A DNA stretch of 32,321 nucleotides from an uncultured Candidatus Saccharibacteria bacterium. Its GTDB lineage: Bacteria > Patescibacteriota > Minisyncoccia > Phycocordibacterales > VMEP01. Below are positions 1-32,321 of the stretch, in pieces (positions within the stretch are counted from its first letter, which is position 1; the number at the start of each line of letters is the position of its first letter). The translations under genes were made by a program, and so were the position numbers. The notes beneath the pieces were generated by a model that saw only the letters and a program-made list of their open reading frames with translations, had not been told where the DNA came from and searched no databases. The stretch is from contig CAYHZS010000002.1 in assembly GCA_964361185.1 (NCBI GenBank), positions 1-32,321 of the forward strand. The letters run 5' to 3'.

Positions 1-1
1 A

Positions 2-1468
2 ATGTATTTTTTTGCGGGTAAAGAAGGCATCCCTCCTTTTAACGAAGGGTCTATGGTAGCTATGGTATTTTTGCCCCCCGGCACCGCTCTCTCTGTCACA
101 AATGACTACGTCATAAAACTTGAGAACGCCATAATGAAAGTGGATGGTATCCGTCAAGTCAGTCATATCGCTGGACGGGCTTCGGCGGATCCGCATGGGG
201 GAAGCGCGAACTCAAGCGAAGTACAGATTGCCATCAGTCCCGGTTTTGAAGGCGAATATAAAAGAATCTTCGGCGACGTGCAAACGATTCTTGATAAATT
301 CGGCAACGCGGATTTTAGTTTAGGGCAACCTATTACGCACAGAGTAGAGATGTTGCTTTCCGGAGTGCGCGCGCCAATCGTAGTAAAAGTATTCGGCGAT
401 GACCCCACGAGCATGGAGCGTGCGGCTAAGCAGGTCGTTACTGAACTGAAGAAGCAGAAGGGAATTTCAAACCCCCGTGTCCAGCAAAACACTATTGTGC
501 CCGAGTTTCGTATTTACGTTGACCAAAACCGCTTGGCGGAATATGGGTTGTCTTCCGGTTCCGTTGCGAGCGACATCGAAATGGGGTTGATGGGCGACAG
601 AATAGGACAGGTTCGTCTTGGTCCGGCATCCGTAAATGTCGTATCGTATTTCGACGTTGAGTCTAAGGGCTCAATGGAGTCCCTTCGCGACTTAGCGCTT
701 CCTTTCAGGGGGGCAGAATCACTCGGGAGCGTGGGCGATATTAGGATTGAAGGCGGGCGCAACAGCTTGGATCACGAAGGAGGAAAAAGAGTTCTGGTAG
801 TTTCAGCGAACTACCAAGGTTCCGATGTGGTGGGAGCTGTCGGAGGAGCAAAGTCAGCGATAGAATCGCAAAAACTTCCGGTGGGAGTCACCCTATCCTT
901 TGAGGGGAATTATAAAAGCCAGAAGGAAAGTTCACGGAGATTGGCTTTAGTTTTTATTGCGGGTGTTGTTATGATTTTCGGCATTCTATACCACGCTTTC
1001 AAATCAATCCCCGTAACACTTCTGGTCATGGCCAACATTCCCACGGTCTTGATCGGCGGAATGGTCGGCATATGGCTTACCGGAGGGTCCGTGAATCTTG
1101 CCCACATGGTCGGATTTATTTCTCTCGCGGGGATCGTGTCCAGGAATGGAATTATGTTGATAGGGCGGAGCTTGGCTCTGGTTCAAAAAGAAGGTCTTCC
1201 GTTTACTCCGGAAACAATTGTTAAAGCGACGCTTGACCGTGTTGTGCCGGTGCTAACGACTTCCCTGGTCGTAGTATTTGCTCTTGTACCGCTCCTCATT
1301 TCCGGAAGTGACCCGGGGAAAGAAATGCTCTATCCTTTAGCGGTAGTTATATTTGGTGGATTAATTTCTTCCACGATTATTTCTCTATTCTTAACTCCAG
1401 CGCTGTTTTACAAGTTCGGAGAAAAAGCGGCTCTGGACGGTCAAAAAGACACATCATCCGGCTTCTAA
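2..1468 (+). CDS. RND heavy-metal efflux pump, CusA/CzcA family, C-terminal ~488 aa (5' end outside window)
   Basis: The frame is open from the window edge. A periplasmic-loop-like segment is followed by multiple hydrophobic helices and the RND-typical stretch GFISLAGIVSRNGIMLIG. Stop is TAA at 1466-1468. Confidence 0.85.
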   Translation: MYFFAGKEGIPPFNEGSMVAMVFLPPGTALSVTNDYVIKLENAIMKVDGIRQVSHIAGRASADPHGGSANSSEVQIAISPGFEGEYKRIFGDVQTILDKFGNADFSLGQPITHRVEMLLSGVRAPIVVKVFGDDPTSMERAAKQVVTELKKQKGISNPRVQQNTIVPEFRIYVDQNRLAEYGLSSGSVASDIEMGLMGDRIGQVRLGPASVNVVSYFDVESKGSMESLRDLALPFRGAESLGSVGDIRIEGGRNSLDHEGGKRVLVVSANYQGSDVVGAVGGAKSAIESQKLPVGVTLSFEGNYKSQKESSRRLALVFIAGVVMIFGILYHAFKSIPVTLLVMANIPTVLIGGMVGIWLTGGSVNLAHMVGFISLAGIVSRNGIMLIGRSLALVQKEGLPFTPETIVKATLDRVVPVLTTSLVVVFALVPLLISGSDPGKEMLYPLAVVIFGGLISSTIISLFLTPALFYKFGEKAALDGQKDTSSGF

Positions 1469-1556
1469 CTTGATATGAAATATCATAGCTTAGGCAGGGA
1501 ACCGCCTTAAAAACAAATAGTGCTTATATTATTAAACTATAACTAAAAATAAAAAC

Positions 1557-1883
1557 ATGAAAAATATAATTGTCGGTGCTATCATCGCTCTCATTATAGG
1601 CGGTGCCGTGGGTTTCTTTGTGGGGAAGAATTCAGAAGTGTCGTCCGTGGACGCGAAGAAATTACAGGACGTAACCACTATGATGAATCAGCAATCATCC
1701 AGTATTAAACAAATGGGGGAGATGATGAGAACATATGGATTATCCGTGCAAGATATGGGTATGAAGTATAAAGATGAATCTTTGGTAGCAAGTGGTAAAG
1801 ACTTGCAGGCTATCGCAGAAAAATATCTAAACGAAAACAAAACCAAGTCGCAAGAAAGTGGAATGAAGCAGATGATGCAATAA
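1557..1883 (+). CDS. Small membrane-anchored Met-rich protein (hypothetical)
   Basis: N-terminal TM helix (IIVGAIIALIIGGAVGFFVG) followed by a soluble part. There are 11 Met in 108 aa, in MM / MxxMM / MGM clusters. It lies directly downstream of the RND pump and is followed by a hairpin terminator. Confidence 0.6.
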   Translation: MKNIIVGAIIALIIGGAVGFFVGKNSEVSSVDAKKLQDVTTMMNQQSSSIKQMGEMMRTYGLSVQDMGMKYKDESLVASGKDLQAIAEKYLNENKTKSQESGMKQMMQ

Positions 1884-1908
1884 CAAAAGTGTATACAACT
1901 GTTTCAAT

Positions 1909-1940
1909 TAAAAAACAGCCCCGATGGGGGCTGTTTTTTA
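1909..1940. terminator. Bidirectional intrinsic terminator between the Met-rich ORF (+) and idi (-)
   Basis: Stem CAGCCCC (1916-1922) pairs with GGGGCTG (1927-1933). An A-run lies before it and a T-run (1934-1939) after it. Confidence 0.7.
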
Positions 1941-1997
1941 GTGACATTAGTTGCAGGATTTTTCATTCGAAAAATATCTGTGACAGAATCATCAAAT

Positions 1998-2522
1998 TTA
2001 GAAAATAACACCGGCTTTCTCCGATTTTTTGAGCATTATCTTGAACCAGTAAGTATAATTTCCCGGATTTTGTCCGGTATCTTCTTTTAGCTTATCCATC
2101 GTTGTCCATTTCCAATCGTCCGCCTCCTCTGTGTTTAAAACAGGCTCGTCGTTGTACTCCCCCGAGAAAACATGAAGGAATTCATTTTCTTTTAGCCCTT
2201 TGTCCAGATTTGCCTGGTAGGTAAATGTAAGGATTTCTCGAAGTGGGCAATCAAAACCCATCTCTTCCTTTAACCTACGATGGGCGGCGGAGACAAGCTC
2301 CTCGCCGTCCCTTGGGTGCCCGCAACATGTATTGGTCCACAGCCCGCCACTGTGATATTTGCCCGAAGCTCTTTTCTGAAGCATCAGCTCTCCTTTAGTG
2401 TTAAAAATAAGAATGGAAAATGCCCGGTGCAGTAACCCCTTTTCGTGCGTTTCCATTTTACCCATTGTTCCTATTTGGGTATCATCTTCGTCCACCAATA
2501 TGACGTGTTCCTCACTTGGCAT
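1998..2522 (-). CDS. idi: Isopentenyl-diphosphate delta-isomerase, type 1 (Nudix fold)
   Basis: LLHRAFSILIFN...LWTNTCCGHP...NEF motifs are typical of type-1 IDI. Length is 174 aa. Confidence 0.85.
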   Translation of the reverse strand: MPSEEHVILVDEDDTQIGTMGKMETHEKGLLHRAFSILIFNTKGELMLQKRASGKYHSGGLWTNTCCGHPRDGEELVSAAHRRLKEEMGFDCPLREILTFTYQANLDKGLKENEFLHVFSGEYNDEPVLNTEEADDWKWTTMDKLKEDTGQNPGNYTYWFKIMLKKSEKAGVIF

Positions 2523-2542
2523 ATTCTGCTAATATATCAAAT

Positions 2543-3187
2543 ATGGACAAATTTGTAGAACTCCAAAAACTTGCGGACGAAATGCTAGCCGACAAAAATC
2601 TCCCCCTTGAAACAAATCTGGTTTTCGGCGAAGGAAATTCGGAGGCGGAAGTTCTATTTATCGGCGAAGCGCCGGGAGCGGAAGAAGATCGGCTTATAAG
2701 GCCCTTTGTCGGACGGTCGGGGCAATTACTTCGGAAAAATATTCGCGACATCGGCTGGAAAGAAGAAGATGTTTATATCACTAATATCGTAAAACGCCGG
2801 CCACCCGAAAATCGCGACCCGACCCCCGAAGAAATAGAGGCGTATAAGCCGTATCTCGCACGGCAAATTGAAATAATAAATCCGAAGATTATTGTGACAC
2901 TCGGTAGGTTTTCAATGAATTATTTTCTGCCTCTGGCAAAAGTTACTCGCGACCAAGGAAAACTTTTCCCGCTTGGAGAGAGATTTATCTATCCTATTCT
3001 TCATCCAGCCGCCGCCCTCCGCGGAAACGAGATGATGGGAATGTTTACGGGGAGTTTTAAGAAATTACCGGATGCGATAAAAAAATGTAAAGAACTTGAA
3101 ACAGGTGGTGCTGGAATGCCTGAAGAAAAAAACATTTATACTAAACAAAAAGAAGAAACACCAAAACAAACTGGCCTTTTTAAGTAG
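2543..3187 (+). CDS. Uracil-DNA glycosylase, family 4
   Basis: GEAPGAEED motif, FVGRSGQLL and HPAAALR motif B. The ORF track opens at a TTG (2516), but the ATG at 2543 is the more likely start. Confidence 0.85.
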   Translation: MDKFVELQKLADEMLADKNLPLETNLVFGEGNSEAEVLFIGEAPGAEEDRLIRPFVGRSGQLLRKNIRDIGWKEEDVYITNIVKRRPPENRDPTPEEIEAYKPYLARQIEIINPKIIVTLGRFSMNYFLPLAKVTRDQGKLFPLGERFIYPILHPAAALRGNEMMGMFTGSFKKLPDAIKKCKELETGGAGMPEEKNIYTKQKEETPKQTGLFK

Positions 3188-3232
3188 CTCACGATATACC
3201 AACATTCTGCAGAATATTGGTATATCGTGAGC
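3187..3232. repeat. 46-bp near-perfect palindrome centred on CTGCAG
   Basis: GCTCACGATATACCAAcATTCTG|CAGAATaTTGGTATATCGTGAGC has one mismatched pair. It starts at the last base of the UDG stop codon. No T-run follows. Confidence 0.85.
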
Positions 3233-3272
3233 GTGGTGGTGATACGGTAGATTTAGGATAAAATATATAATT

Positions 3273-3827
3273 ATGGCTTTGTATACAAAAAAGGGAGATA
3301 GCGGTACAACAGGAACATTCGGTTGCGACCAACGCATTTCCAAAAGCTCGGCTATAGCCGAAGCGCTTGGAACATTGGATGAGATAAATTCGTTTTTGGG
3401 TATCTGTAAAATTAAGTCGGATGTTACAAGCTATATGTTACAGGTTACACGAGTGAGCGATATAGCGAACGGCGTTCAGCAAAACCTTTTTATAATTCAG
3501 GCGGAATTGGCGGGGGCGGATAAAACTATAGCTAAAGATAAAGTTGAAGAAGTGGAAAAAATTATAGACGGCATTGAAAAAGAACTGCCACCAATAAAAA
3601 CTTTTTTTGTGTCCGGCGGTACGGAACTTGCGGCGACATTTGATTTCGCCCGCACGCTCGCGCGCCGAGCAGAGAGGCGGGTAGTGGAAGTTTCGGAAAA
3701 TGGAGACAGAAAAGTCGGCGAGCATACGCTAGCGTATTTAAACCGCCTTTCAAGTTTGCTTTACGCTTTGGCTAGACTTTCAAATCACGAGGCGGGGATA
3801 ACGGAAGAAAAGCCAGAGTATAAGTGA
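3273..3827 (+). CDS. ATP:cob(I)alamin adenosyltransferase, PduO type
   Basis: N-terminal YTKKGDSGTTG motif, the helical-bundle remainder and the RRAERR segment are typical of PduO/MMAB-type enzymes. Confidence 0.85.
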   Translation: MALYTKKGDSGTTGTFGCDQRISKSSAIAEALGTLDEINSFLGICKIKSDVTSYMLQVTRVSDIANGVQQNLFIIQAELAGADKTIAKDKVEEVEKIIDGIEKELPPIKTFFVSGGTELAATFDFARTLARRAERRVVEVSENGDRKVGEHTLAYLNRLSSLLYALARLSNHEAGITEEKPEYK

Positions 3828-3853
3828 GACTGCAAGACAATTTTTGTTTTTTA

Positions 3854-3888
3854 TTGTAGGTTATAAGTTGTGAGTTGTTAGTTTAGGT
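3854..3888 (+). repeat. Heptad array A: TTGTAGG TTATAAG TTGTGAG TTGTTAG TTTAGGT
   Basis: Five tandem degenerate 7-mers end 6 nt before tRNA-His. The array is about 80 percent identical to array C upstream of rplK. Confidence 0.8.
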
Positions 3889-3894
3889 AGATAT

Positions 3895-3967
3895 GGTGCC
3901 TATAGTGTAATGGTTAGCACTAGAGATTGTGGATCTCTCAGTCTGGGTTCAAATCCCAGTAGGCACC
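3895..3967 (+). tRNA. tRNA-His (anticodon GTG) with genome-encoded G-1 paired to C73; CCA not encoded
   Basis: Hand-folded cloverleaf. Acceptor GTGCCTA pairs with TAGGCAC, and D stem GTGT with GCAC. Anticodon stem AGAGA pairs with TCTCT around loop TTGTGGA. T stem CTGGG pairs with CCCAG around loop TTCAAAT. Confidence 0.88.
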
Positions 3968-3986
3968 CAATTCTAAATTTTCAAGT

Positions 3987-4337
3987 ATGGACAAAATCCG
4001 CATAGACAATTTGGTTTTCTCCGGCAAGCACGGCGCTTACAAAAAAGAGCGTAATGTGGAGCAGGAATTTGAAGTTTACGTGGAAATATCTTTTGACGCG
4101 ACTCTTTCGGCGCGAACCGACAAGCTAGAAGACACTGTTGATTATTCCGGCATGAAAAATTCCGTGCGCGAAATCATCGAAGGGAGCTCGTGCTACCTAA
4201 TAGAAAAATTGGCAAGCAATATAGCGGATAAAATACTCTTGGACAAAAGAATTGCAGGTGTTTCCGTCATGGTCAAAAAAACCAGCGTGTGGGACAACGG
4301 AGCACCCTCGGTCACCGTAAATAAGAGCAGGAGATAA
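3987..4337 (+). CDS. folB: Dihydroneopterin aldolase
   Basis: IRIDNLVFSGKHGAYKKERNVEQEFEVYVEI...DTVDY...LIEKLA pattern of FolB. Length is 116 aa. Confidence 0.8.
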   Translation: MDKIRIDNLVFSGKHGAYKKERNVEQEFEVYVEISFDATLSARTDKLEDTVDYSGMKNSVREIIEGSSCYLIEKLASNIADKILLDKRIAGVSVMVKKTSVWDNGAPSVTVNKSRR

Positions 4338-4379
4338 TCCGGATTGGAAAGTCCGAGCTTTTGCTATACTTTCGAATAA

Positions 4380-4928
4380 ATGAAGTGGTACATACATTTG
4401 ATTAGGGACTTACTAATATTTTCTTTAAGCGTAGTCTTCGCGCTTTTTTTAATAAAAATAAACGTCTTTGAACGTATTCTCCAATCGACAAGCGAAATAC
4501 GATTTTTGAGCGTTTTTGTCGCAGGGTTGTTTTTTACTTCTCTGGTGACGCTTCCGGTTTCTATTGTGGCTCTGGTAGAGCTTTCGGGCATTGTCCCGCT
4601 TGGAGAATTGGTTTTAATTGGAGCTATCGGTGCGCTAATTGGCGACCTGATACTTTTCTATTCCGTGCGTGGTCATTTTTCACATGACTTTGAACTTTTA
4701 AGCCACAGGCCCGTATTTGAGCGTCTGGCTAAGGTAATGCACCTTAATATGTTCAAATGGACAATACCATTTATTGGCGCGCTAATCATTGTTTCGCCTT
4801 TTCCGGATGAGATAGGTTTGGCCATGCTTGGCATAGCAAGAACCAAATTATCGGCGCTCGTTCCCATATCTTTGAGTATGAATGCACTAGGAATACTGAT
4901 TATAGCGGGTTTCTCAATCATCTGGTAG
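4380..4928 (+). CDS. Polytopic membrane protein, DedA/VTT-domain-like
   Basis: About five hydrophobic helices plus an IGALIGDLILFY motif resembling DedA/TVP38 family proteins. Confidence 0.5.
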   Translation: MKWYIHLIRDLLIFSLSVVFALFLIKINVFERILQSTSEIRFLSVFVAGLFFTSLVTLPVSIVALVELSGIVPLGELVLIGAIGALIGDLILFYSVRGHFSHDFELLSHRPVFERLAKVMHLNMFKWTIPFIGALIIVSPFPDEIGLAMLGIARTKLSALVPISLSMNALGILIIAGFSIIW

Positions 4929-4997
4929 CTTTGAGTTTTGGGTTGTATAATACAGATTATTCCTCGGATAGCGATTAATAAAATAAACAATAATAAT

Positions 4998-5486
4998 ATG
5001 ATTGGAAAATGCGAATCAGATTCTTGTGGGGCTTGCGGGAGGGGCTGGTGCAAAATATTAATACGAGTGCTTGTAGCGGCAATATTTATTTATGCTGGTT
5101 ACAGCAAAATTACCGATATTGCCGGTACATCCGGGTATATTGCAAGCATTATGGGTGTATCAGCCGGCACGGCGACTTTTTTCGCCTGGGCTTCGGGTTT
5201 GCTTGAGCTAGTTGCCGGCGTTCTTTTAGTCGTCGGCTCTTGGGGAAAACGCTACTCTGCCTGGTTTTTGGTAGCCTTTACTCTCGTGGCCACCTACTTT
5301 TTCCATTTGAAGGGTGCTTTAGCCGGAGATTCCATGCAGTGGGTGCAAGTTCTTAAAAATTTGGCTATTATCGGAGGACTTGCGATGTTGGGCGGTTGTG
5401 TTTGCGGACGCTACGGCTTATGCGGAAAGGAGTCATGTGGCAAATGCGAAGAAGGAAAGTGCGAGCACCACGAGGATAAAAAATAG
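4998..5486 (+). CDS. DoxX family membrane protein with Cys-rich N- and C-terminal tails
   Basis: The DoxX-like core is AAIFIYAGYSKI...LLELVAGVLLV. The N-terminal tail is CESDSCGACGRGWC. The C-terminal tail is GGCVCGRYGLCGKESCGKCEEGKCEHH. The ATG at 4998 is preferred over the TTG at 4938, which lies inside a TATAAT box (4946-4951). Confidence 0.75.
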   Translation: MIGKCESDSCGACGRGWCKILIRVLVAAIFIYAGYSKITDIAGTSGYIASIMGVSAGTATFFAWASGLLELVAGVLLVVGSWGKRYSAWFLVAFTLVATYFFHLKGALAGDSMQWVQVLKNLAIIGGLAMLGGCVCGRYGLCGKESCGKCEEGKCEHHEDKK

Positions 5487-5501
5487 CTAAAATTTAGAAA
5501 A

Positions 5502-6140
5502 ATGAAAGGAGCTGTTATTTGGGGAACAGTAGTATTAGTACTAATAGGGACAGTTTTTGGCGTGGCTTGGCTTGCTAAAGCGCCCTCTTCCGGCACGGCT
5601 TTGACAATTCCGGAAATTTCCACCGCTGATCAAACCCGCGGTCCCAAAGATGCCAGAGTGGTCTTGGTTGAATACAGCGATTTCCAGTGTCCGGCTTGCG
5701 GAGCTTTTTTCCCCCGCCTGGAAGACCTAAATAAAGAGCTTGAAGGAAAAATCCTATTTATTTACAGAAATTTTCCGTTGCCCCAGCACAAAAACGCCGA
5801 ACTTGCCGCTTATGCCGCTGAAGCGGCCGGCAGGCAAGGAAAATTTTGGGAGATGCACTCCGTTCTCTTTGAAAAACAGAGCGAATGGTCGGAGCTCGCT
5901 GATGCCAAAGAGACATTCTACAAATACGCGGAATCAATCGGTTTGGATACGGGTTCTTTTAAAGCCGAGATGAATTCCGGAGAAGTCAAAGCCAAAATTT
6001 CGACAGATCGCGAGGGTGGCAGGCGCGCCTCGGTCAATTCAACCCCGACATTTTATTTGAATGGAAAGAAAATGGAAGGATATAATTCATATGATGATTT
6101 CGCAAAACAAGTCAGAGATGCCGTACAAAACAATCCCTAA
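5502..6140 (+). CDS. DsbA-like thiol:disulfide oxidoreductase (membrane-anchored thioredoxin fold)
   Basis: N-terminal TM helix, a CPAC active site within YSDFQCPACGAF, and a TPTFYLNG cis-Pro region. Confidence 0.85.
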   Translation: MKGAVIWGTVVLVLIGTVFGVAWLAKAPSSGTALTIPEISTADQTRGPKDARVVLVEYSDFQCPACGAFFPRLEDLNKELEGKILFIYRNFPLPQHKNAELAAYAAEAAGRQGKFWEMHSVLFEKQSEWSELADAKETFYKYAESIGLDTGSFKAEMNSGEVKAKISTDREGGRRASVNSTPTFYLNGKKMEGYNSYDDFAKQVRDAVQNNP

Positions 6141-6585
6141 TGCATTTGCCTGGGCAATTTTGGCCGTTGGCTTTTTGGGTTTTGTCGACGCGTTATATCT
6201 TACCGCCAAAAGGTTCCTTGGTTCGCCTCTCCAGTGTTATTTTTTTGGGGGATGCGACGCGGTTAACTCAAGTCCATACTCGAACCTCTTAGGAATACCC
6301 CTTTCTCTCTACGGCTCTGTGTTTTATCTCTTGGTTGTTCTGACCGCCGTGTATTATCTGCAAAGCAAAAATCCGGTAGCGGTGAAGGCTCTTATGGCAC
6401 TTACAACACTCGGCTTTCTTTTTGCCTGTTATACCTTCTCACTCCAGGCTTTTGTGATAAAAGCGTATTGTTTCTATTGCGTGCTTTCTATGGTGACCTC
6501 TACGGCAAATTTCGTTCTTATGTTTATCGCCTGGAAAAAATATTTCTCCAAAGAATCTAACACTCTGTCCGAAGAAAAAATTTAG
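6118..6585 (+). CDS. Vitamin K epoxide reductase (VKOR) family protein
   Basis: Four TM helices, a loop Cys pair (LQCYFFGGCD) and a CFYC active-site motif. The start is chosen at MPYKTIP. It overlaps the DsbA-like gene's end by 23 nt. Confidence 0.8.
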   Translation: MPYKTIPNAFAWAILAVGFLGFVDALYLTAKRFLGSPLQCYFFGGCDAVNSSPYSNLLGIPLSLYGSVFYLLVVLTAVYYLQSKNPVAVKALMALTTLGFLFACYTFSLQAFVIKAYCFYCVLSMVTSTANFVLMFIAWKKYFSKESNTLSEEKI

Positions 6586-6602
6586 AGGGTTATATAAAAA
6601 AC

Positions 6603-6634
6603 AATGGGGCGGTGTCGATTAAGACCGCCCCATT
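6603..6634 (-). terminator. Intrinsic terminator for the minus-strand orphan (also closes the VKOR gene)
   Basis: The 11-bp stem AATGGGGCGGT pairs with ACCGCCCCATT. The T-run follows on the minus strand (A-run 6595-6601 on plus). Confidence 0.7.
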
Positions 6635-6643
6635 CGCGCCCTC

Positions 6644-6979
6644 TCATATTTCGGCCTCTTTTTTCACGGCCTTGAGCTTTGGTCCTGCCAGGAAATCCGC
6701 GTGTTCGCGTATGGGCGCCAGTACCGTGCCGATTACCGCGCGCGCGGGAAAGAGGGGAATTACTACTTCTACTCCTTCCGCGAACCTGTCCCAAAGTGAA
6801 CACCATTCCCTGAGGACTGAAGCAATCACTTTGAGCGGTGGTTCGGGTGCCCGCAATCCGTTTTGGACGGTTTCAGAAAACGCTTCATGGGCTACTTTTG
6901 CCGTTGCGTCCACCCATGCTTCTGTGCCAATGTCTTCCATTTTCCACTTTCTATGGGCCATATCCAGAGCGCTTTTCAT
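6644..6979 (-). CDS. Hypothetical protein, 111 aa, GC-richer orphan
   Basis: Balanced amino-acid composition, AAGGA located 9 nt upstream of the ATG, and its own terminator. The overlapping plus-strand ORF 6612-7016 has antisense-like Ala/Ser/Arg-rich composition. Confidence 0.55.
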   Translation of the reverse strand: MKSALDMAHRKWKMEDIGTEAWVDATAKVAHEAFSETVQNGLRAPEPPLKVIASVLREWCSLWDRFAEGVEVVIPLFPARAVIGTVLAPIREHADFLAGPKLKAVKKEAEI

Positions 6980-7120
6980 GATGAGGATTCCTTATCAAGG
7001 GATACATCTACAGTAATTGTGAAGCAATAGCTTTTTCTATGCAACCCCAGAAGTAAAGGTTACCGCAGTACTAGAGAATACTCAGTACACGGCAAGCTCA
7101 CTATGGGGCAGGCGCACCTA

Positions 7121-7129
7121 TGTTATAAT
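7121..7129 (+). promoter_or_regulatory. Extended -10 promoter element TGtTATAAT upstream of the SIMPL gene
   Basis: Exact TGnTATAAT match located 30 nt before the ATG at 7159. Confidence 0.5.
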
Positions 7130-7158
7130 TACTATGTTAATAAATAATCCATAAAAAT

Positions 7159-7992
7159 ATGTTTGATATATTCAATTTTAAAGAGAAGTGGATGGGTGAA
7201 ATAGATTTGAGGAAACGCAGACTGCTTTCTTTGACCACGGTCACGGCGGTTTTAATAGTAGTTTATCTTGCCTCGCTCACGTTAAGTGAAATAAAGCAAT
7301 ACGGCTACATCGGCGCCGGTGTTCAGCCGACAAATGTAATAAACGTAAGTGGTGAAGGAGAAGTTTTTGCTGTGCCGGACATCGCGGAGATAAGTTTTTC
7401 GGCGCAAGTGGAAGGTAAATCGGTTACGGACGCACAGAAAAAAGTAACCGACATAATGAATCCGGCGATAGAATTCCTGAAGAAGTCTGGGGTAGCCGAG
7501 AAAGACATAAAAACAAGCGGTTACTACGCAAATCCGCAATATGATTACGTAAGAGACGGGGCGGAGCCAATGATTTATCCACCCGTGCCCGGCAAAAGAG
7601 TTCTTACCGGCTACAACGTAACGCATACAATCACGGTAAAAATCCGCGATACCGATAAAGTGGGAGCAATAATTGACGGGCTGGGAAAACTTAAAGTTAC
7701 CGATTTGTCCGGACCTAATTTTTCAATTGATGATGACAACGCGCTCAAGGCTGAAGCCAGAAAGAAAGCGATTGATGACGCTAAGGCCAAAGCAAAAAAA
7801 TTGGCGGATGATTTGGACGTTCGGTTAGTGAGGATTGTTAGCTTTTCCGAAGGCGGAAACTATCCGGTTTATTACGCCAAAAGTATGGCGGTAGGAATGG
7901 GTGGCGGTCCGGAAAGTGCGCCTGTTCCAGATATGCCGAAAGGAGAAAATAAAATCACTTCAAGTGTGACTGTTACTTACGAAATAAGATAG
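7159..7992 (+). CDS. SIMPL domain (DUF541, BP26-like) envelope protein
   Basis: N-terminal TM anchor. LTGYNVTHTITVKIRD...GAIIDGL...ARKKAIDDAKAKAKKLA is typical of SIMPL/DUF541. The start could instead be the ATG at 7192. Confidence 0.8.
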   Translation: MFDIFNFKEKWMGEIDLRKRRLLSLTTVTAVLIVVYLASLTLSEIKQYGYIGAGVQPTNVINVSGEGEVFAVPDIAEISFSAQVEGKSVTDAQKKVTDIMNPAIEFLKKSGVAEKDIKTSGYYANPQYDYVRDGAEPMIYPPVPGKRVLTGYNVTHTITVKIRDTDKVGAIIDGLGKLKVTDLSGPNFSIDDDNALKAEARKKAIDDAKAKAKKLADDLDVRLVRIVSFSEGGNYPVYYAKSMAVGMGGGPESAPVPDMPKGENKITSSVTVTYEIR

Positions 7993-8011
7993 GATAATAG
8001 GCGATTACATC

Positions 8012-8049
8012 AAAAAAACACCCCCAGCATACATCGGGGGTGTTTTTTT
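8012..8049 (+). terminator. Intrinsic terminator after the SIMPL gene
   Basis: ACACCCCC pairs with GGGGGTGT, flanked by an A-run and a T-run (8044-8049). Confidence 0.75.
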
Positions 8050-8086
8050 GGCCCATTGACTTCTATCCAGGGTAGAGTAAAGTGTT

Positions 8087-8110
8087 AAAAAAGGCCCCGG
8101 GGCCTTTTAA
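8087..8110. terminator. Palindromic GC hairpin AAAAAAGGCCCCGGGGCCTTTT
   Basis: Perfect palindrome with flanking A and T runs. A TTGACT-16-TAAAGT promoter-like pair precedes it (8057-8084). Confidence 0.5.
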
Positions 8111-8180
8111 AAATGTTTAGAAATTTAAGGAGCGGAGTGGTTAGATTTACTAGGACACACTTCGTTCTTCAAGAAAATAT

Positions 8181-8366
8181 ATGAAAATAGTTGATTATTT
8201 GAGAGAAACAAGAGGAGAGCTTAAGCATGTATCCTGGCCGACCAAATCGCAGACAGTTGCTTTCACGGTGATTGTAATTATCGTTTCTTTTGCCGTCGCT
8301 TATTTCTTGGGAGTTTTTGATTTCGGATTCGCTTACCTTTTAAAACAGTTTATCCTGAATAAATAA
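8181..8366 (+). CDS. secE: Preprotein translocase subunit SecE
   Basis: 61 aa with ELKHVSWPTKSQT followed by a single TM helix. It occupies the canonical position before nusG. Confidence 0.85.
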   Translation: MKIVDYLRETRGELKHVSWPTKSQTVAFTVIVIIVSFAVAYFLGVFDFGFAYLLKQFILNK

Positions 8367-8367
8367 T

Positions 8368-8913
8368 ATGGCTAAACAAGAAGTACACGGGGAGAGAAAT
8401 TGGTACGCTATACATACTTATGCCGGCTATGAAAATGCTGTGATGCGCAATTTGAAACAGCGGGTGGAGTCTCTCGGCATGGAAGATAAGATTTTTAACG
8501 TAGTAGTTCCCACAGAGACTATTATTAAGGTTAAAGGAGGGAAGCGCGTGGAAAACGAGGAAAAAATTTACCCGGGTTACGTGCTCGTGGAAATGATTGT
8601 AACCGACGATTCGTGGTACGTCGTGCGCAACACTCCTAGGGTAACCGGTTTTGTTGGCGCAGGAGTGACTCCGGTACCTTTGAATAAGGACGAAGTGGAA
8701 ACCTTGTTCAAGAGGATGAAAAATGATACCGTAAAGCACAATGTTAACTTTGAGATTGGGGATGCGGTAATTGTGTCTGATGGACCGTTCAAGGAATTTG
8801 AAGGTAAGGTGTCGGAAGTGGATGATGCCCGCGGAAAGGTAAAGGTGCTGGTTTCAATGTTCGGACGAGAGACGCCGGTAGAATTAGATTTTTTACAAAT
8901 CAAAAAAATCTAG
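8368..8913 (+). CDS. nusG: Transcription termination/antitermination factor NusG
   Basis: WYAIHTYAGYENAV in the NGN domain and GDAVIVSDGPFKEFEGKVSEVD in the KOW motif. Confidence 0.95.
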   Translation: MAKQEVHGERNWYAIHTYAGYENAVMRNLKQRVESLGMEDKIFNVVVPTETIIKVKGGKRVENEEKIYPGYVLVEMIVTDDSWYVVRNTPRVTGFVGAGVTPVPLNKDEVETLFKRMKNDTVKHNVNFEIGDAVIVSDGPFKEFEGKVSEVDDARGKVKVLVSMFGRETPVELDFLQIKKI

Positions 8914-8916
8914 AGA

Positions 8917-8944
8917 CTAACGACCCACAACCCACGACCAAAGA
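8917..8944 (-). repeat. Heptad array B (C/A-strand form): CTAACGA CCCACAA CCCACGA CCAAAGA
   Basis: Four 7-mers just after the nusG stop. It is an imperfect complement of array C (about 15 of 20 pairs in the best register). Confidence 0.75.
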
Positions 8945-8980
8945 TACGAGGTCAAGGAATTTGTATCTAACATCGTTTTA

Positions 8981-9015
8981 TTGTAGGTTGTAAGTTGTCA
9001 GTCGTAAGTTTAAAT
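8981..9015 (+). repeat. Heptad array C: TTGTAGG TTGTAAG TTGTCAG TCGTAAG TTTAAAT
   Basis: Five 7-mers end 3 nt before the rplK ATG. Confidence 0.8.
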
Positions 9016-9018
9016 AAT

Positions 9019-9441
9019 ATGGCCAAGAAAATAACAAAGAAAATAAAGCTTCAGATTTCAGCGGGAAAGGCGACACCTGCTCCTCCTTTGGGGCCCGCGC
9101 TCGGACAGGCAGGGGTCAATATCGGTGACTTTGTCACTAAATTCAATGCTGCCACCCAGAAAATGATTGGGGATACGGTTTCGGTTGTAGTTTCAGTATA
9201 CGAGGACCGAACGTTTGATTTCATTGTTAAAACTCCGCCGGCGTCGGGTCTTATAAAGAAGGCGGCCGGAGTGGAGAAAGGTTCCGGCAAACAGCTCGTG
9301 ACCAAAGCTGGGAAAATCACCAAAGCCCAACTCCGCGAAATCGCCGAAAAAAAGATGCAGGATTTAAATGCCCATACTGTTGAGCAGGCTATGAAAATTA
9401 TCGAAGGCTCCGCTCGCTCAATGGGGATTGATGTGAAGTAA
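9019..9441 (+). CDS. rplK: 50S ribosomal protein L11
   Basis: [26 protein letters not shown] is the L11 signature. The ATG at 9019 is preferred. The ORF-track start at 8995 reads through the heptad array. Confidence 0.95.
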
Positions 9442-9444
9442 TAA

Positions 9445-9479
9445 CCTACGAATAACGACCTATAACTAACATCTAAAAA
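9445..9479 (-). repeat. Heptad array D (C/A-strand form): CCTACGA ATAACGA CCTATAA CTAACAT CTAAAAA
   Basis: Five 7-mers start 4 nt after the rplK stop, in opposite orientation to array C. Confidence 0.75.
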
Positions 9480-9480
9480 C

Positions 9481-9510
9481 AAAACCCGCCAATTCGGCGG
9501 GTTTTGTTTT
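9481..9510 (+). terminator. Intrinsic terminator after rplK
   Basis: AAAACCCGCC, loop AATTC, then GGCGGGTTTTGTTTT. Confidence 0.8.
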
Positions 9511-9590
9511 TAAGGGCGGGTTGTGATAGGTATATGTGTAGAAACGTAAGGTTTTGCGATTTGGCACTTAAGTCAAACGGAGGTGGTTTA

Positions 9591-10151
9591 ATGAAAAAAG
9601 TGACGTCTCTTCGCGAACTCAGGATGCTTATGAAGGATTTTGGCGTAGATACAAGCACTTGGGGTAGAGATAAAGCCAAAACTCTGACCCATCTTTTTTG
9701 CGAAGTCAGGGATGGTGAATGCGCTCTTGCCGTAACCGATGACGGCAGACTGGTCAGAGAGGTTTCCGTTCTCTGTCTGGATATTGAGTACAAGGGAATG
9801 GTTTTGAGAGAGGACTTCCAGCTTTTCTACGAGGGCAAGCGCCGACGCGAAAGGGAGCTTGATGCGTCAACGGGCGAAAAGTTTAAGCCTGGAGAAACAC
9901 CGGAACAAGCCCTTAGCCGCTTGGTCAACGAGGAGTTCCCGATCCTGTCCCTTCAGCCCAAAGAAGATTTCAAGTTTACGGGGGATAAGTTCAGGGAGTC
10001 AGACAGCGTAAGTTACCCCGGACTCCATACACGCTACCGACTGTGCTTTTTCGCGGTTGAGCTTACAGTGGAACTGCCGGCGATAACTGTCCAGGAGCCT
10101 GACAAGCTTGTGGCATACAAGTGGGTTGCCTCACCCACGCGGTCAACGTAA
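9591..10151 (+). CDS. Hypothetical protein, 186 aa, GC-richer orphan with a degenerate Nudix-box-like segment
   Basis: Strong SD GGAGGTG 5 nt before the ATG at 9591. GEKFKPGETPEQALSRLVNEEFPI resembles Gx5Ex7REUxEExGU, but with one extra residue and RL in place of RE. Confidence 0.55.
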   Translation: MKKVTSLRELRMLMKDFGVDTSTWGRDKAKTLTHLFCEVRDGECALAVTDDGRLVREVSVLCLDIEYKGMVLREDFQLFYEGKRRRERELDASTGEKFKPGETPEQALSRLVNEEFPILSLQPKEDFKFTGDKFRESDSVSYPGLHTRYRLCFFAVELTVELPAITVQEPDKLVAYKWVASPTRST

Positions 10152-10165
10152 CCAAGATGCGTAGC

Positions 10166-10199
10166 ATTGCCAGCCAACGAAAAGGACTGGCAATTTTTA
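10166..10199. terminator. Terminator between converging genes (orphan + / HAD operon -)
   Basis: ATTGCCAG pairs with CTGGCAAT, followed by TTTTT. Confidence 0.7.
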
Positions 10200-10208
10200 T
10201 CCCTATTT

Positions 10209-10865
10209 TTAAAGATACTTTTCGAGTTCAAGCAGGGAGGAGAGCTGCGGGCAATCAACGCCATCGTTTTTTTCTTTGATATTCACTAAAATACTTTTTA
10301 CTCCTATATTTTTTGGAACTTCATAGTCACTCATAACCCTGTCGCCGATATAAAGGAAATTTTCCGGAGGCAAATCATAAAAAGACAGCCATATTTTATA
10401 AGCTGAGCCGTCTGATTTTGAAGCGTCATCTTTAGTGATAATGTGGCTGAAGATTTCTTTGCCGATGTCGAGCTTCTTAAGTTTTCTATGGGTTATTGAA
10501 CCGTTAGATCCGGTGATTACATCCAAATTTTTATATTTTTCTTTAAGTTTTTTTAAAAGATTTATAGTCTCCGGGTTTGGAACGAGGAATGAGGCTATGT
10601 CGGCCCTCTCGAGCGCTTCCTGGACGATTTCTTTTCCGTTTGGTATCTCCAGAGTCGCAAGCGCCTTGCTCCCTCCCATACCCGCTCCATCTTTGTAAAG
10701 ATCGGCGAAAAGCGCCCTCGCCTCTCCCAAGGAGCACTTTTTGCTCGCGGCAATTTTTTCATAAATATATTTTTGAATTGCCTCGTCAATTTCCGGCGAT
10801 TTCGGATACAGAGTCTGGTCAAGATCAAAGCCAATGACTTTAGTTTTATTTTTGTAATCAATCAT
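10209..10865 (-). CDS. HAD-superfamily hydrolase, resembles pyrimidine 5'-nucleotidase (SDT1-like) subfamily
   Basis: FDLDQTLY motif I, ITGSN motif II region and YIGDRVMSD motif IV. Its ATG overlaps the stop of the upstream 803-aa gene (ATGA). Confidence 0.75.
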   Translation of the reverse strand: MIDYKNKTKVIGFDLDQTLYPKSPEIDEAIQKYIYEKIAASKKCSLGEARALFADLYKDGAGMGGSKALATLEIPNGKEIVQEALERADIASFLVPNPETINLLKKLKEKYKNLDVITGSNGSITHRKLKKLDIGKEIFSHIITKDDASKSDGSAYKIWLSFYDLPPENFLYIGDRVMSDYEVPKNIGVKSILVNIKEKNDGVDCPQLSSLLELEKYL

Positions 10866-13273
10866 TGTGTAAAAGCGACGTAAAACAAAGAAAGGTTCCC
10901 AAGGGGATATCCAAGTGTTTCACTGAATTTTGTCGATATATAGTTTAGTAATTCAAGGTCTTCTTTTTGTTTGCTAATGGAATGGTTCATAAAGACTGCC
11001 GTCGCGTGTACTTTACCGCCCATTACGTTCGCCTGGAAGAACGCCAAATAGTCTCCCTGAGGGTCCATTTTTCCGGCTTTGTACTCCGTTAAAATAGGAT
11101 TATTATGCATTACTCCTTTTTCTTTAAGATAGAAAATAGCTTTTTCAATTGTGTTTACACCCTCCATATTTTCCAGCCGGTCGAGAATAAAATTATTTGG
11201 TCGCGAAGCTATTTTCTGAAGAGGGACAAAGCTATAAGCAACACCGGTTTCATTCGCCAAAGGAAACTTGGTGTTTTCGGCTAGCTGGTATGGTCCGCTT
11301 TTTGAATCAATTTCATCCATCGGTTTAGATGGTTCGCTCATCAGTTTTTTAGACCGCTGTTCTTCAGTCAGAAGGAGTATGTTTGCTCTACTTGATAACA
11401 TATACATATCTCCGGGTTTCGCGCCGAGTTTCTCTCTAACGGTGCATATATAAGCGTCATGAAGACCAAATATATTTTCGGGGTACGCATTCACGGTATT
11501 ATGGGCGCGAGCTATGTGAAATGAGTGCAGATGTCCGTTTTGCAGAAAAAAAATATCATGAGTAAGGCACGGGTCGTGCGTGTACTTTGTTTTGCCGGTG
11601 TCCGGGTCGGTATAGCTTCTCATGTCTTCTACCGGGTCAAAGCGCTGTATTATAGCGGCTCTAGTCGGATTATTTTTTAGAACAAGGGCGGTTTTAGGGA
11701 GCTGATCAAAGCCAAAAAACACCCTCGTGCGTTCCCCGTAGCTATAGTCGCCATCATGGTCAAAACGCAGAAGCTGGGCTTTGTAAGCCTCACGTATTTC
11801 TTCAGTACTTCTCTCTCCCTGTTTGTATATTGCCGAAAGCGAGGCCAGCGCTTTTGCGGCATTGCGGTAAATCGCGAGCATTACCGCGGAACGAGCCGAC
11901 CCTTTTTGCTTATCGCCGTGTTCTTCCGTAAGTCCTTGAGTATATATTTTCATAAGGACTTGCTTATGTACGTCTAAAAAATTATCCCCGTCGGCTATGA
12001 GTAGGGGAAGACTCTCCGTATTAATCTTGAAAATGTTTGGGAAGTCTTGAATAAAAGCGTAATTAAACGAAGCGGCTATGGTGGCCCGGCCGATTTGCCC
12101 ACCAATGTCAATTCGGTGCAGTATGTCCATTTCGTAGTTCTCAAAGCGGTTATTTTCGGACAGCCATTCAAAAAGCCCGCCGATTTTTAGAGATCGCAGT
12201 TCGAAAACTTCCTCGCAGACATCAAAAGCGAGGCACATTACCGCTACTTGGCTCTCCCTTACGTTAATTTTGTAATAATATTTTTTATCGGTTATGAGAG
12301 AAACTTTTGATTCAAGCATTATTTCTTTTTGCCCGGTAAGGTTCTTTGATTTCACGAAAGAAGGGAATTTTATTTCATTTTTTATCTCCGCGCTTACGCG
12401 GGCAATTTCCGCTCCCAGGAAAAACTGGTTTAAGTTGCCTATTTCTTTTTTCCTGTCGCCTAAAAATTTCATAAGGGAATATTCAAGCAAAAATTCGTCC
12501 GGACTTTTTATAAAAAAAGTGTCTTCACCTACCCTGATATCCAGGCGGATTAATCCTTTTTTGTTTTGCACTATAAAATCAACTTCAGGGACAAATTCTT
12601 TCGGAGGTATGTCTATTTTGGGTGGTTGCAGATGCTGAAATTCTTTCGGGTCAAGCTCCACAACTCCGCGTTCTTTAGGCGCGGATGCTCCAAGGAGAGA
12701 CACAAGCTTGTTCAATGAGTCGTAATATATTTTCCCTGTTTCGTTCGCTTCTTTCAAAAATTCATATACGTCTGATGGCAGTTTTGGACGCGCCCATTCC
12801 AGATAGTCAATGACTATCTTCTTGCCGTAATCGTTCTTGTACATGAACATCGGTAGGACTGTTATATTGTCGCGGAATGAATCCACTATTTTTTCGGAGA
12901 GGCTCGGGTAGTGTGACGAGGCCGCCTTGCCGTTTATTATCTGGTGGTCGCGGTCTTCGATGTTGATTCCATACTGAAGCGCCAAGAGAAGATTCGTGCT
13001 TGGTGAAAAGGTGAGCGACTCCTCGGAGAAAAGTATGAGATATGAGAGCGTGGGGTGGGACAGGGAATTTAGTATCATTCTTTCGGCCCCATCCCGGCTT
13101 ACGATAAGAGAACCCAAGACCGAAACAAAACGCCGTTCCTTTCCCTCAAGTTCATTCAGCACCTGTCCCGGGGCGGTGGTGTTGGTGCAGATGCCTATAA
13201 AACCGTCTTTACCCTCAGGTGGAGTTAAGAGAAGCGCATCCACTATCGGGAATTGGGAAATTTTTACAGCCAT
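10862..13273 (-). CDS. 803-aa fusion of an MtrA-like domain, two DUF4346-like modules, a thymidylate-synthase-fold domain and a degenerate TS-like C-terminal segment
   Basis: Residues ~1-165 (nt 12779-13273) align by eye to MtrA: G.L....DGAE..I.NSLSHP.LSYLILFSEES...L..GI......I.G. Residues ~228-412 (nt 12038-12592) hold two modules ending FLGAEIARVSAEI and RIDIGGQIGRATIAASFNYAFIQD. Residues ~425-640 (nt 11354-12001) carry YGER...FDQLPKTALVLKNNPTRAAIIQRFDP...DPCLTHDIFFLQNGHLHSFHIARAHN...YPENI, with the Cys codon at 11567-11569. Confidence 0.7.
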   Translation of the reverse strand: MAVKISQFPIVDALLLTPPEGKDGFIGICTNTTAPGQVLNELEGKERRFVSVLGSLIVSRDGAERMILNSLSHPTLSYLILFSEESLTFSPSTNLLLALQYGINIEDRDHQIINGKAASSHYPSLSEKIVDSFRDNITVLPMFMYKNDYGKKIVIDYLEWARPKLPSDVYEFLKEANETGKIYYDSLNKLVSLLGASAPKERGVVELDPKEFQHLQPPKIDIPPKEFVPEVDFIVQNKKGLIRLDIRVGEDTFFIKSPDEFLLEYSLMKFLGDRKKEIGNLNQFFLGAEIARVSAEIKNEIKFPSFVKSKNLTGQKEIMLESKVSLITDKKYYYKINVRESQVAVMCLAFDVCEEVFELRSLKIGGLFEWLSENNRFENYEMDILHRIDIGGQIGRATIAASFNYAFIQDFPNIFKINTESLPLLIADGDNFLDVHKQVLMKIYTQGLTEEHGDKQKGSARSAVMLAIYRNAAKALASLSAIYKQGERSTEEIREAYKAQLLRFDHDGDYSYGERTRVFFGFDQLPKTALVLKNNPTRAAIIQRFDPVEDMRSYTDPDTGKTKYTHDPCLTHDIFFLQNGHLHSFHIARAHNTVNAYPENIFGLHDAYICTVREKLGAKPGDMYMLSSRANILLLTEEQRSKKLMSEPSKPMDEIDSKSGPYQLAENTKFPLANETGVAYSFVPLQKIASRPNNFILDRLENMEGVNTIEKAIFYLKEKGVMHNNPILTEYKAGKMDPQGDYLAFFQANVMGGKVHATAVFMNHSISKQKEDLELLNYISTKFSETLGYPLGNLSLFYVAFTQ

Positions 13274-14148
13274 TTTTTACTAGACCATTGATTCGGCAAA
13301 AGCTCATCCAGAGAGTATTGCTTGAATTCCATTGTGTCTTTGGCGAAACAGTACAATTTAATATTCAAATCGTATTTGGCGCTTATTTCGGCCAGAAATT
13401 GTCGGCAGCATCCGCAAATCTCACACGGGGTGTCGGTAAATTTTGTTGACACTAAACCGAGCGCGGTAATTTTTGTTTTGTCGTTCATAAGGGCAAGGAT
13501 TGGCGCCGCCATTTCACTATGGATGCTTCCTCTTTTTTCAAAACTGGAATATTGCCCGGTATAGTATATTGTCCCGTCCTCCGTCAGCACGGCCGTGCTG
13601 TAGGCACTCGCGTTGTCGTAGGTATGGAAGCACTTGCTAAGCCCCTCATCAGCGTATTTCTTAAGCTGGTCTTTCACAGAAAGACTTTTGTCAAAGGTGG
13701 CTTTATTTTCGGAAATAACCGCTCCCGTTACTTTTGAGAGTATCTTTTGAGGCGGACGATAAAAACTGATTGTTTCGGAGATCTTTGGGGCCGAGAATAT
13801 CTCGCGCCCGTCCATGTCTATTATTCTATACCTGATTTCGCTACCGGTCCGCACGCAGAAATCAATCATGGTTTTTACCGTAAACGGATTTACCATAAAG
13901 CCGTCGCTTTTTTCCACTAGAGTTACCATTTCCTCCACTTCGTAATCGCTATGAGATACCGCCAAAAGAAGAGCCGATTGTTCCGAAGAAATGTTCAGTA
14001 GATTCGTGTCGGAGTCGATATTCGCCCCGCGGTATTTCCGCCCGCTTTTTGAATAGCAGACGGAAGAGGTCCGGTTCGCCCCCCCGATGACTTTTTTAAC
14101 GACAGCGAGAGGAAGCCCGTCTTTCAAATAAGATAACTCGTCAGCCAT
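13264..14148 (-). CDS. Tandem cytidine/deoxycytidylate-deaminase-fold protein (N-terminal half degenerate, C-terminal half with Zn motifs)
   Basis: The C-terminal half has SIHSEMAA...TPCEICGCCRQFLAE...LLPNQW, which matches the (H/C)AE...PCxxC pattern with HSE. The N-terminal half has SSEQSALLLAV and no PCxxC. Confidence 0.7.
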   Translation of the reverse strand: MADELSYLKDGLPLAVVKKVIGGANRTSSVCYSKSGRKYRGANIDSDTNLLNISSEQSALLLAVSHSDYEVEEMVTLVEKSDGFMVNPFTVKTMIDFCVRTGSEIRYRIIDMDGREIFSAPKISETISFYRPPQKILSKVTGAVISENKATFDKSLSVKDQLKKYADEGLSKCFHTYDNASAYSTAVLTEDGTIYYTGQYSSFEKRGSIHSEMAAPILALMNDKTKITALGLVSTKFTDTPCEICGCCRQFLAEISAKYDLNIKLYCFAKDTMEFKQYSLDELLPNQWSSKKWL

Positions 14149-14150
14149 AT

Positions 14151-15044
14151 TTAAATGTTGCTCCTTAACTTGCTGACACTCAACTGGGCGGCTTCCCAGT
14201 CATAATGTAGAGTTTTTTTAATGAAGTCGTTTAACAGATGAATTTTGTCTCTTTCGAGTCGCGGGTACATTTTTTCCGATTTCTTGCTGGTGAGGCGGAC
14301 AGTAGGAACAAATGAAACAGGAAAAGCGTAATACGGCAGAAGCGGGCGCCTTGGTGACTCTGGTTCCACCAAAATGGCTGTGATTGGCTTACCGAGTTTT
14401 TCTATGGCGTAGTCGATTCGGTGAGCACCGTCACAGATGATGTAAAAATCTTGCTTGCCGTTGTATCTTAGCCCGTAATTTATAATCGGAGCGTTCGAGT
14501 TGAAAACATCCAGATAATCTAGTTTGCTCACTTCGTCGATGTAGAATGAAGTTAGGAATCTCTTTGAAATGTTATGCAAATTATTGCGCGCGTCGGTTGT
14601 ATATGTATTTTCAAATCGTTTGCTGATTTTATCAAGGTCAAGATATCCATTTTTAAGTTCGTAGGTATGTTTTTCGATAATGGGTGGCAGTATGTGGAAA
14701 TCCCCGCGTCCCTCCCAATTGTACTGAAGCCCGTTTTTTAAGTTGTTTATACGCATTTTATGCGCGCGCAGAAATTTATCGACGGTATCAAAAACCTCCA
14801 TTTGGTTTTCGTAAATCGTCGGCTGGGGAGTAAAAAGATTGTGCTTTTTATCATCAACGGCTATTTTTGGAGACTGACCTATTTTTTGGGGTGGGTGTAT
14901 CGTAACCAGTTTAAATTTTGCCCGCTGGTATGGTTTTAGGGACATTCCTTTCTTATCAAAAAGTCCGCGAAAAACCACTTTCCGCAACATTGATGTCAGT
15001 TGGGCAAACGGGATTATCCCCTTCAAAACTAGCTTTTCTTTCAT
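14151..15044 (-). CDS. ParB/sulfiredoxin-fold-like protein (hypothetical, 297 aa)
   Basis: FYIICDGAHRIDYAIEKLGKPITAILVE matches the DGxHR core of the ParB/Srx fold. An upstream ILPPII segment is also present. There is no P-loop. Confidence 0.45.
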   Translation of the reverse strand: MKEKLVLKGIIPFAQLTSMLRKVVFRGLFDKKGMSLKPYQRAKFKLVTIHPPQKIGQSPKIAVDDKKHNLFTPQPTIYENQMEVFDTVDKFLRAHKMRINNLKNGLQYNWEGRGDFHILPPIIEKHTYELKNGYLDLDKISKRFENTYTTDARNNLHNISKRFLTSFYIDEVSKLDYLDVFNSNAPIINYGLRYNGKQDFYIICDGAHRIDYAIEKLGKPITAILVEPESPRRPLLPYYAFPVSFVPTVRLTSKKSEKMYPRLERDKIHLLNDFIKKTLHYDWEAAQLSVSKLRSNI

Positions 15045-15050
15045 TGTCTA

Positions 15051-15079
15051 AATATATAGTTAAGTTGGCGATGTTGCAA
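15051..15079 (-). promoter_or_regulatory. Putative sigma70-type promoter of the ParB-like operon: TTGCAA-17 nt-TATATT
   Basis: The -35 is at 15074-15079 and the -10 at 15051-15056. Only 6 nt separate the -10 from the ATG (15044) and there is no SD, which suggests a leaderless transcript. Confidence 0.5.
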
Positions 15080-15110
15080 TATTGAACAATTCTCTATTTT
15101 ACTTGCAATT

Positions 15111-15119
15111 TGCTACAAT
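15111..15119 (+). promoter_or_regulatory. Extended -10 element TGcTACAAT of dut
   Basis: It ends 6 nt before the dut ATG (15126) and there is no SD, which suggests a leaderless transcript. Confidence 0.5.
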
Positions 15120-15125
15120 ATTTTA

Positions 15126-15548
15126 ATGAAAATAAAGGTTAAAAAACTGACAAAGGATACGAAAATTCCGGCATACGCCTATCCGGGGGATGCGGCTTTT
15201 GATTTGCTCGCGCGGGTGGAAACGGAGTTAAACCCCGGTGAATGGAAAAATGTCCCGACCGGGCTTGCTTTTGAAATACCGGAAGGATACGCGGGGCTTA
15301 TTTGGGACAAATCGAGCGTTGCCATGAAAAATGGAATCAAAACATTAGGGGGAGTGATAGATTCCGGTTACCGCGGAGAAGTGGACGTAGGGGTTATTAA
15401 TTTAAGCGACAAACTGTATCTTTTTGAAAAGGGGCACAAGGTGGCTCAGATGATAATTCAAAAAATAGAACAGGCAGAAATTATTGAAGTTGCGGGGCTA
15501 AGCGAAACTAAGCGGGGAGACAAGGGTTTTGGCAGTTCGGGGAAATAA
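15126..15548 (+). CDS. dut: dUTP diphosphatase (trimeric dUTPase)
   Basis: AYPGDAAFDL, GVIDSGYRGE and RGDKGFGSSG are dUTPase motifs. Confidence 0.95.
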   Translation: MKIKVKKLTKDTKIPAYAYPGDAAFDLLARVETELNPGEWKNVPTGLAFEIPEGYAGLIWDKSSVAMKNGIKTLGGVIDSGYRGEVDVGVINLSDKLYLFEKGHKVAQMIIQKIEQAEIIEVAGLSETKRGDKGFGSSGK

Positions 15549-15574
15549 TTTTCATGCATGTTAAAATCTAAAAT

Positions 15575-17146
15575 ATGATAAGGGATTTTTTAGAGAATGA
15601 AATACGCGGCGCCTCCACTAAACTTTTTGCCGAAGCCGGTAGTTTTAACGTTTCTTTGGATGGACGTTTTGGGGATTACACCACAAATGTGGCGATGGTA
15701 ATTGCTTCGGGCGAAGGCAAAAAGCCTAGAGAAGTGGCGGAAGCAATTCTTGGCGAACTTTCAAAAAATAAAAAAATTAAAAAAGCGATTTCCAAAATGG
15801 AAATTGCGGGGTCGGGATTTATAAACTTTTTTCTAGCCGACGAGGCGATATGCGATGAGCTTGAGATTTTGGAAAAGAAAATAAATAAAGGATACGACTT
15901 TCTCCACGGCAAGAAAATTAATGTTGAGTTTATCTCCGCTAACCCCACGGGGGAACTGCATATCGGTCACGGGCGAGGGGCTTTTTATGGGGACATACTG
16001 GGGAATGTGTTTGTTTTTTCTGGGGCTCGTATTATTCGTGAGTATTACGTCAACGATTCTCGCGAATCAAAACAGATAATAGAACTCGGCAAGACGGCAC
16101 TTGGTACAGGTGAGCAGTATAAGACCTCAAAACTGCTTGAGATTATTAAGGAAACGGATTTTAGCGGAATGGATGAAAAGGAAGCCGGCTTCAAACTGGC
16201 GGGGCTGATACAGGAGAAAACTGAAGAGTTCATAGAGCAGAAACTAAAAATATCCCACTTCAATTGGTACTCGGAAGATGAAAAGTTGAGTGCTTCTGGG
16301 TTAAACGATAAAGTGCTTGCTGATCTTGAGGAAGAAAAGTTTATTTACCGAAAAGATGGAGCCGTATGGCTGAAAACAAGTGAATATGGAGACGATGAAG
16401 ACAGGGTAATAGTCCGCTCCGACGGCACTAAAAGCTATTTTCTTTCTGATATTTCTTATCACAACGATAAATTTGTTGGAGGGTACGACAAAGTTATAAA
16501 TATCTGGGGCGCCGACCATCACGGGCATGTGAAAAGGATGCAGGCGGTGAAGAAAATGTTCGGCTGGAAGGGCGAACTTAAAATTTTTATTACCCAGCTC
16601 GTGTCGCTTAAAGAAAACGGCGTTTCTGCCAAAATGTCCAAGCGCGCGGGCAATGTCGTGCTTCTGGAAGATTTGGTGGACGAATTTGGTCTTGACGTGG
16701 TGCGTTGGTTTTTTTCTGAGAAATCGCTTAACACCCACATGGAATTTGATATGGCGCTCGCGCGCGAACATTCCGCCAAGAATCCCGTTTTCTATGTGCA
16801 GTACGCGCACGCGCGCATTTGTTCAATTTTAGAGAAAACAAAATCGTATTCGCCGGACGGGAGCGGAATAAGCGATATCGTCAAAGAAAATGTCGCACGT
16901 GCGCTTGCGGTAAAGCTTTTGGAATTTCCCGAAGTTATTTCAGGAATCGCTGAAGACTATCAGGTTCATAGGCTGACAACTTATGTTTACGAACTCGCCT
17001 CGGCCTTTGCGCAATTTTATGAAAAGATACGCATAGTGGGGGACGAAAATTATAATAGGGGCGCGCTTCTTCTTGCGGAAAATGCAAAAAACACATTATC
17101 GAAATCGTTAAGCTTACTCGGCATTTCCGCGCCAGAGAGGATGTAA
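15575..17146 (+). CDS. argS: Arginine--tRNA ligase
   Basis: SANPTGELHIGHGRGA (HIGH), MSKRAGN (KMSK-like) and YVQYAHARI are ArgRS signatures. Confidence 0.95.
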   Translation: MIRDFLENEIRGASTKLFAEAGSFNVSLDGRFGDYTTNVAMVIASGEGKKPREVAEAILGELSKNKKIKKAISKMEIAGSGFINFFLADEAICDELEILEKKINKGYDFLHGKKINVEFISANPTGELHIGHGRGAFYGDILGNVFVFSGARIIREYYVNDSRESKQIIELGKTALGTGEQYKTSKLLEIIKETDFSGMDEKEAGFKLAGLIQEKTEEFIEQKLKISHFNWYSEDEKLSASGLNDKVLADLEEEKFIYRKDGAVWLKTSEYGDDEDRVIVRSDGTKSYFLSDISYHNDKFVGGYDKVINIWGADHHGHVKRMQAVKKMFGWKGELKIFITQLVSLKENGVSAKMSKRAGNVVLLEDLVDEFGLDVVRWFFSEKSLNTHMEFDMALAREHSAKNPVFYVQYAHARICSILEKTKSYSPDGSGISDIVKENVARALAVKLLEFPEVISGIAEDYQVHRLTTYVYELASAFAQFYEKIRIVGDENYNRGALLLAENAKNTLSKSLSLLGISAPERM

Positions 17147-17181
17147 TAACTAGTTTTTAGCTATTAGCTTATAGCTTTTAG
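17147..17181 (+). repeat. Heptad array K: TAACTAG TTTTTAG CTATTAG CTTATAG CTTTTAG
   Basis: Five 7-mers start immediately after the argS stop. Confidence 0.7.
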
Positions 17182-17273
17182 TAAATACAAAAACCTGCAA
17201 CTTCTTTTTTTGTTGACACCATAAGTGTATTCTTGTAGCTTTTGTTTAGTGATTTTTAGATAAGGGGGCGCAC

Positions 17274-17678
17274 GTGCCACAAATTGCTCGCTGTAACAGC
17301 TACGTTCTTTATCGGCACTCTGGTTCTGGGGGAACGAAGTTCGCCCGGCCAGGTGAAGAGTTGCCCGAATCAATAGAAGAAGGCGTTTGGGAAGCACTTG
17401 CCGAAGACAATATCAAGGCGACTGACACAATTCCTGTTTTAGTACAGGCGGAAGACTATGTTCTCAGATTCAACGTGAATTCCATTCCCGAAGAAGGTCA
17501 GTTATTCAATTTTCGTCAGGTGGGGACAGATGAGTTCCCATCCTCTGGCCTGTTTCGTGTTAAAGAGGTCTGGATAGTCAACAACGACGCGTATTGTGTA
17601 AGTGTCGCCAGACTCAGCGACGTGGATCCCGGGAGCTTGATTTTTGATCTGGAAGTGTACTCATTGGGCCGAGTTTGA
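17274..17678 (+). CDS. Hypothetical protein, 134 aa, GC-richer orphan (GTG start)
   Basis: SD AAGGGGG lies 5 nt upstream of the GTG at 17274. A strong terminator follows. No family was recognised. Confidence 0.5.
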   Translation: MPQIARCNSYVLYRHSGSGGTKFARPGEELPESIEEGVWEALAEDNIKATDTIPVLVQAEDYVLRFNVNSIPEEGQLFNFRQVGTDEFPSSGLFRVKEVWIVNNDAYCVSVARLSDVDPGSLIFDLEVYSLGRV

Positions 17679-17689
17679 GAGTTTCCCCG

Positions 17690-17727
17690 CACCGGACACA
17701 CTATAACTATATGTGTCCGGTGTTTTT
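17690..17727 (+). terminator. Intrinsic terminator after the orphan
   Basis: CACCGGACACA pairs with TGTGTCCGGTG across an 11-nt loop, followed by TTTTT. Confidence 0.8.
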
Positions 17728-17763
17728 CATTGGGCGATTTCCTGTGTTAGTATCTAAAGATAT

Positions 17764-20700
17764 ATGGACAAAAAAGATTCCAACGAAAAAAGAAAATCAG
17801 AAGTGGCGCTTACTGAAGAGCGTATTTTGGCCGGCTGGAAAGAAAAAAAGATTTTTGAGAAAACTCTTGAAAAGACCAAGAACGGTAAGCTGTTTGTTTT
17901 TTACGATGGCCCGCCTTTTGCGACAGGAGAGCCTCACTACGGGCATATTTTGGCAGGCACGATAAAAGATGCCATTCCGCGCTACCGCACAATGACGGGG
18001 CGGTATGTGAGGCGCCAGTGGGGTTGGGACTGTCATGGTCTTCCTGTTGAAAATATCATAGAGCAGGAACTCAAACTTTCTCACAAAAAAGACATAGAAG
18101 AATATGGCATAGGCAATTTCAATGAAGCGGCGCGGAGTGCCGTGCTTAGGTTTGATTCATTTTGGAAAAAGGCGGTACCGAGACTTGGGCGTTTCGTGGA
18201 CATGGATTTGTCGTATAAAACTATGGATGCCTCTTATTCTGAATCAATCTGGTGGGCGTTTAAAACTCTTTACGACAAAGGGCTCATATATGAAGGACAT
18301 AAAGTAATGTATGTCTGTCCCAGATGCGAGACACCAGTCTCCAATTTTGAGGTGGCGCAGGGGTATAAAGATACAACCGATATTTCGGTGACAGTGGAGT
18401 TTAAGTTGGTTGATAGTCCCGGCACATCTTTTCTGGCGTGGACTACTACGCCGTGGACGTTACCGGGCAATGTGGCTCTTGCTGTGGGTAAAGATATCGA
18501 CTATGTGACGATTGAGAAGAAAGACGAAGGTGTCGGAAAGAAAATTCGGTTCATTCTTGCGAAAAGTCGCCTTGAAACAATTTTTGCGGGGCAAGAATAT
18601 GTCATTGTGGCCGAGCACAAGGGGATGGATTTGGTTGGCATCAAGTATGTGCCACCCTTCGATTACTACTATAAAGATGAGTTATTAAATAACCGCGAAA
18701 ATGGTTGGAAGGTCTACGCGGCAGATTTCGTTTCAGCAGATGAGGGCACAGGCATAGCTCACGAAGCCCCAGCGTTTGGCGAGGATGACATGAATTTAGG
18801 CAACGAAGTTAAGTTGCCATTTGTCCAACACATAGAGATGGATGGACGATTTAAACCGGAGGTCAAAGATTTTGCCGGCATGTATGTAAAACAGAAAGAC
18901 GATACGCAGTCGGCGGATGTGGAAATCATAAAAAATCTGGCCAAGAGAAATCTGCTTTTCGCCAAAGAAAAAATAATCCATCCGTACCCAATGTGCTGGA
19001 GATGCGACACGCCTCTTCTCAATTACGCCACTCCGTCTTGGTTCGTTAAGGTAACGAAATTCCGCGACAAGGTCGTTTCAGAAAATAAAAAAGTCTGCTG
19101 GGTGCCGGAGCATGTGGGAGAAGGAAGATTCGGCAAATGGCTCGAAGGCGCGCGCGATTGGGCTATTTCACGTTCGCGCTATTGGGGCGCGCCTTTGCCC
19201 GTTTGGAAATGCCTGGAATGTGAAAAGGTTGAAGCGATAGGGAGCATAGAAGAGTTAAAGAAAAAAATTCCTAAAAGTGGCAATCGTTATTTTGTTATGC
19301 GCCACGGCCAGGCGGAAAGTAATGTTTCCGGGACCAATGATTCCAATGGTAATCCCGATAATCATCTTACGGAGAGCGGGAAGGAAAGTATAAAACTTGT
19401 CGCTAGTAAACTCTCTAAAGAAGGAATAACCCGTATCATAACGTCACCCTTCCCCCGCGCCAAAGAAAGCGCGGACATTATAGCGAATGAGCTAGGATTA
19501 TCGGAAGAGAAGATTGTATCAGATAGGCGCTTGATTGAATTCAATCATGGCTCCAAAGGTCAAGGTAAAACAATAATGAATAACACCTTAGAACCTTTTA
19601 ATGAAAATGATTTATATGTTAGGCATGGCGATGGTGAAAATCACGCAGAAGTCAGGACAAGGGTAGTTTCAGCTATATTCGACGCGGACAAAACATATAA
19701 GAATGAAACTATTCTCATAGTCACGCACGGTTCTCCCATGTGGATGCTTATTGCCGGAGCTCTAGGCATGAGCGACAAGGAAACACTGGAATATCAGAAA
19801 AAGCGTGCTAAAAATAATGGGGATTATTTCATCTCAAACGGCCAGGTTGAGGAGGTTGATTTTACACAGTTTCCTCACAATAAGGAGTATGTTATTGATT
19901 TACACCGCCCGTACATAGACGAGGTGATTTATGATTGCTCTTGTGGAGGAACGATGAAAAGAATTCTGGACGTTTTTGACTGCTGGTTTGAATCGGGGTC
20001 AATGCCTTACGCGCAGTTCCATTATCCATTTGAGAACAAGGAGGAATTCAAGAAAAATTTTCCGGCTGATTTTATTGCTGAAGGTCTCGACCAAACGCGC
20101 GGTTGGTTTTACAGCCTGATTATTTTGGGCGTCGGGCTTTTTGGAGAAACACCATACAGAAATGTCATCGTGAACGGACTGGTTTTGGGAAGTGACGGGC
20201 AGAAAATGTCCAAGCGTCTCAAGAATTATCCGGAAGTTATGGATGTGGTGGATAAATACGGCGCTGATTCTTTGCGATATTACCTCTTATCTTCTCCAAT
20301 AATGCGCGGGGAAGACTTGGTATTTTTGGAAAAAGGAATTGATGAAATATACAAGAAAAATATTTCCCGCCTCAATAATGTTTACTCTTTTTACGAATTA
20401 TATAAGGGAGACGAAAAGGGAAGCGACACTTCGGAAAATATTCTGGATAAATGGATTATCGCGCGCCTGAATGAACTTAAAAATGTAATGACCGAGGGGA
20501 TGGAAAAATACGAGCTTGATAAAGTGGCGAGGCCAGTCGCGGATTTTATTGACGATCTTTCCACATGGTATATCAGGCGCTCGCGCGAAAGATTTAAATC
20601 AGACAATGAAAATGATAAAAAAATGGCGCTTGAGACAACCCATTTTGTGCTTGAGGAATTTTCCAAGCTCATTGCCCCGCTTATGCCGTTTATAGCGGAT

Positions 20701-21261
20701 GATTTGTATTTGAAAGTTACACGTGGGGAAAAAGAAGAAAGCGTGCATTTGGAATCTTGGCCCAGTAACAACGGACAACGAACAACCAACAACCAACAAG
20801 TAATACAAGAAATGCAAAAGGTGCGTCAAATTGTTTCGCTTGGACTTGAGGCGAGATCGAAGGCGGGGATAAAAGTGAGGCAGCCGCTTCAAAACTTAAA
20901 ACTCAAAACTCAAAACTTAGAACCTGAATATATTGAATTAATTAAAGATGAAGTAAATGTGAAGGGAGTTACTTTTGATGAAGAGATTGAAAATGAAGTT
21001 GAATTGGATACAAATATTACACCAGAACTAAAAGAAGAAGGCGATGTTCGCGATTTAGTACGCGCTATTCAGGATTTCAGAAAAAAGGAAGGTCTTACTC
21101 CGAGCGACAAGGTTGCGCTTTTGGTTTCCTGCGACGAAAAAACAGCTTCTTTGATAAAAAAGAATGAAGATGAGTTAAAGCACTCAACTCTTTTAAGTCA
21201 TATATCCATTTCAAACTCCGACGGAGAAACTTCTTTCCAGGTGCTTAATCCGGGGTCGTAA
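17764..21261 (+). CDS. ileS: Isoleucine--tRNA ligase (type-2-like) carrying an inserted histidine-phosphatase domain
   Basis: PHYGH (HIGH), WAISRSRYWGAPLPVW, DQTRGWFYS and KMSKRL are IleRS signatures. At 1165 aa it is longer than expected because of the insert at 19285-19860. Confidence 0.95.
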   Translation: MDKKDSNEKRKSEVALTEERILAGWKEKKIFEKTLEKTKNGKLFVFYDGPPFATGEPHYGHILAGTIKDAIPRYRTMTGRYVRRQWGWDCHGLPVENIIEQELKLSHKKDIEEYGIGNFNEAARSAVLRFDSFWKKAVPRLGRFVDMDLSYKTMDASYSESIWWAFKTLYDKGLIYEGHKVMYVCPRCETPVSNFEVAQGYKDTTDISVTVEFKLVDSPGTSFLAWTTTPWTLPGNVALAVGKDIDYVTIEKKDEGVGKKIRFILAKSRLETIFAGQEYVIVAEHKGMDLVGIKYVPPFDYYYKDELLNNRENGWKVYAADFVSADEGTGIAHEAPAFGEDDMNLGNEVKLPFVQHIEMDGRFKPEVKDFAGMYVKQKDDTQSADVEIIKNLAKRNLLFAKEKIIHPYPMCWRCDTPLLNYATPSWFVKVTKFRDKVVSENKKVCWVPEHVGEGRFGKWLEGARDWAISRSRYWGAPLPVWKCLECEKVEAIGSIEELKKKIPKSGNRYFVMRHGQAESNVSGTNDSNGNPDNHLTESGKESIKLVASKLSKEGITRIITSPFPRAKESADIIANELGLSEEKIVSDRRLIEFNHGSKGQGKTIMNNTLEPFNENDLYVRHGDGENHAEVRTRVVSAIFDADKTYKNETILIVTHGSPMWMLIAGALGMSDKETLEYQKKRAKNNGDYFISNGQVEEVDFTQFPHNKEYVIDLHRPYIDEVIYDCSCGGTMKRILDVFDCWFESGSMPYAQFHYPFENKEEFKKNFPADFIAEGLDQTRGWFYSLIILGVGLFGETPYRNVIVNGLVLGSDGQKMSKRLKNYPEVMDVVDKYGADSLRYYLLSSPIMRGEDLVFLEKGIDEIYKKNISRLNNVYSFYELYKGDEKGSDTSENILDKWIIARLNELKNVMTEGMEKYELDKVARPVADFIDDLSTWYIRRSRERFKSDNENDKKMALETTHFVLEEFSKLIAPLMPFIADDLYLKVTRGEKEESVHLESWPSNNGQRTTNNQQVIQEMQKVRQIVSLGLEARSKAGIKVRQPLQNLKLKTQNLEPEYIELIKDEVNVKGVTFDEEIENEVELDTNITPELKEEGDVRDLVRAIQDFRKKEGLTPSDKVALLVSCDEKTASLIKKNEDELKHSTLLSHISISNSDGETSFQVLNPGS
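19285..19860 (+). other. Histidine-phosphatase (PGAM/CobC-like) domain embedded in ileS
   Basis: RYFVMRHGQAESN (RHG motif), SPFPRAKESA, LIEFNHG..GQGKT, GENHAEVRTRV and ILIVTHGSPMWML (second His motif). The segment lies between KCLECE and DCSCGG. Confidence 0.8.
20765..20799 (-). repeat. Heptad array E inside ileS: GTAACAA CGGACAA CGAACAA CCAACAA CCAACAA
   Basis: Five 7-mers on the C/A strand (complement TTGTTGG TTGTTGG TTGTTCG TTGTCCG TTGTTAC). They encode SNNGQRTTNNQQ. Confidence 0.75.
20891..20925 (+). repeat. Heptad array F inside ileS: AAAACTT AAAACTC AAAACTC AAAACTT AGAACCT
   Basis: Five 7-mers that encode QNLKLKTQNLEP. Confidence 0.75.
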
Positions 21262-21268
21262 AAATATG

Positions 21269-21383
21269 ATCCCATTAGAAGTTCGTATAAATTTGTAGGT
21301 ATAGTAAAATTTATGAGCGAATTCGCCTCCAGCTTAATATAGTATTAAAATTGTCTTATGGTATTAACTTCTAACGGGACAAG
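21269..21383. repeat. Copy 1 of a two-copy ~110-nt element bounded by inverted repeats
   Basis: Collinear identical blocks ATCCCATTAGAA (21269-21280), ATAAATTTGT (21287-21296) and TTCTAACGGGACAAG (21369-21383). The outer blocks are 10/11 inverted repeats of each other. Confidence 0.65.
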
Positions 21384-21951
21384 AAAACGCGTATTTATCG
21401 TACATGGGTGGGGAGGAAACTCAAAAGAAGGCTGGTTTCCTTGGCTAAAAAAAGAACTTGAATCACGCGGTTATGAGGTTTTTGTTCCTGATATGCCTGA
21501 CACCGAAAATCCGCGTATCGGGGCGTGGATTTCGTATTTGGAAAAACTGATAGGCGAACCTGACGAACGGACATATTTTGTCGGACATAGTATAGGGTGC
21601 CAGACAATTTTAAGATATTTAGAAAAATTGCCCGACAGTAAAAGAGTTGGCGGGTGTGTTTTCGTGGCCCCATGGTTTACTCTTATGAATTTAGAAAAAG
21701 ACGAAGAAAAAGTTGCCGAGCCGTGGATAAAAACCCCGATTGATTTTATCAAGGTTAATCAGCATACGGATTATTTTATGGCAATTTTTTCCGACAATGA
21801 CGACGTAGTTCCCTTAAACAATAGAGAGATGTTCGCGCAAAAACTGAGCGCCAAAACTATTCTGGAGAATGGAAAGGGCCATTTCAGCGGAGGAGACGGA
21901 ATTACTGAATTAACAAGTGTTCTATCGGCGGTTTTGGAAATTTCTTCATGA
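21358..21951 (+). CDS. Alpha/beta serine hydrolase, YdeN/RBBP9-like
   Basis: VFIVHGWGGNS...GHSIGC nucleophile elbow. Length is ~197 aa. Its ATGA overlaps the recO start. Confidence 0.8.
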   Translation: MVLTSNGTRKRVFIVHGWGGNSKEGWFPWLKKELESRGYEVFVPDMPDTENPRIGAWISYLEKLIGEPDERTYFVGHSIGCQTILRYLEKLPDSKRVGGCVFVAPWFTLMNLEKDEEKVAEPWIKTPIDFIKVNQHTDYFMAIFSDNDDVVPLNNREMFAQKLSAKTILENGKGHFSGGDGITELTSVLSAVLEISS

Positions 21952-22529
21952 GTCATTTTATATACAGAACCGAAGCAATTATTCTTGGCGAAATGCCTAG
22001 TGGGGAAGATAACAAGATTTATTTTTTGCTAACCGAGGATTTGGGGTTCATCATGGCGCAGGCTACGGGGGTGCGTCATCTAAAATCAAAACTCCGTTTT
22101 CATTTATCGCTTTTCTCAAAAATCGGGGTTGAGCTTGTCCGCGGAAAAAACATCTGGCGGATAATCAACGTTTATCCGCGTGAGAAGGAGATTTTTTTTA
22201 AAACTAAGTACGTGAATATTTTCGCGCGTTTGGCGCAATTAATCCGGCGTATGGTGCATGGGGAGGTGCAAAATAAAAAACTCTTTGACGATGTACTACA
22301 AACAAGGATGTTTCTTGCCGAAAACATTCTTTCTAATAAGGAAGAAACTAGTGTAGAACTTATATCCGTTGCCCGAATTTTAAATTCCTTGGGTTATTTT
22401 ATCGCAGAAGGAAAGTATCAATCTATTTTGTACGGGCACATTGAGAAAGGAATACTTCGTAGGGCGTTATTACTTAGAAACGATTTGGTGAATGATATCA
22501 ATCTCGCGCTTAAGGAAAGCCATTTGTAA
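21948..22529 (+). CDS. recO: DNA repair protein RecO (short form, 193 aa)
   Basis: The N-terminal OB-fold pattern YRTEAIILGEMPSGEDNKIYFLLTEDLGFIMAQATGVR is typical of RecO. The C-terminal region is shorter than in classical RecO. Confidence 0.6.
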   Translation: MSHFIYRTEAIILGEMPSGEDNKIYFLLTEDLGFIMAQATGVRHLKSKLRFHLSLFSKIGVELVRGKNIWRIINVYPREKEIFFKTKYVNIFARLAQLIRRMVHGEVQNKKLFDDVLQTRMFLAENILSNKEETSVELISVARILNSLGYFIAEGKYQSILYGHIEKGILRRALLLRNDLVNDINLALKESHL

Positions 22530-22536
22530 TGTGTTA

Positions 22537-22662
22537 ACCCTGTGAAATACTACGCCTTGTTTAGGTGGTATAATATACGGTGTAACTATTAGTTTCGTTT
22601 TTTATTTTTAACAACTTATTTTTGGTCTTGGCGCAGTTGGGCTGGGGGCCATTTCACAGGGT
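22537..22662. repeat. 12-bp perfect inverted repeat (ACCCTGTGAAAT / ATTTCACAGGGT) bracketing 102 bp
   Basis: The left arm (22537-22548) lies just after the recO stop. The right arm (22651-22662) ends 2 nt before the ATG at 22665. Confidence 0.8.
22566..22574 (+). promoter_or_regulatory. Extended -10 promoter element TGgTATAAT
   Basis: Exact TGnTATAAT located inside the bracketed segment, about 90 nt upstream of the 648-aa ORF. Confidence 0.55.
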
Positions 22663-22664
22663 AA

Positions 22665-24611
22665 ATGTTCGAACCGAAAAAAGATGAGAGTTCTCTAGAT
22701 TCGCTTAAAAAGAGGCTGTATACGCGGAGCAGTTTTATCAGGAGGCCTCTTAGAAAAGGGCGTTTGGAGGCGCATGGCGATAATGTCGAGGAATCTTGGC
22801 ATCCGGAAACTGTTGCGGATATTTATCCAGAATTGCCCAAAAAAGAAAAAATAAAAATGGGGCTATTTAAAAAATTTTTCATAGGATCCGCCATTTTTTT
22901 TGTGCTGGCGATTTTATACGCGAGCTATCAGTTTTTTGTTGGAGGGAATCTCGTTTCGTCGAAGAATATAGACATTACGGTCATAGGGCCGGCTTTCTCT
23001 TCAGGAGGAGACGAACTTTCCCTCCAGGTTTCCATAGAGAACAGAAATAGCGTGCCTCTTGAATTCGCGAAGCTTTTTATTGAATATCCCAAGGGAGCCT
23101 CGAACCTTAATTCATCCACAACTCCGGATATGGTGAGAAAGAGCATCCCTCTCCCTAAGATTTCTGCCGGCGGAATTAACCAGCAAGTGGTAAAAGTTAC
23201 TCTTTACGGAGAAGAAGGTAGCCAGCAAGCAATTAAATTTATGCTTGAATACAGGGTACAGGGCTCAAACGCTATTTTTCGGAAGGAAAGTCCGTATCAG
23301 GTCCGCATAAGTTCCGCGCCGATAAATTTGGATTTGGAGGCTCCCAGGACGGTTAATTCAAGCCAGGAATTCATTCTGAAAATAAATATCTCGTCGAACG
23401 CGCCAAAAGATGTTCCAGGGGTATTGCTCTCGGTTGATTATCCGTCAGGGTTTGCCTTTAAAGATGCCAATCCGAAGCCCGCGTACGGCAATAATGTGTG
23501 GAAATTAGGTGATTTGCACACCGGAAGTTCCCGTTTGATTAGCGTGACGGGCGCACTCTCCGGCGAGGACGGCGAGGAGCGAACCGTCCGGATATTAAGC
23601 GGGTCGGCTTCTTCGGATGATGAAAAAACAATAGGTGTTATTTATAATTCCGTTTTTCGTACGATTTCTATACAGCGCCCATTTTTAGACGCGCAGGTTT
23701 ACTTGAACGGAGATTCTGGCGATAGTGTGACAATATACCCAGACGAAGAAGTAAAAGGTTTGGTAGTCTGGAAAAATAATCTTCCGACCAGAATTGTGAA
23801 CGCTAGCATCAGTGTTAAGTTTTCAGGCAGTGCTTTTGACAGGACTTCCGTGTCAGGGGATCGCGGATTCTATAATTCCTTGGATAATACGATTGTGTGG
23901 GATAAAAACAATGTCACGGATTTTGTGATAATTGAACCCGGGGAAACAGGCAAGATTTCGTTTACTTTCAGGCCATTACCCCTTTTTTCGTCCGGGAAAG
24001 GGATTATATCGAAGCCTGAGGTAAGTTTAAGTACCAAGGTGACAGGAGAAGTTAACGTGAGTGGTGGGGGAAGCAATGGGGAATCAGCTACGGTGTTGAA
24101 TGTTGCTAAGGTCTCAACAGGCCTCCAGCTTCTCGGGAGCGCTACTTATTCTGTAGGACCATTCAAAAATACCGGACCGATACCGCCGGTTGCCGATTTA
24201 GAAACCACCTATACCGTCACATGGAACGTCAGGAATTCCTCGAATGACGTGACAGGAGCGGTAGTTACGACAACCCTCCCCCCATATGTTAAGTGGTTTA
24301 ACCGTATTTACCCGGAGGATGAAGATTTGTCATATGATGAAAACACTAAAACCGTGACTTGGAGGATTGGGACCATTTCGGCCGGAGTAGGGTACGGAAG
24401 TTTGGCCAGAGAAACATCTTTCCAAGTGAAGCTTGTTCCATCACTCTCTCACGTGGGGAGTTCGGTGAGGATCATAAACGAAACTGCTTTTTCCGGAACA
24501 GACACGTTCGCCGGAATTTTATTGAAAGGAAGCAAGATACCGCTTACTACCAGAATGAACAATGATCCTGGTTTTAAGCCCAATGACGACATTGTTGTTT
24601 CTCCAGAGTAA
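22665..24611 (+). CDS. Membrane-anchored, beta-rich surface protein (hypothetical, 648 aa)
   Basis: Basic N-terminal cytoplasmic segment and a single TM helix (FFIGSAIFFVLAILYASYQFFV). A long Ser/Thr/Val/Asn-rich ectodomain follows, with repeated beta-sandwich-like segments. Confidence 0.7.
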   Translation: MFEPKKDESSLDSLKKRLYTRSSFIRRPLRKGRLEAHGDNVEESWHPETVADIYPELPKKEKIKMGLFKKFFIGSAIFFVLAILYASYQFFVGGNLVSSKNIDITVIGPAFSSGGDELSLQVSIENRNSVPLEFAKLFIEYPKGASNLNSSTTPDMVRKSIPLPKISAGGINQQVVKVTLYGEEGSQQAIKFMLEYRVQGSNAIFRKESPYQVRISSAPINLDLEAPRTVNSSQEFILKINISSNAPKDVPGVLLSVDYPSGFAFKDANPKPAYGNNVWKLGDLHTGSSRLISVTGALSGEDGEERTVRILSGSASSDDEKTIGVIYNSVFRTISIQRPFLDAQVYLNGDSGDSVTIYPDEEVKGLVVWKNNLPTRIVNASISVKFSGSAFDRTSVSGDRGFYNSLDNTIVWDKNNVTDFVIIEPGETGKISFTFRPLPLFSSGKGIISKPEVSLSTKVTGEVNVSGGGSNGESATVLNVAKVSTGLQLLGSATYSVGPFKNTGPIPPVADLETTYTVTWNVRNSSNDVTGAVVTTTLPPYVKWFNRIYPEDEDLSYDENTKTVTWRIGTISAGVGYGSLARETSFQVKLVPSLSHVGSSVRIINETAFSGTDTFAGILLKGSKIPLTTRMNNDPGFKPNDDIVVSPE

Positions 24612-24635
24612 TGTTAGAAATGTATAATCAAATAT

Positions 24636-25979
24636 ATGGCAAGTAAAATTGAAACGAAACTAGACAAAATAGTGTCTCTCGCCAAAAGGCGAGGCTTTAT
24701 TTATCAGGGTTCTGAAATATACGGGGGACTCTCAGGAATATATGACTATGGACCTCTTGGGGTTGAACTTCGCCACAACATAAAGCAGCATTTTTGGAAA
24801 AAATTTATAACTGAACGCGAGGATGTATACGGAATGAGCGCGGCAATTTTGATGCCAGAGAGAGTATGGGAAGCCTCAGGTCATACCGAGCTTTTTACCG
24901 ACCCTTTGGTAGAATGCAAACTTTGCCATGAGCGTGTTCGCGCGGATCAGCCGGAAGTTATATCTAACCATGAAGAAGTCCATAAAAAAGACAAGAAAAA
25001 GATTGAATGGTCTGAACCGCAAGTTTTCAACTTGCTGGTCGAAACAAAATTGGGTGCTTCGGAAAAAACCGCTACAAATGTCTACCTTAGAGGGGAAATT
25101 ACTCAAGGTGTTCATGTAAATTTCAAGAACATTCTTGACTCGATGCATCCGAGGATTCCTTTTGGGATAGGTCAGATTGGTAAGGCTTTCAGGAATGAAA
25201 TTACTCCGAGAGATTTTTTATTCCGCCAACGGGAATTTGAACAGATGGAATTGCAGTATTACATTAAACCGAATGAGCAAATTGGCTTGGAAATGTTTGA
25301 AATATGGAAACATCATTCGCTTGAGTGGTATTACAGTCTCGGTTTCTCCAAAGATAGCCTAAGATTACGCCAACATGGTCCGGATGAAAGGGCCCATTAT
25401 GCCAAAGATGCCTGGGATATTGAATACAATACGCCGTTTGCCGGGTGGAAAGAGGCTTGGGGCGTACACCATCGGGGAGACTGGGACCTTAAAAGGCATA
25501 GCGAATATTCTGGCGTAGACATGTCATATTATGACGAAACGACGAAAGAACGCTTTATTCCCTGGGACATAGAATGTTCCGGCGGAGTCGATCGTGCGGT
25601 ACTGTTTTTGCTTCTTGAGAGCTATACGGAAGATGAAATGAACGGCGAGTTGCGCGCTTACCTAAAATTTAACCCTCGGGTGGCGCCGATTAAAGCGGCC
25701 GTTTTTCCGCTTCTTAAAAATAAACCGGAACTCGTGGAAAAAGCGCGCACGGTATACGAAGCTTTGAAGAAAGAATTCGGCGCGATTATGTTCGACGACA
25801 ATGGTAATATTGGCAAGCGCTACAGGAGGCAGGACGAAATCGGCACGCCGTACTGCATCACGATAGATTTCGACACGTTGGGCGATGACACGGTGACTAT
25901 CCGTGACCGCGATACCGGGAAGCAGGACAGAGTCCCTGTAAATGAGCTTATTCCGTTTTTTAAGCAAACAATTCTTTAG
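24636..25979 (+). CDS. glyQS: Glycine--tRNA ligase (dimeric class II type)
   Basis: KRRGFIYQGSEIYGGLSGIYDYGPLGVEL, FRNEITPR and GVDR motifs. Confidence 0.95.
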   Translation: MASKIETKLDKIVSLAKRRGFIYQGSEIYGGLSGIYDYGPLGVELRHNIKQHFWKKFITEREDVYGMSAAILMPERVWEASGHTELFTDPLVECKLCHERVRADQPEVISNHEEVHKKDKKKIEWSEPQVFNLLVETKLGASEKTATNVYLRGEITQGVHVNFKNILDSMHPRIPFGIGQIGKAFRNEITPRDFLFRQREFEQMELQYYIKPNEQIGLEMFEIWKHHSLEWYYSLGFSKDSLRLRQHGPDERAHYAKDAWDIEYNTPFAGWKEAWGVHHRGDWDLKRHSEYSGVDMSYYDETTKERFIPWDIECSGGVDRAVLFLLLESYTEDEMNGELRAYLKFNPRVAPIKAAVFPLLKNKPELVEKARTVYEALKKEFGAIMFDDNGNIGKRYRRQDEIGTPYCITIDFDTLGDDTVTIRDRDTGKQDRVPVNELIPFFKQTIL

Positions 25980-25982
25980 TAG

Positions 25983-26009
25983 TTGTTGGTTGTGGAGTTT
26001 GGTTGTATC
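25983..26009 (+). repeat. Heptad array G: TTGTTGG TTGTGGA GTTTGG TTGTATC
   Basis: It starts 4 nt after the glyQS stop and ends 15 nt before the transporter ATG. One unit is 6 nt long. Confidence 0.65.
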
Positions 26010-26024
26010 ATAGATTCAACTTAT

Positions 26025-27098
26025 ATGGAGAATAATCGAATGACGATCAATATTGGATGGGGGACAATGATTCGCGCAATTTTGGTAGTCCTCCTGTTCG
26101 TTGCGATTTATATACTGAAAGACATAGTACTTATTATATTGACGGCAGTCATTCTTGCTTCTTCCATAGAGCCGGCGACGAGATGGCTTGTAAGGTATAA
26201 ATTCCCGCGCGTAATCGCGGTTATCACGCTGTTTGCCGCCGTTATAGTCTTGTTTGCGGGAGTGTTTTATTTTTTTCTGCCACCACTTCTGGATGACCTT
26301 TCTGGTTTTATTTCTTCAATACCTGACTATCTGCAGTCCTTTAGTTTTAGTGGCAATACTTCTCTATCGTCGCTTTTCGGATCGCAAGGTGTGATGGACG
26401 ACCTTTCCGGAGTTGCTCTGTCTCCGAAAGAATTCGTAAGCGAACTCAAAACTGCCTTCTTTGATTTTTCTGGGGGGATATTCCATGGTGTTAATATTAT
26501 TTTTGGGGGTCTTCTTTCCTTTGTCCTTATCGTTGTTATCTCCTTTTATTTGGCTGTACAGGAGAGAGGGATAGAGAACTTTTTGAAGGTAGTTACTCCG
26601 CTCAAGCATGAAAAATATGTAATTGACTTATGGACGCGTACCCAACATAAAATCGGGCTTTGGATGCAGGGACAGCTTATTCTCGGGCTCCTTATGGGGG
26701 TTTTTGTGTATTTGGGTCTGGCTATTTTAAATGTTCCATACGCGCTTCTTCTCGGAGTCCTTGCCGCTTTTTTCGAACTGATTCCTCTTTTCGGGCCTAT
26801 TTTGGCGGCGGTGCCGGCAGTAGCTATTGCTTTCATAAACATTGGTCCGACTATCGGACTCATAGTTATAGGGTTTTATGTAATTATGCAACAATTTGAA
26901 AATCATCTCATTTACCCATTGGTCGTGAGAAAAGTCATCGGTGTCCCTCCGTTGGTCGTTATACTCGCGCTTCTTATTTTTGGCAAACTTTTCGGTTTTC
27001 TCGGTCTTATAATCGCCGTGCCGGCGGTAACTATGTTGCTAGAAATAGCTGACGATATAGAAAAAAGCAAAGGTGCCAGGAGAAGCAAGGCAGCGTAG
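26025..27098 (+). CDS. AI-2E family transporter (PerM/UPF0118)
   Basis: Polytopic protein whose C-terminal half (ELIPLFGPILAAVPAVAIAF...QQFENHLIYPLVV) is typical of the AI-2E family. The ATG at 26025 is preferred over the TTG at 25983. Confidence 0.85.
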   Translation: MENNRMTINIGWGTMIRAILVVLLFVAIYILKDIVLIILTAVILASSIEPATRWLVRYKFPRVIAVITLFAAVIVLFAGVFYFFLPPLLDDLSGFISSIPDYLQSFSFSGNTSLSSLFGSQGVMDDLSGVALSPKEFVSELKTAFFDFSGGIFHGVNIIFGGLLSFVLIVVISFYLAVQERGIENFLKVVTPLKHEKYVIDLWTRTQHKIGLWMQGQLILGLLMGVFVYLGLAILNVPYALLLGVLAAFFELIPLFGPILAAVPAVAIAFINIGPTIGLIVIGFYVIMQQFENHLIYPLVVRKVIGVPPLVVILALLIFGKLFGFLGLIIAVPAVTMLLEIADDIEKSKGARRSKAA

Positions 27099-27255
27099 TC
27101 GTCTCCGGTTCGTCTTCGTATAAAGCTTTCGCTTTTCGTCAGCTCCGTTAAGAGGCCGCGTTTACGCAGTTGGCGGATTTTTAGCTGAAAACTGGAAAAT
27201 TTTATGAAAATTGATATTGTATGGTATCAGGAGGATACAGCCTGCTATTGAAGAG

Positions 27256-28809
27256 ATGAAAGAAACTTTTTACTTAACGACAGCCATACATTATGCTAAT
27301 GCCGCGCCTCATATAGGGCACGCGTACGAAGATGTACTCGCGGACATTATTGCTCGTTACAAACGGTCGCGCGGTTTCGACGTGTATTTTTTGACGGGAA
27401 CGGACGAGCACGGCTCAAACATTTTACGCAAGGCAAAAGAGGAAGGTATTGGCCCTCAGGCTCTTGTTGATAAAAATAAGGCCTTATTTCAGGATCTTTT
27501 TGATAAACTTTCTGTTTCGTACGACGACTTCATAAGAACCTCTGACAAAAATAAGCATTGGCCCGGAGCTGTGGCTTTATGGGAAGCTCTCCAAGCAAAG
27601 GGGGATATTTATAAAAAGAAATACAGCGGTCTTTATTGCGTGGGATGCGAAGAATTTAAGACGGAAAAAGACCTGGTCTTAGGCAAATGCCCTGAGCACG
27701 ACAGGGTTCCGGAAATAATTGAGGAAGAGAATTATTTTTTCAGGGCTTCCAAATATAGCAGTGAAATTTTAAACAAAATCGAGTCAGGAGAAATAAAAAT
27801 TACTCCTGATTTCAGAAAAAGTGAAATTGTCTCGTTCCTTAAAGAGGGTTTTGAGGACGTAAGCTTATCCAGAGCGGAAGGGGATATCCCCTGGGGGATT
27901 CCCGTACCCGGAGACGCTTCTCAGACAATGTATGTTTGGTGCGATGCTCTGACAAACTATATTTCCGCCTTGGGTTATGGCAGAGATAGAGAGCTTTTTG
28001 AAAAATACTGGCCGGCAAACATGCATATAGTCGGTAAGGGAATCTTCCGTTTTCACGCGGCACTTTGGCCAGCCATGCTTTTATCAGCTGGTATCCAATT
28101 ACCTAAGGAGATTTTCGTCCATGGATACATTACCTCCGGAGGGAAGAAAATGTCTAAAACGATTGGCAATGTCGTGGACCCAAAAGAAATTGTTGATAAG
28201 TACGGGGCGGAAGCATTTCGCTATTTTATGGCGCGCGAGATATCTCCTTTCGAGGACGGGGATTTTACGGAGGAAAAATTTGTAACTGCCTATAACGCCA
28301 ATCTGGCGAACGGCCTGGGTAACCTGGTGTCGCGGGTTCTTAAAATGTCCGAAACCTATTTTGGAGGAATAGTTAAGGGGACGAATCCGGAAAACGTTCC
28401 GATAAAAGAACATATAGGAATGCTCGAGGGAGAAGAACAAATTGACGGCTTCAGTCTTCCGTACATCATACAGGAAAAAAGAATACCCCGGTATCAGGAA
28501 TGGATGGATAAATACGAGATCCAGCGCGGGAGCGATGTAGTCTGGAGATTAATTCAAGAACTTGATGGCTACGTATCTTCCTATGAGCCGTTCAAACTGG
28601 TAAAAACCGACAAATCAAAAACGGAAGATATTTTGTGGAATCTGCTCTACGGACTTTATTATGTTGGAAAAATGATAGAGCCGATATTGCCTGATACAAG
28701 CACTAAGATAAGCGCTCTTCTCGGCGCATCAATCGGCCAAAACGGCGAACCGGTGTCTTTTTCCACAAAATCCCTCGAAAATCCTCTTTTTATCCGTATC
28801 GGAGAATAG
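27256..28809 (+). CDS. metG: Methionine--tRNA ligase (short form without C-terminal tRNA-binding domain)
   Basis: YANAAPHIGHAYE (HIGH), KMSKTIGN and the CVGCEEF...CPEHD zinc knuckle. The ATG at 27256 is preferred. Confidence 0.95.
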   Translation: MKETFYLTTAIHYANAAPHIGHAYEDVLADIIARYKRSRGFDVYFLTGTDEHGSNILRKAKEEGIGPQALVDKNKALFQDLFDKLSVSYDDFIRTSDKNKHWPGAVALWEALQAKGDIYKKKYSGLYCVGCEEFKTEKDLVLGKCPEHDRVPEIIEEENYFFRASKYSSEILNKIESGEIKITPDFRKSEIVSFLKEGFEDVSLSRAEGDIPWGIPVPGDASQTMYVWCDALTNYISALGYGRDRELFEKYWPANMHIVGKGIFRFHAALWPAMLLSAGIQLPKEIFVHGYITSGGKKMSKTIGNVVDPKEIVDKYGAEAFRYFMAREISPFEDGDFTEEKFVTAYNANLANGLGNLVSRVLKMSETYFGGIVKGTNPENVPIKEHIGMLEGEEQIDGFSLPYIIQEKRIPRYQEWMDKYEIQRGSDVVWRLIQELDGYVSSYEPFKLVKTDKSKTEDILWNLLYGLYYVGKMIEPILPDTSTKISALLGASIGQNGEPVSFSTKSLENPLFIRIGE

Positions 28810-28811
28810 GC

Positions 28812-29597
28812 ATGCGGTTCTTTGACGCGCATTCTCACATACACGGCAAAGAATTCGACGCCGATCGAAGCGAAGTCTTGGCGCGCATGCGCGCAACGGA
28901 CGTTTCAACAATTACTGTCGGTACACATTTTGAAAGTTCTGAGAAAGCTGTCGCATTGGCGGAAAAAGAAAAAAATATTTGGGCAACAGTGGGGCTTCAT
29001 CCGACTGATACCAAAGAATCGTTTGATTATGAAGCCTATAAAAAATTGGCATTGTCCCCGCGCGTTGTGGCGATAGGCGAGTGTGGCTTGGATTATTTCT
29101 GGGAAGGAGATGGTGATGAGCGCGAAAAGCAAAAAGAAAAATTCAAGACTCAAATAAATCTCGCGCTTGAAATAGGTAAGCCTATAATGATACATAGTCG
29201 GCCGTCCCGCGGGAGTATGGATGCGTACGAAAATGTCTTGGATATTCTAACCTCTAACTTCTCACTCCCAACCTCCCAATCTCCCGGCAACGTGCATTTT
29301 TTTGTCGGTAACGAAAAGATCGCACGTAGATTTCTCGAACTTGGTTTTACGATGTCCTTTACGGGAGTAATTACTTTTGCGCGAGATTATGACGAGGTTA
29401 TAAAATTTTTGCCATTGAGTTCTATTTTATCCGAGACAGACTGTCCCTATGTTTCCCCCGTGCCATACCGCGGGAAGCGCAACGAGCCGGCTTACGTGGC
29501 GGAAGTGGCCAGGAAGATTGCGGAAATAAAAGATATTTCAATTGACCAGACAGTCTCTGCCATTGCCGGAAACATCAACCGCGTCTTCGGGGTTTAA
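28812..29597 (+). CDS. tatD: TatD-family metal-dependent hydrolase (DNase)
   Basis: FFDAHSHI, GECGLDY, MIHSR, HFF.G and ETDCPY motifs. Confidence 0.9.
   Translation: MRFFDAHSHIHGKEFDADRSEVLARMRATDVSTITVGTHFESSEKAVALAEKEKNIWATVGLHPTDTKESFDYEAYKKLALSPRVVAIGECGLDYFWEGDGDEREKQKEKFKTQINLALEIGKPIMIHSRPSRGSMDAYENVLDILTSNFSLPTSQSPGNVHFFVGNEKIARRFLELGFTMSFTGVITFARDYDEVIKFLPLSSILSETDCPYVSPVPYRGKRNEPAYVAEVARKIAEIKDISIDQTVSAIAGNINRVFGV
29244..29285 (-). repeat. Heptad array H inside tatD: ATTCTAA CCTCTAA CTTCTCA CTCCCAA CCTCCCA ATCTCCC
   Basis: Six 7-mers encoding ILTSNFSLPTSQSP. They share CCAATCTCC with the right arm of array I. Confidence 0.7.
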
Positions 29598-29624
29598 CTT
29601 CCAGTGTTGCCGTACGAGCAACTT

Positions 29625-29653
29625 TTGACTTACTGTTGGTCATTTGGTAGTAT
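29625..29653 (+). promoter_or_regulatory. Promoter of rpsF-ssb-rpsR: TTGACT-17 nt-TAGTAT with TG extension
   Basis: The -35 is at 29625-29630 and the -10 at 29648-29653, preceded by TGg. It lies 16 nt upstream of the rpsF ATG. Confidence 0.6.
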
Positions 29654-29669
29654 GCCTCAATAGAAAATT

Positions 29670-30149
29670 ATGACTGAAAATGACGACAAAGGGAGCAAAA
29701 TCTATGAAGTTGGCTACCTCCTTGTGCCTGAGCTTTCCGAAAGCGCAGTAGCCGAAGAGGTCGGTAATTTAAAGTCTCTTATTTTGGACACCGTCGGCGC
29801 AGCCGAGATTGGAAGTGAAATGCCTAAAATGATTGACTTAAGCTACCAAATGGAGAAACGTGTCGGGTCCAAGAAAGTATTTTATACCAAAGCTCATTTC
29901 GGCTGGATTAAATTTGAGCTTCACTCCGGGAAAATTGCCGACGTGAAAGAATCTCTCGCCAAAAACAATAAAATAATTCGTTTCCTAATTATTAAGACTG
30001 TTCGCGAAAATACCATGGTGGCGAAGAAAGTGTTTGTGCGCCAACCCGAAGCGGCAGCGCGTAAAAAACCTGGGATTGCCGGCGAGCAGGCTCCGGCCAT
30101 GACGGAAGAAGAAATGGACAAAACAATTGAGGAATTAGTTATTGAATAA
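29670..30149 (+). CDS. rpsF: 30S ribosomal protein S6 with extended acidic C-terminal tail
   Basis: YEVGYLLVPELSE start and its position before ssb and rpsR. At 159 aa it is longer than typical S6. Confidence 0.9.
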   Translation: MTENDDKGSKIYEVGYLLVPELSESAVAEEVGNLKSLILDTVGAAEIGSEMPKMIDLSYQMEKRVGSKKVFYTKAHFGWIKFELHSGKIADVKESLAKNNKIIRFLIIKTVRENTMVAKKVFVRQPEAAARKKPGIAGEQAPAMTEEEMDKTIEELVIE

Positions 30150-30152
30150 AAA

Positions 30153-30222
30153 TTAGAAGTTAAAGATGAGAAGTTGGCAGTTAGGAAATCAAATTTCCAA
30201 TCTCCAACTTCCAATATCAAAA
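30153..30222. repeat. Heptad array I: five T/G-type units, then C/A-type units, forming an imperfect long palindrome
   Basis: TTAGAAG TTAAAGA TGAGAAG TTGGCAG TTAGGAA ATCAAAT TTCCAAT CTCCAAC TTCCAAT ATCAAAA. The centre GGAAAT-CAA-ATTTCC is a perfect 6-bp stem. The array fills the rpsF-ssb spacer. Confidence 0.8.
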
Positions 30223-30225
30223 TTC

Positions 30226-30651
30226 ATGTACGTCAATAAAGCGCTAATTTACGGCAACTTAACCCGCGATCCGGAATTAAAGTCTCTTCCTTCGGGAAAC
30301 AAAGTGTGCAGTTTTTCCATAGCTACAAATCGGGTGTGGAAGGGAGAAGACGGTTCAAAAAAGGAGGCTGTCGATTATCACAATATTGTCGTCTTCGGCA
30401 GGCAGGCTGAAACGAGCGCCCAGTATTTAAGAAAAGGAGCAGGCGTTTTTATAGAAGGAAGGATGCAAACGCGGAGCTGGGAGCAGGAAGGGCAGAAAAA
30501 ATACCGCACGGAAATTGTGGCTGACAGAGTGCAATTTGGTCCGCGTCCCGGCGGAGGGGGAGGAAGCGCACCTCAAGCGGTGGCTCCCGTGGAGACACCG
30601 GCAATTGAGTATCCGGAAGAAGACATAAATCCGGAAGACATTCCGTTTTAA
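30226..30651 (+). CDS. ssb: Single-stranded DNA-binding protein
   Basis: NKALIYGNLTRDPELK in the OB fold, a Gly-rich linker and a C-terminal acidic tip ending DIPF. The ATG at 30226 is preferred. The ORF-track start at 30166 reads through array I. Confidence 0.95.
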   Translation: MYVNKALIYGNLTRDPELKSLPSGNKVCSFSIATNRVWKGEDGSKKEAVDYHNIVVFGRQAETSAQYLRKGAGVFIEGRMQTRSWEQEGQKKYRTEIVADRVQFGPRPGGGGGSAPQAVAPVETPAIEYPEEDINPEDIPF

Positions 30652-30694
30652 GCGAATTGGCCTCCGACGCAGCGTCGGAGTCGCTAAACCTTAA

Positions 30695-30799
30695 TCCCTC
30701 CCCACTTTTATTGATTAGTAGTAAGAAATGTGATAGGTTTTAGAAACAAATAAATTTTAAATGGATGATTATAGGTTAATGAATAAAAGTGGGGAGGGA
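30695..30799. repeat. 105-bp segment bounded by an 18-bp perfect inverted repeat
   Basis: TCCCTCCCCACTTTTATT (30695-30712) pairs with AATAAAAGTGGGGAGGGA (30782-30799) around a 69-nt AT-rich interior. It sits in the ssb-rpsR spacer. Confidence 0.85.
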
Positions 30800-30840
30800 C
30801 ATTATTTTCAAAAACTCGCCTAGCTCGCTCTAGAAAATAT

Positions 30841-31044
30841 ATGAAGAAACAGTGTTACTTCGATTCAAATAACATCAAGCACATCGACTACAAAGATGTC
30901 GAGACTTTGAAGAAATTCATAAATCCGCACGCCCGCATGGTTTCAAAGAGGCGCTCCAGCGTGTCTTCCAAAAATCAGCGTAAGTTGGCTGTTGCCATAA
31001 AGCGTGCCCGTTTTATGGGGCTCCTTCCTTTCGTGGCGAAATAA
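30841..31044 (+). CDS. rpsR: 30S ribosomal protein S18
   Basis: IDYKDVETLKKFI...RRSSVSSKNQRKLAVAIKRARFMGLLPF. Confidence 0.95.
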   Translation: MKKQCYFDSNNIKHIDYKDVETLKKFINPHARMVSKRRSSVSSKNQRKLAVAIKRARFMGLLPFVAK

Positions 31045-31082
31045 CCAGAAGATCTACGACTCGCGATTTACAAATTACTCTT

Positions 31083-31109
31083 AAAATACCGCCACAAGGC
31101 GGTATTTTA
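31083..31109. terminator. Bidirectional terminator between rpsR (+) and efp (-)
   Basis: AAAATACCGCC, loop ACAA, then GGCGGTATTTT. Confidence 0.8.
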
Positions 31110-31124
31110 GCAATTTAAATTTAG

Positions 31125-31152
31125 TTGTAGGTCGTAAGTTGTTGGTTATTTG
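31125..31152 (+). repeat. Heptad array J: TTGTAGG TCGTAAG TTGTTGG TTATTTG
   Basis: Four 7-mers that overlap the efp stop codon (31146-31148). Confidence 0.7.
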
Positions 31153-31727
31153 GAGACTCTCTCCGCGTATTCTCCCGTTTCAGTATTAACTCTTACCATT
31201 TCTCCAGCTTCTATGAAGAGAGGAACTGATATCACCGCTCCGGTTTCAAGCGTGACCTGCTTTCCGCCACCCGCGGCGGTATTTCCCTTCATGGAAGGAG
31301 GTGCGTCTTTCACCATCAGTTCCATTTTTATCGGGAGTTTAACTCCTATTATTTTTTCCTCATCTTCGTCATTGGTAAAAACGAGCGCGTCCACCATAGT
31401 GTTCCCTTTAAGAAATTTTGCCTGTGGTCCTATCAGCGATTCTTCCAGCGTAAAGCGCTTGCTGGGGTCATTTGCTTCGGAGAAAGTATATTCACCGCGA
31501 TTAAAGTAGATGAATTTAATCGGCCTTTTTGAAATGTCCGCTTCGCTGACCTTATCGGCGGCGTGGAAGGATATTGAAACAACCCTTCCTGAAAGAAGAC
31601 TCTTTAGCTTAGTCTGGTTCTGAGGCTTTCTCTGCTGGGTTCGGGCGACGTGGTATTCTATAACCTCGTAAGGCTCGCTGTTGTAGATGATAAACTTGCC
31701 CGGTTTGATTTCGTTGTATTCCAGCAT
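31146..31727 (-). CDS. efp: Elongation factor P
   Basis: IKPGKFIIYNSEPYEVIEYHVARTQQRKP and GGGKQVTLETGAVISVPLFIEAGEMVRVNTETGEY. Confidence 0.95.
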   Translation of the reverse strand: MLEYNEIKPGKFIIYNSEPYEVIEYHVARTQQRKPQNQTKLKSLLSGRVVSISFHAADKVSEADISKRPIKFIYFNRGEYTFSEANDPSKRFTLEESLIGPQAKFLKGNTMVDALVFTNDEDEEKIIGVKLPIKMELMVKDAPPSMKGNTAAGGGKQVTLETGAVISVPLFIEAGEMVRVNTETGEYAERVSK

Positions 31728-31832
31728 CCCATTAGAAATTATGATTCATAAATTTGTTACCAAAACCTGTTATCCGTCACAACCTTATCACTCAGTCATT
31801 TTATAGACTTCGTGAATTTCTAACGGGACAAG
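31726..31832. repeat. Copy 2 of the two-copy ~110-nt inverted-repeat-bounded element
   Basis: It has the same three blocks as copy 1, in the same order and with similar spacing (31726-31737, 31748-31757, 31818-31832). The left block overlaps the efp start codon. Confidence 0.65.
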
Positions 31833-31918
31833 TAATATTGGGGAATTCTACTTTATTTTTTAAAAATTGCAAATTAAAAATACCCTGATTCAAGATGAGG
31901 CGTTTTTAAGCGGTAAAA

Positions 31919-32321
31919 TTAAATCTCCGCGAATTTTTTGCGGATTTCTTTCAGTAGTTGACTTGAGATTTTGGTATTTTCGCGTAAGTATGTGCGCGCT
32001 GCGTCGTATCCGCGGCCGAGCTTCTCTTCACCGTAAGCATAAGAACCGGCGCCAGCTTTTTGAATGATTCCGAATTTTTCTCCGAGAGCGAGCATCTCTC
32101 CTTCGCGTGATATCCCTTCGCCGAACATAATGTCGAATTCAGTTTCTCTGAAAGGGGAGGCCACTTTATTTTTAACAACCTTGACGCGTGTGCGTGCTCC
32201 GACTGTCTCGTCTCCTTTTTTAATCTGGGCGATGCGTCTTATATCTAGGCGGACAGAAGTGTAGAATTTGAGCGCTTTGCCTCCCGGAGTTGTTTCCGGA
32301 TTGCCGAACATAACGCCAATT
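31919..32321 (-). CDS. recA: Recombinase RecA, C-terminal part (5' end outside window)
   Basis: The frame stays open to the window edge. [29 protein letters not shown] is the RecA signature. Confidence 0.95.

Follow-up and report, generated by a model that had tools for sequence, protein, structure and literature searches.

Heptad arrays pair into long hairpins in gene spacers of a Candidatus Saccharibacteria bacterium and resemble 23S rRNA intervening sequences

Introduction

The sole experimentally studied element with the architecture considered here is the 23S rRNA intervening sequence of Coxiella, in which tandem GACAGAT heptamers (two to three copies and one degenerate copy) lie directly before the S23p ORF, a 28 bp terminal stem is cut by RNase III at the first repeat, and strains vary in the number of heptamer units (PMC4990558). 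PF05635 (S23p, "23S rRNA intervening-sequence protein", or TIGR02436 four-helix-bundle protein) is a small and poorly understood gene family related to Avd. The elements described below share with the S23p-encoding intervening sequences of Coxiella burnetii and Leptospira their complementary termini, a stem of about 28 bp and a loop in which a PF05635 gene may lie, and relatives of the organism studied here carry array-PF05635-array cassettes. Unlike those sequences, the present elements lie in mRNA spacers of protein genes or before a tRNA gene rather than in an rRNA helix, and the copies in the window, the 32,321-nt stretch of Candidatus Saccharibacteria DNA that was analysed, are without an ORF. 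The bacterium comes from groundwater, and its genome is of Patescibacteria, Paceibacteria-like in character.

Intergenic heptamers have also been described in other settings. Xanthomonas genomes hold 70-75 convergent heptamer pairs each (Rehm et al. 2015, PMC4692102), and a 4-unit GGGAATC array lies across the start of the Xanthomonas campestris S23p gene XCC0516 (supplement of PMC4692102), a link to S23p that PMC4692102 does not draw. These few-unit intergenic arrays resemble ours in their convergent inverted pairs and in the overlap with the XCC0516 start; they differ in their G-tract-rich units, read as G-quadruplex formers, whereas G tracts are absent from the units of the window (TTGTAAG and similar). 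The TAACTGA repeats of Beggiatoaceae, cyanobacteria and Bacteroidetes are likewise mostly intergenic sets of 2-6 heptamers, present in ribosomal-protein operons, that end a few nt before starts without a Shine-Dalgarno sequence and take a stop-free orientation when within ORFs (MacGregor 2015, PMC4679880). Their unit is fixed and almost never inverted (one case), whereas here the unit is degenerate and particular to each genome, and most copies are paired.

REP/BIME, Correia/NEMIS and other small intergenic palindromic elements also form hairpins at gene ends, and some elements of this type undergo RNase III processing or stabilise mRNA; they differ from the present arrays in having a defined consensus, no internal 7-nt periodicity and known or suspected transposases. 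Cyanobacterial STRR repeats, which Mazel et al. reportedly described in 1990, are similar as tandem heptanucleotides dispersed in non-coding DNA and dissimilar in that their arrays are longer and near-perfect; to our knowledge neither pairing nor a PF05635 link has been described for them.

Results

A 7-nt periodicity is present in the window and is specific to that period. When 28-nt segments were counted if at least 20 positions equalled the base p nt downstream (p = 2-12), period 7 gave 36 qualifying segments and all other periods gave 0 each. At a threshold of 14/21, the window holds 11 period-7 regions, against a mean of 1.16 and a maximum of 4 in first-order Markov shuffles, the kind of control that a preliminary description of this DNA had proposed, and Tandem Repeats Finder independently reported period 7 at 8981-9010, at 17151-17181 and at two sites absent from that description. 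The family of 7-bp-periodic arrays put forward there is real, and all eight of its arrays were found again in place, two with qualifications: D and G individually fall below the periodicity threshold, D being backed by the family alignment and by conservation in the relative L003 (11083-11125) and G remaining weak. The list was also incomplete, as it left out two degenerate partners (D' and J') and three clear coding arrays, two in ileS and one in tatD, because of which the arrays are not confined to spacers as had been thought.

The main structural fact is that the arrays occur in two complementary orientations, a G/T-type and an A/C-type, and pair as long hairpins; described singly before, they had not been recognised as complementary in B-C, D-D', J'-J and the two halves of I. 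Stems comprise 4-5 heptads (28-35 bp) in blocks of 5-6 bp with 1-2 mismatches between them, and are closed by a short loop in B-C and I and by an ordinary terminator hairpin in D-D' and J'-J. Every G/T-type array cross-pairs with every A/C-type array (D-J, for example, at -32 kcal/mol), and the arrays constitute one family in two orientations. Since most arrays have an inverted partner, the full stop-to-start spacer folds as a long interrupted stem. The sense and antisense strands fold with equal stability, so that a constraint at the RNA level (G-U) is not favoured over one at the DNA level.

In the nusG-rplK spacer (array coordinates and units refer to the plus strand throughout; terminator-like hairpins are given without strand), the 5' arm is array B (8917-8944), four A/C-type heptads (CTAACGA CCCACAA CCCACGA CCAAAGA) beginning 4 nt after the nusG stop. 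The loop (8945-8980) holds a small inner hairpin (GATACGAGGTCAAGGAATTTGTATC), and the 3' arm is array C (8981-9015), five G/T-type heptads (TTGTAGG TTGTAAG TTGTCAG TCGTAAG TTTAAAT) ending 3 nt before the rplK ATG (9019). B and C form 16/21 Watson-Crick pairs, and the fold of 8905-9025 reaches -30.6 kcal/mol (z -3.1). Array D (9445-9479; five degenerate A/C-type heptads, 4 nt after the rplK stop) and the degenerate G/T-type array D' (9519-9553) pair in the centroid fold of 9436-9575 (z -4.65) as 5' and 3' arms around a G+C-rich terminator-like hairpin with a 19-pair stem and A and T runs on its flanks (9473-9513); in L003, no local partner was found for the outer heptads of D. The left arm of I (30153-30187; TTAGAAG-type, G/T orientation) begins 4 nt after the rpsF stop and its complementary right arm (30193-30222; TTTCCAA-type) ends 3 nt before the ssb ATG (30226), giving a fold of -18.9 kcal/mol over 30140-30235 (z -3.3) that was equalled in stability by 0/200 shuffles. 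A further fold (31040-31160; -43.7 kcal/mol, z -7.2) joins J' (31045-31080; degenerate, A/C-type, 5' arm), directly after the rpsR stop, to J (31125-31152; four G/T-type heptads, 3' arm), which runs over the efp stop codon (31146-31148, minus strand); between them, and between the convergent rpsR and efp genes, lies a terminator-like hairpin at 31081-31108 (AAAATACCGCC-ACAA-GGCGGTATTTT).

Three arrays are solo, with no local partner found. Array A (3854-3888), five G/T-type heptads (TTGTAGG TTATAAG TTGTGAG TTGTTAG TTTAGGT), has no inverted partner within 600 nt at 16/21 or more Watson-Crick pairs; as already noticed, it is nearly identical to C, with 34/38 ungapped positions matching. Array G (25983-26009), a weak G/T-type array between the stop of a class II tRNA synthetase gene (25979) and an AI-2E transporter gene, does cross-pair with A/C-type arrays. 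Array K (17147-17181), five TAG-N4 units of a separate unit family, forms the left edge of an insertion of about 600 nt between argS and ileS that carries an ORF (17274-17678); the same spacer is only about 20 nt long in the relatives L002 and L003.

Within ileS, a 6-unit AACAACG-type array in A/C orientation (20761-20803; 19/21 self-match) encodes SNNGQRTTNNQQ and entails no length insertion, merely +2 aa relative to PDB 8c8u, and it has no counterpart in the L002 ileS; a TCAAAAC-type array of 4-5 units (20885-20919) encodes QNLKLKTQNLE. The tatD array (29245-29272; TTCTAAC-type, 4 units) lies in a variable loop, with +3 aa relative to PDB 1j6o. A model of hairpins only fails to account for the solo arrays A, G and K and for the three coding arrays without added length.

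At the gene boundaries, B, D, the left arm of I and J' start within 3-4 nt after a stop, J overlaps one, and the 3-nt distances from C to rplK and from I to ssb are correct; the distance from A to tRNA-His (3896-3968) is 7 nt rather than 6. As had been proposed, read-through accounts for the artefactual ORF extensions at 8995, 25983 and 30166; Pfam matches start well downstream of those starts.

The B-C element is polymorphic by insertion. The nusG-rplK spacer of L003, at 5 nt, lacks the entire element; that of the window measures 105 nt, and those of L002 and L023 reach about 450 nt, so that the comparison of orthologous spacers suggested earlier does reveal presence and absence. In L002 and L023, and in one metagenome lineage (L086/L087), this spacer contains an array-PF05635-array cassette, whose products match PF05635 with E-values of 9e-28 and 2e-40, TIGR02436, and PDB 2GSC at 1e-26.

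Among 80 relatives (1.36 Mb, 11% non-coding), 75 period-7 arrays were found, against 16-30 for periods 5, 8, 10 and 11. Of these, 53 are mostly non-coding in location, compared with 4-12 for the control periods, a roughly five-fold enrichment in non-coding DNA. An inverted partner (at least 17/21 Watson-Crick pairs within 600 nt) accompanies 21/75 arrays and 0/75 reversed-array controls, and many of the paired-array hairpins surround terminator-like hairpins (L004 and L059, for example). The arrays are degenerate and patchily distributed, the heptad unit varies from genome to genome, and arrays without an ORF face either way with respect to starts and stops.

Arrays are tightly associated with PF05635 genes. 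In a sample of 80 metagenomic loci with G+C from the 0.30s to 0.70, 76 of which were scored, a period-7 score of at least 15/21 was found within 130 nt of the PF05635 ORF in 58/76 loci (periods 5 and 8: 13/76), and upstream and downstream flanks were complementary at 17/21 or better in 44/76 (control: 9/76). Beside the gene, arrays number 4.35 per kb, compared with 0.21 per kb over the remainder of the same contigs, and PF05635 genes bear arrays directly at their own start codons. The two arms co-vary: the arms of a cassette pair better with each other than with the arms of cassettes encoding proteins at least 55% identical (49 vs 9 cases). Because PF05635 proteins of such identity lie between unrelated heptads, sequence-specific recognition is disfavoured. 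The proteins are basic (median pI 9.15) and pentameric (2GSC, 5 chains). The window contains no PF05635 gene, and about 75 arrays stand against 2 such genes in the 1.36 Mb of relatives, ORF-less arrays being vastly in the majority; the link to PF05635 is consequently one of architecture and neighbourhood only.

Discussion

The anatomy of the arrays resembles that of ORF-carrying 23S rRNA intervening sequences relocated to mRNA spacers, with only ORF-less or solo versions in the window. As our best explanation, which we give about an even chance of being correct, the window arrays are ORF-less, intervening-sequence-like and lineage-specific heptad-stem elements that fill mRNA spacers in both orientations. 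Of the roles considered in the preliminary description, two fit best: the footprint of an invasive element, because the nusG-rplK spacer, a mere 5 nt long in L003, has grown to 105 nt in the window and holds a gene cassette in further relatives, and RNA processing, because in Coxiella RNase III cleaves the 23S intervening sequence within its heptamer stem. The third, protein binding, is disfavoured in its sequence-specific form.

It is unlikely that the arrays are neutral, functionless by-products of replication slippage in non-coding DNA without identity as elements, heptamers being, in many bacteria, the long simple-sequence repeat that is favoured, possibly via the polymerase footprint. An excess of heptamer repeats has been reported for many prokaryotic genomes and explained by slippage (cited in PMC4692102, PMC4679880), and the variable unit number among Coxiella strains and the degenerate, patchy arrays seen here agree with it; slippage alone, however, gives no complementary arrays flanking a loop, and leaves unexplained the co-varying arms, the near-identical dispersed copies A and C, and a 20-fold concentration beside one gene family. 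We also hold it improbable that the arrays serve to bind a ring-shaped or multimeric nucleic-acid-binding protein, either the PF05635 pentamer in trans or an S1/Csp/CsrA-like protein, exerting TRAP/HutP-like translation control of the following gene. Neither the unrelated heptads around similar PF05635 proteins, nor a heptad phase that is not fixed relative to the ATG, nor the free orientation of ORF-less arrays in relatives suits such a role, even though the gap between array and gene is 3-7 nt at rplK, ssb and tRNA-His, where the array takes the place of a Shine-Dalgarno sequence, as reported likewise for TAACTGA repeats (PMC4679880). Most arrays have 4-5 units, the lower bound of 4 being imposed by the detector, which would suit a multimer, as would the basic, pentameric character of PF05635 proteins, and arrays directly at PF05635 start codons would suit autoregulation.

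Terminators offer a further reading, in which the arrays lengthen the stems of terminators, intrinsic and partly bidirectional, or of 3'-end stabilisers. D-D' and J'-J do surround G+C-rich hairpins of canonical form, A and T runs included, a layout repeated in L004 and L059, but B-C and I lie within operons directly 5' of rplK and ssb without a T run after the stem, the same arms surround a gene in PF05635 cassettes, and solo and coding arrays are left unexplained, which makes this reading quite improbable. We consider it very unlikely that the arrays mark the ends of classical miniature inverted-repeat transposable elements mobilised by a transposase encoded elsewhere: for all their inverted termini, similar dispersed copies and presence or absence at an orthologous site, the periodicity within their arms sets them apart from known terminal inverted repeats, the arms vary in sequence among copies within one genome, and no transposase was found. 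The B-C junctions would fit a TA duplication, but a match of 2 nt carries no evidential weight; neither a target-site duplication nor a mobility enzyme was found for the elements.

Returning to heptad-stem elements of the intervening-sequence kind, these would derive from insertion and may be largely selfish or neutral, with arm lengths probably set by heptamer slippage. They may be tolerated because the closed hairpin would hold the upstream stop and the downstream start side by side. The window itself contains no rnc gene; by analogy with the Coxiella intervening sequence, the co-transcribed stems are likely RNase III substrates that would punctuate operon mRNA.

Heptad arrays in the window

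Our periodicity measure, the identity of each base with the base p nt downstream, revealed that period 7 stands apart in the window, with 36 segments of 28 nt having at least 20 matches at this period and 0 at periods 2-6 and 8-12. The preliminary description had listed eight arrays and named a shuffled control as a check; at 14/21 matches the window holds 11 period-7 regions, against a mean of 1.16 and a maximum of 4 in first-order Markov shuffles, and all eight arrays are present: A (3854-3888), B (8917-8944), C (8981-9015), D (9445-9479), K (17147-17181), G (25983-26009), I (30153-30222) and J (31125-31152). Head-to-tail units (TTGTAAG, TTAGAAG, TAGCTTT and similar) are 70-90% alike. Taken individually, D and G fall below the periodicity threshold, and D was rescued by its alignment to the array family and its conservation in a relative, L003. 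Tandem Repeats Finder reported period 7 at C and K, plus two arrays in ileS. The arrays had been thought to be only intergenic, but three had been missed inside genes, two in ileS (20761-20803 and 20885-20919) and one in tatD (29245-29272), all in the A/C orientation. These coding arrays sit in variable linkers where PDB alignments show no real added length; that they are in-frame insertions was rejected, as the alignments give +2, 0 and +3 residues only.

The genes around the arrays are housekeeping genes by Pfam, in the order of a cobalamin adenosyltransferase-like gene followed by tRNA-His; then secE-nusG-rplK, argS, ileS, a class II tRNA synthetase gene, an AI-2E transporter gene, metS and tatD; and rpsF-ssb-rpsR facing efp and recA. 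The distances earlier given from arrays to tRNA-His, rplK and ssb are right to within 1 nt, with C and I ending 3 nt 5' of start codons. A rule that G/T-type arrays precede starts and A/C-type arrays follow stops fits 9/11 window arrays and also the PF05635 cassettes described below; it is not general, failing for ORF-less arrays in relatives (15 vs 10, and 12 vs 16). A fixed heptad phase relative to the start codon, with the AUG in the next "NAG" slot, was likewise rejected, as phases are evenly spread among the ATG-abutting arrays of these cassettes. Elsewhere in these genes, ileS (17764-21261) carries a full His_Phos_1 domain (E 6e-30, residues 510-676, approximately nt 19291-19791) between the two halves of its catalytic domain match, an unusual fusion or insertion for an isoleucyl-tRNA synthetase. 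An 803-aa ORF on the minus strand (10862-13273) has no Pfam match and keeps its position in L003.

The view that these are not CRISPR repeats stands, since the window arrays are contiguous 7-mers without spacers; CRISPR or TIGR arrays found no support in unique constant-length spacers or in cas or tas genes among the window Pfam matches. No Rfam family covers the arrays in a scan of the window. A viral scan with TTGTAGGTYRTAAGTTGT was discarded, its 9 matches including 0 inside arrays and lying near chance level by a rough estimate.

Pairing between arrays

Two forms of array occur, one rich in G/T (A, C, G, the left half of I, and J) and one complementary to it (B, D and the right half of I), and neighbouring arrays of opposite type in the window fold together. 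B pairs with C at -30.6 kcal/mol (z -3.1) and the two halves of I pair with each other (z -3.3). D folds with an unlisted degenerate partner, D' (9519-9553), around a terminator hairpin (z -4.65), and a second unlisted array, J' (31045-31080), folds with J around the rpsR/efp terminator (-43.7 kcal/mol, z -7.2). The stems are built of 5-6 bp runs separated by 1-2 mismatches, one block per heptad. An alignment of A, B, C, D, J and J' with the L003 version of D, all read in G/T orientation, gives the in-register consensus TTGTAGGTTGTAAGTTGTnAGTCGTnGGTT, and any G/T array can form a duplex with any A/C array, as exemplified by D-J at -32 kcal/mol. The aligned arrays are dispersed members of a single family present in both orientations; I and K have units of other families. 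The TCCCTCCCCACTTTTATTGATTA inverted repeat between ssb and rpsR (30695-30717 and 30777-30799; 23 nt, 96% complementary, 59-nt loop) has no heptad periodicity and is therefore a different kind of spacer hairpin.

Heptad arrays in related genomes

The feature extends well beyond the window. Our census covered 1.36 Mb, made up of the window and 80 loci from species-representative genomes, those with the closest NusG. All 80 relatives belong to Patescibacteria of the Paceibacteria/Parcubacteria type; an identical NusG is found on a contig from a Hainich groundwater metagenome. The census yielded 75 period-7 arrays, compared with 16-30 for periods 5, 8, 10 and 11, and 53 of them lie mostly outside ORFs, compared with 4-12 for the control periods, in sequence of which 11% is non-coding (outside long ORFs). 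Their distribution is patchy (10 in L021, 6 in L059, 0-1 in the two closest relatives) and the unit differs by genome, with TAGCTTA, AATTGAAA, CTAGAAA, AATTACG and GTTGTAAG among the relatives. An inverted partner with at least 17/21 Watson-Crick pairs within 600 nt accompanies 21/75 arrays and 0/75 in a reversed-array control, so that folds and partner search alike reveal complementary termini making a long stem, as in 23S rRNA intervening sequences. Many of the paired-array hairpins in relatives enclose G+C-rich terminator-like hairpins. One 20-kb locus, L021, holds two AATTGAAAATT-type heptad hairpins (1695-1843 and 12325-12555) with similar arms and different inner hairpins, and this unit family also occurs in L049, L053, L069 and L079.

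Presence or absence at orthologous spacers, another check that had been proposed, does vary. The nusG-rplK spacer measures 5 nt in L003, whose NusG is 93% identical, 105 nt in the window, and approximately 450 nt in L002 and L023. The D-terminator-D' element is common to the window and L003; in both, rplK is not followed by rplA, the D-D' terminator hairpin instead preceding a NUDIX-domain gene (9441-10151 in the window). The argS-ileS spacer is approximately 20 nt in L002 and L003; in the window it measures 617 nt and holds K, an ORF and a terminator. The insertion of approximately 600 nt relative to L002/L003 (17182-17764) encodes a 134-aa ORF (17274-17678) that neither Pfam nor NCBIfam matches, accompanied by a promoter-like TTGACA-17 nt-TAGCTT, an AAGGGGG ribosome-binding site and, at approximately 17686-17724, a terminator hairpin.

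PF05635 genes between inverted arrays

The longer nusG-rplK spacers of L002 and L023 each consist of a G/T array, a 123-aa ORF and a complementary array. Both ORFs match PF05635 (S23p, the "23S rRNA intervening-sequence protein") and TIGR02436, and one matches 2GSC, the structure of the Xanthomonas campestris S23p protein XCC0516, at 1e-26. A custom HMM built from 71 sequences found PF05635 only in L002 and L023 among the relatives, and neither it nor Pfam or NCBIfam found a PF05635 gene or remnant in the window. The order nusG-cassette-rplK recurs in the metagenomic loci L086/L087, so that an S23p ORF occupies the loop at this spacer in L002, L023 and L086/L087 and at no site in the window.

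This association is general in a metagenomic set of 80 loci encoding relatives of the L002/L023 proteins, with G+C from the 0.30s to 0.70, of which 76 were usable. A period-7 score of at least 15/21 occurs within 130 nt of the ORF in 58/76 loci, compared with 13/76 for periods 5 and 8, and upstream and downstream flanks are complementary at 17/21 or better in 44/76, compared with 9/76 in the control. Within 200 nt of the PF05635 gene there are 4.35 arrays per kb, compared with 0.21 per kb elsewhere on the same contigs, a background still far above that of other periods (0.008-0.055 per kb). Arrays fill the spacers on both sides of the PF05635 gene, reaching from the stop of the preceding gene to its ATG and from its stop to the ATG of the gene that follows. 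On the sense strand of the gene, the upstream arm is G-rich (G>C) in 31/36 cases and the downstream arm C-rich (G<C) in 34/41. In 49 cases vs 9, a cassette's arms pair better with each other than with those of cassettes encoding a protein at least 55% identical, and proteins this closely related often lie between unrelated heptads. It follows that the two arms co-vary and that heptad sequence tracks the host, not the protein. The proteins are basic, with a median pI of 9.15. An rRNA context for these cassettes was ruled out in the 40 metagenomic loci scanned with Rfam, where no rRNA flanks the PF05635 gene; Rfam likewise found none in the window.

Several individual loci are of note. Cassettes in L159 and L161 are flanked by 8-nt units, GAGTCAGC and TAAGGGGC respectively, and period-8 arrays reach 1.06 per kb near the PF05635 gene vs 0.055 per kb elsewhere. 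L120 (187-791) has its cassette between two tRNA genes, recalling array A before tRNA-His, and L119 (3766-5606) has a group II intron just downstream of the PF05635 gene. In L108 and L136 another heptad hairpin, with units of the same family and no ORF, directly follows the cassette, 3' of the PF05635 stop, indicating that the elements can be tandem.

Discussion

The heptad arrays of the window are a real, non-random and lineage-wide feature. To our knowledge, intergenic heptamer arrays (cyanobacterial STRR, Xanthomonas GGGAATC, Beggiatoa TAACTGA, the Coxiella intervening sequence) have been reported piecemeal and never explained, and PF05635/S23p is a large orphan protein family with a solved structure. 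Among these precedents, TAACTGA repeats occur in ribosomal-protein operons, end a few nt before starts that have no ribosome-binding site and, inside ORFs, take the reverse orientation (PMC4679880). Similar placement is seen in the window, with array ends a few nt before starts that lack a Shine-Dalgarno sequence and with the coding arrays in stop-free orientation, although the units differ. Xanthomonas genomes carry 70-75 convergent GGGAATC pairs each (PMC4692102), and a 4-unit array overlaps the start of XCC0516, the crystallised S23p (supplement of PMC4692102); unlike these G-quadruplex heptamers, which have a G3-4 tract per unit, the window arrays lack G tracts. In Coxiella, 2-3 GACAGAT heptamers, in a copy number that varies by strain, stand 5' of the S23p ORF of the 23S intervening sequence, and RNase III cuts its 28-bp terminal stem at the first repeat (PMC4990558). 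The window elements differ in lying outside any 23S rRNA helix, between protein genes or before tRNA-His. In the literature library searched, we found no description of heptad arrays in Patescibacteria and no paper stating a general PF05635-heptamer association; Coxiella was the one individual case.

On the evidence, the window arrays are best read as ORF-less or solo representatives of a class of heptad-stem elements. In its full form such an element brackets a PF05635 gene; the rRNA-borne form is the classical ORF-carrying intervening sequence. By analogy with Coxiella, RNase III may process the stems, and the juxtaposition of stops and starts could allow the elements to be tolerated. We weighed this reading against pure slippage, protein operator sites, terminators and classical miniature inverted-repeat transposable elements. 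Heptamer repeats are reported to be over-represented in bacteria, for which slippage has been offered as a rationale (cited in PMC4692102 and PMC4679880). Solo arrays, and coding arrays, which do not represent length insertions, need an extra process such as slippage or conversion. A terminator role would fit the inner hairpins of D-D' and J'-J, which are G+C-rich stem-loops followed by a T run; B-C, I, A, G and K have no such form.

A scan for consensus promoters and terminators found no excess over shuffles, the D inner hairpin alone standing out. Terminal inverted repeats and several similar copies, as in a miniature inverted-repeat transposable element, are both present. No transposase lies within the window, and a target-site duplication, sought at the B-C junctions against the empty L003 site, amounts to a possible TA only, which at 2 nt is uninformative. 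An RNA-specific (G-U) signature was rejected because neither fold energy nor G-U count differs consistently between sense and antisense over 20 hairpins, and these equally good folds count against a purely RNA-level role.

The kind of repeat is known but unexplained, and it is the association of PF05635 with heptads that offers a lead of general interest. The window shows heptad arrays in Patescibacteria, relatives and metagenomes show PF05635 genes nearly always flanked by complementary heptad arrays, and the same genomes also scatter ORF-less copies. For annotation, the arrays cause false N-terminal ORF extensions and inflate spacers that appear regulatory. Together these observations join three separate literatures in a hypothesis with an experimental anchor, the RNase III-cut stems of intervening sequences. 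We tentatively propose, while considering it rather unlikely at present, that heptad-array hairpins and pentameric, Avd-like PF05635 (S23p) proteins form one widespread and so far unrecognised genetic element or system. Every genome would then keep its own heptad-stem family in intergenic spacers, and PF05635 genes inside some stems would act on them, in array mobility or maintenance, RNA processing or translation control. If true, such a system would offer a single account of the long-noted heptamer excess in bacteria, of how ORF-carrying rRNA intervening sequences arose and of what the PF05635 proteins do.

What the first reader, a model, noticed from the sequence alone, without database searches (positions are those of the whole stretch)
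10209..15548. Coupled four-gene pyrimidine-nucleotide operon (ParB/Srx-like, tandem CDA, TS-fold megafusion, HAD) divergent from dut
Seen in the sequence:
- Four minus-strand genes are packed for translational coupling. There is a 2-nt gap at 14149-14150, a 10-nt overlap at 13264-13273 and an ATGA overlap at 10862-10865.
- A TTGCAA-17-TATATT promoter precedes them and the hairpin terminator at 10166-10199 closes them.
- They sit 81 bp head-to-head with dut.

Family knowledge: dUTPase makes dUMP. CDA-fold enzymes convert cytosine to uracil (nucleosides or nucleotides). TS-fold enzymes add a C1 unit at pyrimidine C5. SDT1-like HAD enzymes dephosphorylate pyrimidine nucleotides. ParB/Srx-fold proteins include small-molecule kinases such as archaeal serine kinase.

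Inference: the set has the same logic as phage modified-pyrimidine modules (dUTPase, TS-fold enzyme, deaminase, kinase). Here it is built from unusual parts in a reduced genome. It could be a non-canonical thymidylate or salvage route, or a route to a C5-modified pyrimidine. I do not recognise this gene combination as a described system.
Basis: partly seen in the sequence, partly recalled or inferred. Interest (0 to 1): 0.88.

Follow-up and report, generated by a model that had tools for sequence, protein, structure and literature searches.

The report
Undescribed thymidylate-type operon of ultra-small microbes
These four tightly packed genes are one version of a widespread but apparently undescribed enzyme set, found in ultra-small bacteria and archaea among others, that most likely turns cytosine-type DNA building blocks into thymidylate or a related modified base using an unusual relative of thymidylate synthase and two helper proteins of unknown role.

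Summary
Four real, overlapping minus-strand genes lie head-to-head with dut: ParB-CE 14151-15044, a two-domain cytidine deaminase 13264-14148, an 803-aa TS-fold protein 10862-13273 and a HAD phosphatase 10209-10865.

- **Big protein.** It reads MtrA-like domain, unknown domain, DUF4346, methanogen-type thymidylate-synthase fold, unknown C-terminal domain. It keeps the catalytic Cys, Arg166 and Asn177 equivalents. It has lost the folate-binding Asp169 (now an invariant Asn) and the His207/Tyr209 pair.
- **Conservation.** The block is present in 34/34 and 35/36 CPR loci with enough flanking DNA, and in 8/10 and 11/11 loci from DPANN-labelled archaeal MAGs.
- **Wider module.** Other bacteria and archaea carry dCMP deaminase (or dCTP deaminase), HAD, ParB-CE and an MtrA/TS/DUF4346 protein together. 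The deaminase is swapped for non-homologous types, which points to dUMP as substrate.
- **Neighbours.** dut, SHMT, NUDIX/MazG and ribonucleotide reductase genes recur nearby.

My best reading is a partner-dependent, non-canonical route to dTMP. Another 5-substituted dUMP is less likely. The roles of ParB-CE and HAD are unresolved. No paper found describes it. Whether these genomes also carry thyA or thyX could not be checked.

The parts
14151..15044 (-). ParB-CE protein (297 aa), first gene of the operon. It carries the invariant C204-D205-G206-x-H208-R209 motif and a PYYAFP motif. Relative to the short members of the family it has an insertion of about 65 residues.
   Evidence: Pfam PF24392 at 3.5e-4. 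hhalign against short ParB-CE proteins gives probability 99.3%, E 1e-20, over the full length. The AF2 model has pTM 0.86 but gives no significant PDB or BFVD fold hit, only 26-30-residue matches to the ParB/Srx motif.
13699..14148 (-). N-terminal degenerate CDA-like domain of the two-domain deaminase. It has SSEQ in place of the C/H-A-E motif. No zinc ligands are conserved; only E56 is.
   Evidence: PDB alignment to B. subtilis CDA over residues 30-75. Conservation in 48 homologues.
13267..13686 (-). C-terminal catalytic CDA domain, with H210-x-E212 and C245-G-x-C248.
   Evidence: TIGR01354 at 1.4e-11 and TIGR01355 at 9.5e-10, both below their curated cut-offs. All four residues are at least 95% conserved in 48 homologues.
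12779..13216 (-). MtrA-like alpha/beta domain of the 803-aa protein (about residues 20-165). The position of MtrA's corrinoid ligand His84 is an invariant Phe (F89).
   Evidence: NF002126 at 2e-7. Pfam MtrA is hit in 42 of 54 family members. The family profile hits PDB 8q3v and 5laa at E about 1e-3. The alignment is and the invariant F89.
12359..12631 (-). Beta-rich plus two-helix domain (about residues 215-305) with no recognised family.
   Evidence: AF2 secondary structure with pLDDT around 90. No Pfam hit. hhalign to DUF4346 is weak, probability 15%.
12044..12301 (-). DUF4346 domain (Pfam PF14251 'PterinBD-DUF4346'), about residues 325-410.
   Evidence: hhalign of this block against DUF4346 segments of sister proteins gives probability 97.9%, E 3.8e-13. 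A PF14251 hit lies at the equivalent place in P0246.
11219..12016 (-). Thymidylate-synthase-fold domain (about residues 420-685). Residues mapped to E. coli ThyA are catalytic C569 (codon 11567-11569), R589 (=R166), N600 (=N177), N592 (=D169), N631 and L633 (=H207, Y209).
   Evidence: TIGR03283 at 1.6e-15. Foldseek against PDB gives TS-fold chains at E 1e-8 to 1e-7. hhalign to E. coli ThyA. Multiple alignment with methanogen-type TS. Invariance.
10865..11206 (-). C-terminal alpha/beta domain (about residues 690-803) with no recognised family.
   Evidence: AF2 model with pLDDT 88-97. No Pfam hit. No similarity to the protein's other domains.
10209..10865 (-). HAD-superfamily phosphatase (218 aa) with motifs I-IV intact. 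Its start codon overlaps the stop of the 803-aa gene (ATGA).
   Evidence: Pfam HAD_2 at 2.6e-13, above its cut-off. TIGR01993 pyrimidine 5'-nucleotidase at 2e-15 and TIGR02254 (YjjG family) at 1.8e-8, both below their cut-offs. D14, D16, T18, T118, S120, K150, D175 and D180 are at least 95% conserved.
15051..15079 (-). Promoter-like TTGCAA-17-TATATT. The -10 ends 6 nt before the ATG, so the mRNA would be leaderless.
   Evidence: Hexamers conserved in L007 and L008.
15126..15548 (+). dut (dUTP diphosphatase), divergent neighbour. A TGnTACAAT extended -10 ends 6 nt before its ATG.
   Evidence: NF001862 at 1.3e-40, above its cut-off. Adjacent in 19 of 41 CPR loci. Sequence read.
10166..10200 (+). 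Hairpin plus U-run between the convergent HAD and NUDIX-like genes. It is a canonical terminator only for the plus strand.
9591..10151 (+). NUDIX-like gene, a convergent neighbour conserved next to the HAD gene in many CPR loci. It may be a fifth, looser member of the module.
   Evidence: Pfam NUDIX at 9.8e-6. Found in 14 or more loci. Archaeal versions of the block carry a NUDIX or MazG-like gene inside it.

Best explanation
The four genes are the CPR/DPANN version of a widespread four-component deoxypyrimidine module. The components are a cytosine-to-uracil deaminase, a multidomain TS-fold enzyme, a HAD phosphatase and a ParB-CE protein.

**Shown by the evidence**
- The components are catalytically intact.
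- They are inherited as a block across bacteria and archaea.
- The deaminase slot is filled by non-homologous enzymes in different lineages.

**Inferred pathway**
1. dC-derived nucleotide or nucleoside is deaminated by the active C-terminal CDA domain to the dU level. dUTP is cut to dUMP by Dut, or by NUDIX/MazG neighbours.
2. dUMP binds the TS-fold domain, with Asn600 reading uracil and Arg589 the phosphate. Cys569 attacks C6.
3. C5 receives a one-carbon unit to give dTMP.
4. The MtrA-like and DUF4346 domains handle the pterin-type (or other) cofactor in a non-ThyA manner, because the folate-binding Asp169 and the hydrophobic PABA-pocket residues are replaced.

HAD and ParB-CE are constant partners. 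My best guess is that they set the phosphorylation state of substrate or product (nucleotidase, and NTP-dependent kinase or activator). Their steps are not established.
For: - **Fold and active site.**
- **Block conservation.** CPR loci: 34/34 with the upstream pair, 35/36 with the downstream HAD. Archaeal loci: 8/10 and 11/11.
- **Same four functions elsewhere.**
  - Magnetococcales: TS, HAD, ParB-CE, dCTP deaminase.
  - An archaeal contig: TS, HAD, ParB-CE, then NrdR and class II RNR.
  - A metagenome contig: dCMP deaminase, TS, HAD.
  - Of 80 metagenome loci found through ParB-CE, 23 carry dCMP deaminase, HAD, ParB-CE and TS; eight more carry HAD, ParB-CE and TS.
  - Three unrelated deaminase types occupy the same slot, which points to a dU nucleotide as the TS-fold substrate.
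- **Natural fusions.** CDA+TS protein (P0246) and TS+HAD protein (P0247).
- **Neighbours.** dut in 19 CPR loci and SHMT in 13. NUDIX or MazG-like genes sit inside archaeal blocks.
- **Closest family.** Methanogen-type TS. Archaeal MtrA-TS-DUF4346 proteins reach TIGR03283's cut-off.
- **Competent enzymes.** Both the HAD and the CDA have intact catalytic residues.
- **Context.** A housekeeping position beside L11/NusG/SecE/ArgRS in very small genomes argues for an essential role.
Against: - The invariant D169N, together with loss of the H207/Y209 equivalents and polar replacements at the L172 and F176 positions, means the folate and deoxyribose contacts of ThyA are absent.
- In phage TS homologues, D169N marks a switch from folate to flavin and from methylation to hydroxylation (PMC13326640). 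The best structural match is such a hydroxylase (9iqu).
- A nucleotidase placed after a dTMP-forming enzyme is not obviously useful.
- The CDA looks like a nucleoside deaminase rather than a nucleotide deaminase by family.
- I could not check whether these genomes also carry thyA, thyX or tdk.
- The SHMT and dut adjacency could partly reflect conserved synteny within CPR.
Confidence: 0.5

Rival explanations
1. The TS-fold domain has switched cofactor, as in the phage 5-hydroxy-dCMP synthases. It would make a different 5-substituted dUMP, such as 5-hydroxy-dUMP or 5-hydroxymethyl-dUMP. ParB-CE (kinase or activator) and HAD (nucleotidase that removes the competing or the modified monophosphate) would process it further. 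That is the logic of phage modules that replace or modify thymine.
For: - D169N is invariant in 50 of 50 readable CPR/DPANN sequences. It is also present in 17 of 22 TS-like proteins linked to ParB-CE in metagenomes.
- D169N was used as the diagnostic residue of flavin-dependent TS-fold hydroxylases (PMC13326640).
- The top Foldseek hit is the dCMP hydroxylase 9iqu (TM 0.70), followed closely by 9iqc with FAD.
- The set of deaminase, dUTPase, TS-fold enzyme, nucleotidase and possible kinase mirrors phage nucleotide-pool modules (established knowledge of T4, SPO1 and PBS2).
Against: - Sister 800-880-aa proteins that keep Asp169 have the same HAD, ParB-CE and deaminase partners. The Asn is therefore not what defines the module.
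- The module sits in housekeeping contexts of minimal genomes, not in mobile or defence islands.
- As general knowledge, many CPR and DPANN lineages are anaerobes, which fits badly with O2-dependent hydroxylation.
- SHMT is adjacent in 13 loci, which fits a folate one-carbon donor.
- ParB-CE is rare in viral contigs: 5 hits, and none in annotated phage genomes.
Confidence: 0.25
2. The module manages the pyrimidine deoxynucleotide pool (salvage, sanitation or a substrate cycle) rather than acting as a biosynthetic route. The deaminase, nucleotidase and an NTP-binding ParB-CE would tune dC and dU nucleotide levels. The TS-fold protein would be one consumer among several.
For: - ParB-CE also occurs paired with dCMP deaminase alone, in 15 loci with housekeeping surroundings. 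It also occurs on its own in 20 loci.
- The HAD resembles house-cleaning pyrimidine nucleotidases: YjjG family (TIGR02254) at 1.8e-8, and the XMP phosphatase 7ef6.
- NUDIX or MazG-like genes lie nearby.
Against: - Where a TS-like gene is present the HAD almost always accompanies it. Fusions link CDA, TS and HAD.
- A 2.4-kb, strongly conserved TS-fold gene (52-86% identity across CPR) is unlikely to be a side branch.
Confidence: 0.15
3. The 803-aa protein is an ordinary thymidylate synthase with extra decoration, and the neighbouring genes are linked only by synteny.
For: - JGI annotates several members as thymidylate synthase.
- The catalytic Cys, Arg166 and Asn177 equivalents are present.
Against: - The window protein scores 57 bits against a TIGR03283 cut-off of 174.55 and has no PF00303 hit.
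- Asp169, His207 and Tyr209 are replaced.
- The partners are kept across bacteria and archaea despite changes of gene order and of deaminase type.
- The genes are translationally coupled, and fusions exist.
Confidence: 0.05

Closest known systems
Methanogen-type thymidylate synthase (NCBIfam TIGR03283) and archaeal MtrA-TS-DUF4346 fusion proteins of about 480 aa
   Same: - Best-scoring family for the TS-fold domain.
- Shares the P-C-L active-site motif, the Y-[ST]-Y-G-x-R motif, the D-Q motif and R-x-H at the Arg166 site.
- Carries the same accessory domains, MtrA-like and DUF4346.
   Different: - The window family scores far below the curated cut-off (57 against 174.55 bits).
- It has Asn for Asp169 and has lost the S-x-S-A-H-x-Y motif (H207/Y209).
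- DUF4346 lies before the TS domain rather than after it.
- It has two further domains of unknown family.
- It always comes with ParB-CE, HAD and a deaminase. A member with Asp169 examined here (P0294) lies beside a Mur-ligase-family gene (possibly FolC, not tested) and lacks these partners.
- As I recall it, the full reaction of the methanogen type was never reconstituted; that was not checked here.
ThyA and the thymidylate cycle (ThyA, DHFR, SHMT), including bifunctional DHFR-TS
   Same: - TS fold with covalent Cys catalysis is implied.
- Uracil-reading Asn.
- dut and SHMT are neighbours.
- It is a large fusion protein built around a TS domain, like DHFR-TS.
   Different: - No DHFR domain or DHFR gene was seen in the loci.
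- The folate-contact residues are replaced.
- The extra domains are MtrA-like and DUF4346, not DHFR.
- Two additional obligate partner proteins are present.
Phage flavin-dependent 5-hydroxy-dCMP synthases (RB69 gp48, DLP3 gp80, HY126 AfhB; PDB 9iqu and 9iqc)
   Same: - Short TS fold, and the best structural match.
- The Asp169-to-Asn signature.
   Different: - The phage enzymes have Asp at position 177 (cytosine substrate). Here it is Asn (uracil).
- The phage enzymes are single-domain and viral.
- No flavin evidence exists for this family.
- Sister proteins with the same partners keep Asp169.
Phage deoxypyrimidine pool modules (for example T4 dCTPase/dUTPase, dCMP deaminase, dCMP hydroxymethylase and dNMP kinase; PBS2 and SPO1 nucleotidases)
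   Same: The combination of activities matches: dNTP pyrophosphatase, C-to-U deaminase, TS-fold enzyme, nucleotidase and possibly a kinase. This is established knowledge of those phages.
   Different: - This module is cellular and in a housekeeping position.
- It is rare in viral contigs.
- The putative kinase or activator has a ParB-like fold, not a P-loop dNMP kinase fold.
ParB-dependent phage thymine dioxygenases (5mYOX plus ParB activator, PMC13229309)
   Same: A ParB-family protein acts as a dedicated partner of an enzyme that modifies C5 of a pyrimidine. In that system the ParB is an activator, not a catalyst.
   Different: - The partner enzyme there is an Fe/2OG dioxygenase acting on DNA.
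- The ParB there keeps the CTP-binding domain and a dimerisation domain.
- ParB-CE is a separate Pfam family and shows no significant whole-fold match to solved ParB or Srx structures.
E. coli-type two-domain cytidine deaminase
   Same: One catalytic and one degenerate CDA domain in a single chain of about 294 aa, with His/Cys/Cys zinc ligands.
   Different: - The domain order is reversed; the catalytic domain is C-terminal here.
- The ribose-binding N-x-E region of CDA does not appear to be conserved.
- In other lineages the same slot is filled by dCMP deaminase or dCTP deaminase. The true substrate may therefore be a nucleotide.

Membership tests
Thymidylate synthase ThyA / methanogen-type TS (PF00303, TIGR03283) | TS alpha/beta fold | tested here: met
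   Foldseek of the AF2 model against PDB gives more than 400 hits at E <= 0.001. The top 50 are all TS-fold chains, with TM 0.5-0.7 to the targets.
Thymidylate synthase ThyA / methanogen-type TS (PF00303, TIGR03283) | Catalytic Cys in a Pro-Cys motif (E. coli C146) | tested here: met
   C569 aligns with C146. D567, P568 and C569 are invariant in 54 sequences.
Thymidylate synthase ThyA / methanogen-type TS (PF00303, TIGR03283) | Phosphate-binding Arg166 and uracil-specifying Asn177 | tested here: met
   R589 and N600 are invariant and spaced as in ThyA.
Thymidylate synthase ThyA / methanogen-type TS (PF00303, TIGR03283) | Asp169, which binds the pterin ring of methylene-tetrahydrofolate | tested here: not met
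   N592 is invariant. Methanogen-type TS and the sister families keep Asp.
Thymidylate synthase ThyA / methanogen-type TS (PF00303, TIGR03283) | His207/Tyr209 pair, which binds the deoxyribose 3'-OH | tested here: not met
   The aligned residues are N631 and L633. The S-x-S-A-H-x-Y motif of the methanogen type is absent. The alignment in this stretch is less certain than elsewhere.
Thymidylate synthase ThyA / methanogen-type TS (PF00303, TIGR03283) | Score above the curated family cut-off | tested here: not met
   TIGR03283 scores 57.1 bits against a cut-off of 174.55. The window protein has no PF00303 hit, and only 8 of 54 relatives match it weakly.
Thymidylate synthase ThyA / methanogen-type TS (PF00303, TIGR03283) | Formation of dTMP from dUMP | not testable with these tools
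   Needs an enzyme assay or complementation.
Flavin-dependent TS-fold 5-hydroxy-dCMP synthases | Asp169-to-Asn signature | tested here: met
   N592. The signature is defined in PMC13326640.
Flavin-dependent TS-fold 5-hydroxy-dCMP synthases | Asn177-to-Asp (cytosine substrate) | tested here: not met
   N600 is retained in all members.
Flavin-dependent TS-fold 5-hydroxy-dCMP synthases | Bound flavin and O2-dependent hydroxylation | not testable with these tools
   Needs purified protein.
MtrA (PF04208), corrinoid-binding subunit | Sequence membership | tested here: inconclusive
   The window protein scores 14.7 bits against a cut-off of 25. NF002126 gives 2e-7, below its cut-off. 42 of 54 relatives hit PF04208 (best 5.9e-7). 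The family profile hits PDB 8q3v and 5laa at about 1e-3.
MtrA (PF04208), corrinoid-binding subunit | Histidine ligand of the cobalt (His84) | tested here: not met
   It aligns with F89, which is invariant.
Cytidine deaminase (TIGR01354 / TIGR01355) | Zinc site H/C-x-E ... C-x-x-C | tested here: met
   In the C-terminal domain H210, E212, C245 and C248 are at least 95% conserved in 48 sequences. The N-terminal domain lacks the ligands.
Cytidine deaminase (TIGR01354 / TIGR01355) | Score above the curated cut-off (equivalog) | tested here: not met
   44.7 bits against 113.65, and 38.2 bits against 275.
HAD phosphatase, pyrimidine 5'-nucleotidase type (PF13419, TIGR01993) | HAD motifs I-IV, with DxDxT | tested here: met
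   D14, D16, T18, T118/S120, K150, D175 and D180 are conserved. PF13419 scores 50.9 bits against a cut-off of 23.8.
HAD phosphatase, pyrimidine 5'-nucleotidase type (PF13419, TIGR01993) | Equivalog-level match to the pyrimidine 5'-nucleotidase family | tested here: not met
   TIGR01993 scores 57 bits against a cut-off of 142.9. The substrate is unknown.
ParB/Srx superfamily (Pfam PF24392 'ParB CE') | Homology to PF24392 members | tested here: met
   hhalign A2 against A3 gives probability 99.3%, E 1.3e-20. PF24392 is recorded for many close relatives. The window protein itself scores 21 bits against a cut-off of 23.
ParB/Srx superfamily (Pfam PF24392 'ParB CE') | Strand, D-G-x-H-R, helix signature | tested here: met
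   C204, D205, G206, H208 and R209 are invariant. It aligns in register with GGCHR of sulfiredoxin and with ParB/Srx motifs in Foldseek.
ParB/Srx superfamily (Pfam PF24392 'ParB CE') | Significant whole-domain similarity to a solved ParB or Srx structure | tested here: not met
   The best PDB hit has E 0.29. ParB and Srx matches cover only 27-29 residues. hhalign to human Srx gives probability 0.25%.
ParB/Srx superfamily (Pfam PF24392 'ParB CE') | Nucleotide binding, kinase or NTPase activity | not testable with these tools
   Needs biochemistry.

The most novel reading that the evidence does not exclude
The module is a third, partner-dependent way of making thymidylate. A ThyA-fold enzyme has given up the classical folate site (Asp169 to Asn). 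It would use cofactor-handling domains (MtrA-like, DUF4346) and perhaps a flavin or corrinoid to methylate dUMP without producing dihydrofolate. It would need ParB-CE and a HAD phosphatase to work. On this reading it is the only source of dTMP in many CPR bacteria and DPANN archaea, and it has been exchanged between the two radiations.
Probability: 0.25. Interest if true: 0.92.

Novelty: new variant of a known kind. Interest (0 to 1): 0.8.

Why it matters
**Why thymidylate matters here.** Thymidylate synthesis is essential for every DNA-based cell. Only two enzyme classes, ThyA and ThyX, are established. CPR bacteria and DPANN archaea make up a large share of microbial diversity, have minimal genomes, and are mostly uncultured.

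**What the module offers.**
- It is a strongly conserved 5.3-kb operon beside their ribosomal-protein genes.
- It is shared across the two domains.
- It is built around a TS-fold protein that lacks the canonical folate contacts and always travels with two uncharacterised partners.
- That makes it a concrete, testable candidate for how these organisms make or modify thymine.

**Wider consequences.**
- It would give a function to Pfam families that currently have none: ParB-CE, DUF4346 and soluble MtrA-like domains.
- It bears on metabolic reconstructions that currently count this gene as 'thyA'.
- If the enzyme is mechanistically distinct, it points to possible selective targets or markers for these lineages.

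Tried and rejected
- **Pseudo-dimer of degenerate TS repeats.** I tested whether the 803-aa protein is built from such repeats. hhalign between its domain blocks found nothing.
- **Whole-fold ParB/Srx assignment.** Foldseek of a confident model against PDB and BFVD found no significant hit. hhalign to human sulfiredoxin was not significant. PDB sequence searches with the protein, the family profile and a short family member found nothing relevant.
- **Asp169-to-Asn as the partner rule.** The idea was that D169N is what goes with the HAD and ParB-CE partners. It is rejected, because 5 of 22 partner-linked TS-like proteins keep Asp.
- **The Leu143 rule.** Using it to distinguish methylation from hydroxymethylation is not transferable. 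Methanogen-type TS proteins also carry polar or acidic residues there.
- **Canonical ThyA or ThyX in the fetched CPR/DPANN loci.** None was found. The only RHR...S motif hit of plausible length (353 aa) is a beta-lactamase-family protein. This covers only the flanks, not whole genomes.
- **Annotated phage genomes.** ParB-CE gives no match. The TS-like protein gives only weak TS hits. Viral contigs give 5 ParB-CE hits.
- **RNA elements.** Rfam finds no riboswitch or leader in the window, only one tRNA.
- **Literature.** Ten searches found no description of the module, of DUF4346 or of ParB-CE. One further attempt failed on a syntax error.
- **Recurrent partners.** No further partner appears in the 80 metagenome loci beyond the four functions.

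Full report
**1. What is in the window**

One search confirms four minus-strand ORFs at the coordinates given: HAD 10209-10865, an 803-aa protein 10862-13273, a 294-aa protein 13264-14148 and a 297-aa protein 14151-15044. The junctions are a 4-nt ATGA overlap, a 10-nt overlap and a 2-nt gap. An 81-bp spacer separates the block from dut (15126-15548, plus strand).

The wider context is that of a small CPR genome: SecE/NusG/L11 upstream and ArgRS, IleRS and MetRS downstream. The closest relative of the 803-aa protein, at 86% identity, comes from a Candidatus Paceibacterota MAG.

- **Promoter.** The site TTGCAA-17-TATATT is present. A consensus scan finds no more such sites than chance. The two hexamers are nevertheless conserved in two relatives while the sequence upstream of the first hexamer and part of the spacer drift. 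The -10 ends 6 nt before the ATG, which implies a leaderless mRNA.
- **dut.** It has TGnTACAAT at the same distance from its own ATG (sequence read).
- **Hairpin.** The hairpin at 10166-10194 is real (-14 kcal/mol). Its U-run is on the plus strand, so it is primarily the terminator of the convergent NUDIX-like gene.

**2. The proteins**

- **HAD.** It passes Pfam HAD_2 and is most similar to pyrimidine 5'-nucleotidase-type HADs: TIGR01993 at 2e-15 and the YjjG family (TIGR02254) at 1.8e-8, both below their cut-offs. The nearest solved relatives are PH1655 and a plant XMP phosphatase. Motifs I-IV are at least 95% conserved in 47 homologues.
- **294-aa deaminase.** It has two CDA domains. The C-terminal one keeps H210, E212, C245 and C248 in 48 homologues. 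The N-terminal one keeps only a Glu (SSEQ in place of CAE). The domain order is the reverse of E. coli CDA.
- **297-aa ParB-CE protein.** It hits Pfam 'ParB CE' (PF24392) weakly on its own. Over its whole length it is clearly homologous to short PF24392 proteins (hhalign 99.3%, E 1e-20), with an insertion of about 65 residues. It has an invariant C-D-G-x-H-R motif that lines up with GGCHR of sulfiredoxin. A confident AF2 model (pTM 0.86) has no significant match in PDB or BFVD, only 26-30-residue matches around that motif. Superfamily membership is therefore plausible. A kinase activity is not shown.

**3. The 803-aa protein**

The AF2 model (pLDDT 84), together with sequence profiles, gives six parts:

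| Residues (approx.) | Assignment | Evidence |
|---|---|---|
| 20-165 | MtrA-like alpha/beta domain | |
| 165-215 | helical linker | |
| 215-305 | domain of unknown family | |
| 325-410 | DUF4346 (PF14251) | hhalign 97.9%, |
| 420-685 | TS fold | TIGR03283 1.6e-15; Foldseek E 1e-8, TM 0.6-0.7, |
| 690-803 | domain of unknown family | |

The cobalt-ligating His84 of MtrA corresponds to an invariant Phe.

Alignment to E. coli ThyA and to methanogen-type TS, with invariance, maps the active site as follows.

| E. coli ThyA | Window protein | State |
|---|---|---|
| C146 | C569 | kept |
| R166 | R589 | kept |
| N177 | N600 | kept |
| Y94/G95 | Y512/G513 | kept |
| the D-Q pair of I-D-Q-I (about residues 110-111) | D523/Q524 | kept |
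| D169 | N592 | replaced, invariant |
| L172 | N595 | replaced |
| F176 | E599 | replaced |
| H207 | N631 | replaced |
| Y209 | L633 | replaced |

The enzyme therefore looks built to activate a uracil nucleotide covalently at C6. It cannot bind folate or deoxyribose the way ThyA does.

The best structural hit is the phage dCMP hydroxylase 9iqu. A recent paper uses D169N as the diagnostic residue for TS homologues that have switched from folate to flavin (PMC13326640).

**4. Distribution**

- An exhaustive profile search finds a tight full-length family.
- It also finds sister 800-900-aa proteins (MtrA, DUF4346, TS) and many MtrA-TS-DUF4346 proteins of about 480 aa, some reaching the methanogen-TS cut-off, plus stand-alone methanogen TS.
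- Across the 114 hits in which the active-site motif could be read, 74 keep Asp169 and 38 have Asn.
- A scan of one genome per species gives 52 loci. Forty-one are from CPR lineages: Paceibacterota, Kaiser-, Zambryski-, Nomura-, Vogel- and Sungiibacteria, and MAGs labelled Saccharibacteria or Peribacteria.
- Eleven are from archaeal MAGs: Woesearchaeota, Nanoarchaeota/Nanoarchaeia, Iainarchaeum, three labelled only 'archaeon', and one labelled Methanosarcinales. They are 42-47% identical over the full length.

**5. Gene neighbourhood**

The figures below come from searching all ORFs in these loci with the window proteins.

| Feature | CPR loci | Archaeal loci |
|---|---|---|
| ParB-CE then CDA immediately upstream, same strand (loci with room) | 34/34 | 8/10 |
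| HAD immediately downstream (loci with room) | 35/36 | 11/11 |
| dut within the flank | 19/41 | 1/11 |

- One archaeal locus has the order TS, HAD, ParB-CE, CDA.
- SHMT lies within the flank in 13 CPR loci and directly upstream in some, such as L041.
- A NUDIX-like gene follows the HAD in 14 or more CPR loci.
- Archaeal blocks have a NUDIX (L042) or weak MazG-like (L049) gene inserted between the CDA and the TS gene.
- Two single-contig proteins are fusions: CDA plus TS protein (P0246) and TS protein plus HAD (P0247). Because the genes overlap, these could be frameshift artefacts.

**6. The module beyond CPR and DPANN**

- A Magnetococcales contig has TS(492 aa), HAD, ParB-CE and dCTP deaminase.
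- A contig that also encodes the RNase P subunit Rpr2, and is therefore probably archaeal, has TS, HAD and ParB-CE followed by NrdR and class II ribonucleotide reductase.
- A metagenome contig has dCMP deaminase, TS and HAD.
- A distant 877-aa relative has ParB-CE just upstream.
- Eighty metagenome loci were retrieved through ParB-CE. Of these, 23 carry dCMP deaminase, HAD, ParB-CE and TS, most of them in that order. Eight carry HAD, ParB-CE and TS, 15 carry only dCMP deaminase plus ParB-CE in housekeeping surroundings, three involve dCTP deaminase, and 20 have ParB-CE alone.
- TS-like genes nearly always have the HAD beside them.
- Of 22 readable partner-linked TS-like proteins, 17 have Asn169 and 5 keep Asp (the 800-880-aa sister type).
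- An Asp169 member without partners lies beside a Mur-ligase-family gene, possibly FolC; that identity was not tested.
- No further recurrent partner appears.

**7. Inference**

*Shown*
- This is a real, catalytically intact, co-inherited four-function module.
- The window's operon is its CPR/DPANN variant. The deaminase is a two-domain CDA, and the TS protein has extra domains.

*Inferred*
- Three unrelated cytosine-to-uracil deaminases fill the same slot. dUTPase, NUDIX/MazG and ribonucleotide reductase genes lie nearby. The substrate of the TS-fold enzyme is therefore most likely dUMP derived from dC nucleotides and dUTP.
- The SHMT adjacency, the methanogen-TS ancestry and the housekeeping position in minimal genomes favour dTMP as product (confidence about 0.5).
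- The changed cofactor and sugar contacts keep a different 5-substituted dUMP open (about 0.25).

*Not established*
- ParB-CE may be an NTP-dependent kinase, a (d)CTP-binding partner of the deaminase, or a non-catalytic activator. There is precedent for the last in ParB-dependent thymine dioxygenases (PMC13229309).
- The HAD may act on substrate, product or cofactor.

**8. Limits**

- I could not read whole genomes, so I do not know whether the carriers also have ThyA, ThyX, Tdk or DHFR. That single census would shift the probabilities most.
- MAG taxonomic labels are the submitters'. A few, such as Gammaproteobacteria and Methanosarcinales, look like binning or labelling errors.
- Domain boundaries come from a predicted model.
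- The literature library is not complete. Pfam has a model for ParB-CE, so someone has delineated that domain. Ten searches found no paper that describes it, DUF4346 or the module.

Noticed in passing
window 17764-21261 (+): The isoleucyl-tRNA synthetase-like gene (1165 aa) carries a histidine-phosphatase (His_Phos_1) domain inserted at residues 510-676, in the middle of the class I synthetase. A 1195-aa protein in the related locus L002 has the same Pfam pattern.
   Followed up: partly
window 15045-15125: Both divergent genes appear to be leaderless. The operon's TATATT ends 6 nt before its ATG. dut has an extended -10 (TGnTACAAT) ending 6 nt before its ATG. The core elements are conserved in two relatives.
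   Followed up: partly
window 3273-3827 (+); also about 6 kb from the module in six related loci: A PduO-type ATP:cob(I)alamin adenosyltransferase is present in this small genome, so the organism handles corrinoids. This may bear on the MtrA-like domain. It is also explained by a B12-dependent ribonucleotide reductase, which was not seen in the window.
   Followed up: no
window 1998-2522 (-) and 2516-3187 (+): A NUDIX hydrolase and a uracil-DNA glycosylase family gene sit head-to-head. This is further uracil and nucleotide-sanitation capacity close to the module.
   Followed up: no
window 9591-10151 (+); L042 6182-6889 (-); L049 6293-6997 (-): A divergent NUDIX-like gene is a conserved convergent neighbour of the HAD gene in many CPR loci. 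Archaeal versions of the block carry a NUDIX or MazG-like pyrophosphohydrolase gene between the deaminase and the TS gene. It may be a fifth component.
   Followed up: partly
L006 6001-7569: A 522-aa MtrA-TS fusion, whose cluster includes a Thermoprotei archaeon protein, sits in a virus-like stretch. The stretch has many small unannotated ORFs, a resolvase and a PD-(D/E)XK gene. The TS domain carries a large insertion.
   Followed up: no
L074, L084, L067 and similar metagenome loci: Solitary ParB-CE genes recur next to D-Ala-D-Ala ligase and an HD-domain gene. Another group is paired only with dCMP deaminase. ParB-CE therefore has a life outside the TS module.
   Followed up: partly
L036, L045, L043 (record titles): Contigs that carry the typical CPR or DPANN block are labelled Gammaproteobacteria or Methanosarcinales in their MAG records. 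These are probably binning or labelling errors.
   Followed up: no
window 5502-6585 (+): DsbA-like thioredoxin and VKOR genes overlap as a pair. This indicates extracytoplasmic disulfide formation in this organism.
   Followed up: no

Follow-up and report, generated by a model that had tools for sequence, protein, structure and literature searches.

In methanogens, MtrA is the corrinoid subunit of the methyl-H4MPT:CoM methyltransferase, and MtrA domains are binders of corrinoids, not of pterins. In thymidylate synthase (TS) of Escherichia coli, ThyA, the residues W80, W83 and D169 contact folate, and H207 and Y209 contact the 3'-OH of the deoxyribose. The TS fold is also found in base replacement by phages: in the toolkit of the Bacillus phage SPO1, a deaminase that feeds dUMP is combined with a hydroxymethylase resembling TS, with a nucleotidase for dTMP and dUMP, and with a dedicated kinase. 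Here we describe a protein that joins MtrA-like and TS-fold domains in one chain. It is encoded in a 32,321-nt stretch of DNA from an uncultured Candidatus Saccharibacteria bacterium (the window). We give about an even chance to the reading that it is a single-active-site, pseudo-dimeric TS of the methanogen type and the core of a module salvaging cytosine nucleotides to thymine nucleotides. If this is true, ultra-small bacteria and archaea make the thymine nucleotide of their DNA by an unusual route.

Architecture and distribution of the five-module protein

The fusion ORF is real and highly conserved: over 120 homologues are full-length and 52-86% identical to it. From the N- to the C-terminus the protein consists of an MtrA-like domain, a weakly DUF4346-like module (M1), a DUF4346 module (M2), a catalytic TS-fold domain and a truncated TS-fold domain lacking the Cys (Table 1). 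The ORF shares 10 nt at its 5' end with the deaminase-like gene upstream and 4 nt (ATGA) at its 3' end with the HAD gene downstream. The complete architecture was found in Patescibacteria (CPR) and also in DPANN archaea (42-47% identity); the survey of domain architectures suggested in an earlier note on this DNA has thus recovered the five-module chain in both groups. The operon, the CPR/DPANN distribution and a wider class of MtrA-TS fusions go beyond that note. A functional description of the five-module fusion was not found in the literature.

Table 1. Features of the locus, with positions in the window
Feature	Position	Strand	Basis
NUDIX hydrolase, convergent with the operon	9504..10151	plus	Often adjacent: about 17/52 loci, all CPR
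HAD phosphatase, pyrimidine-5'-nucleotidase-like, 218 aa	10209..10865	minus	HAD_2 E=2.6e-13; TIGR01993 E=2e-15; 46/52 loci
Fusion ORF, 803 aa	10862..13273	minus	Stop codon 10862-10864
Degenerate TS-fold domain, residues ~676-803; no Cys, no R166 equivalent	10865..11248	minus	Isolated model; PDB matches
Invariant H723-N724-N725 loop, at the partner-donated R126-R127 position of ThyA	11099..11107	minus	Register inferred; invariance from alignments
Catalytic TS-fold domain, residues ~424-645	11339..12004	minus	TIGR03283; Foldseek vs PDB; hhalign vs E. coli ThyA
R589 to N600 segment (RAHNTVNAYPEN), equivalent to E. coli ThyA R166 to N177	11474..11509	minus	hhalign; conservation
Codon of nucleophile Cys569; D567-P568-C569-L570 invariant	11567..11569	minus	Alignments; hhalign
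M2, DUF4346 (PF14251), residues ~326-411, ending in invariant Q409-D410	12041..12298	minus	hhalign; PF14251 in P0127 and P0153
M1, degenerate DUF4346-like module (weak evidence), residues ~215-300	12374..12631	minus	hhalign; model topology
MtrA-like domain, residues ~8-165	12779..13252	minus	NF002126; PDB MtrA profile matches; Pfam MtrA
Codon of Phe89, at the MtrA corrinoid-ligand His position	13007..13009	minus	Alignments; invariant in CPR and DPANN
Tandem cytidine-deaminase-like protein, 294 aa	13264..14148	minus	TIGR01354 E=1.4e-11; PDB CDA matches; 47/52 loci
ParB-CE (ParB/Srx-type) protein, 297 aa	14151..15044	minus	PF24392 E=3.5e-4; 47/52 loci

The catalytic and the degenerate TS-fold domains

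The profile of methanogen-type TS, TIGR03283, matched residues 432-627 of the window protein (E=1.6e-15, 57.1 bits). This is far under the family cutoff (57 against 174.55 bits) and counts against assigning thymidylate synthesis to the domain. PF00303 left the window protein unmatched and matched 3 of 35 family members (best E=6e-4). Foldseek comparison of the structure model, in which the loop 505-521 is of low confidence, with the PDB gave more than 400 matches at E≤0.001 (top E=2.6e-9), the best 50 of which were all TS or TS-fold enzymes. When the domain was aligned to E. coli ThyA by hhalign (E=4.7e-4), C569 was paired with C146, R589 with R166, and P598-E599-N600 with P175-F176-N177. R589 occupies the position of the phosphate-binding Arg, N600 that of the uracil-selecting Asn and Y512 that of Tyr94. 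In 29 orthologues from CPR and DPANN, C569, R589, N600, Y512-G513-x-R515-T516, D523-Q524 and many other residues were invariant. The earlier note had proposed a TS fold with a nucleophilic Cys, whose codon it located correctly, and a uracil-selecting Asn in a PENI motif replacing PFNI, and had made the proposal depend on conservation of the aligned Cys and Arg in orthologues; TIGR03283, Foldseek and hhalign agree on the fold, N600 corresponds to N177, and Cys, Arg and Asn do not vary among the 29 bacterial and archaeal sequences. Its reading of a TS-fold enzyme acting on a uracil nucleotide appears supported by this Cys and Asn and by a conserved cytidine-deaminase-like partner, which would supply a uracil substrate.

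The C-terminal segment, whose likeness to TS was undetected by sequence profiles alone, was modelled in isolation (pLDDT 88.7), and its best 50 matches in the PDB all had the TS fold (probability 1.00, about 105 columns, 2.5-3 Å). This confirmed the fold of the Cys-less second TS half that had been proposed from the sequence. At the ThyA R126-R127 position, the catalytic domain is itself variable (TRAA / x-R-A-T) and the H-N-N loop of the C-terminal half is invariant, as would be expected if there is a single live site. The conservation pattern of the C-terminal half agrees with a TS dimer being mimicked within one chain, in which the two TS cores would pack against each other. In the highly derived, ThyA-class thymidylate synthase that we favour, Cys569 would attack C6 of a uracil (deoxy)nucleotide, whose uracil would be read by Asn600 and whose phosphate would be held by Arg589 together with K457 or R461. 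The Cys-less half would stand in for the second subunit, donating the H723-N724-N725 loop to the sole working site. The one-carbon unit would be transferred to C5 from a methylene-tetrahydropterin, in the simplest case methylene-tetrahydrofolate made by the often adjacent SHMT, and the product would be dTMP.

By hhalign, the ThyA residues W80, W83, D169, H207 and Y209 align to L501, R503/F504, N592, N631 and L633, and these replacements are invariant. Since the folate- and 3'-OH-contacting residues and the partner Arg pair are all replaced, the substrate, cofactor or product may differ from those of ThyA. The enzyme could act on a ribonucleotide, a free (deoxy)nucleoside or another uracil compound, with the ParB-CE protein phosphorylating the product. 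The change of H207/Y209 to N631/L633, a new invariant R629, the exchange of the 5'-phosphate-binding Arg-Arg pair for H-N-N, and the nucleoside-specific cytidine-deaminase type of the partner deaminase (PCxxCRQ motif) would agree with such a substrate. However, R589 (R166 of ThyA) and K457/R461 (about R21) are still there for a phosphate, a dUMP-making dUTPase adjoins the operon in about 22 of the 52 loci, and we know of no TS-fold enzyme acting on unphosphorylated nucleosides, which leaves a substrate other than dUMP quite unlikely.

The MtrA-like and DUF4346-type modules

The N-terminal domain matched NCBIfam NF002126 over residues 48-145 (E=2e-7, 30.7 bits, cutoff 161) and reached 14.7 bits against Pfam MtrA (PF04208; cutoff 25), a profile with matches in 31 of the 35 family members (E down to 5.9e-7). 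When the family profile was compared with the PDB, its MtrA-like part matched only the MtrA chains 8q3v and 5laa (E about 6e-4). Judged from its sequence, the domain is homologous to MtrA, with scores under the family thresholds. In the alignment with crystallised MtrA, the invariant F89 (SLTF) falls on the His that ligates the corrinoid; the axial His of MtrA is absent from this family. Both the likeness of the N-terminus to MtrA and the replacement of the ligand His by SLTF had been noticed earlier and stand.

A DUF4346 profile was derived from 17 independent proteins, and M2 aligned with 84 of its 88 columns, which spans the whole domain (hhalign probability 93%, E=2.8e-7). The C-terminal motif of M2, F407-I-Q409-D410, is invariant, the DUF4346 counterpart being [YF]-x-Q-D. 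In addition, PF14251 matched M2 of the family members P0127 (E=1e-5; 26.7 bits, cutoff 29.6) and P0153 (E=2e-3). The match of M1 to the same profile was weak (E=3.5e-4, probability 37%, 63 columns in register) and lacked the Q-D motif; control slices gave E=0.25-0.56. In the structure model M1 has the same beta3-alpha2 topology, and direct alignment of M1 with M2 gave E=0.18. Of the two DUF4346-like modules claimed in the earlier note, M2 is therefore upheld, and M1 is at most weakly DUF4346-like; of its overall reading, the TS fold, Cys, Asn, C-terminal TS half and MtrA likeness all remain, but an inbuilt module for an unusual pterin-like one-carbon carrier is not supported in that form. DUF4346 domains co-occur with pterin-binding and MtrA domains, and to our knowledge no ligand of DUF4346 has been described.

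If the protein is a thymidylate synthase, its MtrA-like and two DUF4346-type modules would derive from an MtrA-DUF4346 unit that has repeatedly been fused to archaeal TS, with loss of the corrinoid His, and the unit would probably take part in cofactor handling or assembly. Alternatively, the N-terminal unit could itself be catalytic, making the protein a non-canonical TS of a reductive or a methyl-transferring kind. In one version, a corrinoid or another redox cofactor would provide reducing equivalents like the flavin of ThyX, so that the pterin is not oxidised and DHFR is unneeded; in another, a methyl-corrinoid would carry the methyl group and be attacked directly by the Cys-activated C5. 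MtrA-TS fusions arose repeatedly in archaea and have kept the corrinoid His in P0146, P0154, P0174 and P0166. Sister MtrA-like proteins are fused to Fe-S/ferredoxin domains or MtrH (P0144, P0176, P0143), which are typical redox or methyl-transfer contexts of corrinoids. In the MtrA-like domain, the loops E85 to L96 (around F89) and R60 to N69 do not vary between bacterial and archaeal members, an indication that a ligand site has been conserved. The loss of the ThyA folate-binding residues also speaks for this alternative, as does the acknowledgement that the cofactor of archaeal ThyA is unresolved (PMC9012536). On the other hand, the five-module family has an invariant Phe in place of the axial His, and it conserves no Fe-S motif: C347 and C353 are missing from P0127, from P0129 and from the DPANN members. 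Across the 52 loci the operon contains neither mtr genes (the mtrEDCBAFGH context) nor an MtrH-like partner. We also know of no corrinoid synthesis in CPR and DPANN organisms, and we consider a catalytic N-terminal unit unlikely.

The MtrA-like domain, both DUF4346-type modules and the dead TS half could also be decayed, ligand-free relics whose only part is to keep the fold stable or to gather the three partner proteins into a complex. This would be consistent with the lost corrinoid His, the barely recognisable M1, the C-terminal domain devoid of catalytic residues, and fusions with partner genes that suggest physical association. Yet the polar loop residues R60, D61, E64, R65, N69, H73, E85, S92 and N94 of the MtrA-like domain, as well as H386, Q409 and D410 of M2, are invariant in two domains of life, which exceeds what a scaffold usually needs and makes a purely architectural role very unlikely.

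The operon and its relation to known systems

The order of the operon, ParB-CE-like gene, tandem cytidine-deaminase-like gene, fusion gene and HAD phosphatase gene, is near-universal: the genes were present in 46-47 of 52 loci, those of DPANN included, and nearly all absences coincide with contig ends. The partners retain catalytic motifs. In the deaminase-like protein the N-terminal half is degenerate, and the C-terminal half carries invariant catalytic residues (H210-x-E212 and C245-x-x-C248). D205-G206-x-H208-R209 of the ParB-CE protein is invariant, its orthologues score above the PF24392 cutoff, and its gene also adjoins the distant cousin P0153. The DxD motif of the HAD protein is intact. 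Moreover, Rosetta-stone fusions join the CDD-like protein to the enzyme in P0127 and the enzyme to the HAD protein in P0129. SHMT is a neighbour in about 15 of the 52 loci, which points to an ordinary donor of the methylene-tetrahydrofolate type.

These partners suggest a salvage route in which the HAD phosphatase would convert dCMP to deoxycytidine, the CDD-like deaminase would convert this to deoxyuridine, the ParB/Srx-like protein, as a putative kinase, would produce dUMP, and the five-module enzyme would form dTMP. The TIGR03283 and TS-fold match around Cys569, the invariant residues, the C-terminal TS fold, the operon, the gene fusions and the neighbours all argue for thymidylate synthesis, as does P0155, a related MtrA-TS-DUF4346 fusion with a TS domain that exceeds the curated cutoff of TIGR03283 (190.8 against 174.55 bits). 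The presence of a phosphatase and a putative kinase in one operon is odd for simple dTMP synthesis and counts against this reading.

The operon could instead make a modified pyrimidine, the TS-fold domain being a dUMP hydroxymethylase that yields 5-hydroxymethyl-dUMP as in SPO1. With a deaminase, a TS-like enzyme, an HAD protein resembling pyrimidine nucleotidases and a possible kinase of the ParB/Srx type, the four inferred activities mirror phage base replacement in composition, and they form a strictly conserved set. A dUMP hydroxymethylase of the SPO1 gp29 type would be compatible with the fold and with the Asn aligned to N177; ThyA residues for cofactor positioning and hydride transfer (W80, H147, D169 and the C-terminal tail) are missing. 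Moreover, the best structural match was the phage TS-fold base-modifying enzyme AfhB (9iqu, TMt 0.74), and MilA was among the matches too. However, W80 and H147 are missing from methanogen-type TS and from the shorter MtrA-TS fusions as well, which deprives their absence of diagnostic value, and the nearest profile is a thymidylate synthase equivalog. We are also aware of no modified bases described from these lineages. No family members were found in the viral contigs, phage genomes or defence-system models searched, and the neighbours are housekeeping genes, which favours thymidylate synthesis; the adjoining SHMT and dUTPase suit plain dTMP synthesis equally. We know of no sequence feature that tells a dTMP from a hydroxymethyl-dUMP product, and hydroxymethylation seems improbable to us. 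If it were true, operon-bearing CPR and DPANN cells would hold 5-hydroxymethyluracil or a derivative in DNA or as a metabolite. By analogy, the operon might be a cellular counterpart of the phage toolkit, with many CPR and DPANN organisms replacing or supplementing thymine with 5-hydroxymethyluracil or a derivative, which we regard as decidedly doubtful.

Among known systems, methanogen-type TS shares with the catalytic domain the fold, the size of about 200-220 aa, the best profile match, the P-C Cys, Y-G-x-R, the D-Q helix and the R166 and N177 equivalents. In the five-module family other residues stand at the D169, H207 and Y209 positions and the Arg-Arg pair is gone; methanogen-type TS is a homodimer, whereas here the domain sits in an 803-aa chain with a second, dead core. 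The archaeal MtrA-TS(-DUF4346) fusions (P0154 from a Thermoprotei MAG; P0146, P0152, P0155, P0166 and P0178) likewise have an archaeal-type TS preceded by an MtrA-like domain and frequently accompanied by DUF4346, and at the corrinoid-ligand position several have His, and P0155 and P0178 have Phe, as in the five-module family. They differ in length (460-520 aa), in placing a single DUF4346 behind the TS, in the absence of a second TS core, and in retaining D169, H207, Y209 and the R-R pair; the ParB-CE/CDD/HAD operon was not seen in the one context examined. MtrA (5laa, 8q3v) shares an alpha/beta domain over about 95-140 residues, with the framework G-x-E-[KR]-x-I-x-N and NG-x-D in common, whereas here the axial His is Phe, the Mtr operon is absent and the domain is fused to soluble modules rather than belonging to a membrane complex. 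The bifunctional DHFR-TS of protozoa and plants (PDB 3hj3, 3clb) is a precedent for a TS and a cofactor-related domain in one chain, but it has a genuine DHFR partner and a TS homodimer in place of MtrA/DUF4346 modules and a built-in dimer mate. The phage TS-fold base modifiers (AfhB dCMP hydroxylase 9iqu, T4 dCMP hydroxymethylase, MilA 5jnh) have a similarly compact TS fold and act in dedicated pathways alongside deaminases, kinases and nucleotidases, to which the partners in this operon are comparable; their identity to the five-module family, which is cellular and not viral, is 14-17%. The dCMP/CMP enzymes among them (T4 gp42, MilA) have a cytosine-selecting Asp at the N177 position, whereas the five-module family has the invariant Asn600.

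Domain composition of the fusion protein

The analysis showed that the 803-aa protein is a thymidylate synthase (TS)-fold enzyme with an intact nucleophile and a uracil-reading Asn, joined to a dead TS core, an MtrA domain without its ligand His and DUF4346 modules, and that its gene belongs to a pyrimidine operon of four genes found in both CPR bacteria (Patescibacteria) and DPANN archaea. The window comes from a cellular chromosome (GC about 44%), and besides the operon it carries genes for ArgRS, IleRS, MetRS, TatD, tRNA-His and a class II aaRS as well as a fragment of AcrB. A complete His_Phos_1 histidine-phosphatase domain is inserted within the catalytic domain of this IleRS, and L001, a distantly related Patescibacteria genome, encodes a 1195-aa orthologue that shares the insertion. 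The start of the database copy of the fusion protein (P0001, 793 aa) is called 10 codons further downstream (window 13243-13273); the ATG at 13273 is favoured because the invariant F8-P9 precedes the P0001 start.

Coordinates of the features discussed; positions refer to the window unless another contig or locus is named.
Feature	Position	Strand	Length	Remark
ParB-CE-like gene	14151-15044	-	297 aa	
CDD-like gene	13264-14148	-	294 aa	10-nt overlap with fusion ORF
Fusion ORF	10862-13273	-	803 aa	third of four tightly packed minus-strand operon genes
HAD gene	10209-10865	-	218 aa	4-nt overlap with fusion ORF
IleRS gene	17764-21261	+	1165 aa	His_Phos_1 insertion at residues 510-676
P0154 surroundings (L006/L007, Thermoprotei MAG contigs)	6001-7569			
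Reordered operon (L060, another bacterial lineage)	11436-12787	+		

The methanogen-type thymidylate synthase profile TIGR03283 matched residues 432-627 (E=1.6e-15). When the AlphaFold model of the fusion protein (pLDDT 84.6, pTM 0.76) was searched against the PDB by fold, more than 400 matches at E<=0.001 were obtained, and the 50 listed were all thymidylate synthases or TS-fold enzymes, including MilA, with the phage dCMP hydroxylase AfhB as the top match. Alignment to E. coli ThyA (EcThyA) by hhalign (E=4.7e-4) placed C569 at C146, R589 at R166, N600 at N177, Y512 at Y94 and D523-Q524 at D110-Q111; N592, N631 and L633 stood at D169, H207 and Y209, respectively. The catalytic set was invariant in the 28-29 orthologues compared, 9-10 of them from DPANN archaea, to which the statements on invariant operon residues below also refer. 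Thus, the TS fold claimed in the earlier note, with its nucleophile Cys and uracil-selecting Asn, was borne out by the profile, fold and residue matches.

Modelled alone, the C-terminal domain (pLDDT 88.7) retrieved only TS folds among its top 50 PDB matches (probability 1.00, about 105 columns at 2.5-3 A). Its coverage of the TS core begins at the D-Q helix and extends through the last strand, and both the Cys and an R166 equivalent are missing. A Pfam scan of isolated C-terminal segments gave no match, and profile-profile comparisons of the modules M1 and M2, of the TS and C-terminal domains, and of the C-terminal domain and EcThyA were not significant (E=0.02-0.18), though stretches were in register; the question of internal repeats was settled by the C-terminal fold matches together with an external DUF4346 profile. 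The Cys-less second TS half that had been suspected at the C-terminus therefore exists as a fold, which sequence methods alone miss. In ThyA, each active site takes R126-R127 from the partner subunit. This pair aligned to a variable T-R-A-A of the catalytic domain of the fusion protein (hhalign), and the H723-N724-N725 loop of the C-terminal domain was invariant. Because the dead domain keeps an invariant H-N-N-P loop at the R126-R127 position, a position that varies in the live domain, we infer from the sequences that the two TS cores would form an intramolecular pseudo-dimer with a single active site, in which the dead-domain H-N-N-P loop would point into the live site and the live-domain loop into the dead site.

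At the N-terminus, Pfam MtrA matched the window protein weakly (E=0.024) and 31 of 35 fusion-family members (best E=5.9e-7), and NCBIfam NF002126 matched residues 48-145 (E=2e-7). In a PDB sequence search the fusion-family profile found the MtrA chains 8q3v, 5laa and 5l8x as its sole matches; TS structures were not recovered in this search and were reached by fold search only. The alignments to these PDB chains, as well as a MAFFT alignment that took in 12 further MtrA-like domains, placed Phe89 in the column of the corrinoid-ligand His, and F89 was invariant across the fusion family. Both the MtrA likeness and the missing ligand His, read as SLTF in the earlier note, were thereby corroborated. 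The loops from R60 to N69 and from E85 to L96 of this domain were invariant, and such strong conservation implies a putative ligand. That the extra modules are purely architectural is very unlikely. An Fe-S or metal site formed by C29, C347 and C353 was ruled out, as C347 and C353 are not kept in P0127 and P0129 (members fused to operon partners) or in the DPANN members.

A DUF4346 profile drawn from independent MtrA-DUF4346 proteins (17 segments) matched M2 (about 326-411) over its full length (probability 93%, E=2.8e-7) and M1 (about 215-300) in register (probability 37%, E=3.5e-4), the three control slices giving E=0.25-0.56. Pfam PF14251 itself matched M2 in two divergent family members, and M1 and M2 shared a beta3-alpha2 pattern in the structure model. 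Hence, of the two DUF4346-like modules proposed earlier, M2 is well founded and M1 is a weak candidate. DUF4346 was also confirmed to follow DHPS-like pterin-binding domains, since the DUF4346 of P0155, an MtrA-TS relative, matched the C-terminus of TIGR00284.

Distribution and operon conservation

More than 120 full-length homologues of about 800 aa were found at 52-86% identity; those named were all from Patescibacteria MAGs (Paceibacterota, Kaiser-, Zambryski- and Sungbacteria). The homologues are annotated as hypothetical or as thymidylate synthase (JGI). The mean column identity in an alignment of 35 homologues was 62%. A scan of GTDB species representatives located full-length members at 52 loci, which alongside Patescibacteria included Woesearchaeota, Nanoarchaeia/Nanoarchaeota and Iainarchaeum at 42-47% identity. 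In HMM scans of six-frame ORFs at these loci, the ParB-CE-like and CDD-like genes were present at 47 and the HAD gene at 46, with nearly all missing partners falling at contig ends, and operon order and strand were unchanged in archaea. That bacteria and archaea share a nearly identical operon clearly exemplifies inter-domain transfer between two radiations of episymbionts. Adjoining genes, almost all at bacterial loci, encoded dUTPase (about 22/52), NUDIX (about 17/52) and SHMT (about 15/52). At L060 the order was fusion, HAD, HAD, a 309-aa gene, a 299-aa gene and acylphosphatase; the two HAD genes are paralogues, and a gene resembling cytidylate/adenylate kinases lies close by. In several operon MAGs labelled Saccharibacteria, Peribacteria, Gammaproteobacteria or Methanosarcinales (L010, L013, L015, L020, L021, L037, L044, L046), the operon proteins nevertheless scored like Paceibacteria-type or DPANN-type loci, and these taxon labels are probably unreliable. 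No fusion-family member was detected on viral contigs, the matches in phage genomes were ordinary TS genes only (27% identity), and PADLOC defence-system models matched none of the operon proteins.

The partners also kept their key residues: H210-x-E212 and C245-x-x-C248 of the CDD-like protein, D14-x-D16, T118, K150, D175 and D180 of HAD, and D205-G206-x-H208-R209 of the ParB-CE protein were invariant. The CDD-like partner is itself a tandem pseudo-dimer, with an N-terminal CDA fold lacking the zinc ligands (SSEQ, not C/H-A-E) and an intact C-terminal one; it equals E. coli cytidine deaminase in length (294 aa), and the order of its two halves is reversed. For the ParB-CE partner there were no PDB sequence relatives, phage relatives or NCBIfam matches, and a literature search for PF24392 (ParB-CE) returned nothing. 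In P0127 (1111 aa) the CDD-like neighbour is fused at the N-terminus and in P0129 (981 aa) the HAD neighbour at the C-terminus, both being Rosetta-stone fusions.

MtrA-like domains in other proteins

An exhaustive HMMER search with the N-terminal 424 residues against 1.84 billion representatives found the complete N-terminal arrangement confined to the fusion family; relatives outside it covered the MtrA-like stretch only. MtrA was joined to TS in P0146, P0152, P0174 and P0154 (Thermoprotei MAG), to TS and DUF4346 in P0155, P0166 and P0178, and to DUF4346 in many proteins; the TS domain of P0155 exceeds the curated TIGR03283 cutoff. Given these relatives, an MtrA-type domain, often with DUF4346, joined to an archaeal-type TS is a recurrent design. 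Around P0154 lie numerous small ORFs without annotation together with genes for a resolvase and a PD-(D/E)XK protein, a setting that resembles a provirus or mobile element more than a housekeeping region. A distant 811-aa cousin of the fusion protein, P0153, adjoins ParB-CE and HAD genes.

Other fusions combined MtrA with MtrH, MtrA with Fe-S, or ferredoxin with MtrA. In P0143, P0144 and P0176, non-methanogenesis MtrA-like domains are joined to MtrH, a CFeSP-type Fe-S motif (PF04060) or a 2x[4Fe-4S] ferredoxin, which suggests a putative family of small corrinoid/Fe-S proteins without prior description. The corrinoid-ligand position holds Phe in P0155, P0178, P0153 and the fusion family, and His in some other MtrA relatives. 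A catalytic MtrA/DUF4346 unit, acting as reductant or methyl carrier, is conceivable from the His-containing MtrA-TS fusions and Fe-S-linked MtrA paralogues; however, with Phe at the ligand position and no Fe-S motifs in the fusion protein, we consider this unlikely.

Proposed function and comparison with known systems

The fusion protein would transfer a one-carbon unit to C5 of a uracil (deoxy)nucleotide, most simply converting dUMP to dTMP with methylene-tetrahydropterin. This reading fits a deaminase partner turning C into U, a dUMP supply from dUTPase and a methylene supply from SHMT. It is known from sulfiredoxin and an archaeal serine kinase that the ParB/Srx-type fold can phosphorylate substrates. 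We infer that the operon would salvage cytosine nucleotides into thymine nucleotides: HAD would serve as nucleotidase, nucleosides would be deaminated by the CDD-like protein, and the ParB/Srx-type protein would be the putative kinase. Against a simple TS reading speak the replaced ThyA contact residues, the putative ligand implied by the conserved MtrA-like loops, and the presence of a phosphatase and a putative kinase in one operon, a combination that is a peculiar operon design. A substrate with a different sugar or phosphate requirement is quite unlikely. A hydroxymethylase or modified-base pathway, whose gene set would by analogy mirror that of phage SPO1, is improbable as well. Uracil C5 transfer within pyrimidine salvage is the preferred reading, about as likely as not. 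The observation in the earlier note is confirmed, and its interpretation, a TS-fold C5-transferase for a uracil nucleotide with a built-in domain for a pterin-like C1 carrier, is supported in part, as regards the TS fold, the intact nucleophile Cys and the Asn that reads uracil.

Much of microbial diversity belongs to CPR bacteria and DPANN archaea, which subsist on scavenged nucleotides, so a thymidylate source is central to their biology and host dependence. Once worked out, the function of the fusion protein would give roles to four widespread hypothetical protein families and a first functional context to DUF4346 and non-Mtr MtrA domains, and would test for a modified DNA base in these organisms. 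It would also bear on the cofactor choice of archaeal-type ThyA, which is itself unresolved (PMC9012536).

No description of the fusion family or of the MtrA-TS design was found in the literature on DUF4346, MtrA-TS fusions, CPR/DPANN thymidylate synthase and AfhB. The family is a variant of the TS-fold C5-transferases with an unprecedented domain architecture and a conserved, uncharacterised set of partners, and it appears to be the TS-type enzyme of CPR and DPANN. Its highly conserved design has no precedent: a single chain holds both TS dimer halves, only one of them live, along with a His-less MtrA domain and DUF4346 modules, and its gene keeps a ParB/Srx-type partner in an operon of fixed composition. 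In comparison with ThyA, the residues contacting folate, the 3'-OH and the phosphate are exchanged for other residues that are invariant in the fusion family.

What the first reader, a model, noticed from the sequence alone, without database searches (positions are those of the whole stretch)
10209..15548. Coupled four-gene pyrimidine-nucleotide operon (ParB/Srx-like, tandem CDA, TS-fold megafusion, HAD) divergent from dut
Seen in the sequence:
- Four minus-strand genes are packed for translational coupling. There is a 2-nt gap at 14149-14150, a 10-nt overlap at 13264-13273 and an ATGA overlap at 10862-10865.
- A TTGCAA-17-TATATT promoter precedes them and the hairpin terminator at 10166-10199 closes them.
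- They sit 81 bp head-to-head with dut.

Family knowledge: dUTPase makes dUMP. CDA-fold enzymes convert cytosine to uracil (nucleosides or nucleotides). TS-fold enzymes add a C1 unit at pyrimidine C5. SDT1-like HAD enzymes dephosphorylate pyrimidine nucleotides. ParB/Srx-fold proteins include small-molecule kinases such as archaeal serine kinase.

Inference: the set has the same logic as phage modified-pyrimidine modules (dUTPase, TS-fold enzyme, deaminase, kinase). Here it is built from unusual parts in a reduced genome. It could be a non-canonical thymidylate or salvage route, or a route to a C5-modified pyrimidine. I do not recognise this gene combination as a described system.
Basis: partly seen in the sequence, partly recalled or inferred. 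Interest (0 to 1): 0.88.

Follow-up and report, generated by a model that had tools for sequence, protein, structure and literature searches.

The report
Alternative thymidylate module of ultra-small microbes
Four tightly packed genes next to dUTPase form a conserved, undescribed module in some ultra-small bacteria (CPR) and archaea (DPANN) that lack every known thymidylate synthase, so it is probably how these cells make the thymine building block of their DNA.

Summary
Four minus-strand ORFs (297, 294, 803 and 218 aa) join with a 2-nt gap, a 10-nt overlap and an ATGA overlap, and lie 81 bp head-to-head with dut.

Fold calls hold:
- G1 is a ParB-CE (ParB/Srx-fold) protein.
- G2 is a tandem cytidine deaminase with a dead N-half.
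- G3 has an MtrA-like domain, a DUF4346-like domain, an archaeal-type TS domain (Cys569, Asn600) and a degenerate second TS half-domain.
- G4 is a complete HAD phosphatase.

The order G1-G2-G3-G4 is kept in 37 of 40 informative loci from CPR bacteria and DPANN archaea. G2-G3 and G3-G4 fusions exist. G1 and G3 co-occur strictly (the same 2 of 201 phylum genomes).

Among 48 carrier genomes:
- ThyX is present in 1 (31/101 in the phylum sample), ThyA in about 1, TK in 4 and FolA in 1.
- Tmk is present in 12 (144/201 in the sample).
- SHMT is adjacent in 13 loci and dut in 16.

Best reading (about 0.55): a self-contained replacement for ThyA/ThyX that makes the thymine nucleotide. The cofactor use and the G1 and G4 roles are unresolved. 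A 5-hydroxymethyl-uracil product is not excluded. I found no literature on it.

The parts
14151..15044 (-). G1: 297-aa ParB-CE protein (ParB/Srx fold), the obligate partner of G3
   Evidence: PF24392 is hit by 28/28 family members, best E 3.2e-8; P0001 itself scores 21 bits against a cut-off of 23. AF2 model pLDDT 80.6. The top 8 VIA matches are all ParB/Srx-fold proteins: sulfiredoxin Z 5.8, PadC 4.9, serine kinase SerK 4.8, SbnI 4.6. Motif C204-D-G-x-H208-R209 is invariant. It is found in exactly the same 2 of 201 phylum genomes as G3.
13264..14148 (-). G2: 294-aa tandem cytidine-deaminase-fold protein with a degenerate N-half and a catalytic C-half
   Evidence: TIGR01354 E 1.4e-11 on residues 162-291. 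Conserved in at least 95% of 42 orthologues: H210, E212, C245-G-x-C248-R-Q. The N-half keeps E56 but has no zinc ligands. The two halves align at hhalign probability 96%, E 3e-9. Fused to G3 in P0268.
10862..13273 (-). G3: 803-aa multidomain TS-fold protein, the core enzyme
   Evidence: More than 180 full-length homologues at 52-86% identity. AF2 pLDDT 82.8. Domain assignments are in the rows below.
12659..13273 (-). G3 residues 1-205: MtrA-like Rossmann domain
   Evidence: VIA Z 13.0 to cobalamin-bound MtrA 5laa_B, 147 residues aligned. NF002126 E 2e-7. PF04208 is hit in 25 of 32 members. The MtrA cobalt-site residues E54, H84 and GAIPF/YxEN are not conserved: they align to S59, S90 and a disordered loop.
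12050..12283 (-). G3 residues about 331-408: DUF4346-like (PF14251) domain inside the middle region 206-421
   Evidence: PF14251 hits the equivalent stretch in the fused homologue P0268 (634-711, E 1e-5, no stretch passing on its own) and in the distant relatives P0288 (4e-13), P0291 and P0284. One member of A1 hits at E 0.028. Residues 206-330 remain unassigned.
11312..12010 (-). G3 residues 422-654: catalytic archaeal-type thymidylate-synthase-fold domain
   Evidence: VIA Z 17.9 (9iqc), 16.1 (MilA), 16.0 (ThyA), 13.1 (T4 dCMP hydroxymethylase). TIGR03283 E 1.6e-15. hhalign 98.3% to ThyA and 99.6% to short archaeal-type TS. Kept: C146=C569, R166=R589, N177=N600, Y94=Y512, DQ=D523-Q524. Lost or changed: D169 to N592, S167 to A590, H207 to N631, Y209 to L633, and W80/W83; E58 falls outside the aligned range, and my manual extension of the alignment puts it at L479 (inference).
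10865..11311 (-). G3 residues 655-803: degenerate second TS-like half-domain, the presumed pseudo-dimer partner
   Evidence: hhalign 94.9% (E 4e-8) to ThyA residues 97-201 and 93.4% to short TS. It has no catalytic Cys (Y at that position), R126/R127 become N724/N725, and R166 is missing. Language-model features resemble short phage and bacterial TS-like proteins.
10209..10865 (-). G4: 218-aa HAD phosphatase, possibly a pyrimidine nucleotidase
   Evidence: PF13419 scores 50.9 bits, over its cut-off. TIGR02253 E 5e-18, TIGR01993 (pyrimidine 5'-nucleotidase) E 2e-15 and YjjG 1.8e-8 are all below their cut-offs. Motifs D14xD16, T118, K150 and D175/D180 are at least 95% conserved. Fused to G3 in P0269.
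15126..15548 (+). dut: dUTP diphosphatase, divergent neighbour
   Evidence: PF00692 E 2.4e-30 and NF001862 at 138.5 bits, over its cut-off. Lies next to the module in 16 of 48 related loci.
15045..15125 (.). 81-bp divergent intergenic region with a candidate promoter (TTGCAA-17-TATATT, minus strand, 15079-15051)
   Evidence: The match is 9 of 12, and such sites are not enriched over shuffles.
10166..10199 (.). Hairpin between the convergent G4 and the NUDIX-like gene
   Evidence: About -15 kcal/mol, z -2.2 to -2.5 on both strands. The T-run lies only on the plus strand.
9504..10151 (+). NUDIX-like 215-aa gene, convergent; a possible accessory member
   Evidence: PF00293 E 1.4e-5. By position and size it matches the no-Pfam ~188-aa gene family found just downstream of G4 in 13 of 48 loci, including distant lineages, in either orientation, and the NUDIX (weak) gene in L003; the window gene was not itself clustered with that family. 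A functional link is not shown.

Best explanation
The four genes are one conserved, translationally coupled module. It occurs in a scattered minority of Patescibacteria (CPR) and in DPANN archaea. It replaces the missing ThyA/ThyX and most likely produces the cell's thymine nucleotide.

Proposed flow:
- dUTPase, the divergent neighbour, supplies a uracil deoxynucleotide.
- G2, a nucleoside-type cytidine deaminase built as an intramolecular pseudo-dimer with only the C-half active, supplies a uracil (deoxy)nucleoside.
- G3 activates C6 of uracil with Cys569 of an archaeal-type TS domain, selects uracil through Asn600, and installs a one-carbon unit at C5.
- G3 probably works as an intramolecular pseudo-dimer, with its degenerate C-terminal TS half-domain taking the place of the second subunit of ordinary TS.
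- Its MtrA-like and DUF4346-like domains belong to families otherwise tied to pterin/corrinoid C1 transfer. They probably hold or deliver the C1 or redox cofactor.
- The C1 unit most likely comes from methylene-folate. SHMT is adjacent in 13 of 48 loci, and FolD and Fmt are present in this genome.
- FolA is missing, so the cycle probably does not end in free dihydrofolate.
- G1 (ParB-CE) is an obligate NTP-dependent partner of G3. It is either a kinase for the nucleoside, nucleotide or an intermediate, or a non-catalytic activator.
- G4 is a HAD phosphatase, probably a pyrimidine nucleotidase, that connects the nucleotide and nucleoside pools, for example by feeding dC to G2.

Shown here: the folds, the motifs, the synteny, the fusions, the co-occurrence and the complementary distribution.

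Inferred: the substrate's phosphorylation state, the C1 donor, methyl as the product, and the roles of G1, G4 and the accessory domains.
For: Synteny and physical linkage:
- The order G1-G2-G3-G4 on one strand is kept in 37 of 40 loci with enough flanking DNA, in CPR bacteria and in 8 DPANN loci. One further locus has the order 3-4-1-2 (also 16-18).
- Rosetta-stone fusions exist: G2+G3 (P0268, 36% identity to G2, E 9e-57) and G3+G4 (P0269, 49% identity to G4, E 4e-62).
- G1 and G3 are found in the same 2 of 201 evenly sampled phylum genomes.
- A ParB-CE gene also sits beside a distant 877-aa MtrA-DUF4346-TS relative.

Active-site residues:
- G3: C569, R589, N600, Y512 and D523-Q524 are invariant.
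- G2: HxE plus the CGxCRQ motif.
- G4: all four HAD motifs.

Complementary distribution across 48 carrier genomes:
- ThyX in 1, against 31 of 101 in the phylum sample.
- Canonical ThyA in about 1, a fragment.
- TK in 4.
- Tmk in 12, against 144 of 201 in the sample.
- The window's own genome (95.8% complete) lacks ThyA, ThyX, TK and Tmk.

Pathway neighbours:
- dut is adjacent in 16 of 48 loci and SHMT in 13 of 48, usually as a divergent SHMT-dut pair.
- SHMT is present somewhere in 28 of 48 carrier genomes.
- FolD and Fmt are present in the own genome.
- FolA is present in only 1 of 48.
Against: - G3 departs from all characterised folate-dependent TS-family enzymes at D169 (N), S167 (A), H207 (N), Y209 (L) and W80/W83, and probably at E58 (L by my manual extension of the alignment). 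The partner-subunit phosphate ligands R126'/R127' are N724/N725 in the second domain. The substrate, the sugar or phosphate recognition and the cofactor may therefore differ.
- A nucleotidase that is coupled to a dTMP-forming enzyme, and sometimes fused to it, looks futile unless its substrate is something else.
- The own genome shows no SHMT and no formate-THF ligase. 9 of 10 DPANN carriers lack SHMT. The C1 source is therefore open.
- About 60% of sampled Patescibacteria lack ThyA and ThyX anyway, so that absence is not specific to carriers.
- The genomes are MAGs of unknown completeness and are phylogenetically non-independent.
- There are no biochemical data, and I found no literature.
Confidence: 0.55

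Rival explanations
1. The module makes a C5-modified uracil nucleotide other than thymidylate, most simply 5-hydroxymethyl-dUMP. This would work as in SPO1-type and ViI-type phages. G3 would be a dUMP hydroxymethylase, G2 and Dut would feed dUMP, G1 would be the dedicated kinase for the modified nucleotide, and G4 (with the NUDIX-like neighbour) would deplete the canonical nucleotide. The carriers' DNA would then hold a modified base partly or wholly in place of T.
For: - The component list matches the phage logic: TS homologue, deaminase, dUTPase, nucleotidase and a special kinase.
- Hydroxymethylation releases THF rather than DHF, which fits the lack of FolA in 47 of 48 carriers.
- Tmk is depleted in carriers: 12 of 48 against 144 of 201 in the phylum sample.
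- The position of ThyA L143, which excludes water in methyl-forming TS (PMC13326640), is His566-Asp567 in G3. It is Asp in the SPO1-like and ViI-like phage TS homologues taken here as putative dUMP hydroxymethylases (annotated only 'hypothetical protein' and 'thymidylate synthase').
- A nucleotidase fused to G3 makes sense if it removes dTMP or dUMP.
Against: - The L143 rule fails inside the archaeal-type TS clade. All short archaeal-type TS-like proteins and MtrA-TS fusions have D, E or H there, and this clade includes the type annotated as the methanogen thymidylate synthase. The residue is therefore uninformative.
- G3 lacks E58, D169, H207 and Y209, which those phage TS homologues keep.
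- As far as I know, no cellular prokaryote replaces T genome-wide.
- Two carrier MAGs with 0.5-0.6 Mb contigs carry 'contig_N' style names and intact genes. If these are nanopore assemblies, heavy T substitution would be expected to degrade them. This is an inference, not checked.
- At least 40 of 48 carriers have no other known dTMP source, so T would have to be dispensable.
Confidence: 0.17
2. The pathway runs at the nucleoside level as a salvage or interconversion route: dCMP or dUMP goes to dC or dU (G4), dC to dU (G2), dU to thymidine (G3 acting on a nucleoside), then phosphorylation (G1). This is a variant of the best explanation in which G3's substrate carries no 5'-phosphate.
For: - G2 has the nucleoside-type CDA signature CGxCRQ and matches TIGR01354, not dCMP deaminase models.
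- Several phosphate ligands of ThyA are lost in G3: S167 to A, and R126'/R127' to N724/N725.
- H207 and Y209, the 3'-OH contacts, are changed.
- The own genome has no detectable RNR of any class, TK or dNK, so it must salvage deoxynucleosides with unknown kinases.
Against: - R589 (R166), the main phosphate ligand, is invariant and R538 (R126) is conserved in the consensus.
- As far as I know, no TS-family enzyme acts on a nucleoside.
- dUTPase adjacency points to dUMP as the input.
- The dTMP to dTDP step would still be missing in 36 of 48 carriers.
Confidence: 0.12
3. The module does not serve DNA precursor supply. It makes a modified pyrimidine nucleoside or nucleotide for another purpose, such as a secondary metabolite as with MilA in mildiomycin, a cofactor, or a signalling molecule.
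For: - MilA, a CMP hydroxymethylase, is among the best structural matches (Z 16.1).
- The changed sugar-contact residues (H207 to N, Y209 to L) would allow a ribo- or other substrate.
- A related MtrA-TS protein lies in a virus-like region of a Thermoprotei contig.
Against: - The module sits in 0.4-1.4 Mb reduced genomes, next to housekeeping genes (L11, NusG, SecE, ArgRS).
- It is linked to dut and SHMT.
- Its distribution is complementary to ThyX.
- Its sequences are strongly conserved, with 63-67% mean column identity.
- Such genomes rarely keep secondary metabolism.
Confidence: 0.05

Closest known systems
ThyA-family thymidylate synthase, especially the short archaeal (methanogen) type, TIGR03283
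   Same: - TS fold (Z 16-18).
- Pro-Cys nucleophile, R166, Y94, the DQ motif and the uracil-selecting Asn177 are conserved.
- hhalign 99.6% to short archaeal-type TS-like proteins.
   Different: - Scores fall far below the family cut-offs: 57 against 174.55 bits for TIGR03283, and no PF00303 hit for this protein.
- D169, S167, H207, Y209 and W80/W83 are changed (E58 too, by my manual extension of the alignment).
- It is fused to an MtrA-like domain, a DUF4346-like domain and a dead second TS half-domain, so it is probably a monomeric pseudo-dimer rather than a homodimer.
- It always comes with a ParB-CE partner.
Archaeal MtrA-TS(-DUF4346) fusion proteins of about 460-520 aa, and 811-906-aa MtrA-DUF4346-TS proteins. 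These are uncharacterised (for example RLE55459.1, P0406, a member of P0303's cluster, from a Thermoprotei archaeon).
   Same: - The same domain families are fused to a TS domain.
- One distant 877-aa relative also has a ParB-CE neighbour.
   Different: - The shorter fusions keep the ThyA-like RSxD and HxY motifs, and they match MtrA strongly (E 1e-25 to 1e-42).
- G3 has the derived motifs ARAHN and RANIL, a weak MtrA match, an extra unassigned segment and the second TS half-domain.
- The CDA and HAD partners were not seen beside the three distant relatives examined.
Pre-replicative pyrimidine modification modules of phages (T4 dCMP hydroxymethylase, SPO1/ViI dUMP hydroxymethylase, RB69/DLP3 5-hydroxy-dCMP synthase, each with dUTPase or dCTPase, dCMP deaminase and a dNMP kinase)
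   Same: - The logic is the same: a TS-fold enzyme plus a deaminase, a dUTPase, a phosphatase and a dedicated phosphotransfer partner.
- The best structural match of the TS domain is the flavin-dependent dCMP hydroxylase 9iqc/9iqu.
   Different: - It is a cellular housekeeping locus in CPR and DPANN, not in a phage.
- It selects uracil (Asn), not cytosine (Asp).
- The partner has a ParB/Srx fold, not a P-loop dNMP kinase fold.
- The deaminase is a nucleoside-type tandem CDA, not a dCMP deaminase.
- No glycosyl- or other transferase genes are nearby.
ThyX (flavin-dependent thymidylate synthase)
   Same: - The inferred role is the same: thymidylate synthesis in organisms without FolA.
- The distribution is mutually exclusive with the module: 1 of 48 carriers has ThyX, against 31 of 101 in the phylum sample.
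   Different: The fold is unrelated, and there is no PF02511 signal in G1-G4.
ParB-like activators of phage thymine dioxygenases (5mYOX), and ParB/Srx small-molecule kinases (SerK, SbnI, sulfiredoxin)
   Same: - The ParB/Srx fold with a DGxHR-type motif.
- Precedent exists for a ParB-like protein as an obligate partner of a pyrimidine-C5-modifying enzyme (PMC13229309).
   Different: - G1 belongs to the separate ParB-CE family (PF24392) and has large insertions. Only about 90-100 of its 297 residues superpose, at Z no higher than 5.8.
- Neither kinase activity, nor NTP binding, nor binding to G3 has been shown.

Membership tests
ThyA-family thymidylate synthase (PF00303) | TS alpha/beta fold | tested here: met
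   VIA Z 16.0 to ThyA 3ix6_B (195 aligned, rmsd 3.0), 17.9 to 9iqc and 16.1 to MilA over residues 422-654. Foldseek E 1e-8 to 1e-6. hhalign 98.3%.
ThyA-family thymidylate synthase (PF00303) | Catalytic Cys in the Pro-Cys motif, plus R166, Y94 and the DQ motif | tested here: met
   C569, R589, Y512 and D523-Q524 are invariant in 32 homologues.
ThyA-family thymidylate synthase (PF00303) | Asn177 (uracil-specific; Asp marks cytosine-specific enzymes) | tested here: met
   N600 is invariant. The criterion comes from PMC13326640.
ThyA-family thymidylate synthase (PF00303) | Folate and deoxyribose contact set: E58, W80/W83, D169, H207, Y209, S167, R126'/R127' | tested here: not met
   D169 becomes N592, S167 becomes A590, H207 becomes N631, Y209 becomes L633, and W80 falls in a gap. 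E58 lies outside the aligned range; my manual extension puts it at L479 (inference). N724/N725 stand at R126/R127 in the second domain. ThyA, CPR ThyA-like proteins and the phage TS homologues all keep E58, D169, H207 and Y209.
ThyA-family thymidylate synthase (PF00303) | Score over the curated family threshold | tested here: not met
   P0003 has no PF00303 hit at E<=1. Only 5 of 32 homologues hit, best E 3.6e-5. TIGR03283 scores 57.1 bits against a cut-off of 174.55.
ThyA-family thymidylate synthase (PF00303) | Converts dUMP and methylene-folate to dTMP | not testable with these tools
   This needs an enzyme assay or complementation.
MtrA (PF04208), cobamide-binding subunit | MtrA Rossmann-type fold and sequence homology | tested here: met
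   Z 13.0 to 5laa_B, 147 of 159 residues aligned. NF002126 E 2e-7. 25 of 32 homologues hit PF04208, best E 5.9e-7. P0003 itself, at 14.7 bits, is below the cut-off of 25.
MtrA (PF04208), cobamide-binding subunit | Cobalt-site residues His84, Glu54 and the motif GAIPF/YxEN | tested here: not met
   They align to S90, S59 and the non-matching, poorly modelled loop 108-121. The residues are taken from PMC4915002. Corrinoid binding is therefore not supported, although His-off binding is not excluded.
Cytidine deaminase (cdd, TIGR01354 / PF00383) | Zinc site H/C-x-E ... C-G-x-C-R-Q | tested here: met
   H210, E212, C245, G246, C248, R249 and Q250 are conserved in at least 95% of 42 orthologues, in the C-half only. 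The N-half has no ligands.
Cytidine deaminase (cdd, TIGR01354 / PF00383) | Score over the equivalog threshold | tested here: not met
   TIGR01354 scores 44.7 bits against 113.65. PF00383 scores 20.3 against 25.
ParB/Srx superfamily, ParB-CE family (PF24392) | Family profile match | tested here: met
   28 of 28 orthologues match, best E 3.2e-8. P0001 itself scores 21 bits against a cut-off of 23. The ESM Atlas cluster for this protein is named 'ParB CE domain-containing protein'.
ParB/Srx superfamily, ParB-CE family (PF24392) | ParB/Srx core fold with the DGxHR-type nucleotide-binding motif | tested here: inconclusive
   The top 8 VIA matches are all ParB/Srx-fold proteins, but Z is only 4.2-5.8 with 81-97 residues aligned. 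Foldseek against the PDB found nothing. The motif C204-D-G-x-H-R209 is invariant.
ParB/Srx small-molecule kinases (SerK, SbnI) | Phosphotransfer activity on a small molecule | not testable with these tools
   The only link is fold resemblance: SerK Z 4.8 and SbnI Z 4.6.
HAD phosphatase superfamily | Motifs I-IV (DxD, T/S, K, D/D) and a profile score over threshold | tested here: met
   D14xD16, T118, K150 and D175/D180 are at least 95% conserved. PF13419 scores 50.9 bits against 23.8, and PF00702 scores 49.8 against 26.4.
Pyrimidine 5'-nucleotidase (SDT1 type, TIGR01993) | Equivalog-level profile score | tested here: not met
   57 bits against a cut-off of 142.9 (E 2e-15). TIGR02253 scores 65.6 against 169.75. 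The substrate remains open.
Phage pre-replicative modified-pyrimidine module | A modified base present in the DNA | not testable with these tools
   This needs nucleoside LC-MS or raw nanopore signal from a carrier organism.

The most novel reading that the evidence does not exclude
G1 and G3 together are a third, mechanistically distinct way of making thymidylate. G3 would be a monomeric pseudo-dimeric TS-fold enzyme whose MtrA-like and DUF4346-like domains carry the C1 or reducing cofactor. dTMP would then be formed without releasing dihydrofolate, which would explain why FolA is absent in 47 of 48 carriers. A ParB-fold NTP-dependent partner would be required. The system is shared between CPR bacteria and DPANN archaea by interdomain transfer. 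The more extreme version is that the product is hydroxymethyl-uracil and that these cells replace T in their DNA.
Probability: 0.3. Interest if true: 0.92.

Novelty: new variant of a known kind. Interest (0 to 1): 0.8.

Why it matters
Thymidylate synthesis is known in only two forms, ThyA and ThyX, and many CPR and DPANN genomes show neither.

This module is a concrete, testable candidate for the missing step in at least 48 species-level lineages across two domains.

It links a TS-fold enzyme to domain families from methanogen C1 metabolism (MtrA, DUF4346) and to a ParB-fold partner. It therefore bears on three questions:
- how TS chemistry can be re-wired, in its cofactor, its oligomeric state and its independence from DHFR;
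- what ParB-CE proteins do;
- how ultra-small symbionts balance their deoxynucleotide pools.

If the product is not thymine, it would be the first cellular case of a phage-style base replacement.

Tried and rejected
- **Complex prediction.** Complex prediction of G1 with G3 residues 206-803 returned 'no answer' (score 0.00). It is not used as evidence either way.
- **Foldseek against the PDB for G1** gave no match. Only the exhaustive VIA search showed the ParB/Srx set.
- **Profile of G3 against PDB sequences** found only MtrA. It found no TS.
- **'Shorter' homologue search for the TS domain** returned only fragments of the same family.
- **Direct hhalign between G3's own domains** showed no repeat (TS against C-terminal domain, probability 3%). 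The C-terminal TS likeness appears only against ThyA and short-TS profiles.
- **The L143 rule** (hydrophobic gives methyl, acidic gives hydroxymethyl) was tested and dropped. Every archaeal-type TS-like protein has D, E or H there.
- **G1 as a plain Tmk replacement** is weakened. G1 stays with G3 in carriers that have Tmk, for example L016, L017, L019 and L028.
- **Corrinoid binding by the N-domain** is not supported by the MtrA ligand residues.
- **Language-model search of residues 206-421** gave nothing.
- **PHROGs** gave only generic TS and HAD hits, and nothing for G1 or G2.
- **Literature searches** for Patescibacteria plus TS, MtrA plus TS, DUF4346 and ParB-CE found no description of this system.
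- **The promoter motif** is not statistically distinguishable from background.

Full report
**Observation.** The window holds four minus-strand ORFs at 14151-15044 (G1, 297 aa), 13264-14148 (G2, 294 aa), 10862-13273 (G3, 803 aa) and 10209-10865 (G4, 218 aa). dut lies on the plus strand at 15126-15548. I read the junctions directly.
- G1 ends in TAA, and 2 nt later the G2 ATG follows, with an AGGAG upstream.
- G2 and G3 overlap by 10 nt, ATGGCTGTAA.
- G3 and G4 overlap by ATGA.

The 81-bp G1-dut spacer contains TTGCAA-17-TATATT on the minus strand. It matches 9 of 12 positions, and such sites are no more frequent here than in shuffled sequence. The hairpin at 10166-10199 folds at about -15 kcal/mol (z -2.2). 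Its T-run is on the plus strand, so it fits the convergent NUDIX-like gene, or bidirectional use, better than a classic minus-strand terminator.

**What the proteins are.**
- *dut* is an ordinary dUTPase (PF00692 E 2e-30; NF001862 over its cut-off).
- *G4* is a HAD phosphatase with all four motifs. Its closest named models are an uncharacterised HAD subfamily and SDT1-type pyrimidine 5'-nucleotidase, both far below their cut-offs.
- *G2* is a tandem CDA-fold protein. The C-half carries H210-x-E212 and C245-G-x-C248-R-Q, the nucleoside cytidine-deaminase signature as I know it from cdd enzymes, and matches TIGR01354 at E 1e-11. The N-half is homologous to the C-half (hhalign 96%) but has lost the zinc ligands.
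- *G1* belongs to Pfam ParB-CE (PF24392). All 28 aligned orthologues hit, best E 3e-8. Its AF2 model (pLDDT 80.6) has sulfiredoxin, PadC, the serine kinases SerK and SbnI, and ParB N-domains as its eight best exhaustive structural matches. Z is only 4.2-5.8 over about 90 residues. The motif C204-D-G-x-H-R209 is invariant.

**Architecture of G3.** The AF2 model (pLDDT 82.8) and profile comparisons give five parts.
1. Residues 1-205 form an MtrA-like Rossmann domain: Z 13.0 to cobalamin-bound MtrA, NF002126 E 2e-7, and PF04208 hit in 25 of 32 homologues.
   - The MtrA cobalt-site residues Glu54 and His84 and the GAIPF/YxEN motif (PMC4915002) are not conserved.
   - G3's own invariant residues cluster in the same two loops that carry Glu54 and His84 in MtrA: R60-N69 and F89-L96. 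C29-Q37 after the first strand is a third invariant stretch.
2. Residues 206-330 are unassigned.
3. Residues about 331-408 are DUF4346-like (PF14251). This shows in the fused and the distant homologues.
4. Residues 422-654 form a TS-fold domain.
   - Z is 17.9 to the flavin-dependent dCMP hydroxylase 9iqc, 16.1 to MilA, 16.0 to ThyA and 13.1 to T4 dCMP hydroxymethylase.
   - hhalign gives 98.3% to ThyA and 99.6% to short archaeal-type TS-like proteins. TIGR03283 gives E 1.6e-15.
5. Residues 655-803 form a second, degenerate TS half-domain. hhalign gives 94.9% to ThyA residues 97-201. It has no catalytic Cys or Arg, and N724/N725 stand where R126/R127 would be.

In the catalytic domain C569 (C146), R589 (R166), N600 (N177), Y512 (Y94) and D523-Q524 are invariant. 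Several positions are changed: D169 to N, S167 to A, H207 to N, Y209 to L, and W80/W83. E58 lies outside the aligned range; extending the alignment by hand puts it at L479, which I mark as inference. Short archaeal-type TS-like proteins and the 460-520-aa archaeal MtrA-TS fusions keep RSxD and HxY, so G3 is a derived branch of that clade. Ordinary TS is an obligate homodimer. I therefore infer that the dead second TS half-domain makes G3 an intramolecular pseudo-dimer. G2 shows the same active-plus-dead duplication.

**Conservation.** G3 has more than 180 full-length homologues at 52-86% identity in Patescibacteria. A pattern scan of one genome per GTDB species found 48 loci.
- 38 are bacterial or bacterially labelled (Paceibacterota, Kaiser-, Nomura-, Zambryski-, Sungii- and Vogelbacteria, and MAGs labelled Saccharibacteria, Peribacteria or Gracilibacteria).
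- 10 are archaeal (Woesearchaeota, Nanoarchaeota, Iainarchaeum and others), at 42-47% identity over the full length.

tblastn and ORF clustering show G1-G2-G3-G4 in that order on one strand in 37 loci. One locus has the order 3-4-1-2. Two lack a member although flanking DNA is present (L018 has no G4; L051 has no G1 or G2). Eight are cut by contig ends. Three contigs reached by exact-protein look-up show the same order.

An exhaustive profile search found two fused forms.
- P0268 (1111 aa) is G2 plus G3. Its N-terminus is 36% identical to G2 (E 9e-57).
- P0269 (981 aa) is G3 plus G4. Its C-terminus is 49% identical to G4 (E 4e-62), and it is seen in several sources.
- P0268 comes from a single contig, so a sequencing frameshift cannot be excluded for it.

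In an even sample of 201 genomes of the phylum, G3 and G1 occur in exactly the same two genomes. A ParB-CE gene also lies beside a distant 877-aa MtrA-DUF4346-TS relative. A quick ML tree puts all archaeal G3 in one clade (SH-aLRT 100). When rooted with the distant relatives, that clade is nested among the bacterial sequences. This suggests one interdomain transfer, but the outgroup branches are very long.

**Metabolic context.** The window's genome (771 kb, 95.8% complete) has none of the following:
- ThyA, ThyX, SHMT, FolA, Tmk or TK;
- class I/II or class III RNR, or dNK;
- formate-THF ligase.

It does have FolD and Fmt, so it uses folates.

Counts across the 48 carrier genomes, with the phylum sample where I measured it:

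| Gene | Carriers (of 48) | Phylum sample |
|---|---|---|
| ThyX | 1 | 31 of 101 |
| Canonical ThyA | about 1 (a fragment; the other hits are G3 itself) | not measured |
| TK | 4 | not measured |
| Tmk | 12 | 144 of 201 |
| FolA | 1 | not measured |
| SHMT | 28 (only 1 of the 10 archaea) | not measured |

SHMT lies directly beside the module in 13 of 48 loci and dut in 16 of 48, often as a divergent SHMT-dut pair. These genomes are MAGs and are related to each other, so the counts are indicative rather than a statistical test.

**Mechanism.**
- *Shown.* The module is coupled, strongly conserved and sometimes fused. It is built around a TS-fold enzyme with an intact nucleophile and a uracil-selecting Asn. 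It has a competent nucleoside-type deaminase, a competent HAD phosphatase and a strictly co-occurring ParB-fold protein. It is linked to dUTPase and SHMT, and it is present where ThyA, ThyX and TK are not.
- *Inferred.* The module supplies the thymine nucleotide. Dut and G2 provide the uracil substrate. G3 transfers a C1 unit from methylene-folate to C5. Because FolA is missing, free dihydrofolate is probably not the end product, and the MtrA-like and DUF4346-like domains may hold the C1 or redox cofactor. G1 is an NTP-using partner, either a kinase or an activator as described for phage 5mYOX-ParB pairs (PMC13229309). G4 shuttles between the nucleotide and nucleoside pools.

I put this at about 0.55.

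**Rivals.**
- *A hydroxymethyl-uracil or other modified product, as in phages (0.17).* It fits the component list, the lack of FolA and the depletion of Tmk. The one residue rule that seemed to favour it (L143) proved uninformative in this clade. G3 also lacks residues that the SPO1-like and ViI-like phage TS homologues (putative dUMP hydroxymethylases) keep.
- *A nucleoside-level route (0.12).* It is suggested by the nucleoside-type CDA and the loss of several phosphate ligands. The invariant R589 and the conserved R538 argue against it.
- *A non-DNA product (0.05).* It is unlikely given the reduced genomes, the housekeeping neighbourhood and the complementarity with ThyX.

**Comparison and novelty.** G3 works like a TS-family C5 transferase. 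It fails several defining ThyA features: the family thresholds, the folate and sugar contact set, and the homodimer. I therefore file it as a derived, multidomain offshoot of archaeal-type TS, not as a ThyA. Its closest relatives are uncharacterised archaeal MtrA-TS fusions. JGI labels some members 'thymidylate synthase', and NCBI labels them 'hypothetical protein'. I found no paper describing the module, the MtrA-TS fusion, DUF4346 or ParB-CE. I rate it a new variant of a known kind, with a real chance (about 0.3) of a mechanistically new thymidylate synthase system.

**Limits.**
- Only two structure predictions were available, so residues 206-330 and the single domains were not searched alone.
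- Absences rest on Pfam models in incomplete MAGs.
- Nothing here measures chemistry.

Noticed in passing
L054, L056-L062 (ThyA-like genes of other Patescibacteria from the phylum sample): 8 of 9 canonical-length 'ThyA-like' proteins in other sampled Patescibacteria have Asp at the ThyA N177 position and Asn at L143, while keeping E58, D169, H207 and Y209. By the published rule this is a dCMP-type signature, not a dUMP-type one. They may be dCMP hydroxymethylases or methylases rather than thymidylate synthases.
   Followed up: partly
window 17764-21261 (+); also L030:13040-16381: A 1165-aa class I aminoacyl-tRNA synthetase (tRNA-synt_1, Anticodon_1) carries a histidine-phosphatase (His_Phos_1) domain inserted at residues 510-676. 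The same insertion occurs in a distant carrier genome.
   Followed up: no
window 9504-10151 (+): A NUDIX-like 215-aa gene converges on G4 and shares the hairpin. A no-Pfam ~188-aa gene family sits in the same position just downstream of the module in 13 of 48 loci, in either orientation, including distant Peribacteria-labelled genomes. By position and size I take it to be the same family, but the window gene was not clustered with it. It may be a fifth, accessory member, for example a dNTP pyrophosphatase.
   Followed up: partly
whole genome G000: The genome has no detectable ribonucleotide reductase of class I/II or III, and no TK, dNK or Tmk. It has FolD and Fmt but no SHMT and no formate-THF ligase. 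Both the deoxynucleotide supply and the step that loads C1 onto folate are unexplained at 95.8% completeness.
   Followed up: partly
phylum sample genomes, e.g. G063:C1:331399-333597, G087:C8:21657-23834, G186:C4: Many Patescibacteria ThyX genes are tandem-duplicated single ORFs of about 520-610 aa. In several genomes ThyX-ThyX and Tmk lie in one open frame of about 787 aa. The one module carrier with ThyX (G238, contig C58) has this 760-aa form on a short separate contig.
   Followed up: no
L008, L011, L013, L015, L037 (about 5-6 kb downstream of the module): A PduO-type cobalamin adenosyltransferase (PF01923, E 1e-42) recurs near the module in 5 loci. This may be shared synteny, but it is worth noting given the MtrA-like domain of G3.
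   Followed up: no
L063:6001-7569: A 522-aa MtrA-TS fusion (its cluster includes a 527-aa Thermoprotei member, RLE55459.1) lies among a resolvase, a PD-(D/E)XK protein and many small unannotated ORFs. This is a virus-like or mobile region.
   Followed up: no
L046 and L051 (archaeal loci); L018: The module has variants. L046 has the order G3-G4-G1-G2. L051 has G3-G4 without G1 or G2 within 7 kb. L018 has no G4 within 7 kb.
   Followed up: no

Follow-up and report, generated by a model that had tools for sequence, protein, structure and literature searches.

The ileS gene and the synthetase part of its product

The window, by which we mean the whole 32,321-nucleotide stretch of DNA that was analysed, carries an ileS gene with argS upstream and a recO-like gene downstream, all on the forward strand. 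The ileS product is an isoleucyl-tRNA synthetase (IleRS) of type 2 into which a histidine-phosphatase (HP) domain is nested. The genes, and the two halves of the synthetase with their signature motifs, are as follows.

15575 to 17146, + strand: argS, the conserved upstream neighbour (Pfam Arg_tRNA_synt_N, tRNA-synt_1d and DALR_1)
17764 to 21261, + strand: ileS::HP gene, encoding the type-2 IleRS of 1165 aa with its nested HP domain (open reading frame and Pfam architecture)
17764 to 19266, + strand: N-terminal part of IleRS, aa 1-501 (first half of the Rossmann fold, CP core, CP1 editing domain, CP2 and first half of CP3)
17932 to 17946, + strand: PHYGH, the HIGH-type signature, aa 57-61 (H58, G60 and H61 invariant in 120 homologues)
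19879 to 21261, + strand: C-terminal part of IleRS (second halves of CP3 and the Rossmann fold, KMSKR, anticodon-binding domain and type-2 C-terminal domains, DUF5915)
20203 to 20217, + strand: KMSKR, the KMSKS-type signature, aa 814-818 (K814 and K817 invariant in 120 homologues)
21948 to 22529, + strand: recO-like gene, a conserved downstream synteny marker (RecO_N match)

The protein scores 897.5 bits against the ileS model TIGR00392 (cut-off 621.4). When aligned to the best solved relative, the IleRS2 structure 8c8u, residues 17-501 correspond to chain residues 13-477 and residues 706-1075 to 481-853, with a further C-terminal alignment to 8c8u residues 907-1010; Pfam places Anticodon_1 at aa 895-1043 and DUF5915 at aa 1051-1159. 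The assignment to type 2 rests on the best PDB matches, which are IleRS2 and the yeast/Candida IleRS (E ~1e-231 to 1e-215) as against ~1e-89 for IleRS1, and on the presence of the type-2 C-terminal domains (DUF5915) rather than the IleRS1 zinc-binding domain. All modules of the known type-2 enzymes (Priestia megaterium, 8c8u; Thermus thermophilus, 1ile; mupirocin-resistant, eukaryote/archaea-like) can be aligned in the window IleRS, and a full-length AF2 model (pLDDT 91.7, pTM 0.87) retrieves the same structures with Foldseek (8c8u, E 1e-86, TMt 0.82; 1ile, TMt 0.87). The MupA/MupB mupirocin-resistance models NF000257 and NF000258 gave 739 and 766 bits, below their cut-off of 1900. Likewise, the model for IleRS with a GNAT domain, NF040702, gave 308 bits against a cut-off of 1999, and Pfam found no GNAT match in the window IleRS.

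The CP1 segment matches the isolated editing-domain structures 1wk8 and 1wny, and it contains two editing motifs, WTTTPWT from aa 226 and GTGIAHEAP from aa 328; W226-N236 and H333 are invariant among the 120 homologues. From its sequence we conclude that the IleRS part of the protein is a canonical type-2 enzyme, predicted to be competent in editing. There is no second ileS within the 32-kb window and this IleRS is presumably the housekeeping enzyme of the cell. A T-box or other regulatory RNA in the long argS-ileS spacer was considered and rejected, as Rfam gives only a tRNA-His in the window.

A phosphatase domain within the CP3 zinc knuckle

The features of the insert and of the zinc knuckle that surrounds it are listed below.

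19210 to 19221, + strand: first Cys pair of the CP3 zinc knuckle, C483-x2-C486 (each Cys kept in 115 of 120 homologues)
19267 to 19878, + strand: insert relative to insert-less IleRS, aa 502-705, comprising the whole HP domain and short linkers (alignments to PDB and to insert-less Patescibacteria sequences)
19291 to 19791, + strand: Pfam His_Phos_1 (PF00300), aa 510-676 (E 6.4e-30, 104.7 bits against a cut-off of 21.7)
19300 to 19308, + strand: RHG motif (R513, H514, G515), H514 being the predicted phospho-accepting nucleophile
19456 to 19458, + strand: R565, second phosphate-binding Arg (kept in 222 of 222 inserts)
19537 to 19539, + strand: E592, predicted general acid, in an E-x-x-x-G motif (Glu in 216 and Asp in 6 of 222 inserts)
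19726 to 19728, + strand: H655, second catalytic His, in the motif T-H-G-S-P
19936 to 19944, + strand: second Cys pair of the CP3 zinc knuckle, C725-x-C727 (kept in 115 and 111 of 120 homologues)

The preliminary description had placed an HP domain with a full set of family signatures at 19285-19860, in continuous frame and splitting the CxxC...CxC zinc knuckle of IleRS. The open reading frame 17764 to 21261 (+) is indeed unbroken over its 1165 aa and contains all of the peptides that were quoted, including VIDLHRPYIDEVIYDCSCGGTMKR...WFESG, and the insert is preceded by C483/C486 and followed by C725/C727. An insert is present at the position given, but its edges are slightly wider, since the alignment of IleRS sequences, which had been proposed as the means of setting the boundaries, gave aa 502-705, equivalent to 19267-19878. 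About 204 residues of the window IleRS replace around 3 in 8c8u, and the equivalent stretch of insert-less Patescibacteria IleRS is 10-17 residues in length. The site of insertion, a surface loop, falls in the CP3 subdomain (PMC7191050), and the Pfam tRNA-synt_1 match is split around His_Phos_1. The four-Cys zinc knuckle in CP3 is as found in T. thermophilus; however, in comparison with solved IleRS only the window enzyme has a 204-aa enzyme domain between the Cys pairs, where the others have a few residues, and neither PDB alignment nor Foldseek found a solved IleRS that contains an HP insert.

We considered whether the insert is a mobile element or intein and rejected this, because there were no direct or inverted repeats in 19100-20050, because the only Pfam match within the insert is His_Phos_1 (with no Hint, intein or homing-endonuclease domain) and because there is no compositional break (GC content 0.422 for the insert and 0.433 for the remainder of ileS).

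When the 19285-19860 segment was excised and searched alone it matched PF00300 with E 1.8e-31, and it can be seen from the list above that the catalytic core for branch 1 (the RHG His, two Arg, second His and acidic donor) is complete in the window insert. The Arg and His of the RHG motif are kept in 222/222 nested, 136/136 stand-alone and 12/12 extra-site copies of the domain. Both histidines are conserved in homologous inserts (His514 in 222/222 and His655 in 221/222), and the retention of catalytic residues in 221-222 of 222 inserts agrees with the earlier view of a functional domain rather than junk.

An AF2 model of the insert alone (pLDDT 92.6) matched 4ij5/4ij6 with E down to 1.8e-13 and TM 0.70-0.77; the Foldseek probability was 1.00 for PspA, PhoE, GpgP and the dPGMs (TM 0.6-0.77), and CobC was also matched. 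A profile of the insert searched against solved structures gave ~7e-24 for PhoE (1ebb/1h2e) and 5e-23 for PspA (4ij5). PhoE/YhfR, a broad-specificity phosphatase of Geobacillus stearothermophilus (1h2e/1ebb), and PspA, the phosphoserine phosphatase of Hydrogenobacter thermophilus (4ij5), have the same branch-1 fold and catalytic set as the insert, and the motif E-I-x-x-G-x-W/F-x-G-K is common to all; they differ in that they are free-standing whereas the insert is nested, and identity is only ~24-27%. The window copy has small private indels (K598, LYVRH 617-621 and AKNN 682-685), which lie in a loop of low model confidence.

The motifs of the insert family, E-I-x-x-G-x-F-D-G-K and T-H-x-x-P, are phosphatase-like and not of the dPGM 'HGN' type. 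A true phosphoglycerate mutase was rejected, as the insert alone gave 79.4 bits against NF038349 (cut-off 225) and 23.1 against TIGR01258 (cut-off 81.7), and the dPGM motifs E-R-x-Y-G and H-G-N are absent, the family having E-I-N/D-T-G and T-H-E/G-Y/S-P. Among the curated sub-families, scores for the insert alone were 72.8 bits for the alpha-ribazole phosphatase CobC (TIGR03162, cut-off 162.9), 60 for PspA (NF045917, cut-off 350) and 42.5 for SixA (TIGR00249, cut-off 74.5), and no named phosphatase sub-family was matched at its curated cut-off. Judged by sequence, we conclude that the insert is a complete branch-1 HP domain, probably a phosphatase of the PhoE/PspA/CobC-like type and not a true phosphoglycerate mutase. 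The conserved residues and the modelled fold suggest that the nested domain is apparently catalytically competent.

Distribution of the domain in nested, stand-alone and repeated form

The preliminary description had proposed a search for the same insertion in relatives, and the nested HP domain was found in all 120 of the nearest database proteins, which derive from many independent assemblies (NCBI, JGI, ENA and Logan), as well as in 18 GTDB species-representative loci among those examined; a contig of 680 kb also carries it. The related loci were identified using the full-length alignment, as the alignment of the insert had no stretch that was conserved enough. At E<=1e-30 there were 360 representative proteins; among the 150 best, the majority are IleRS in which the insert occupies the same position. 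An assembly chimera or junk sequence is ruled out by this widespread architecture together with the conserved catalytic residues. The segment was earlier described as an insertion and not a general part of IleRS, and consistent with this it is missing from solved IleRS, from many Patescibacteria and from all non-Patescibacteria IleRS2 loci examined. Several Patescibacteria lineages whose IleRS is closely related, among them Moranii-, Falkow-, Uhr-, Magasanikii- and Gottesman-bacteria, have an HP neither in ileS itself nor within 4 kb of the gene, and the partnership of HP and IleRS is thus dispensable.

Stand-alone homologues of the HP domain are encoded in other Patescibacteria; they are 189-199 aa in length and 36% identical to the insert (E 2e-21). 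At 8/8 adequate loci, with the synteny of the window, the stand-alone gene lies 1-130 nt upstream of, or overlaps, an insert-less ileS. It sits between argS and ileS in the gene block smpB-argS-HP-ileS-recO, and the order with respect to recO is the same as in the window at loci L006, L008, L010, L012, L093 and L094. The upstream HP copy is absent in the fused lineage, as represented by the 680-kb contig and the window. Adjacency alone is weak evidence for a shared function, because the conserved gene order of the streamlined Patescibacteria genomes also joins unrelated genes (smpB, argS and recO). The stand-alone copies have a median pI of ~10 and the nested ones of ~6.2; basic charge was considered as a sign of RNA binding and dropped, since the same basicity is seen in IleRS, ArgRS and most of the neighbouring gene products of those genomes and the difference thus reflects proteome bias.

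Some IleRS carry two or three HP domains, some of them at other loops, and IleRS of Peregrinibacteria/Peribacteria have two tandem copies. The same domain is found in ValRS of Gracilibacteria/Peregrinibacteria, mostly at the homologous CP3 site and in 1-3 copies, with one sequence having four. Of the 119 listed ValRS relatives of protein P0121, 70 have 1-3 HP domains. The ValRS site is mostly ~28 aa past WxISRQ..WG, which is equivalent to CP3, and in some proteins an HP domain is also present at the start of the anticodon-binding domain. The ValRS copies keep the Arg-His pair in 80/80 cases; Glu is lost from 26/80 and the second His from 9/80. For one HP-less ValRS relative, at a single locus, no HP gene was present within 6 kb, so that nesting in ValRS is not explained by adjacency. 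An IS200-like domain, GNAT, DUF559 and HU, which are unrelated to HP, also occur in these large synthetases.

In a neighbour-joining tree of HP domains, which is too crude for counting insertion events and was used qualitatively only, there is one clade of stand-alone/operon copies and another of the nested copies from Paceibacteria, and the ValRS, Peregrinibacteria and tandem copies form a basal group. The separate upstream gene in relatives and the placement in ValRS point to an undescribed partnership of phosphatase and synthetase.

A proposed partnership of phosphatase and synthetase

Neither a 2026 survey of 96,219 IleRS domain architectures nor the AARS Online paper mentions a phosphatase, and we found no description of a phosphatase nested in IleRS or another aminoacyl-tRNA synthetase in the literature on these synthetases, on histidine phosphatases or on Patescibacteria/CPR. 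Curated precedents for parts of the arrangement do exist. NF040702 (ileS_w_GNAT) describes IleRS with an extra enzyme domain, although of a different family from that in the window, and one relative (P0214) has an IleRS with both HP and GNAT domains. In the RNase H/acid phosphatase NF005567 (PRK07238, Mycobacterium Rv2228c type) a CobC/PhoE-like HP is fused to a nucleic-acid enzyme; this fusion is end-to-end, whereas the window insert is nested, and with a score of 72 bits the insert falls short of the model's cut-off of 326. The CP1 editing domain is a hydrolytic domain in the Rossmann fold of class Ia synthetases, to which it gives a second catalytic site. The HP insert resembles CP1 of IleRS, ValRS and LeuRS in being hydrolytic and nested in a connective-peptide region; however, CP1 is universal and acts on mis-acylated tRNA, while the HP domain occurs in certain lineages only, comes from an unrelated superfamily and is inserted in CP3. 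The placement of CP1 in class Ia synthetases is given in published domain maps (PMC7191050, PMC11685878).

With the architecture and boundaries, the catalytic-residue conservation, the fold, the phyletic spread and the gene-neighbour relationship established above, the explanation that we favour, at a probability of roughly 0.55, is that the window protein is a bifunctional enzyme, in which a housekeeping IleRS is joined to a phosphomonoesterase of the PhoE/PspA-like kind, and that selection has favoured the association of this phosphatase with IleRS/ValRS. The HP domain, nested in the variable CP3 zinc-knuckle subdomain of the IleRS catalytic core, would hydrolyse phosphomonoesters through a phospho-His514 intermediate. 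The phosphatase would be an old partner of IleRS in Patescibacteria that many lineages keep as a separate gene immediately upstream of ileS, and that in the window lineage may have been turned into a nested domain with loss of the upstream gene; the same family would likewise have become nested in one to three places in some IleRS and in one to four in ValRS. Because it has been nested repeatedly, in both IleRS and ValRS, we infer that there is selection for the coupling itself, both physical and stoichiometric, of the phosphatase to the Ile/Val class Ia synthetases. Beside the synthetase the domain may act on a phosphorylated ligand linked to the aminoacylation cycle, for which a nucleotide (5'-AMP) or other phosphomonoester by-product would be preferred over a tRNA terminal phosphate, and the latter over a phospho-residue on the synthetase. 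The preliminary description had suggested a tRNA 3' phosphate, an adenylate analogue or a signalling nucleotide as speculative substrates. That the domain is inserted at several different sites speaks against its having to be positioned precisely with respect to the synthetic site.

A possible alternative, and one that we take seriously, is that an independent housekeeping or metabolic phosphatase (for example a broad-specificity sugar-phosphate, phosphoserine or 3-phosphoglycerate phosphatase) was carried by local rearrangement from beside ileS into a permissive surface loop, and is kept as the only copy with no cooperation with IleRS, the fusion guaranteeing co-expression only. The nearest solved or curated relatives (PspA, PhoE, GpgP, CobC and the riboflavin-pathway HFP) are all small-molecule phosphatases, the stand-alone gene stands within a functionally unrelated housekeeping block, and the absence of an upstream copy from the fused lineage is as this explanation would have it. 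Were the nested domain the sole copy of a phosphatase that is useful in its own right, its catalytic residues could be conserved without any connection to IleRS. The structure of CP3 varies between IleRS (PMC7191050), so that insertions are probably tolerated there, these synthetases have taken up other, unrelated domains, and there are related IleRS without any nearby HP. Against this, the same HP family is nested repeatedly, at several sites, in 1-4 copies and in both IleRS and ValRS, and the HP-less ValRS relative, although one locus only, has no adjacent HP gene that could be a local source. Nesting in an internal loop is, moreover, much rarer than end-to-end fusion, yet is seen here in hundreds of sequences. 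That the architecture is an assembly chimera, or a recent inert piece of a neighbouring gene undergoing decay, would fit the private indels of the window copy in its low-confidence loop, but we regard this as refuted for practical purposes by the hundreds of independent sequences with the same architecture, the continuous frame, the same composition inside and outside the insert, the invariant catalytic residues and the high confidence of the predicted fold.

It is rather doubtful that the HP domain gives the Ile/Val class Ia synthetases of Patescibacteria a third catalytic site, nested or operon-linked and with a job specific to translation. Such a site might free the 3' end of a tRNA from a phosphate or pyrophosphate that blocks it, or reverse inhibitory phosphorylation of the synthetase, and would mean a built-in repair or anti-toxin activity, or else an allosteric link from a phospho-metabolite pool to branched-chain charging; to our knowledge no third-site activity of this kind has been described for any aminoacyl-tRNA synthetase. 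Repair is at the same time a specific sub-case of the favoured bifunctional-enzyme explanation, in which the domain would remove a 3'-phosphate or (pyro)phosphate from the CCA end, or else a phospho-residue that a toxin kinase has put on the synthetase, and so restore chargeability at the enzyme that needs it. Tethering of HP to CP3 of two tRNA-charging enzymes, and sometimes to the start of the anticodon domain, along the tRNA-binding face, is consistent with this, as is the removal of oligonucleotide terminal phosphates in vitro by the branch-1 HPs Det1 and YOR283w (PMC2737285), and the curated NF005567 gives a precedent for fusion to a nucleic-acid enzyme, although the insert is below its cut-off. 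We nevertheless consider repair unlikely, as no nucleic-acid-specific feature was found in the domain, the basic pI of the stand-alone copies reflects proteome-wide bias only and the close structural neighbours all act on small molecules. In addition, repair of tRNA-Ile or tRNA-Val alone would not rescue translation from a general tRNA-end toxin, and the literature on tRNA dephosphorylation gives no link of the HP superfamily to tRNA ends.

Aminoacyl-tRNA synthetases are among the most conserved enzymes and new catalytic domains in their cores are rare; the one well-known case, CP1 editing, is central to the fidelity of translation. There are three kinds of link between IleRS and this apparently active phosphatase, namely a separate gene upstream, a domain nested in the enzyme and the presence of several copies, and the same domain is also nested in ValRS. 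The nested domain explains why the NCBI annotation of these proteins goes no further than 'class I tRNA ligase family protein'. Together, the cases of HP associated with a synthetase span a large part of the Patescibacteria, a group with minimal genomes, in which a gene that has been kept can be expected to matter. Should the coupling prove functional, there would be an unknown step connected with the charging of isoleucine and valine tRNAs; if it is not, these proteins would provide a clean natural example of a neighbouring gene becoming a nested domain in an essential enzyme. Either way the system is testable, with the excised domain, the insert-less relatives and the stand-alone homologues serving as natural controls.

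The phosphatase domain and its IleRS host

The gene that we call ileS::HP encodes an isoleucyl-tRNA synthetase (IleRS) with a nested histidine phosphatase (HP) domain of branch 1. It and its insert, which comprises the HP domain and linkers, are positioned as follows:

17764..21261, + strand: ileS::HP open reading frame, a single continuous frame of 1165 aa
19267-19878 (aa 502-705), + strand: insert, bounded by alignment to 8c8u and to insert-less Patescibacteria IleRS

The preliminary description had placed a PGAM-like domain at 19285-19860 inside IleRS, and every peptide quoted in it was found in this ORF. The domain itself was recovered by Pfam, which matched His_Phos_1 (PF00300) to aa 510-676 of the full protein (E 6.4e-30), between two halves of tRNA-synt_1 that are followed by Anticodon_1 and DUF5915; segment 19285-19860 searched by itself gave E 1.8e-31. 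The protein also scored 897.5 bits on NCBIfam TIGR00392 (ileS; cut-off 621.4). When aligned to 8c8u, the type-2 IleRS (IleRS2) of Priestia megaterium and the closest solved enzyme, residues 17-501 matched 13-477 and residues 706-1075 matched 481-853, so that approximately 204 residues stand in the window protein against about three in 8c8u. The equivalent point in insert-less Patescibacteria IleRS holds 10-17 residues, and the bounds of the insert were set from these two comparisons. Cys pairs flank it on either side (C483-x2-C486 before, C725-x-C727 after), and 111-115 of 120 homologues retain these cysteines. Mapped onto the domains of Candida and Thermus IleRS, the insertion site falls in connective-peptide subdomain CP3, which joins CP2 to the second Rossmann-fold half, contains a zinc motif in T. 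thermophilus IleRS and varies in topology among IleRSs (PMC7191050).

In the synthetase half, PHYGH and KMSKR are present together with WTTTPWT and GTGIAHEAP of the editing site and with both Cys clusters of the zinc motif; apart from the Cys pairs, these positions are invariant in the 120 homologues. A full-length AlphaFold2 model (pLDDT 91.7, pTM 0.87), weak only at the N-terminus and residues 600-620, superposed on IleRS2, yeast and Thermus IleRS (Foldseek TMt 0.79-0.87). By each available sequence and structure test the host protein is a type-2 IleRS.

The insert modelled alone (pLDDT 92.6) matched PspA, GpgP, PhoE, a riboflavin-pathway histidine-family phosphatase and CobC (Foldseek probability 1.00, TM 0.6-0.77), and profile comparison gave 7e-24 against PhoE and 5e-23 against PspA. 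The predicted catalytic set R513, H514, R565, E592 (E or D) and H655 is conserved in 221-222 of 222 nested copies; the catalytic His motifs, H514 and H655, are thus intact, as had been proposed. The motif following the Glu reads E-I-N/D-T-G-x-F-D-G-K and that around the second His T-H-E/G-Y/S-P; both are of the phosphatase sub-group type and not that of cofactor-dependent phosphoglycerate mutase (dPGM). Against the curated sub-family models for dPGM, CobC, PspA, SixA and GpmB the insert fell far below each cut-off; from motifs and scores together, identity as a dPGM was rejected. According to the Rigden review, as quoted in PMC2737285, most 'mutase'-labelled members of the superfamily are in fact phosphatases. 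We conclude that the domain is a generic PhoE-like predicted phosphomonoesterase. The window copy has private small insertions (K598, LYVRH 617-621 and AKNN 682-685) that 112-119 of 120 homologues lack, and within the domain only the loop at aa 600-620 (nt 19561-19623) is modelled with low confidence.

From sequence and models, both halves look functional. Judged by its residues, the window protein is bifunctional: its IleRS is intact and editing-competent, and CP3 of that IleRS houses a PhoE-like phosphatase whose catalytic set is complete.

Distribution of nested copies

PF00300 was also present in 120/120 best database matches (55-65% identity, 1149-1231 aa; NCBI, JGI, ENA and Logan assemblies), which came from Patescibacteria, Parcubacteria, Paceibacteria, Yonathbacteria, Lloydbacteria and Minisyncoccota. 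At E<=1e-30 an insert profile retrieved 360 proteins, each representing a 50%-identity cluster, and most of the best 150 were IleRS, whole or fragmentary, with the domain at the identical site. Of the 80 top-ranking IleRS2 loci in GTDB species representatives, 18 had a single insert, including Nomura-, Wolfe- and Yanofskybacteria, Minisyncoccia and Paceibacteria, and one ileS::HP homologue lies on a 680-kb contig. An assembly artefact is in practice ruled out by the spread of this architecture, by the base composition of the insert, which is that of the surrounding gene, and by the lack of flanking repeats.

Public ileS::HP sequences carry automatic Pfam labels under the NCBI name 'class I tRNA ligase family protein'. 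Two Patescibacteria-type ileS::HP contigs (L018 and L022) are filed as 'Spirochaetia' and 'Gammaproteobacteria' MAGs, labels that probably reflect binning contamination or automatic mislabelling and not true hosts. At a Yanofskybacteria locus (L062, 3983-7460) the gene is broken inside the phosphatase domain into two overlapping ORFs, either by a frameshift or assembly error or because it is truly split.

In some IleRS (e.g. P0243, P0258) the CP3 site is occupied by two HP domains in tandem. The same arrangement is found in GTDB representatives of Peribacteria/Peregrinibacteria (L031, L034 and L036; 1465-1487 aa), where it appears to be lineage-wide. Other copies (e.g. in P0180, P0202, P0228) occupy different loops, namely past the second Cys pair, in the second Rossmann half between its WFESG and ADFIAEG segments, and where the anticodon-binding domain begins. 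One valyl-tRNA synthetase (ValRS), P0121, has four copies, and 70 of its 119 listed ValRS relatives (P0389-P0507) have one to three; the named sources are Gracilibacteria or Peregrinibacteria, on contigs of up to 1.37 Mb. ValRS copies usually start approximately 28 residues past WxISRQ..WG, the CP3-equivalent position, with a second site upstream of that motif. Of 80 such copies all keep Arg-His; 26 have lost the Glu and 9 the second His. A few of these relatives also list DUF559 (PF04480) or HU (PF00216) domains.

Nested hydrolytic domains are already known in class Ia synthetases, CP1 being the example. The NCBI-curated NF040702, an IleRS with a GNAT domain, is a precedent for extra-domain IleRS, and an RNase H/acid-phosphatase fusion shows that the HP type can be joined to nucleic-acid enzymes. 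In the searchable literature we found no account of an aminoacyl-tRNA synthetase that contains a phosphatase, and none is mentioned in a 2026 survey covering 96,219 IleRS architectures or in the AARS Online paper. The IleRS P0214 (1066 aa) has its editing region interrupted in frame by an IS200-like Y1 transposase domain (aa 340-461); it also has an HP nested at CP3 and, past the WFESG segment, a GNAT acetyltransferase domain, which suggests that these large synthetase genes are domain-insertion hot spots in Patescibacteria.

Stand-alone copies and gene order

The insert profile also yielded about 25 proteins of 190-210 aa with scores equal to those of inserts, and a search with one of these stand-alone proteins (P0224) gave 305 in Patescibacteria. 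At 8/8 loci on adequate contigs (L004, L006, L008, L010, L041, L093, L094 and L095) the stand-alone gene is directly upstream of an insert-less ileS (931-974 aa), at 1-130 nt or overlapping, in the common order smpB-argS-(variable)-HP-ileS-(variable)-recO-surface protein-class II synthetase. The window (argS 15575-17146, ileS::HP, recO 21948-22529, a DUF11 protein and a class II synthetase) and a fused relative (L012) match this order minus the upstream phosphatase gene. The window insert is 36% identical to one stand-alone copy (E 2e-21), and the catalytic set is kept in 136/136 stand-alone copies, with Asp for Glu in 106. The relationship is of the Rosetta-stone kind, in that certain lineages conserve the two as a gene pair and others have them as a nested fusion. 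Across a large Patescibacteria clade the nested domain is inherited vertically, and sister lineages have the stand-alone form as an operon partner.

The argS-ileS spacer (17147-17763), where insert-less relatives have the stand-alone phosphatase gene, measures 617 nt in the window against 20 nt in L012. It contains a 134-aa ORF (17274-17678, +; GTG start) that is not phosphatase-like and has no Pfam match; Rfam found no family in the spacer. An alpha/beta-hydrolase gene (Ser_hydrolase, PF06821; 21358-21951, +) lies between ileS and recO, a position where L012, L094 and others have recO directly 3' of ileS or another small gene. At L008/L009, from a genome of Nealsonbacteria type, argS and the stand-alone HP gene are separated by an inserted pair of genes (4597-5959) that resembles a diversity-generating retroelement and consists of a bAvd accessory protein and a reverse transcriptase. 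Elsewhere in the window, an ORF of about 802 aa (10862-13273, -) had no Pfam match at E<=0.001.

Significance of the association

We favour, at a probability of roughly 55%, the reading that association of HP with the Ile and Val class Ia synthetases is itself selected, because nesting recurs at various sites, with multiple copies, and in both IleRS and ValRS. The main rival, which we consider possible but less probable, is that HP is an unrelated housekeeping enzyme fixed in a permissive loop and retained as the only copy. In line with this rival, the close relatives of HP are all small-molecule in character, and the conserved block around the stand-alone gene holds unrelated genes. Lineages without any HP near ileS also exist: none was found in the gene or within 4 kb for closely related Moranii-, Falkow-, Uhr-, Magasanikii- and Gottesmanbacteria IleRS or for any non-Patescibacteria IleRS2 examined. 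Read-through or capture of a neighbour is, however, unlikely to have happened so often, and adjacency does not explain ValRS; no phosphatase gene lies within 6 kb of one HP-less ValRS relative.

The first-ranked candidate substrate would be a nucleotide, or another small phosphomonoester, with a link to the aminoacylation/editing cycle; a tRNA-terminal phosphate ranks second and a phosphorylated residue of the synthetase third. That varied insertion points are tolerated suggests that proximity, and not precise geometry, is what counts.
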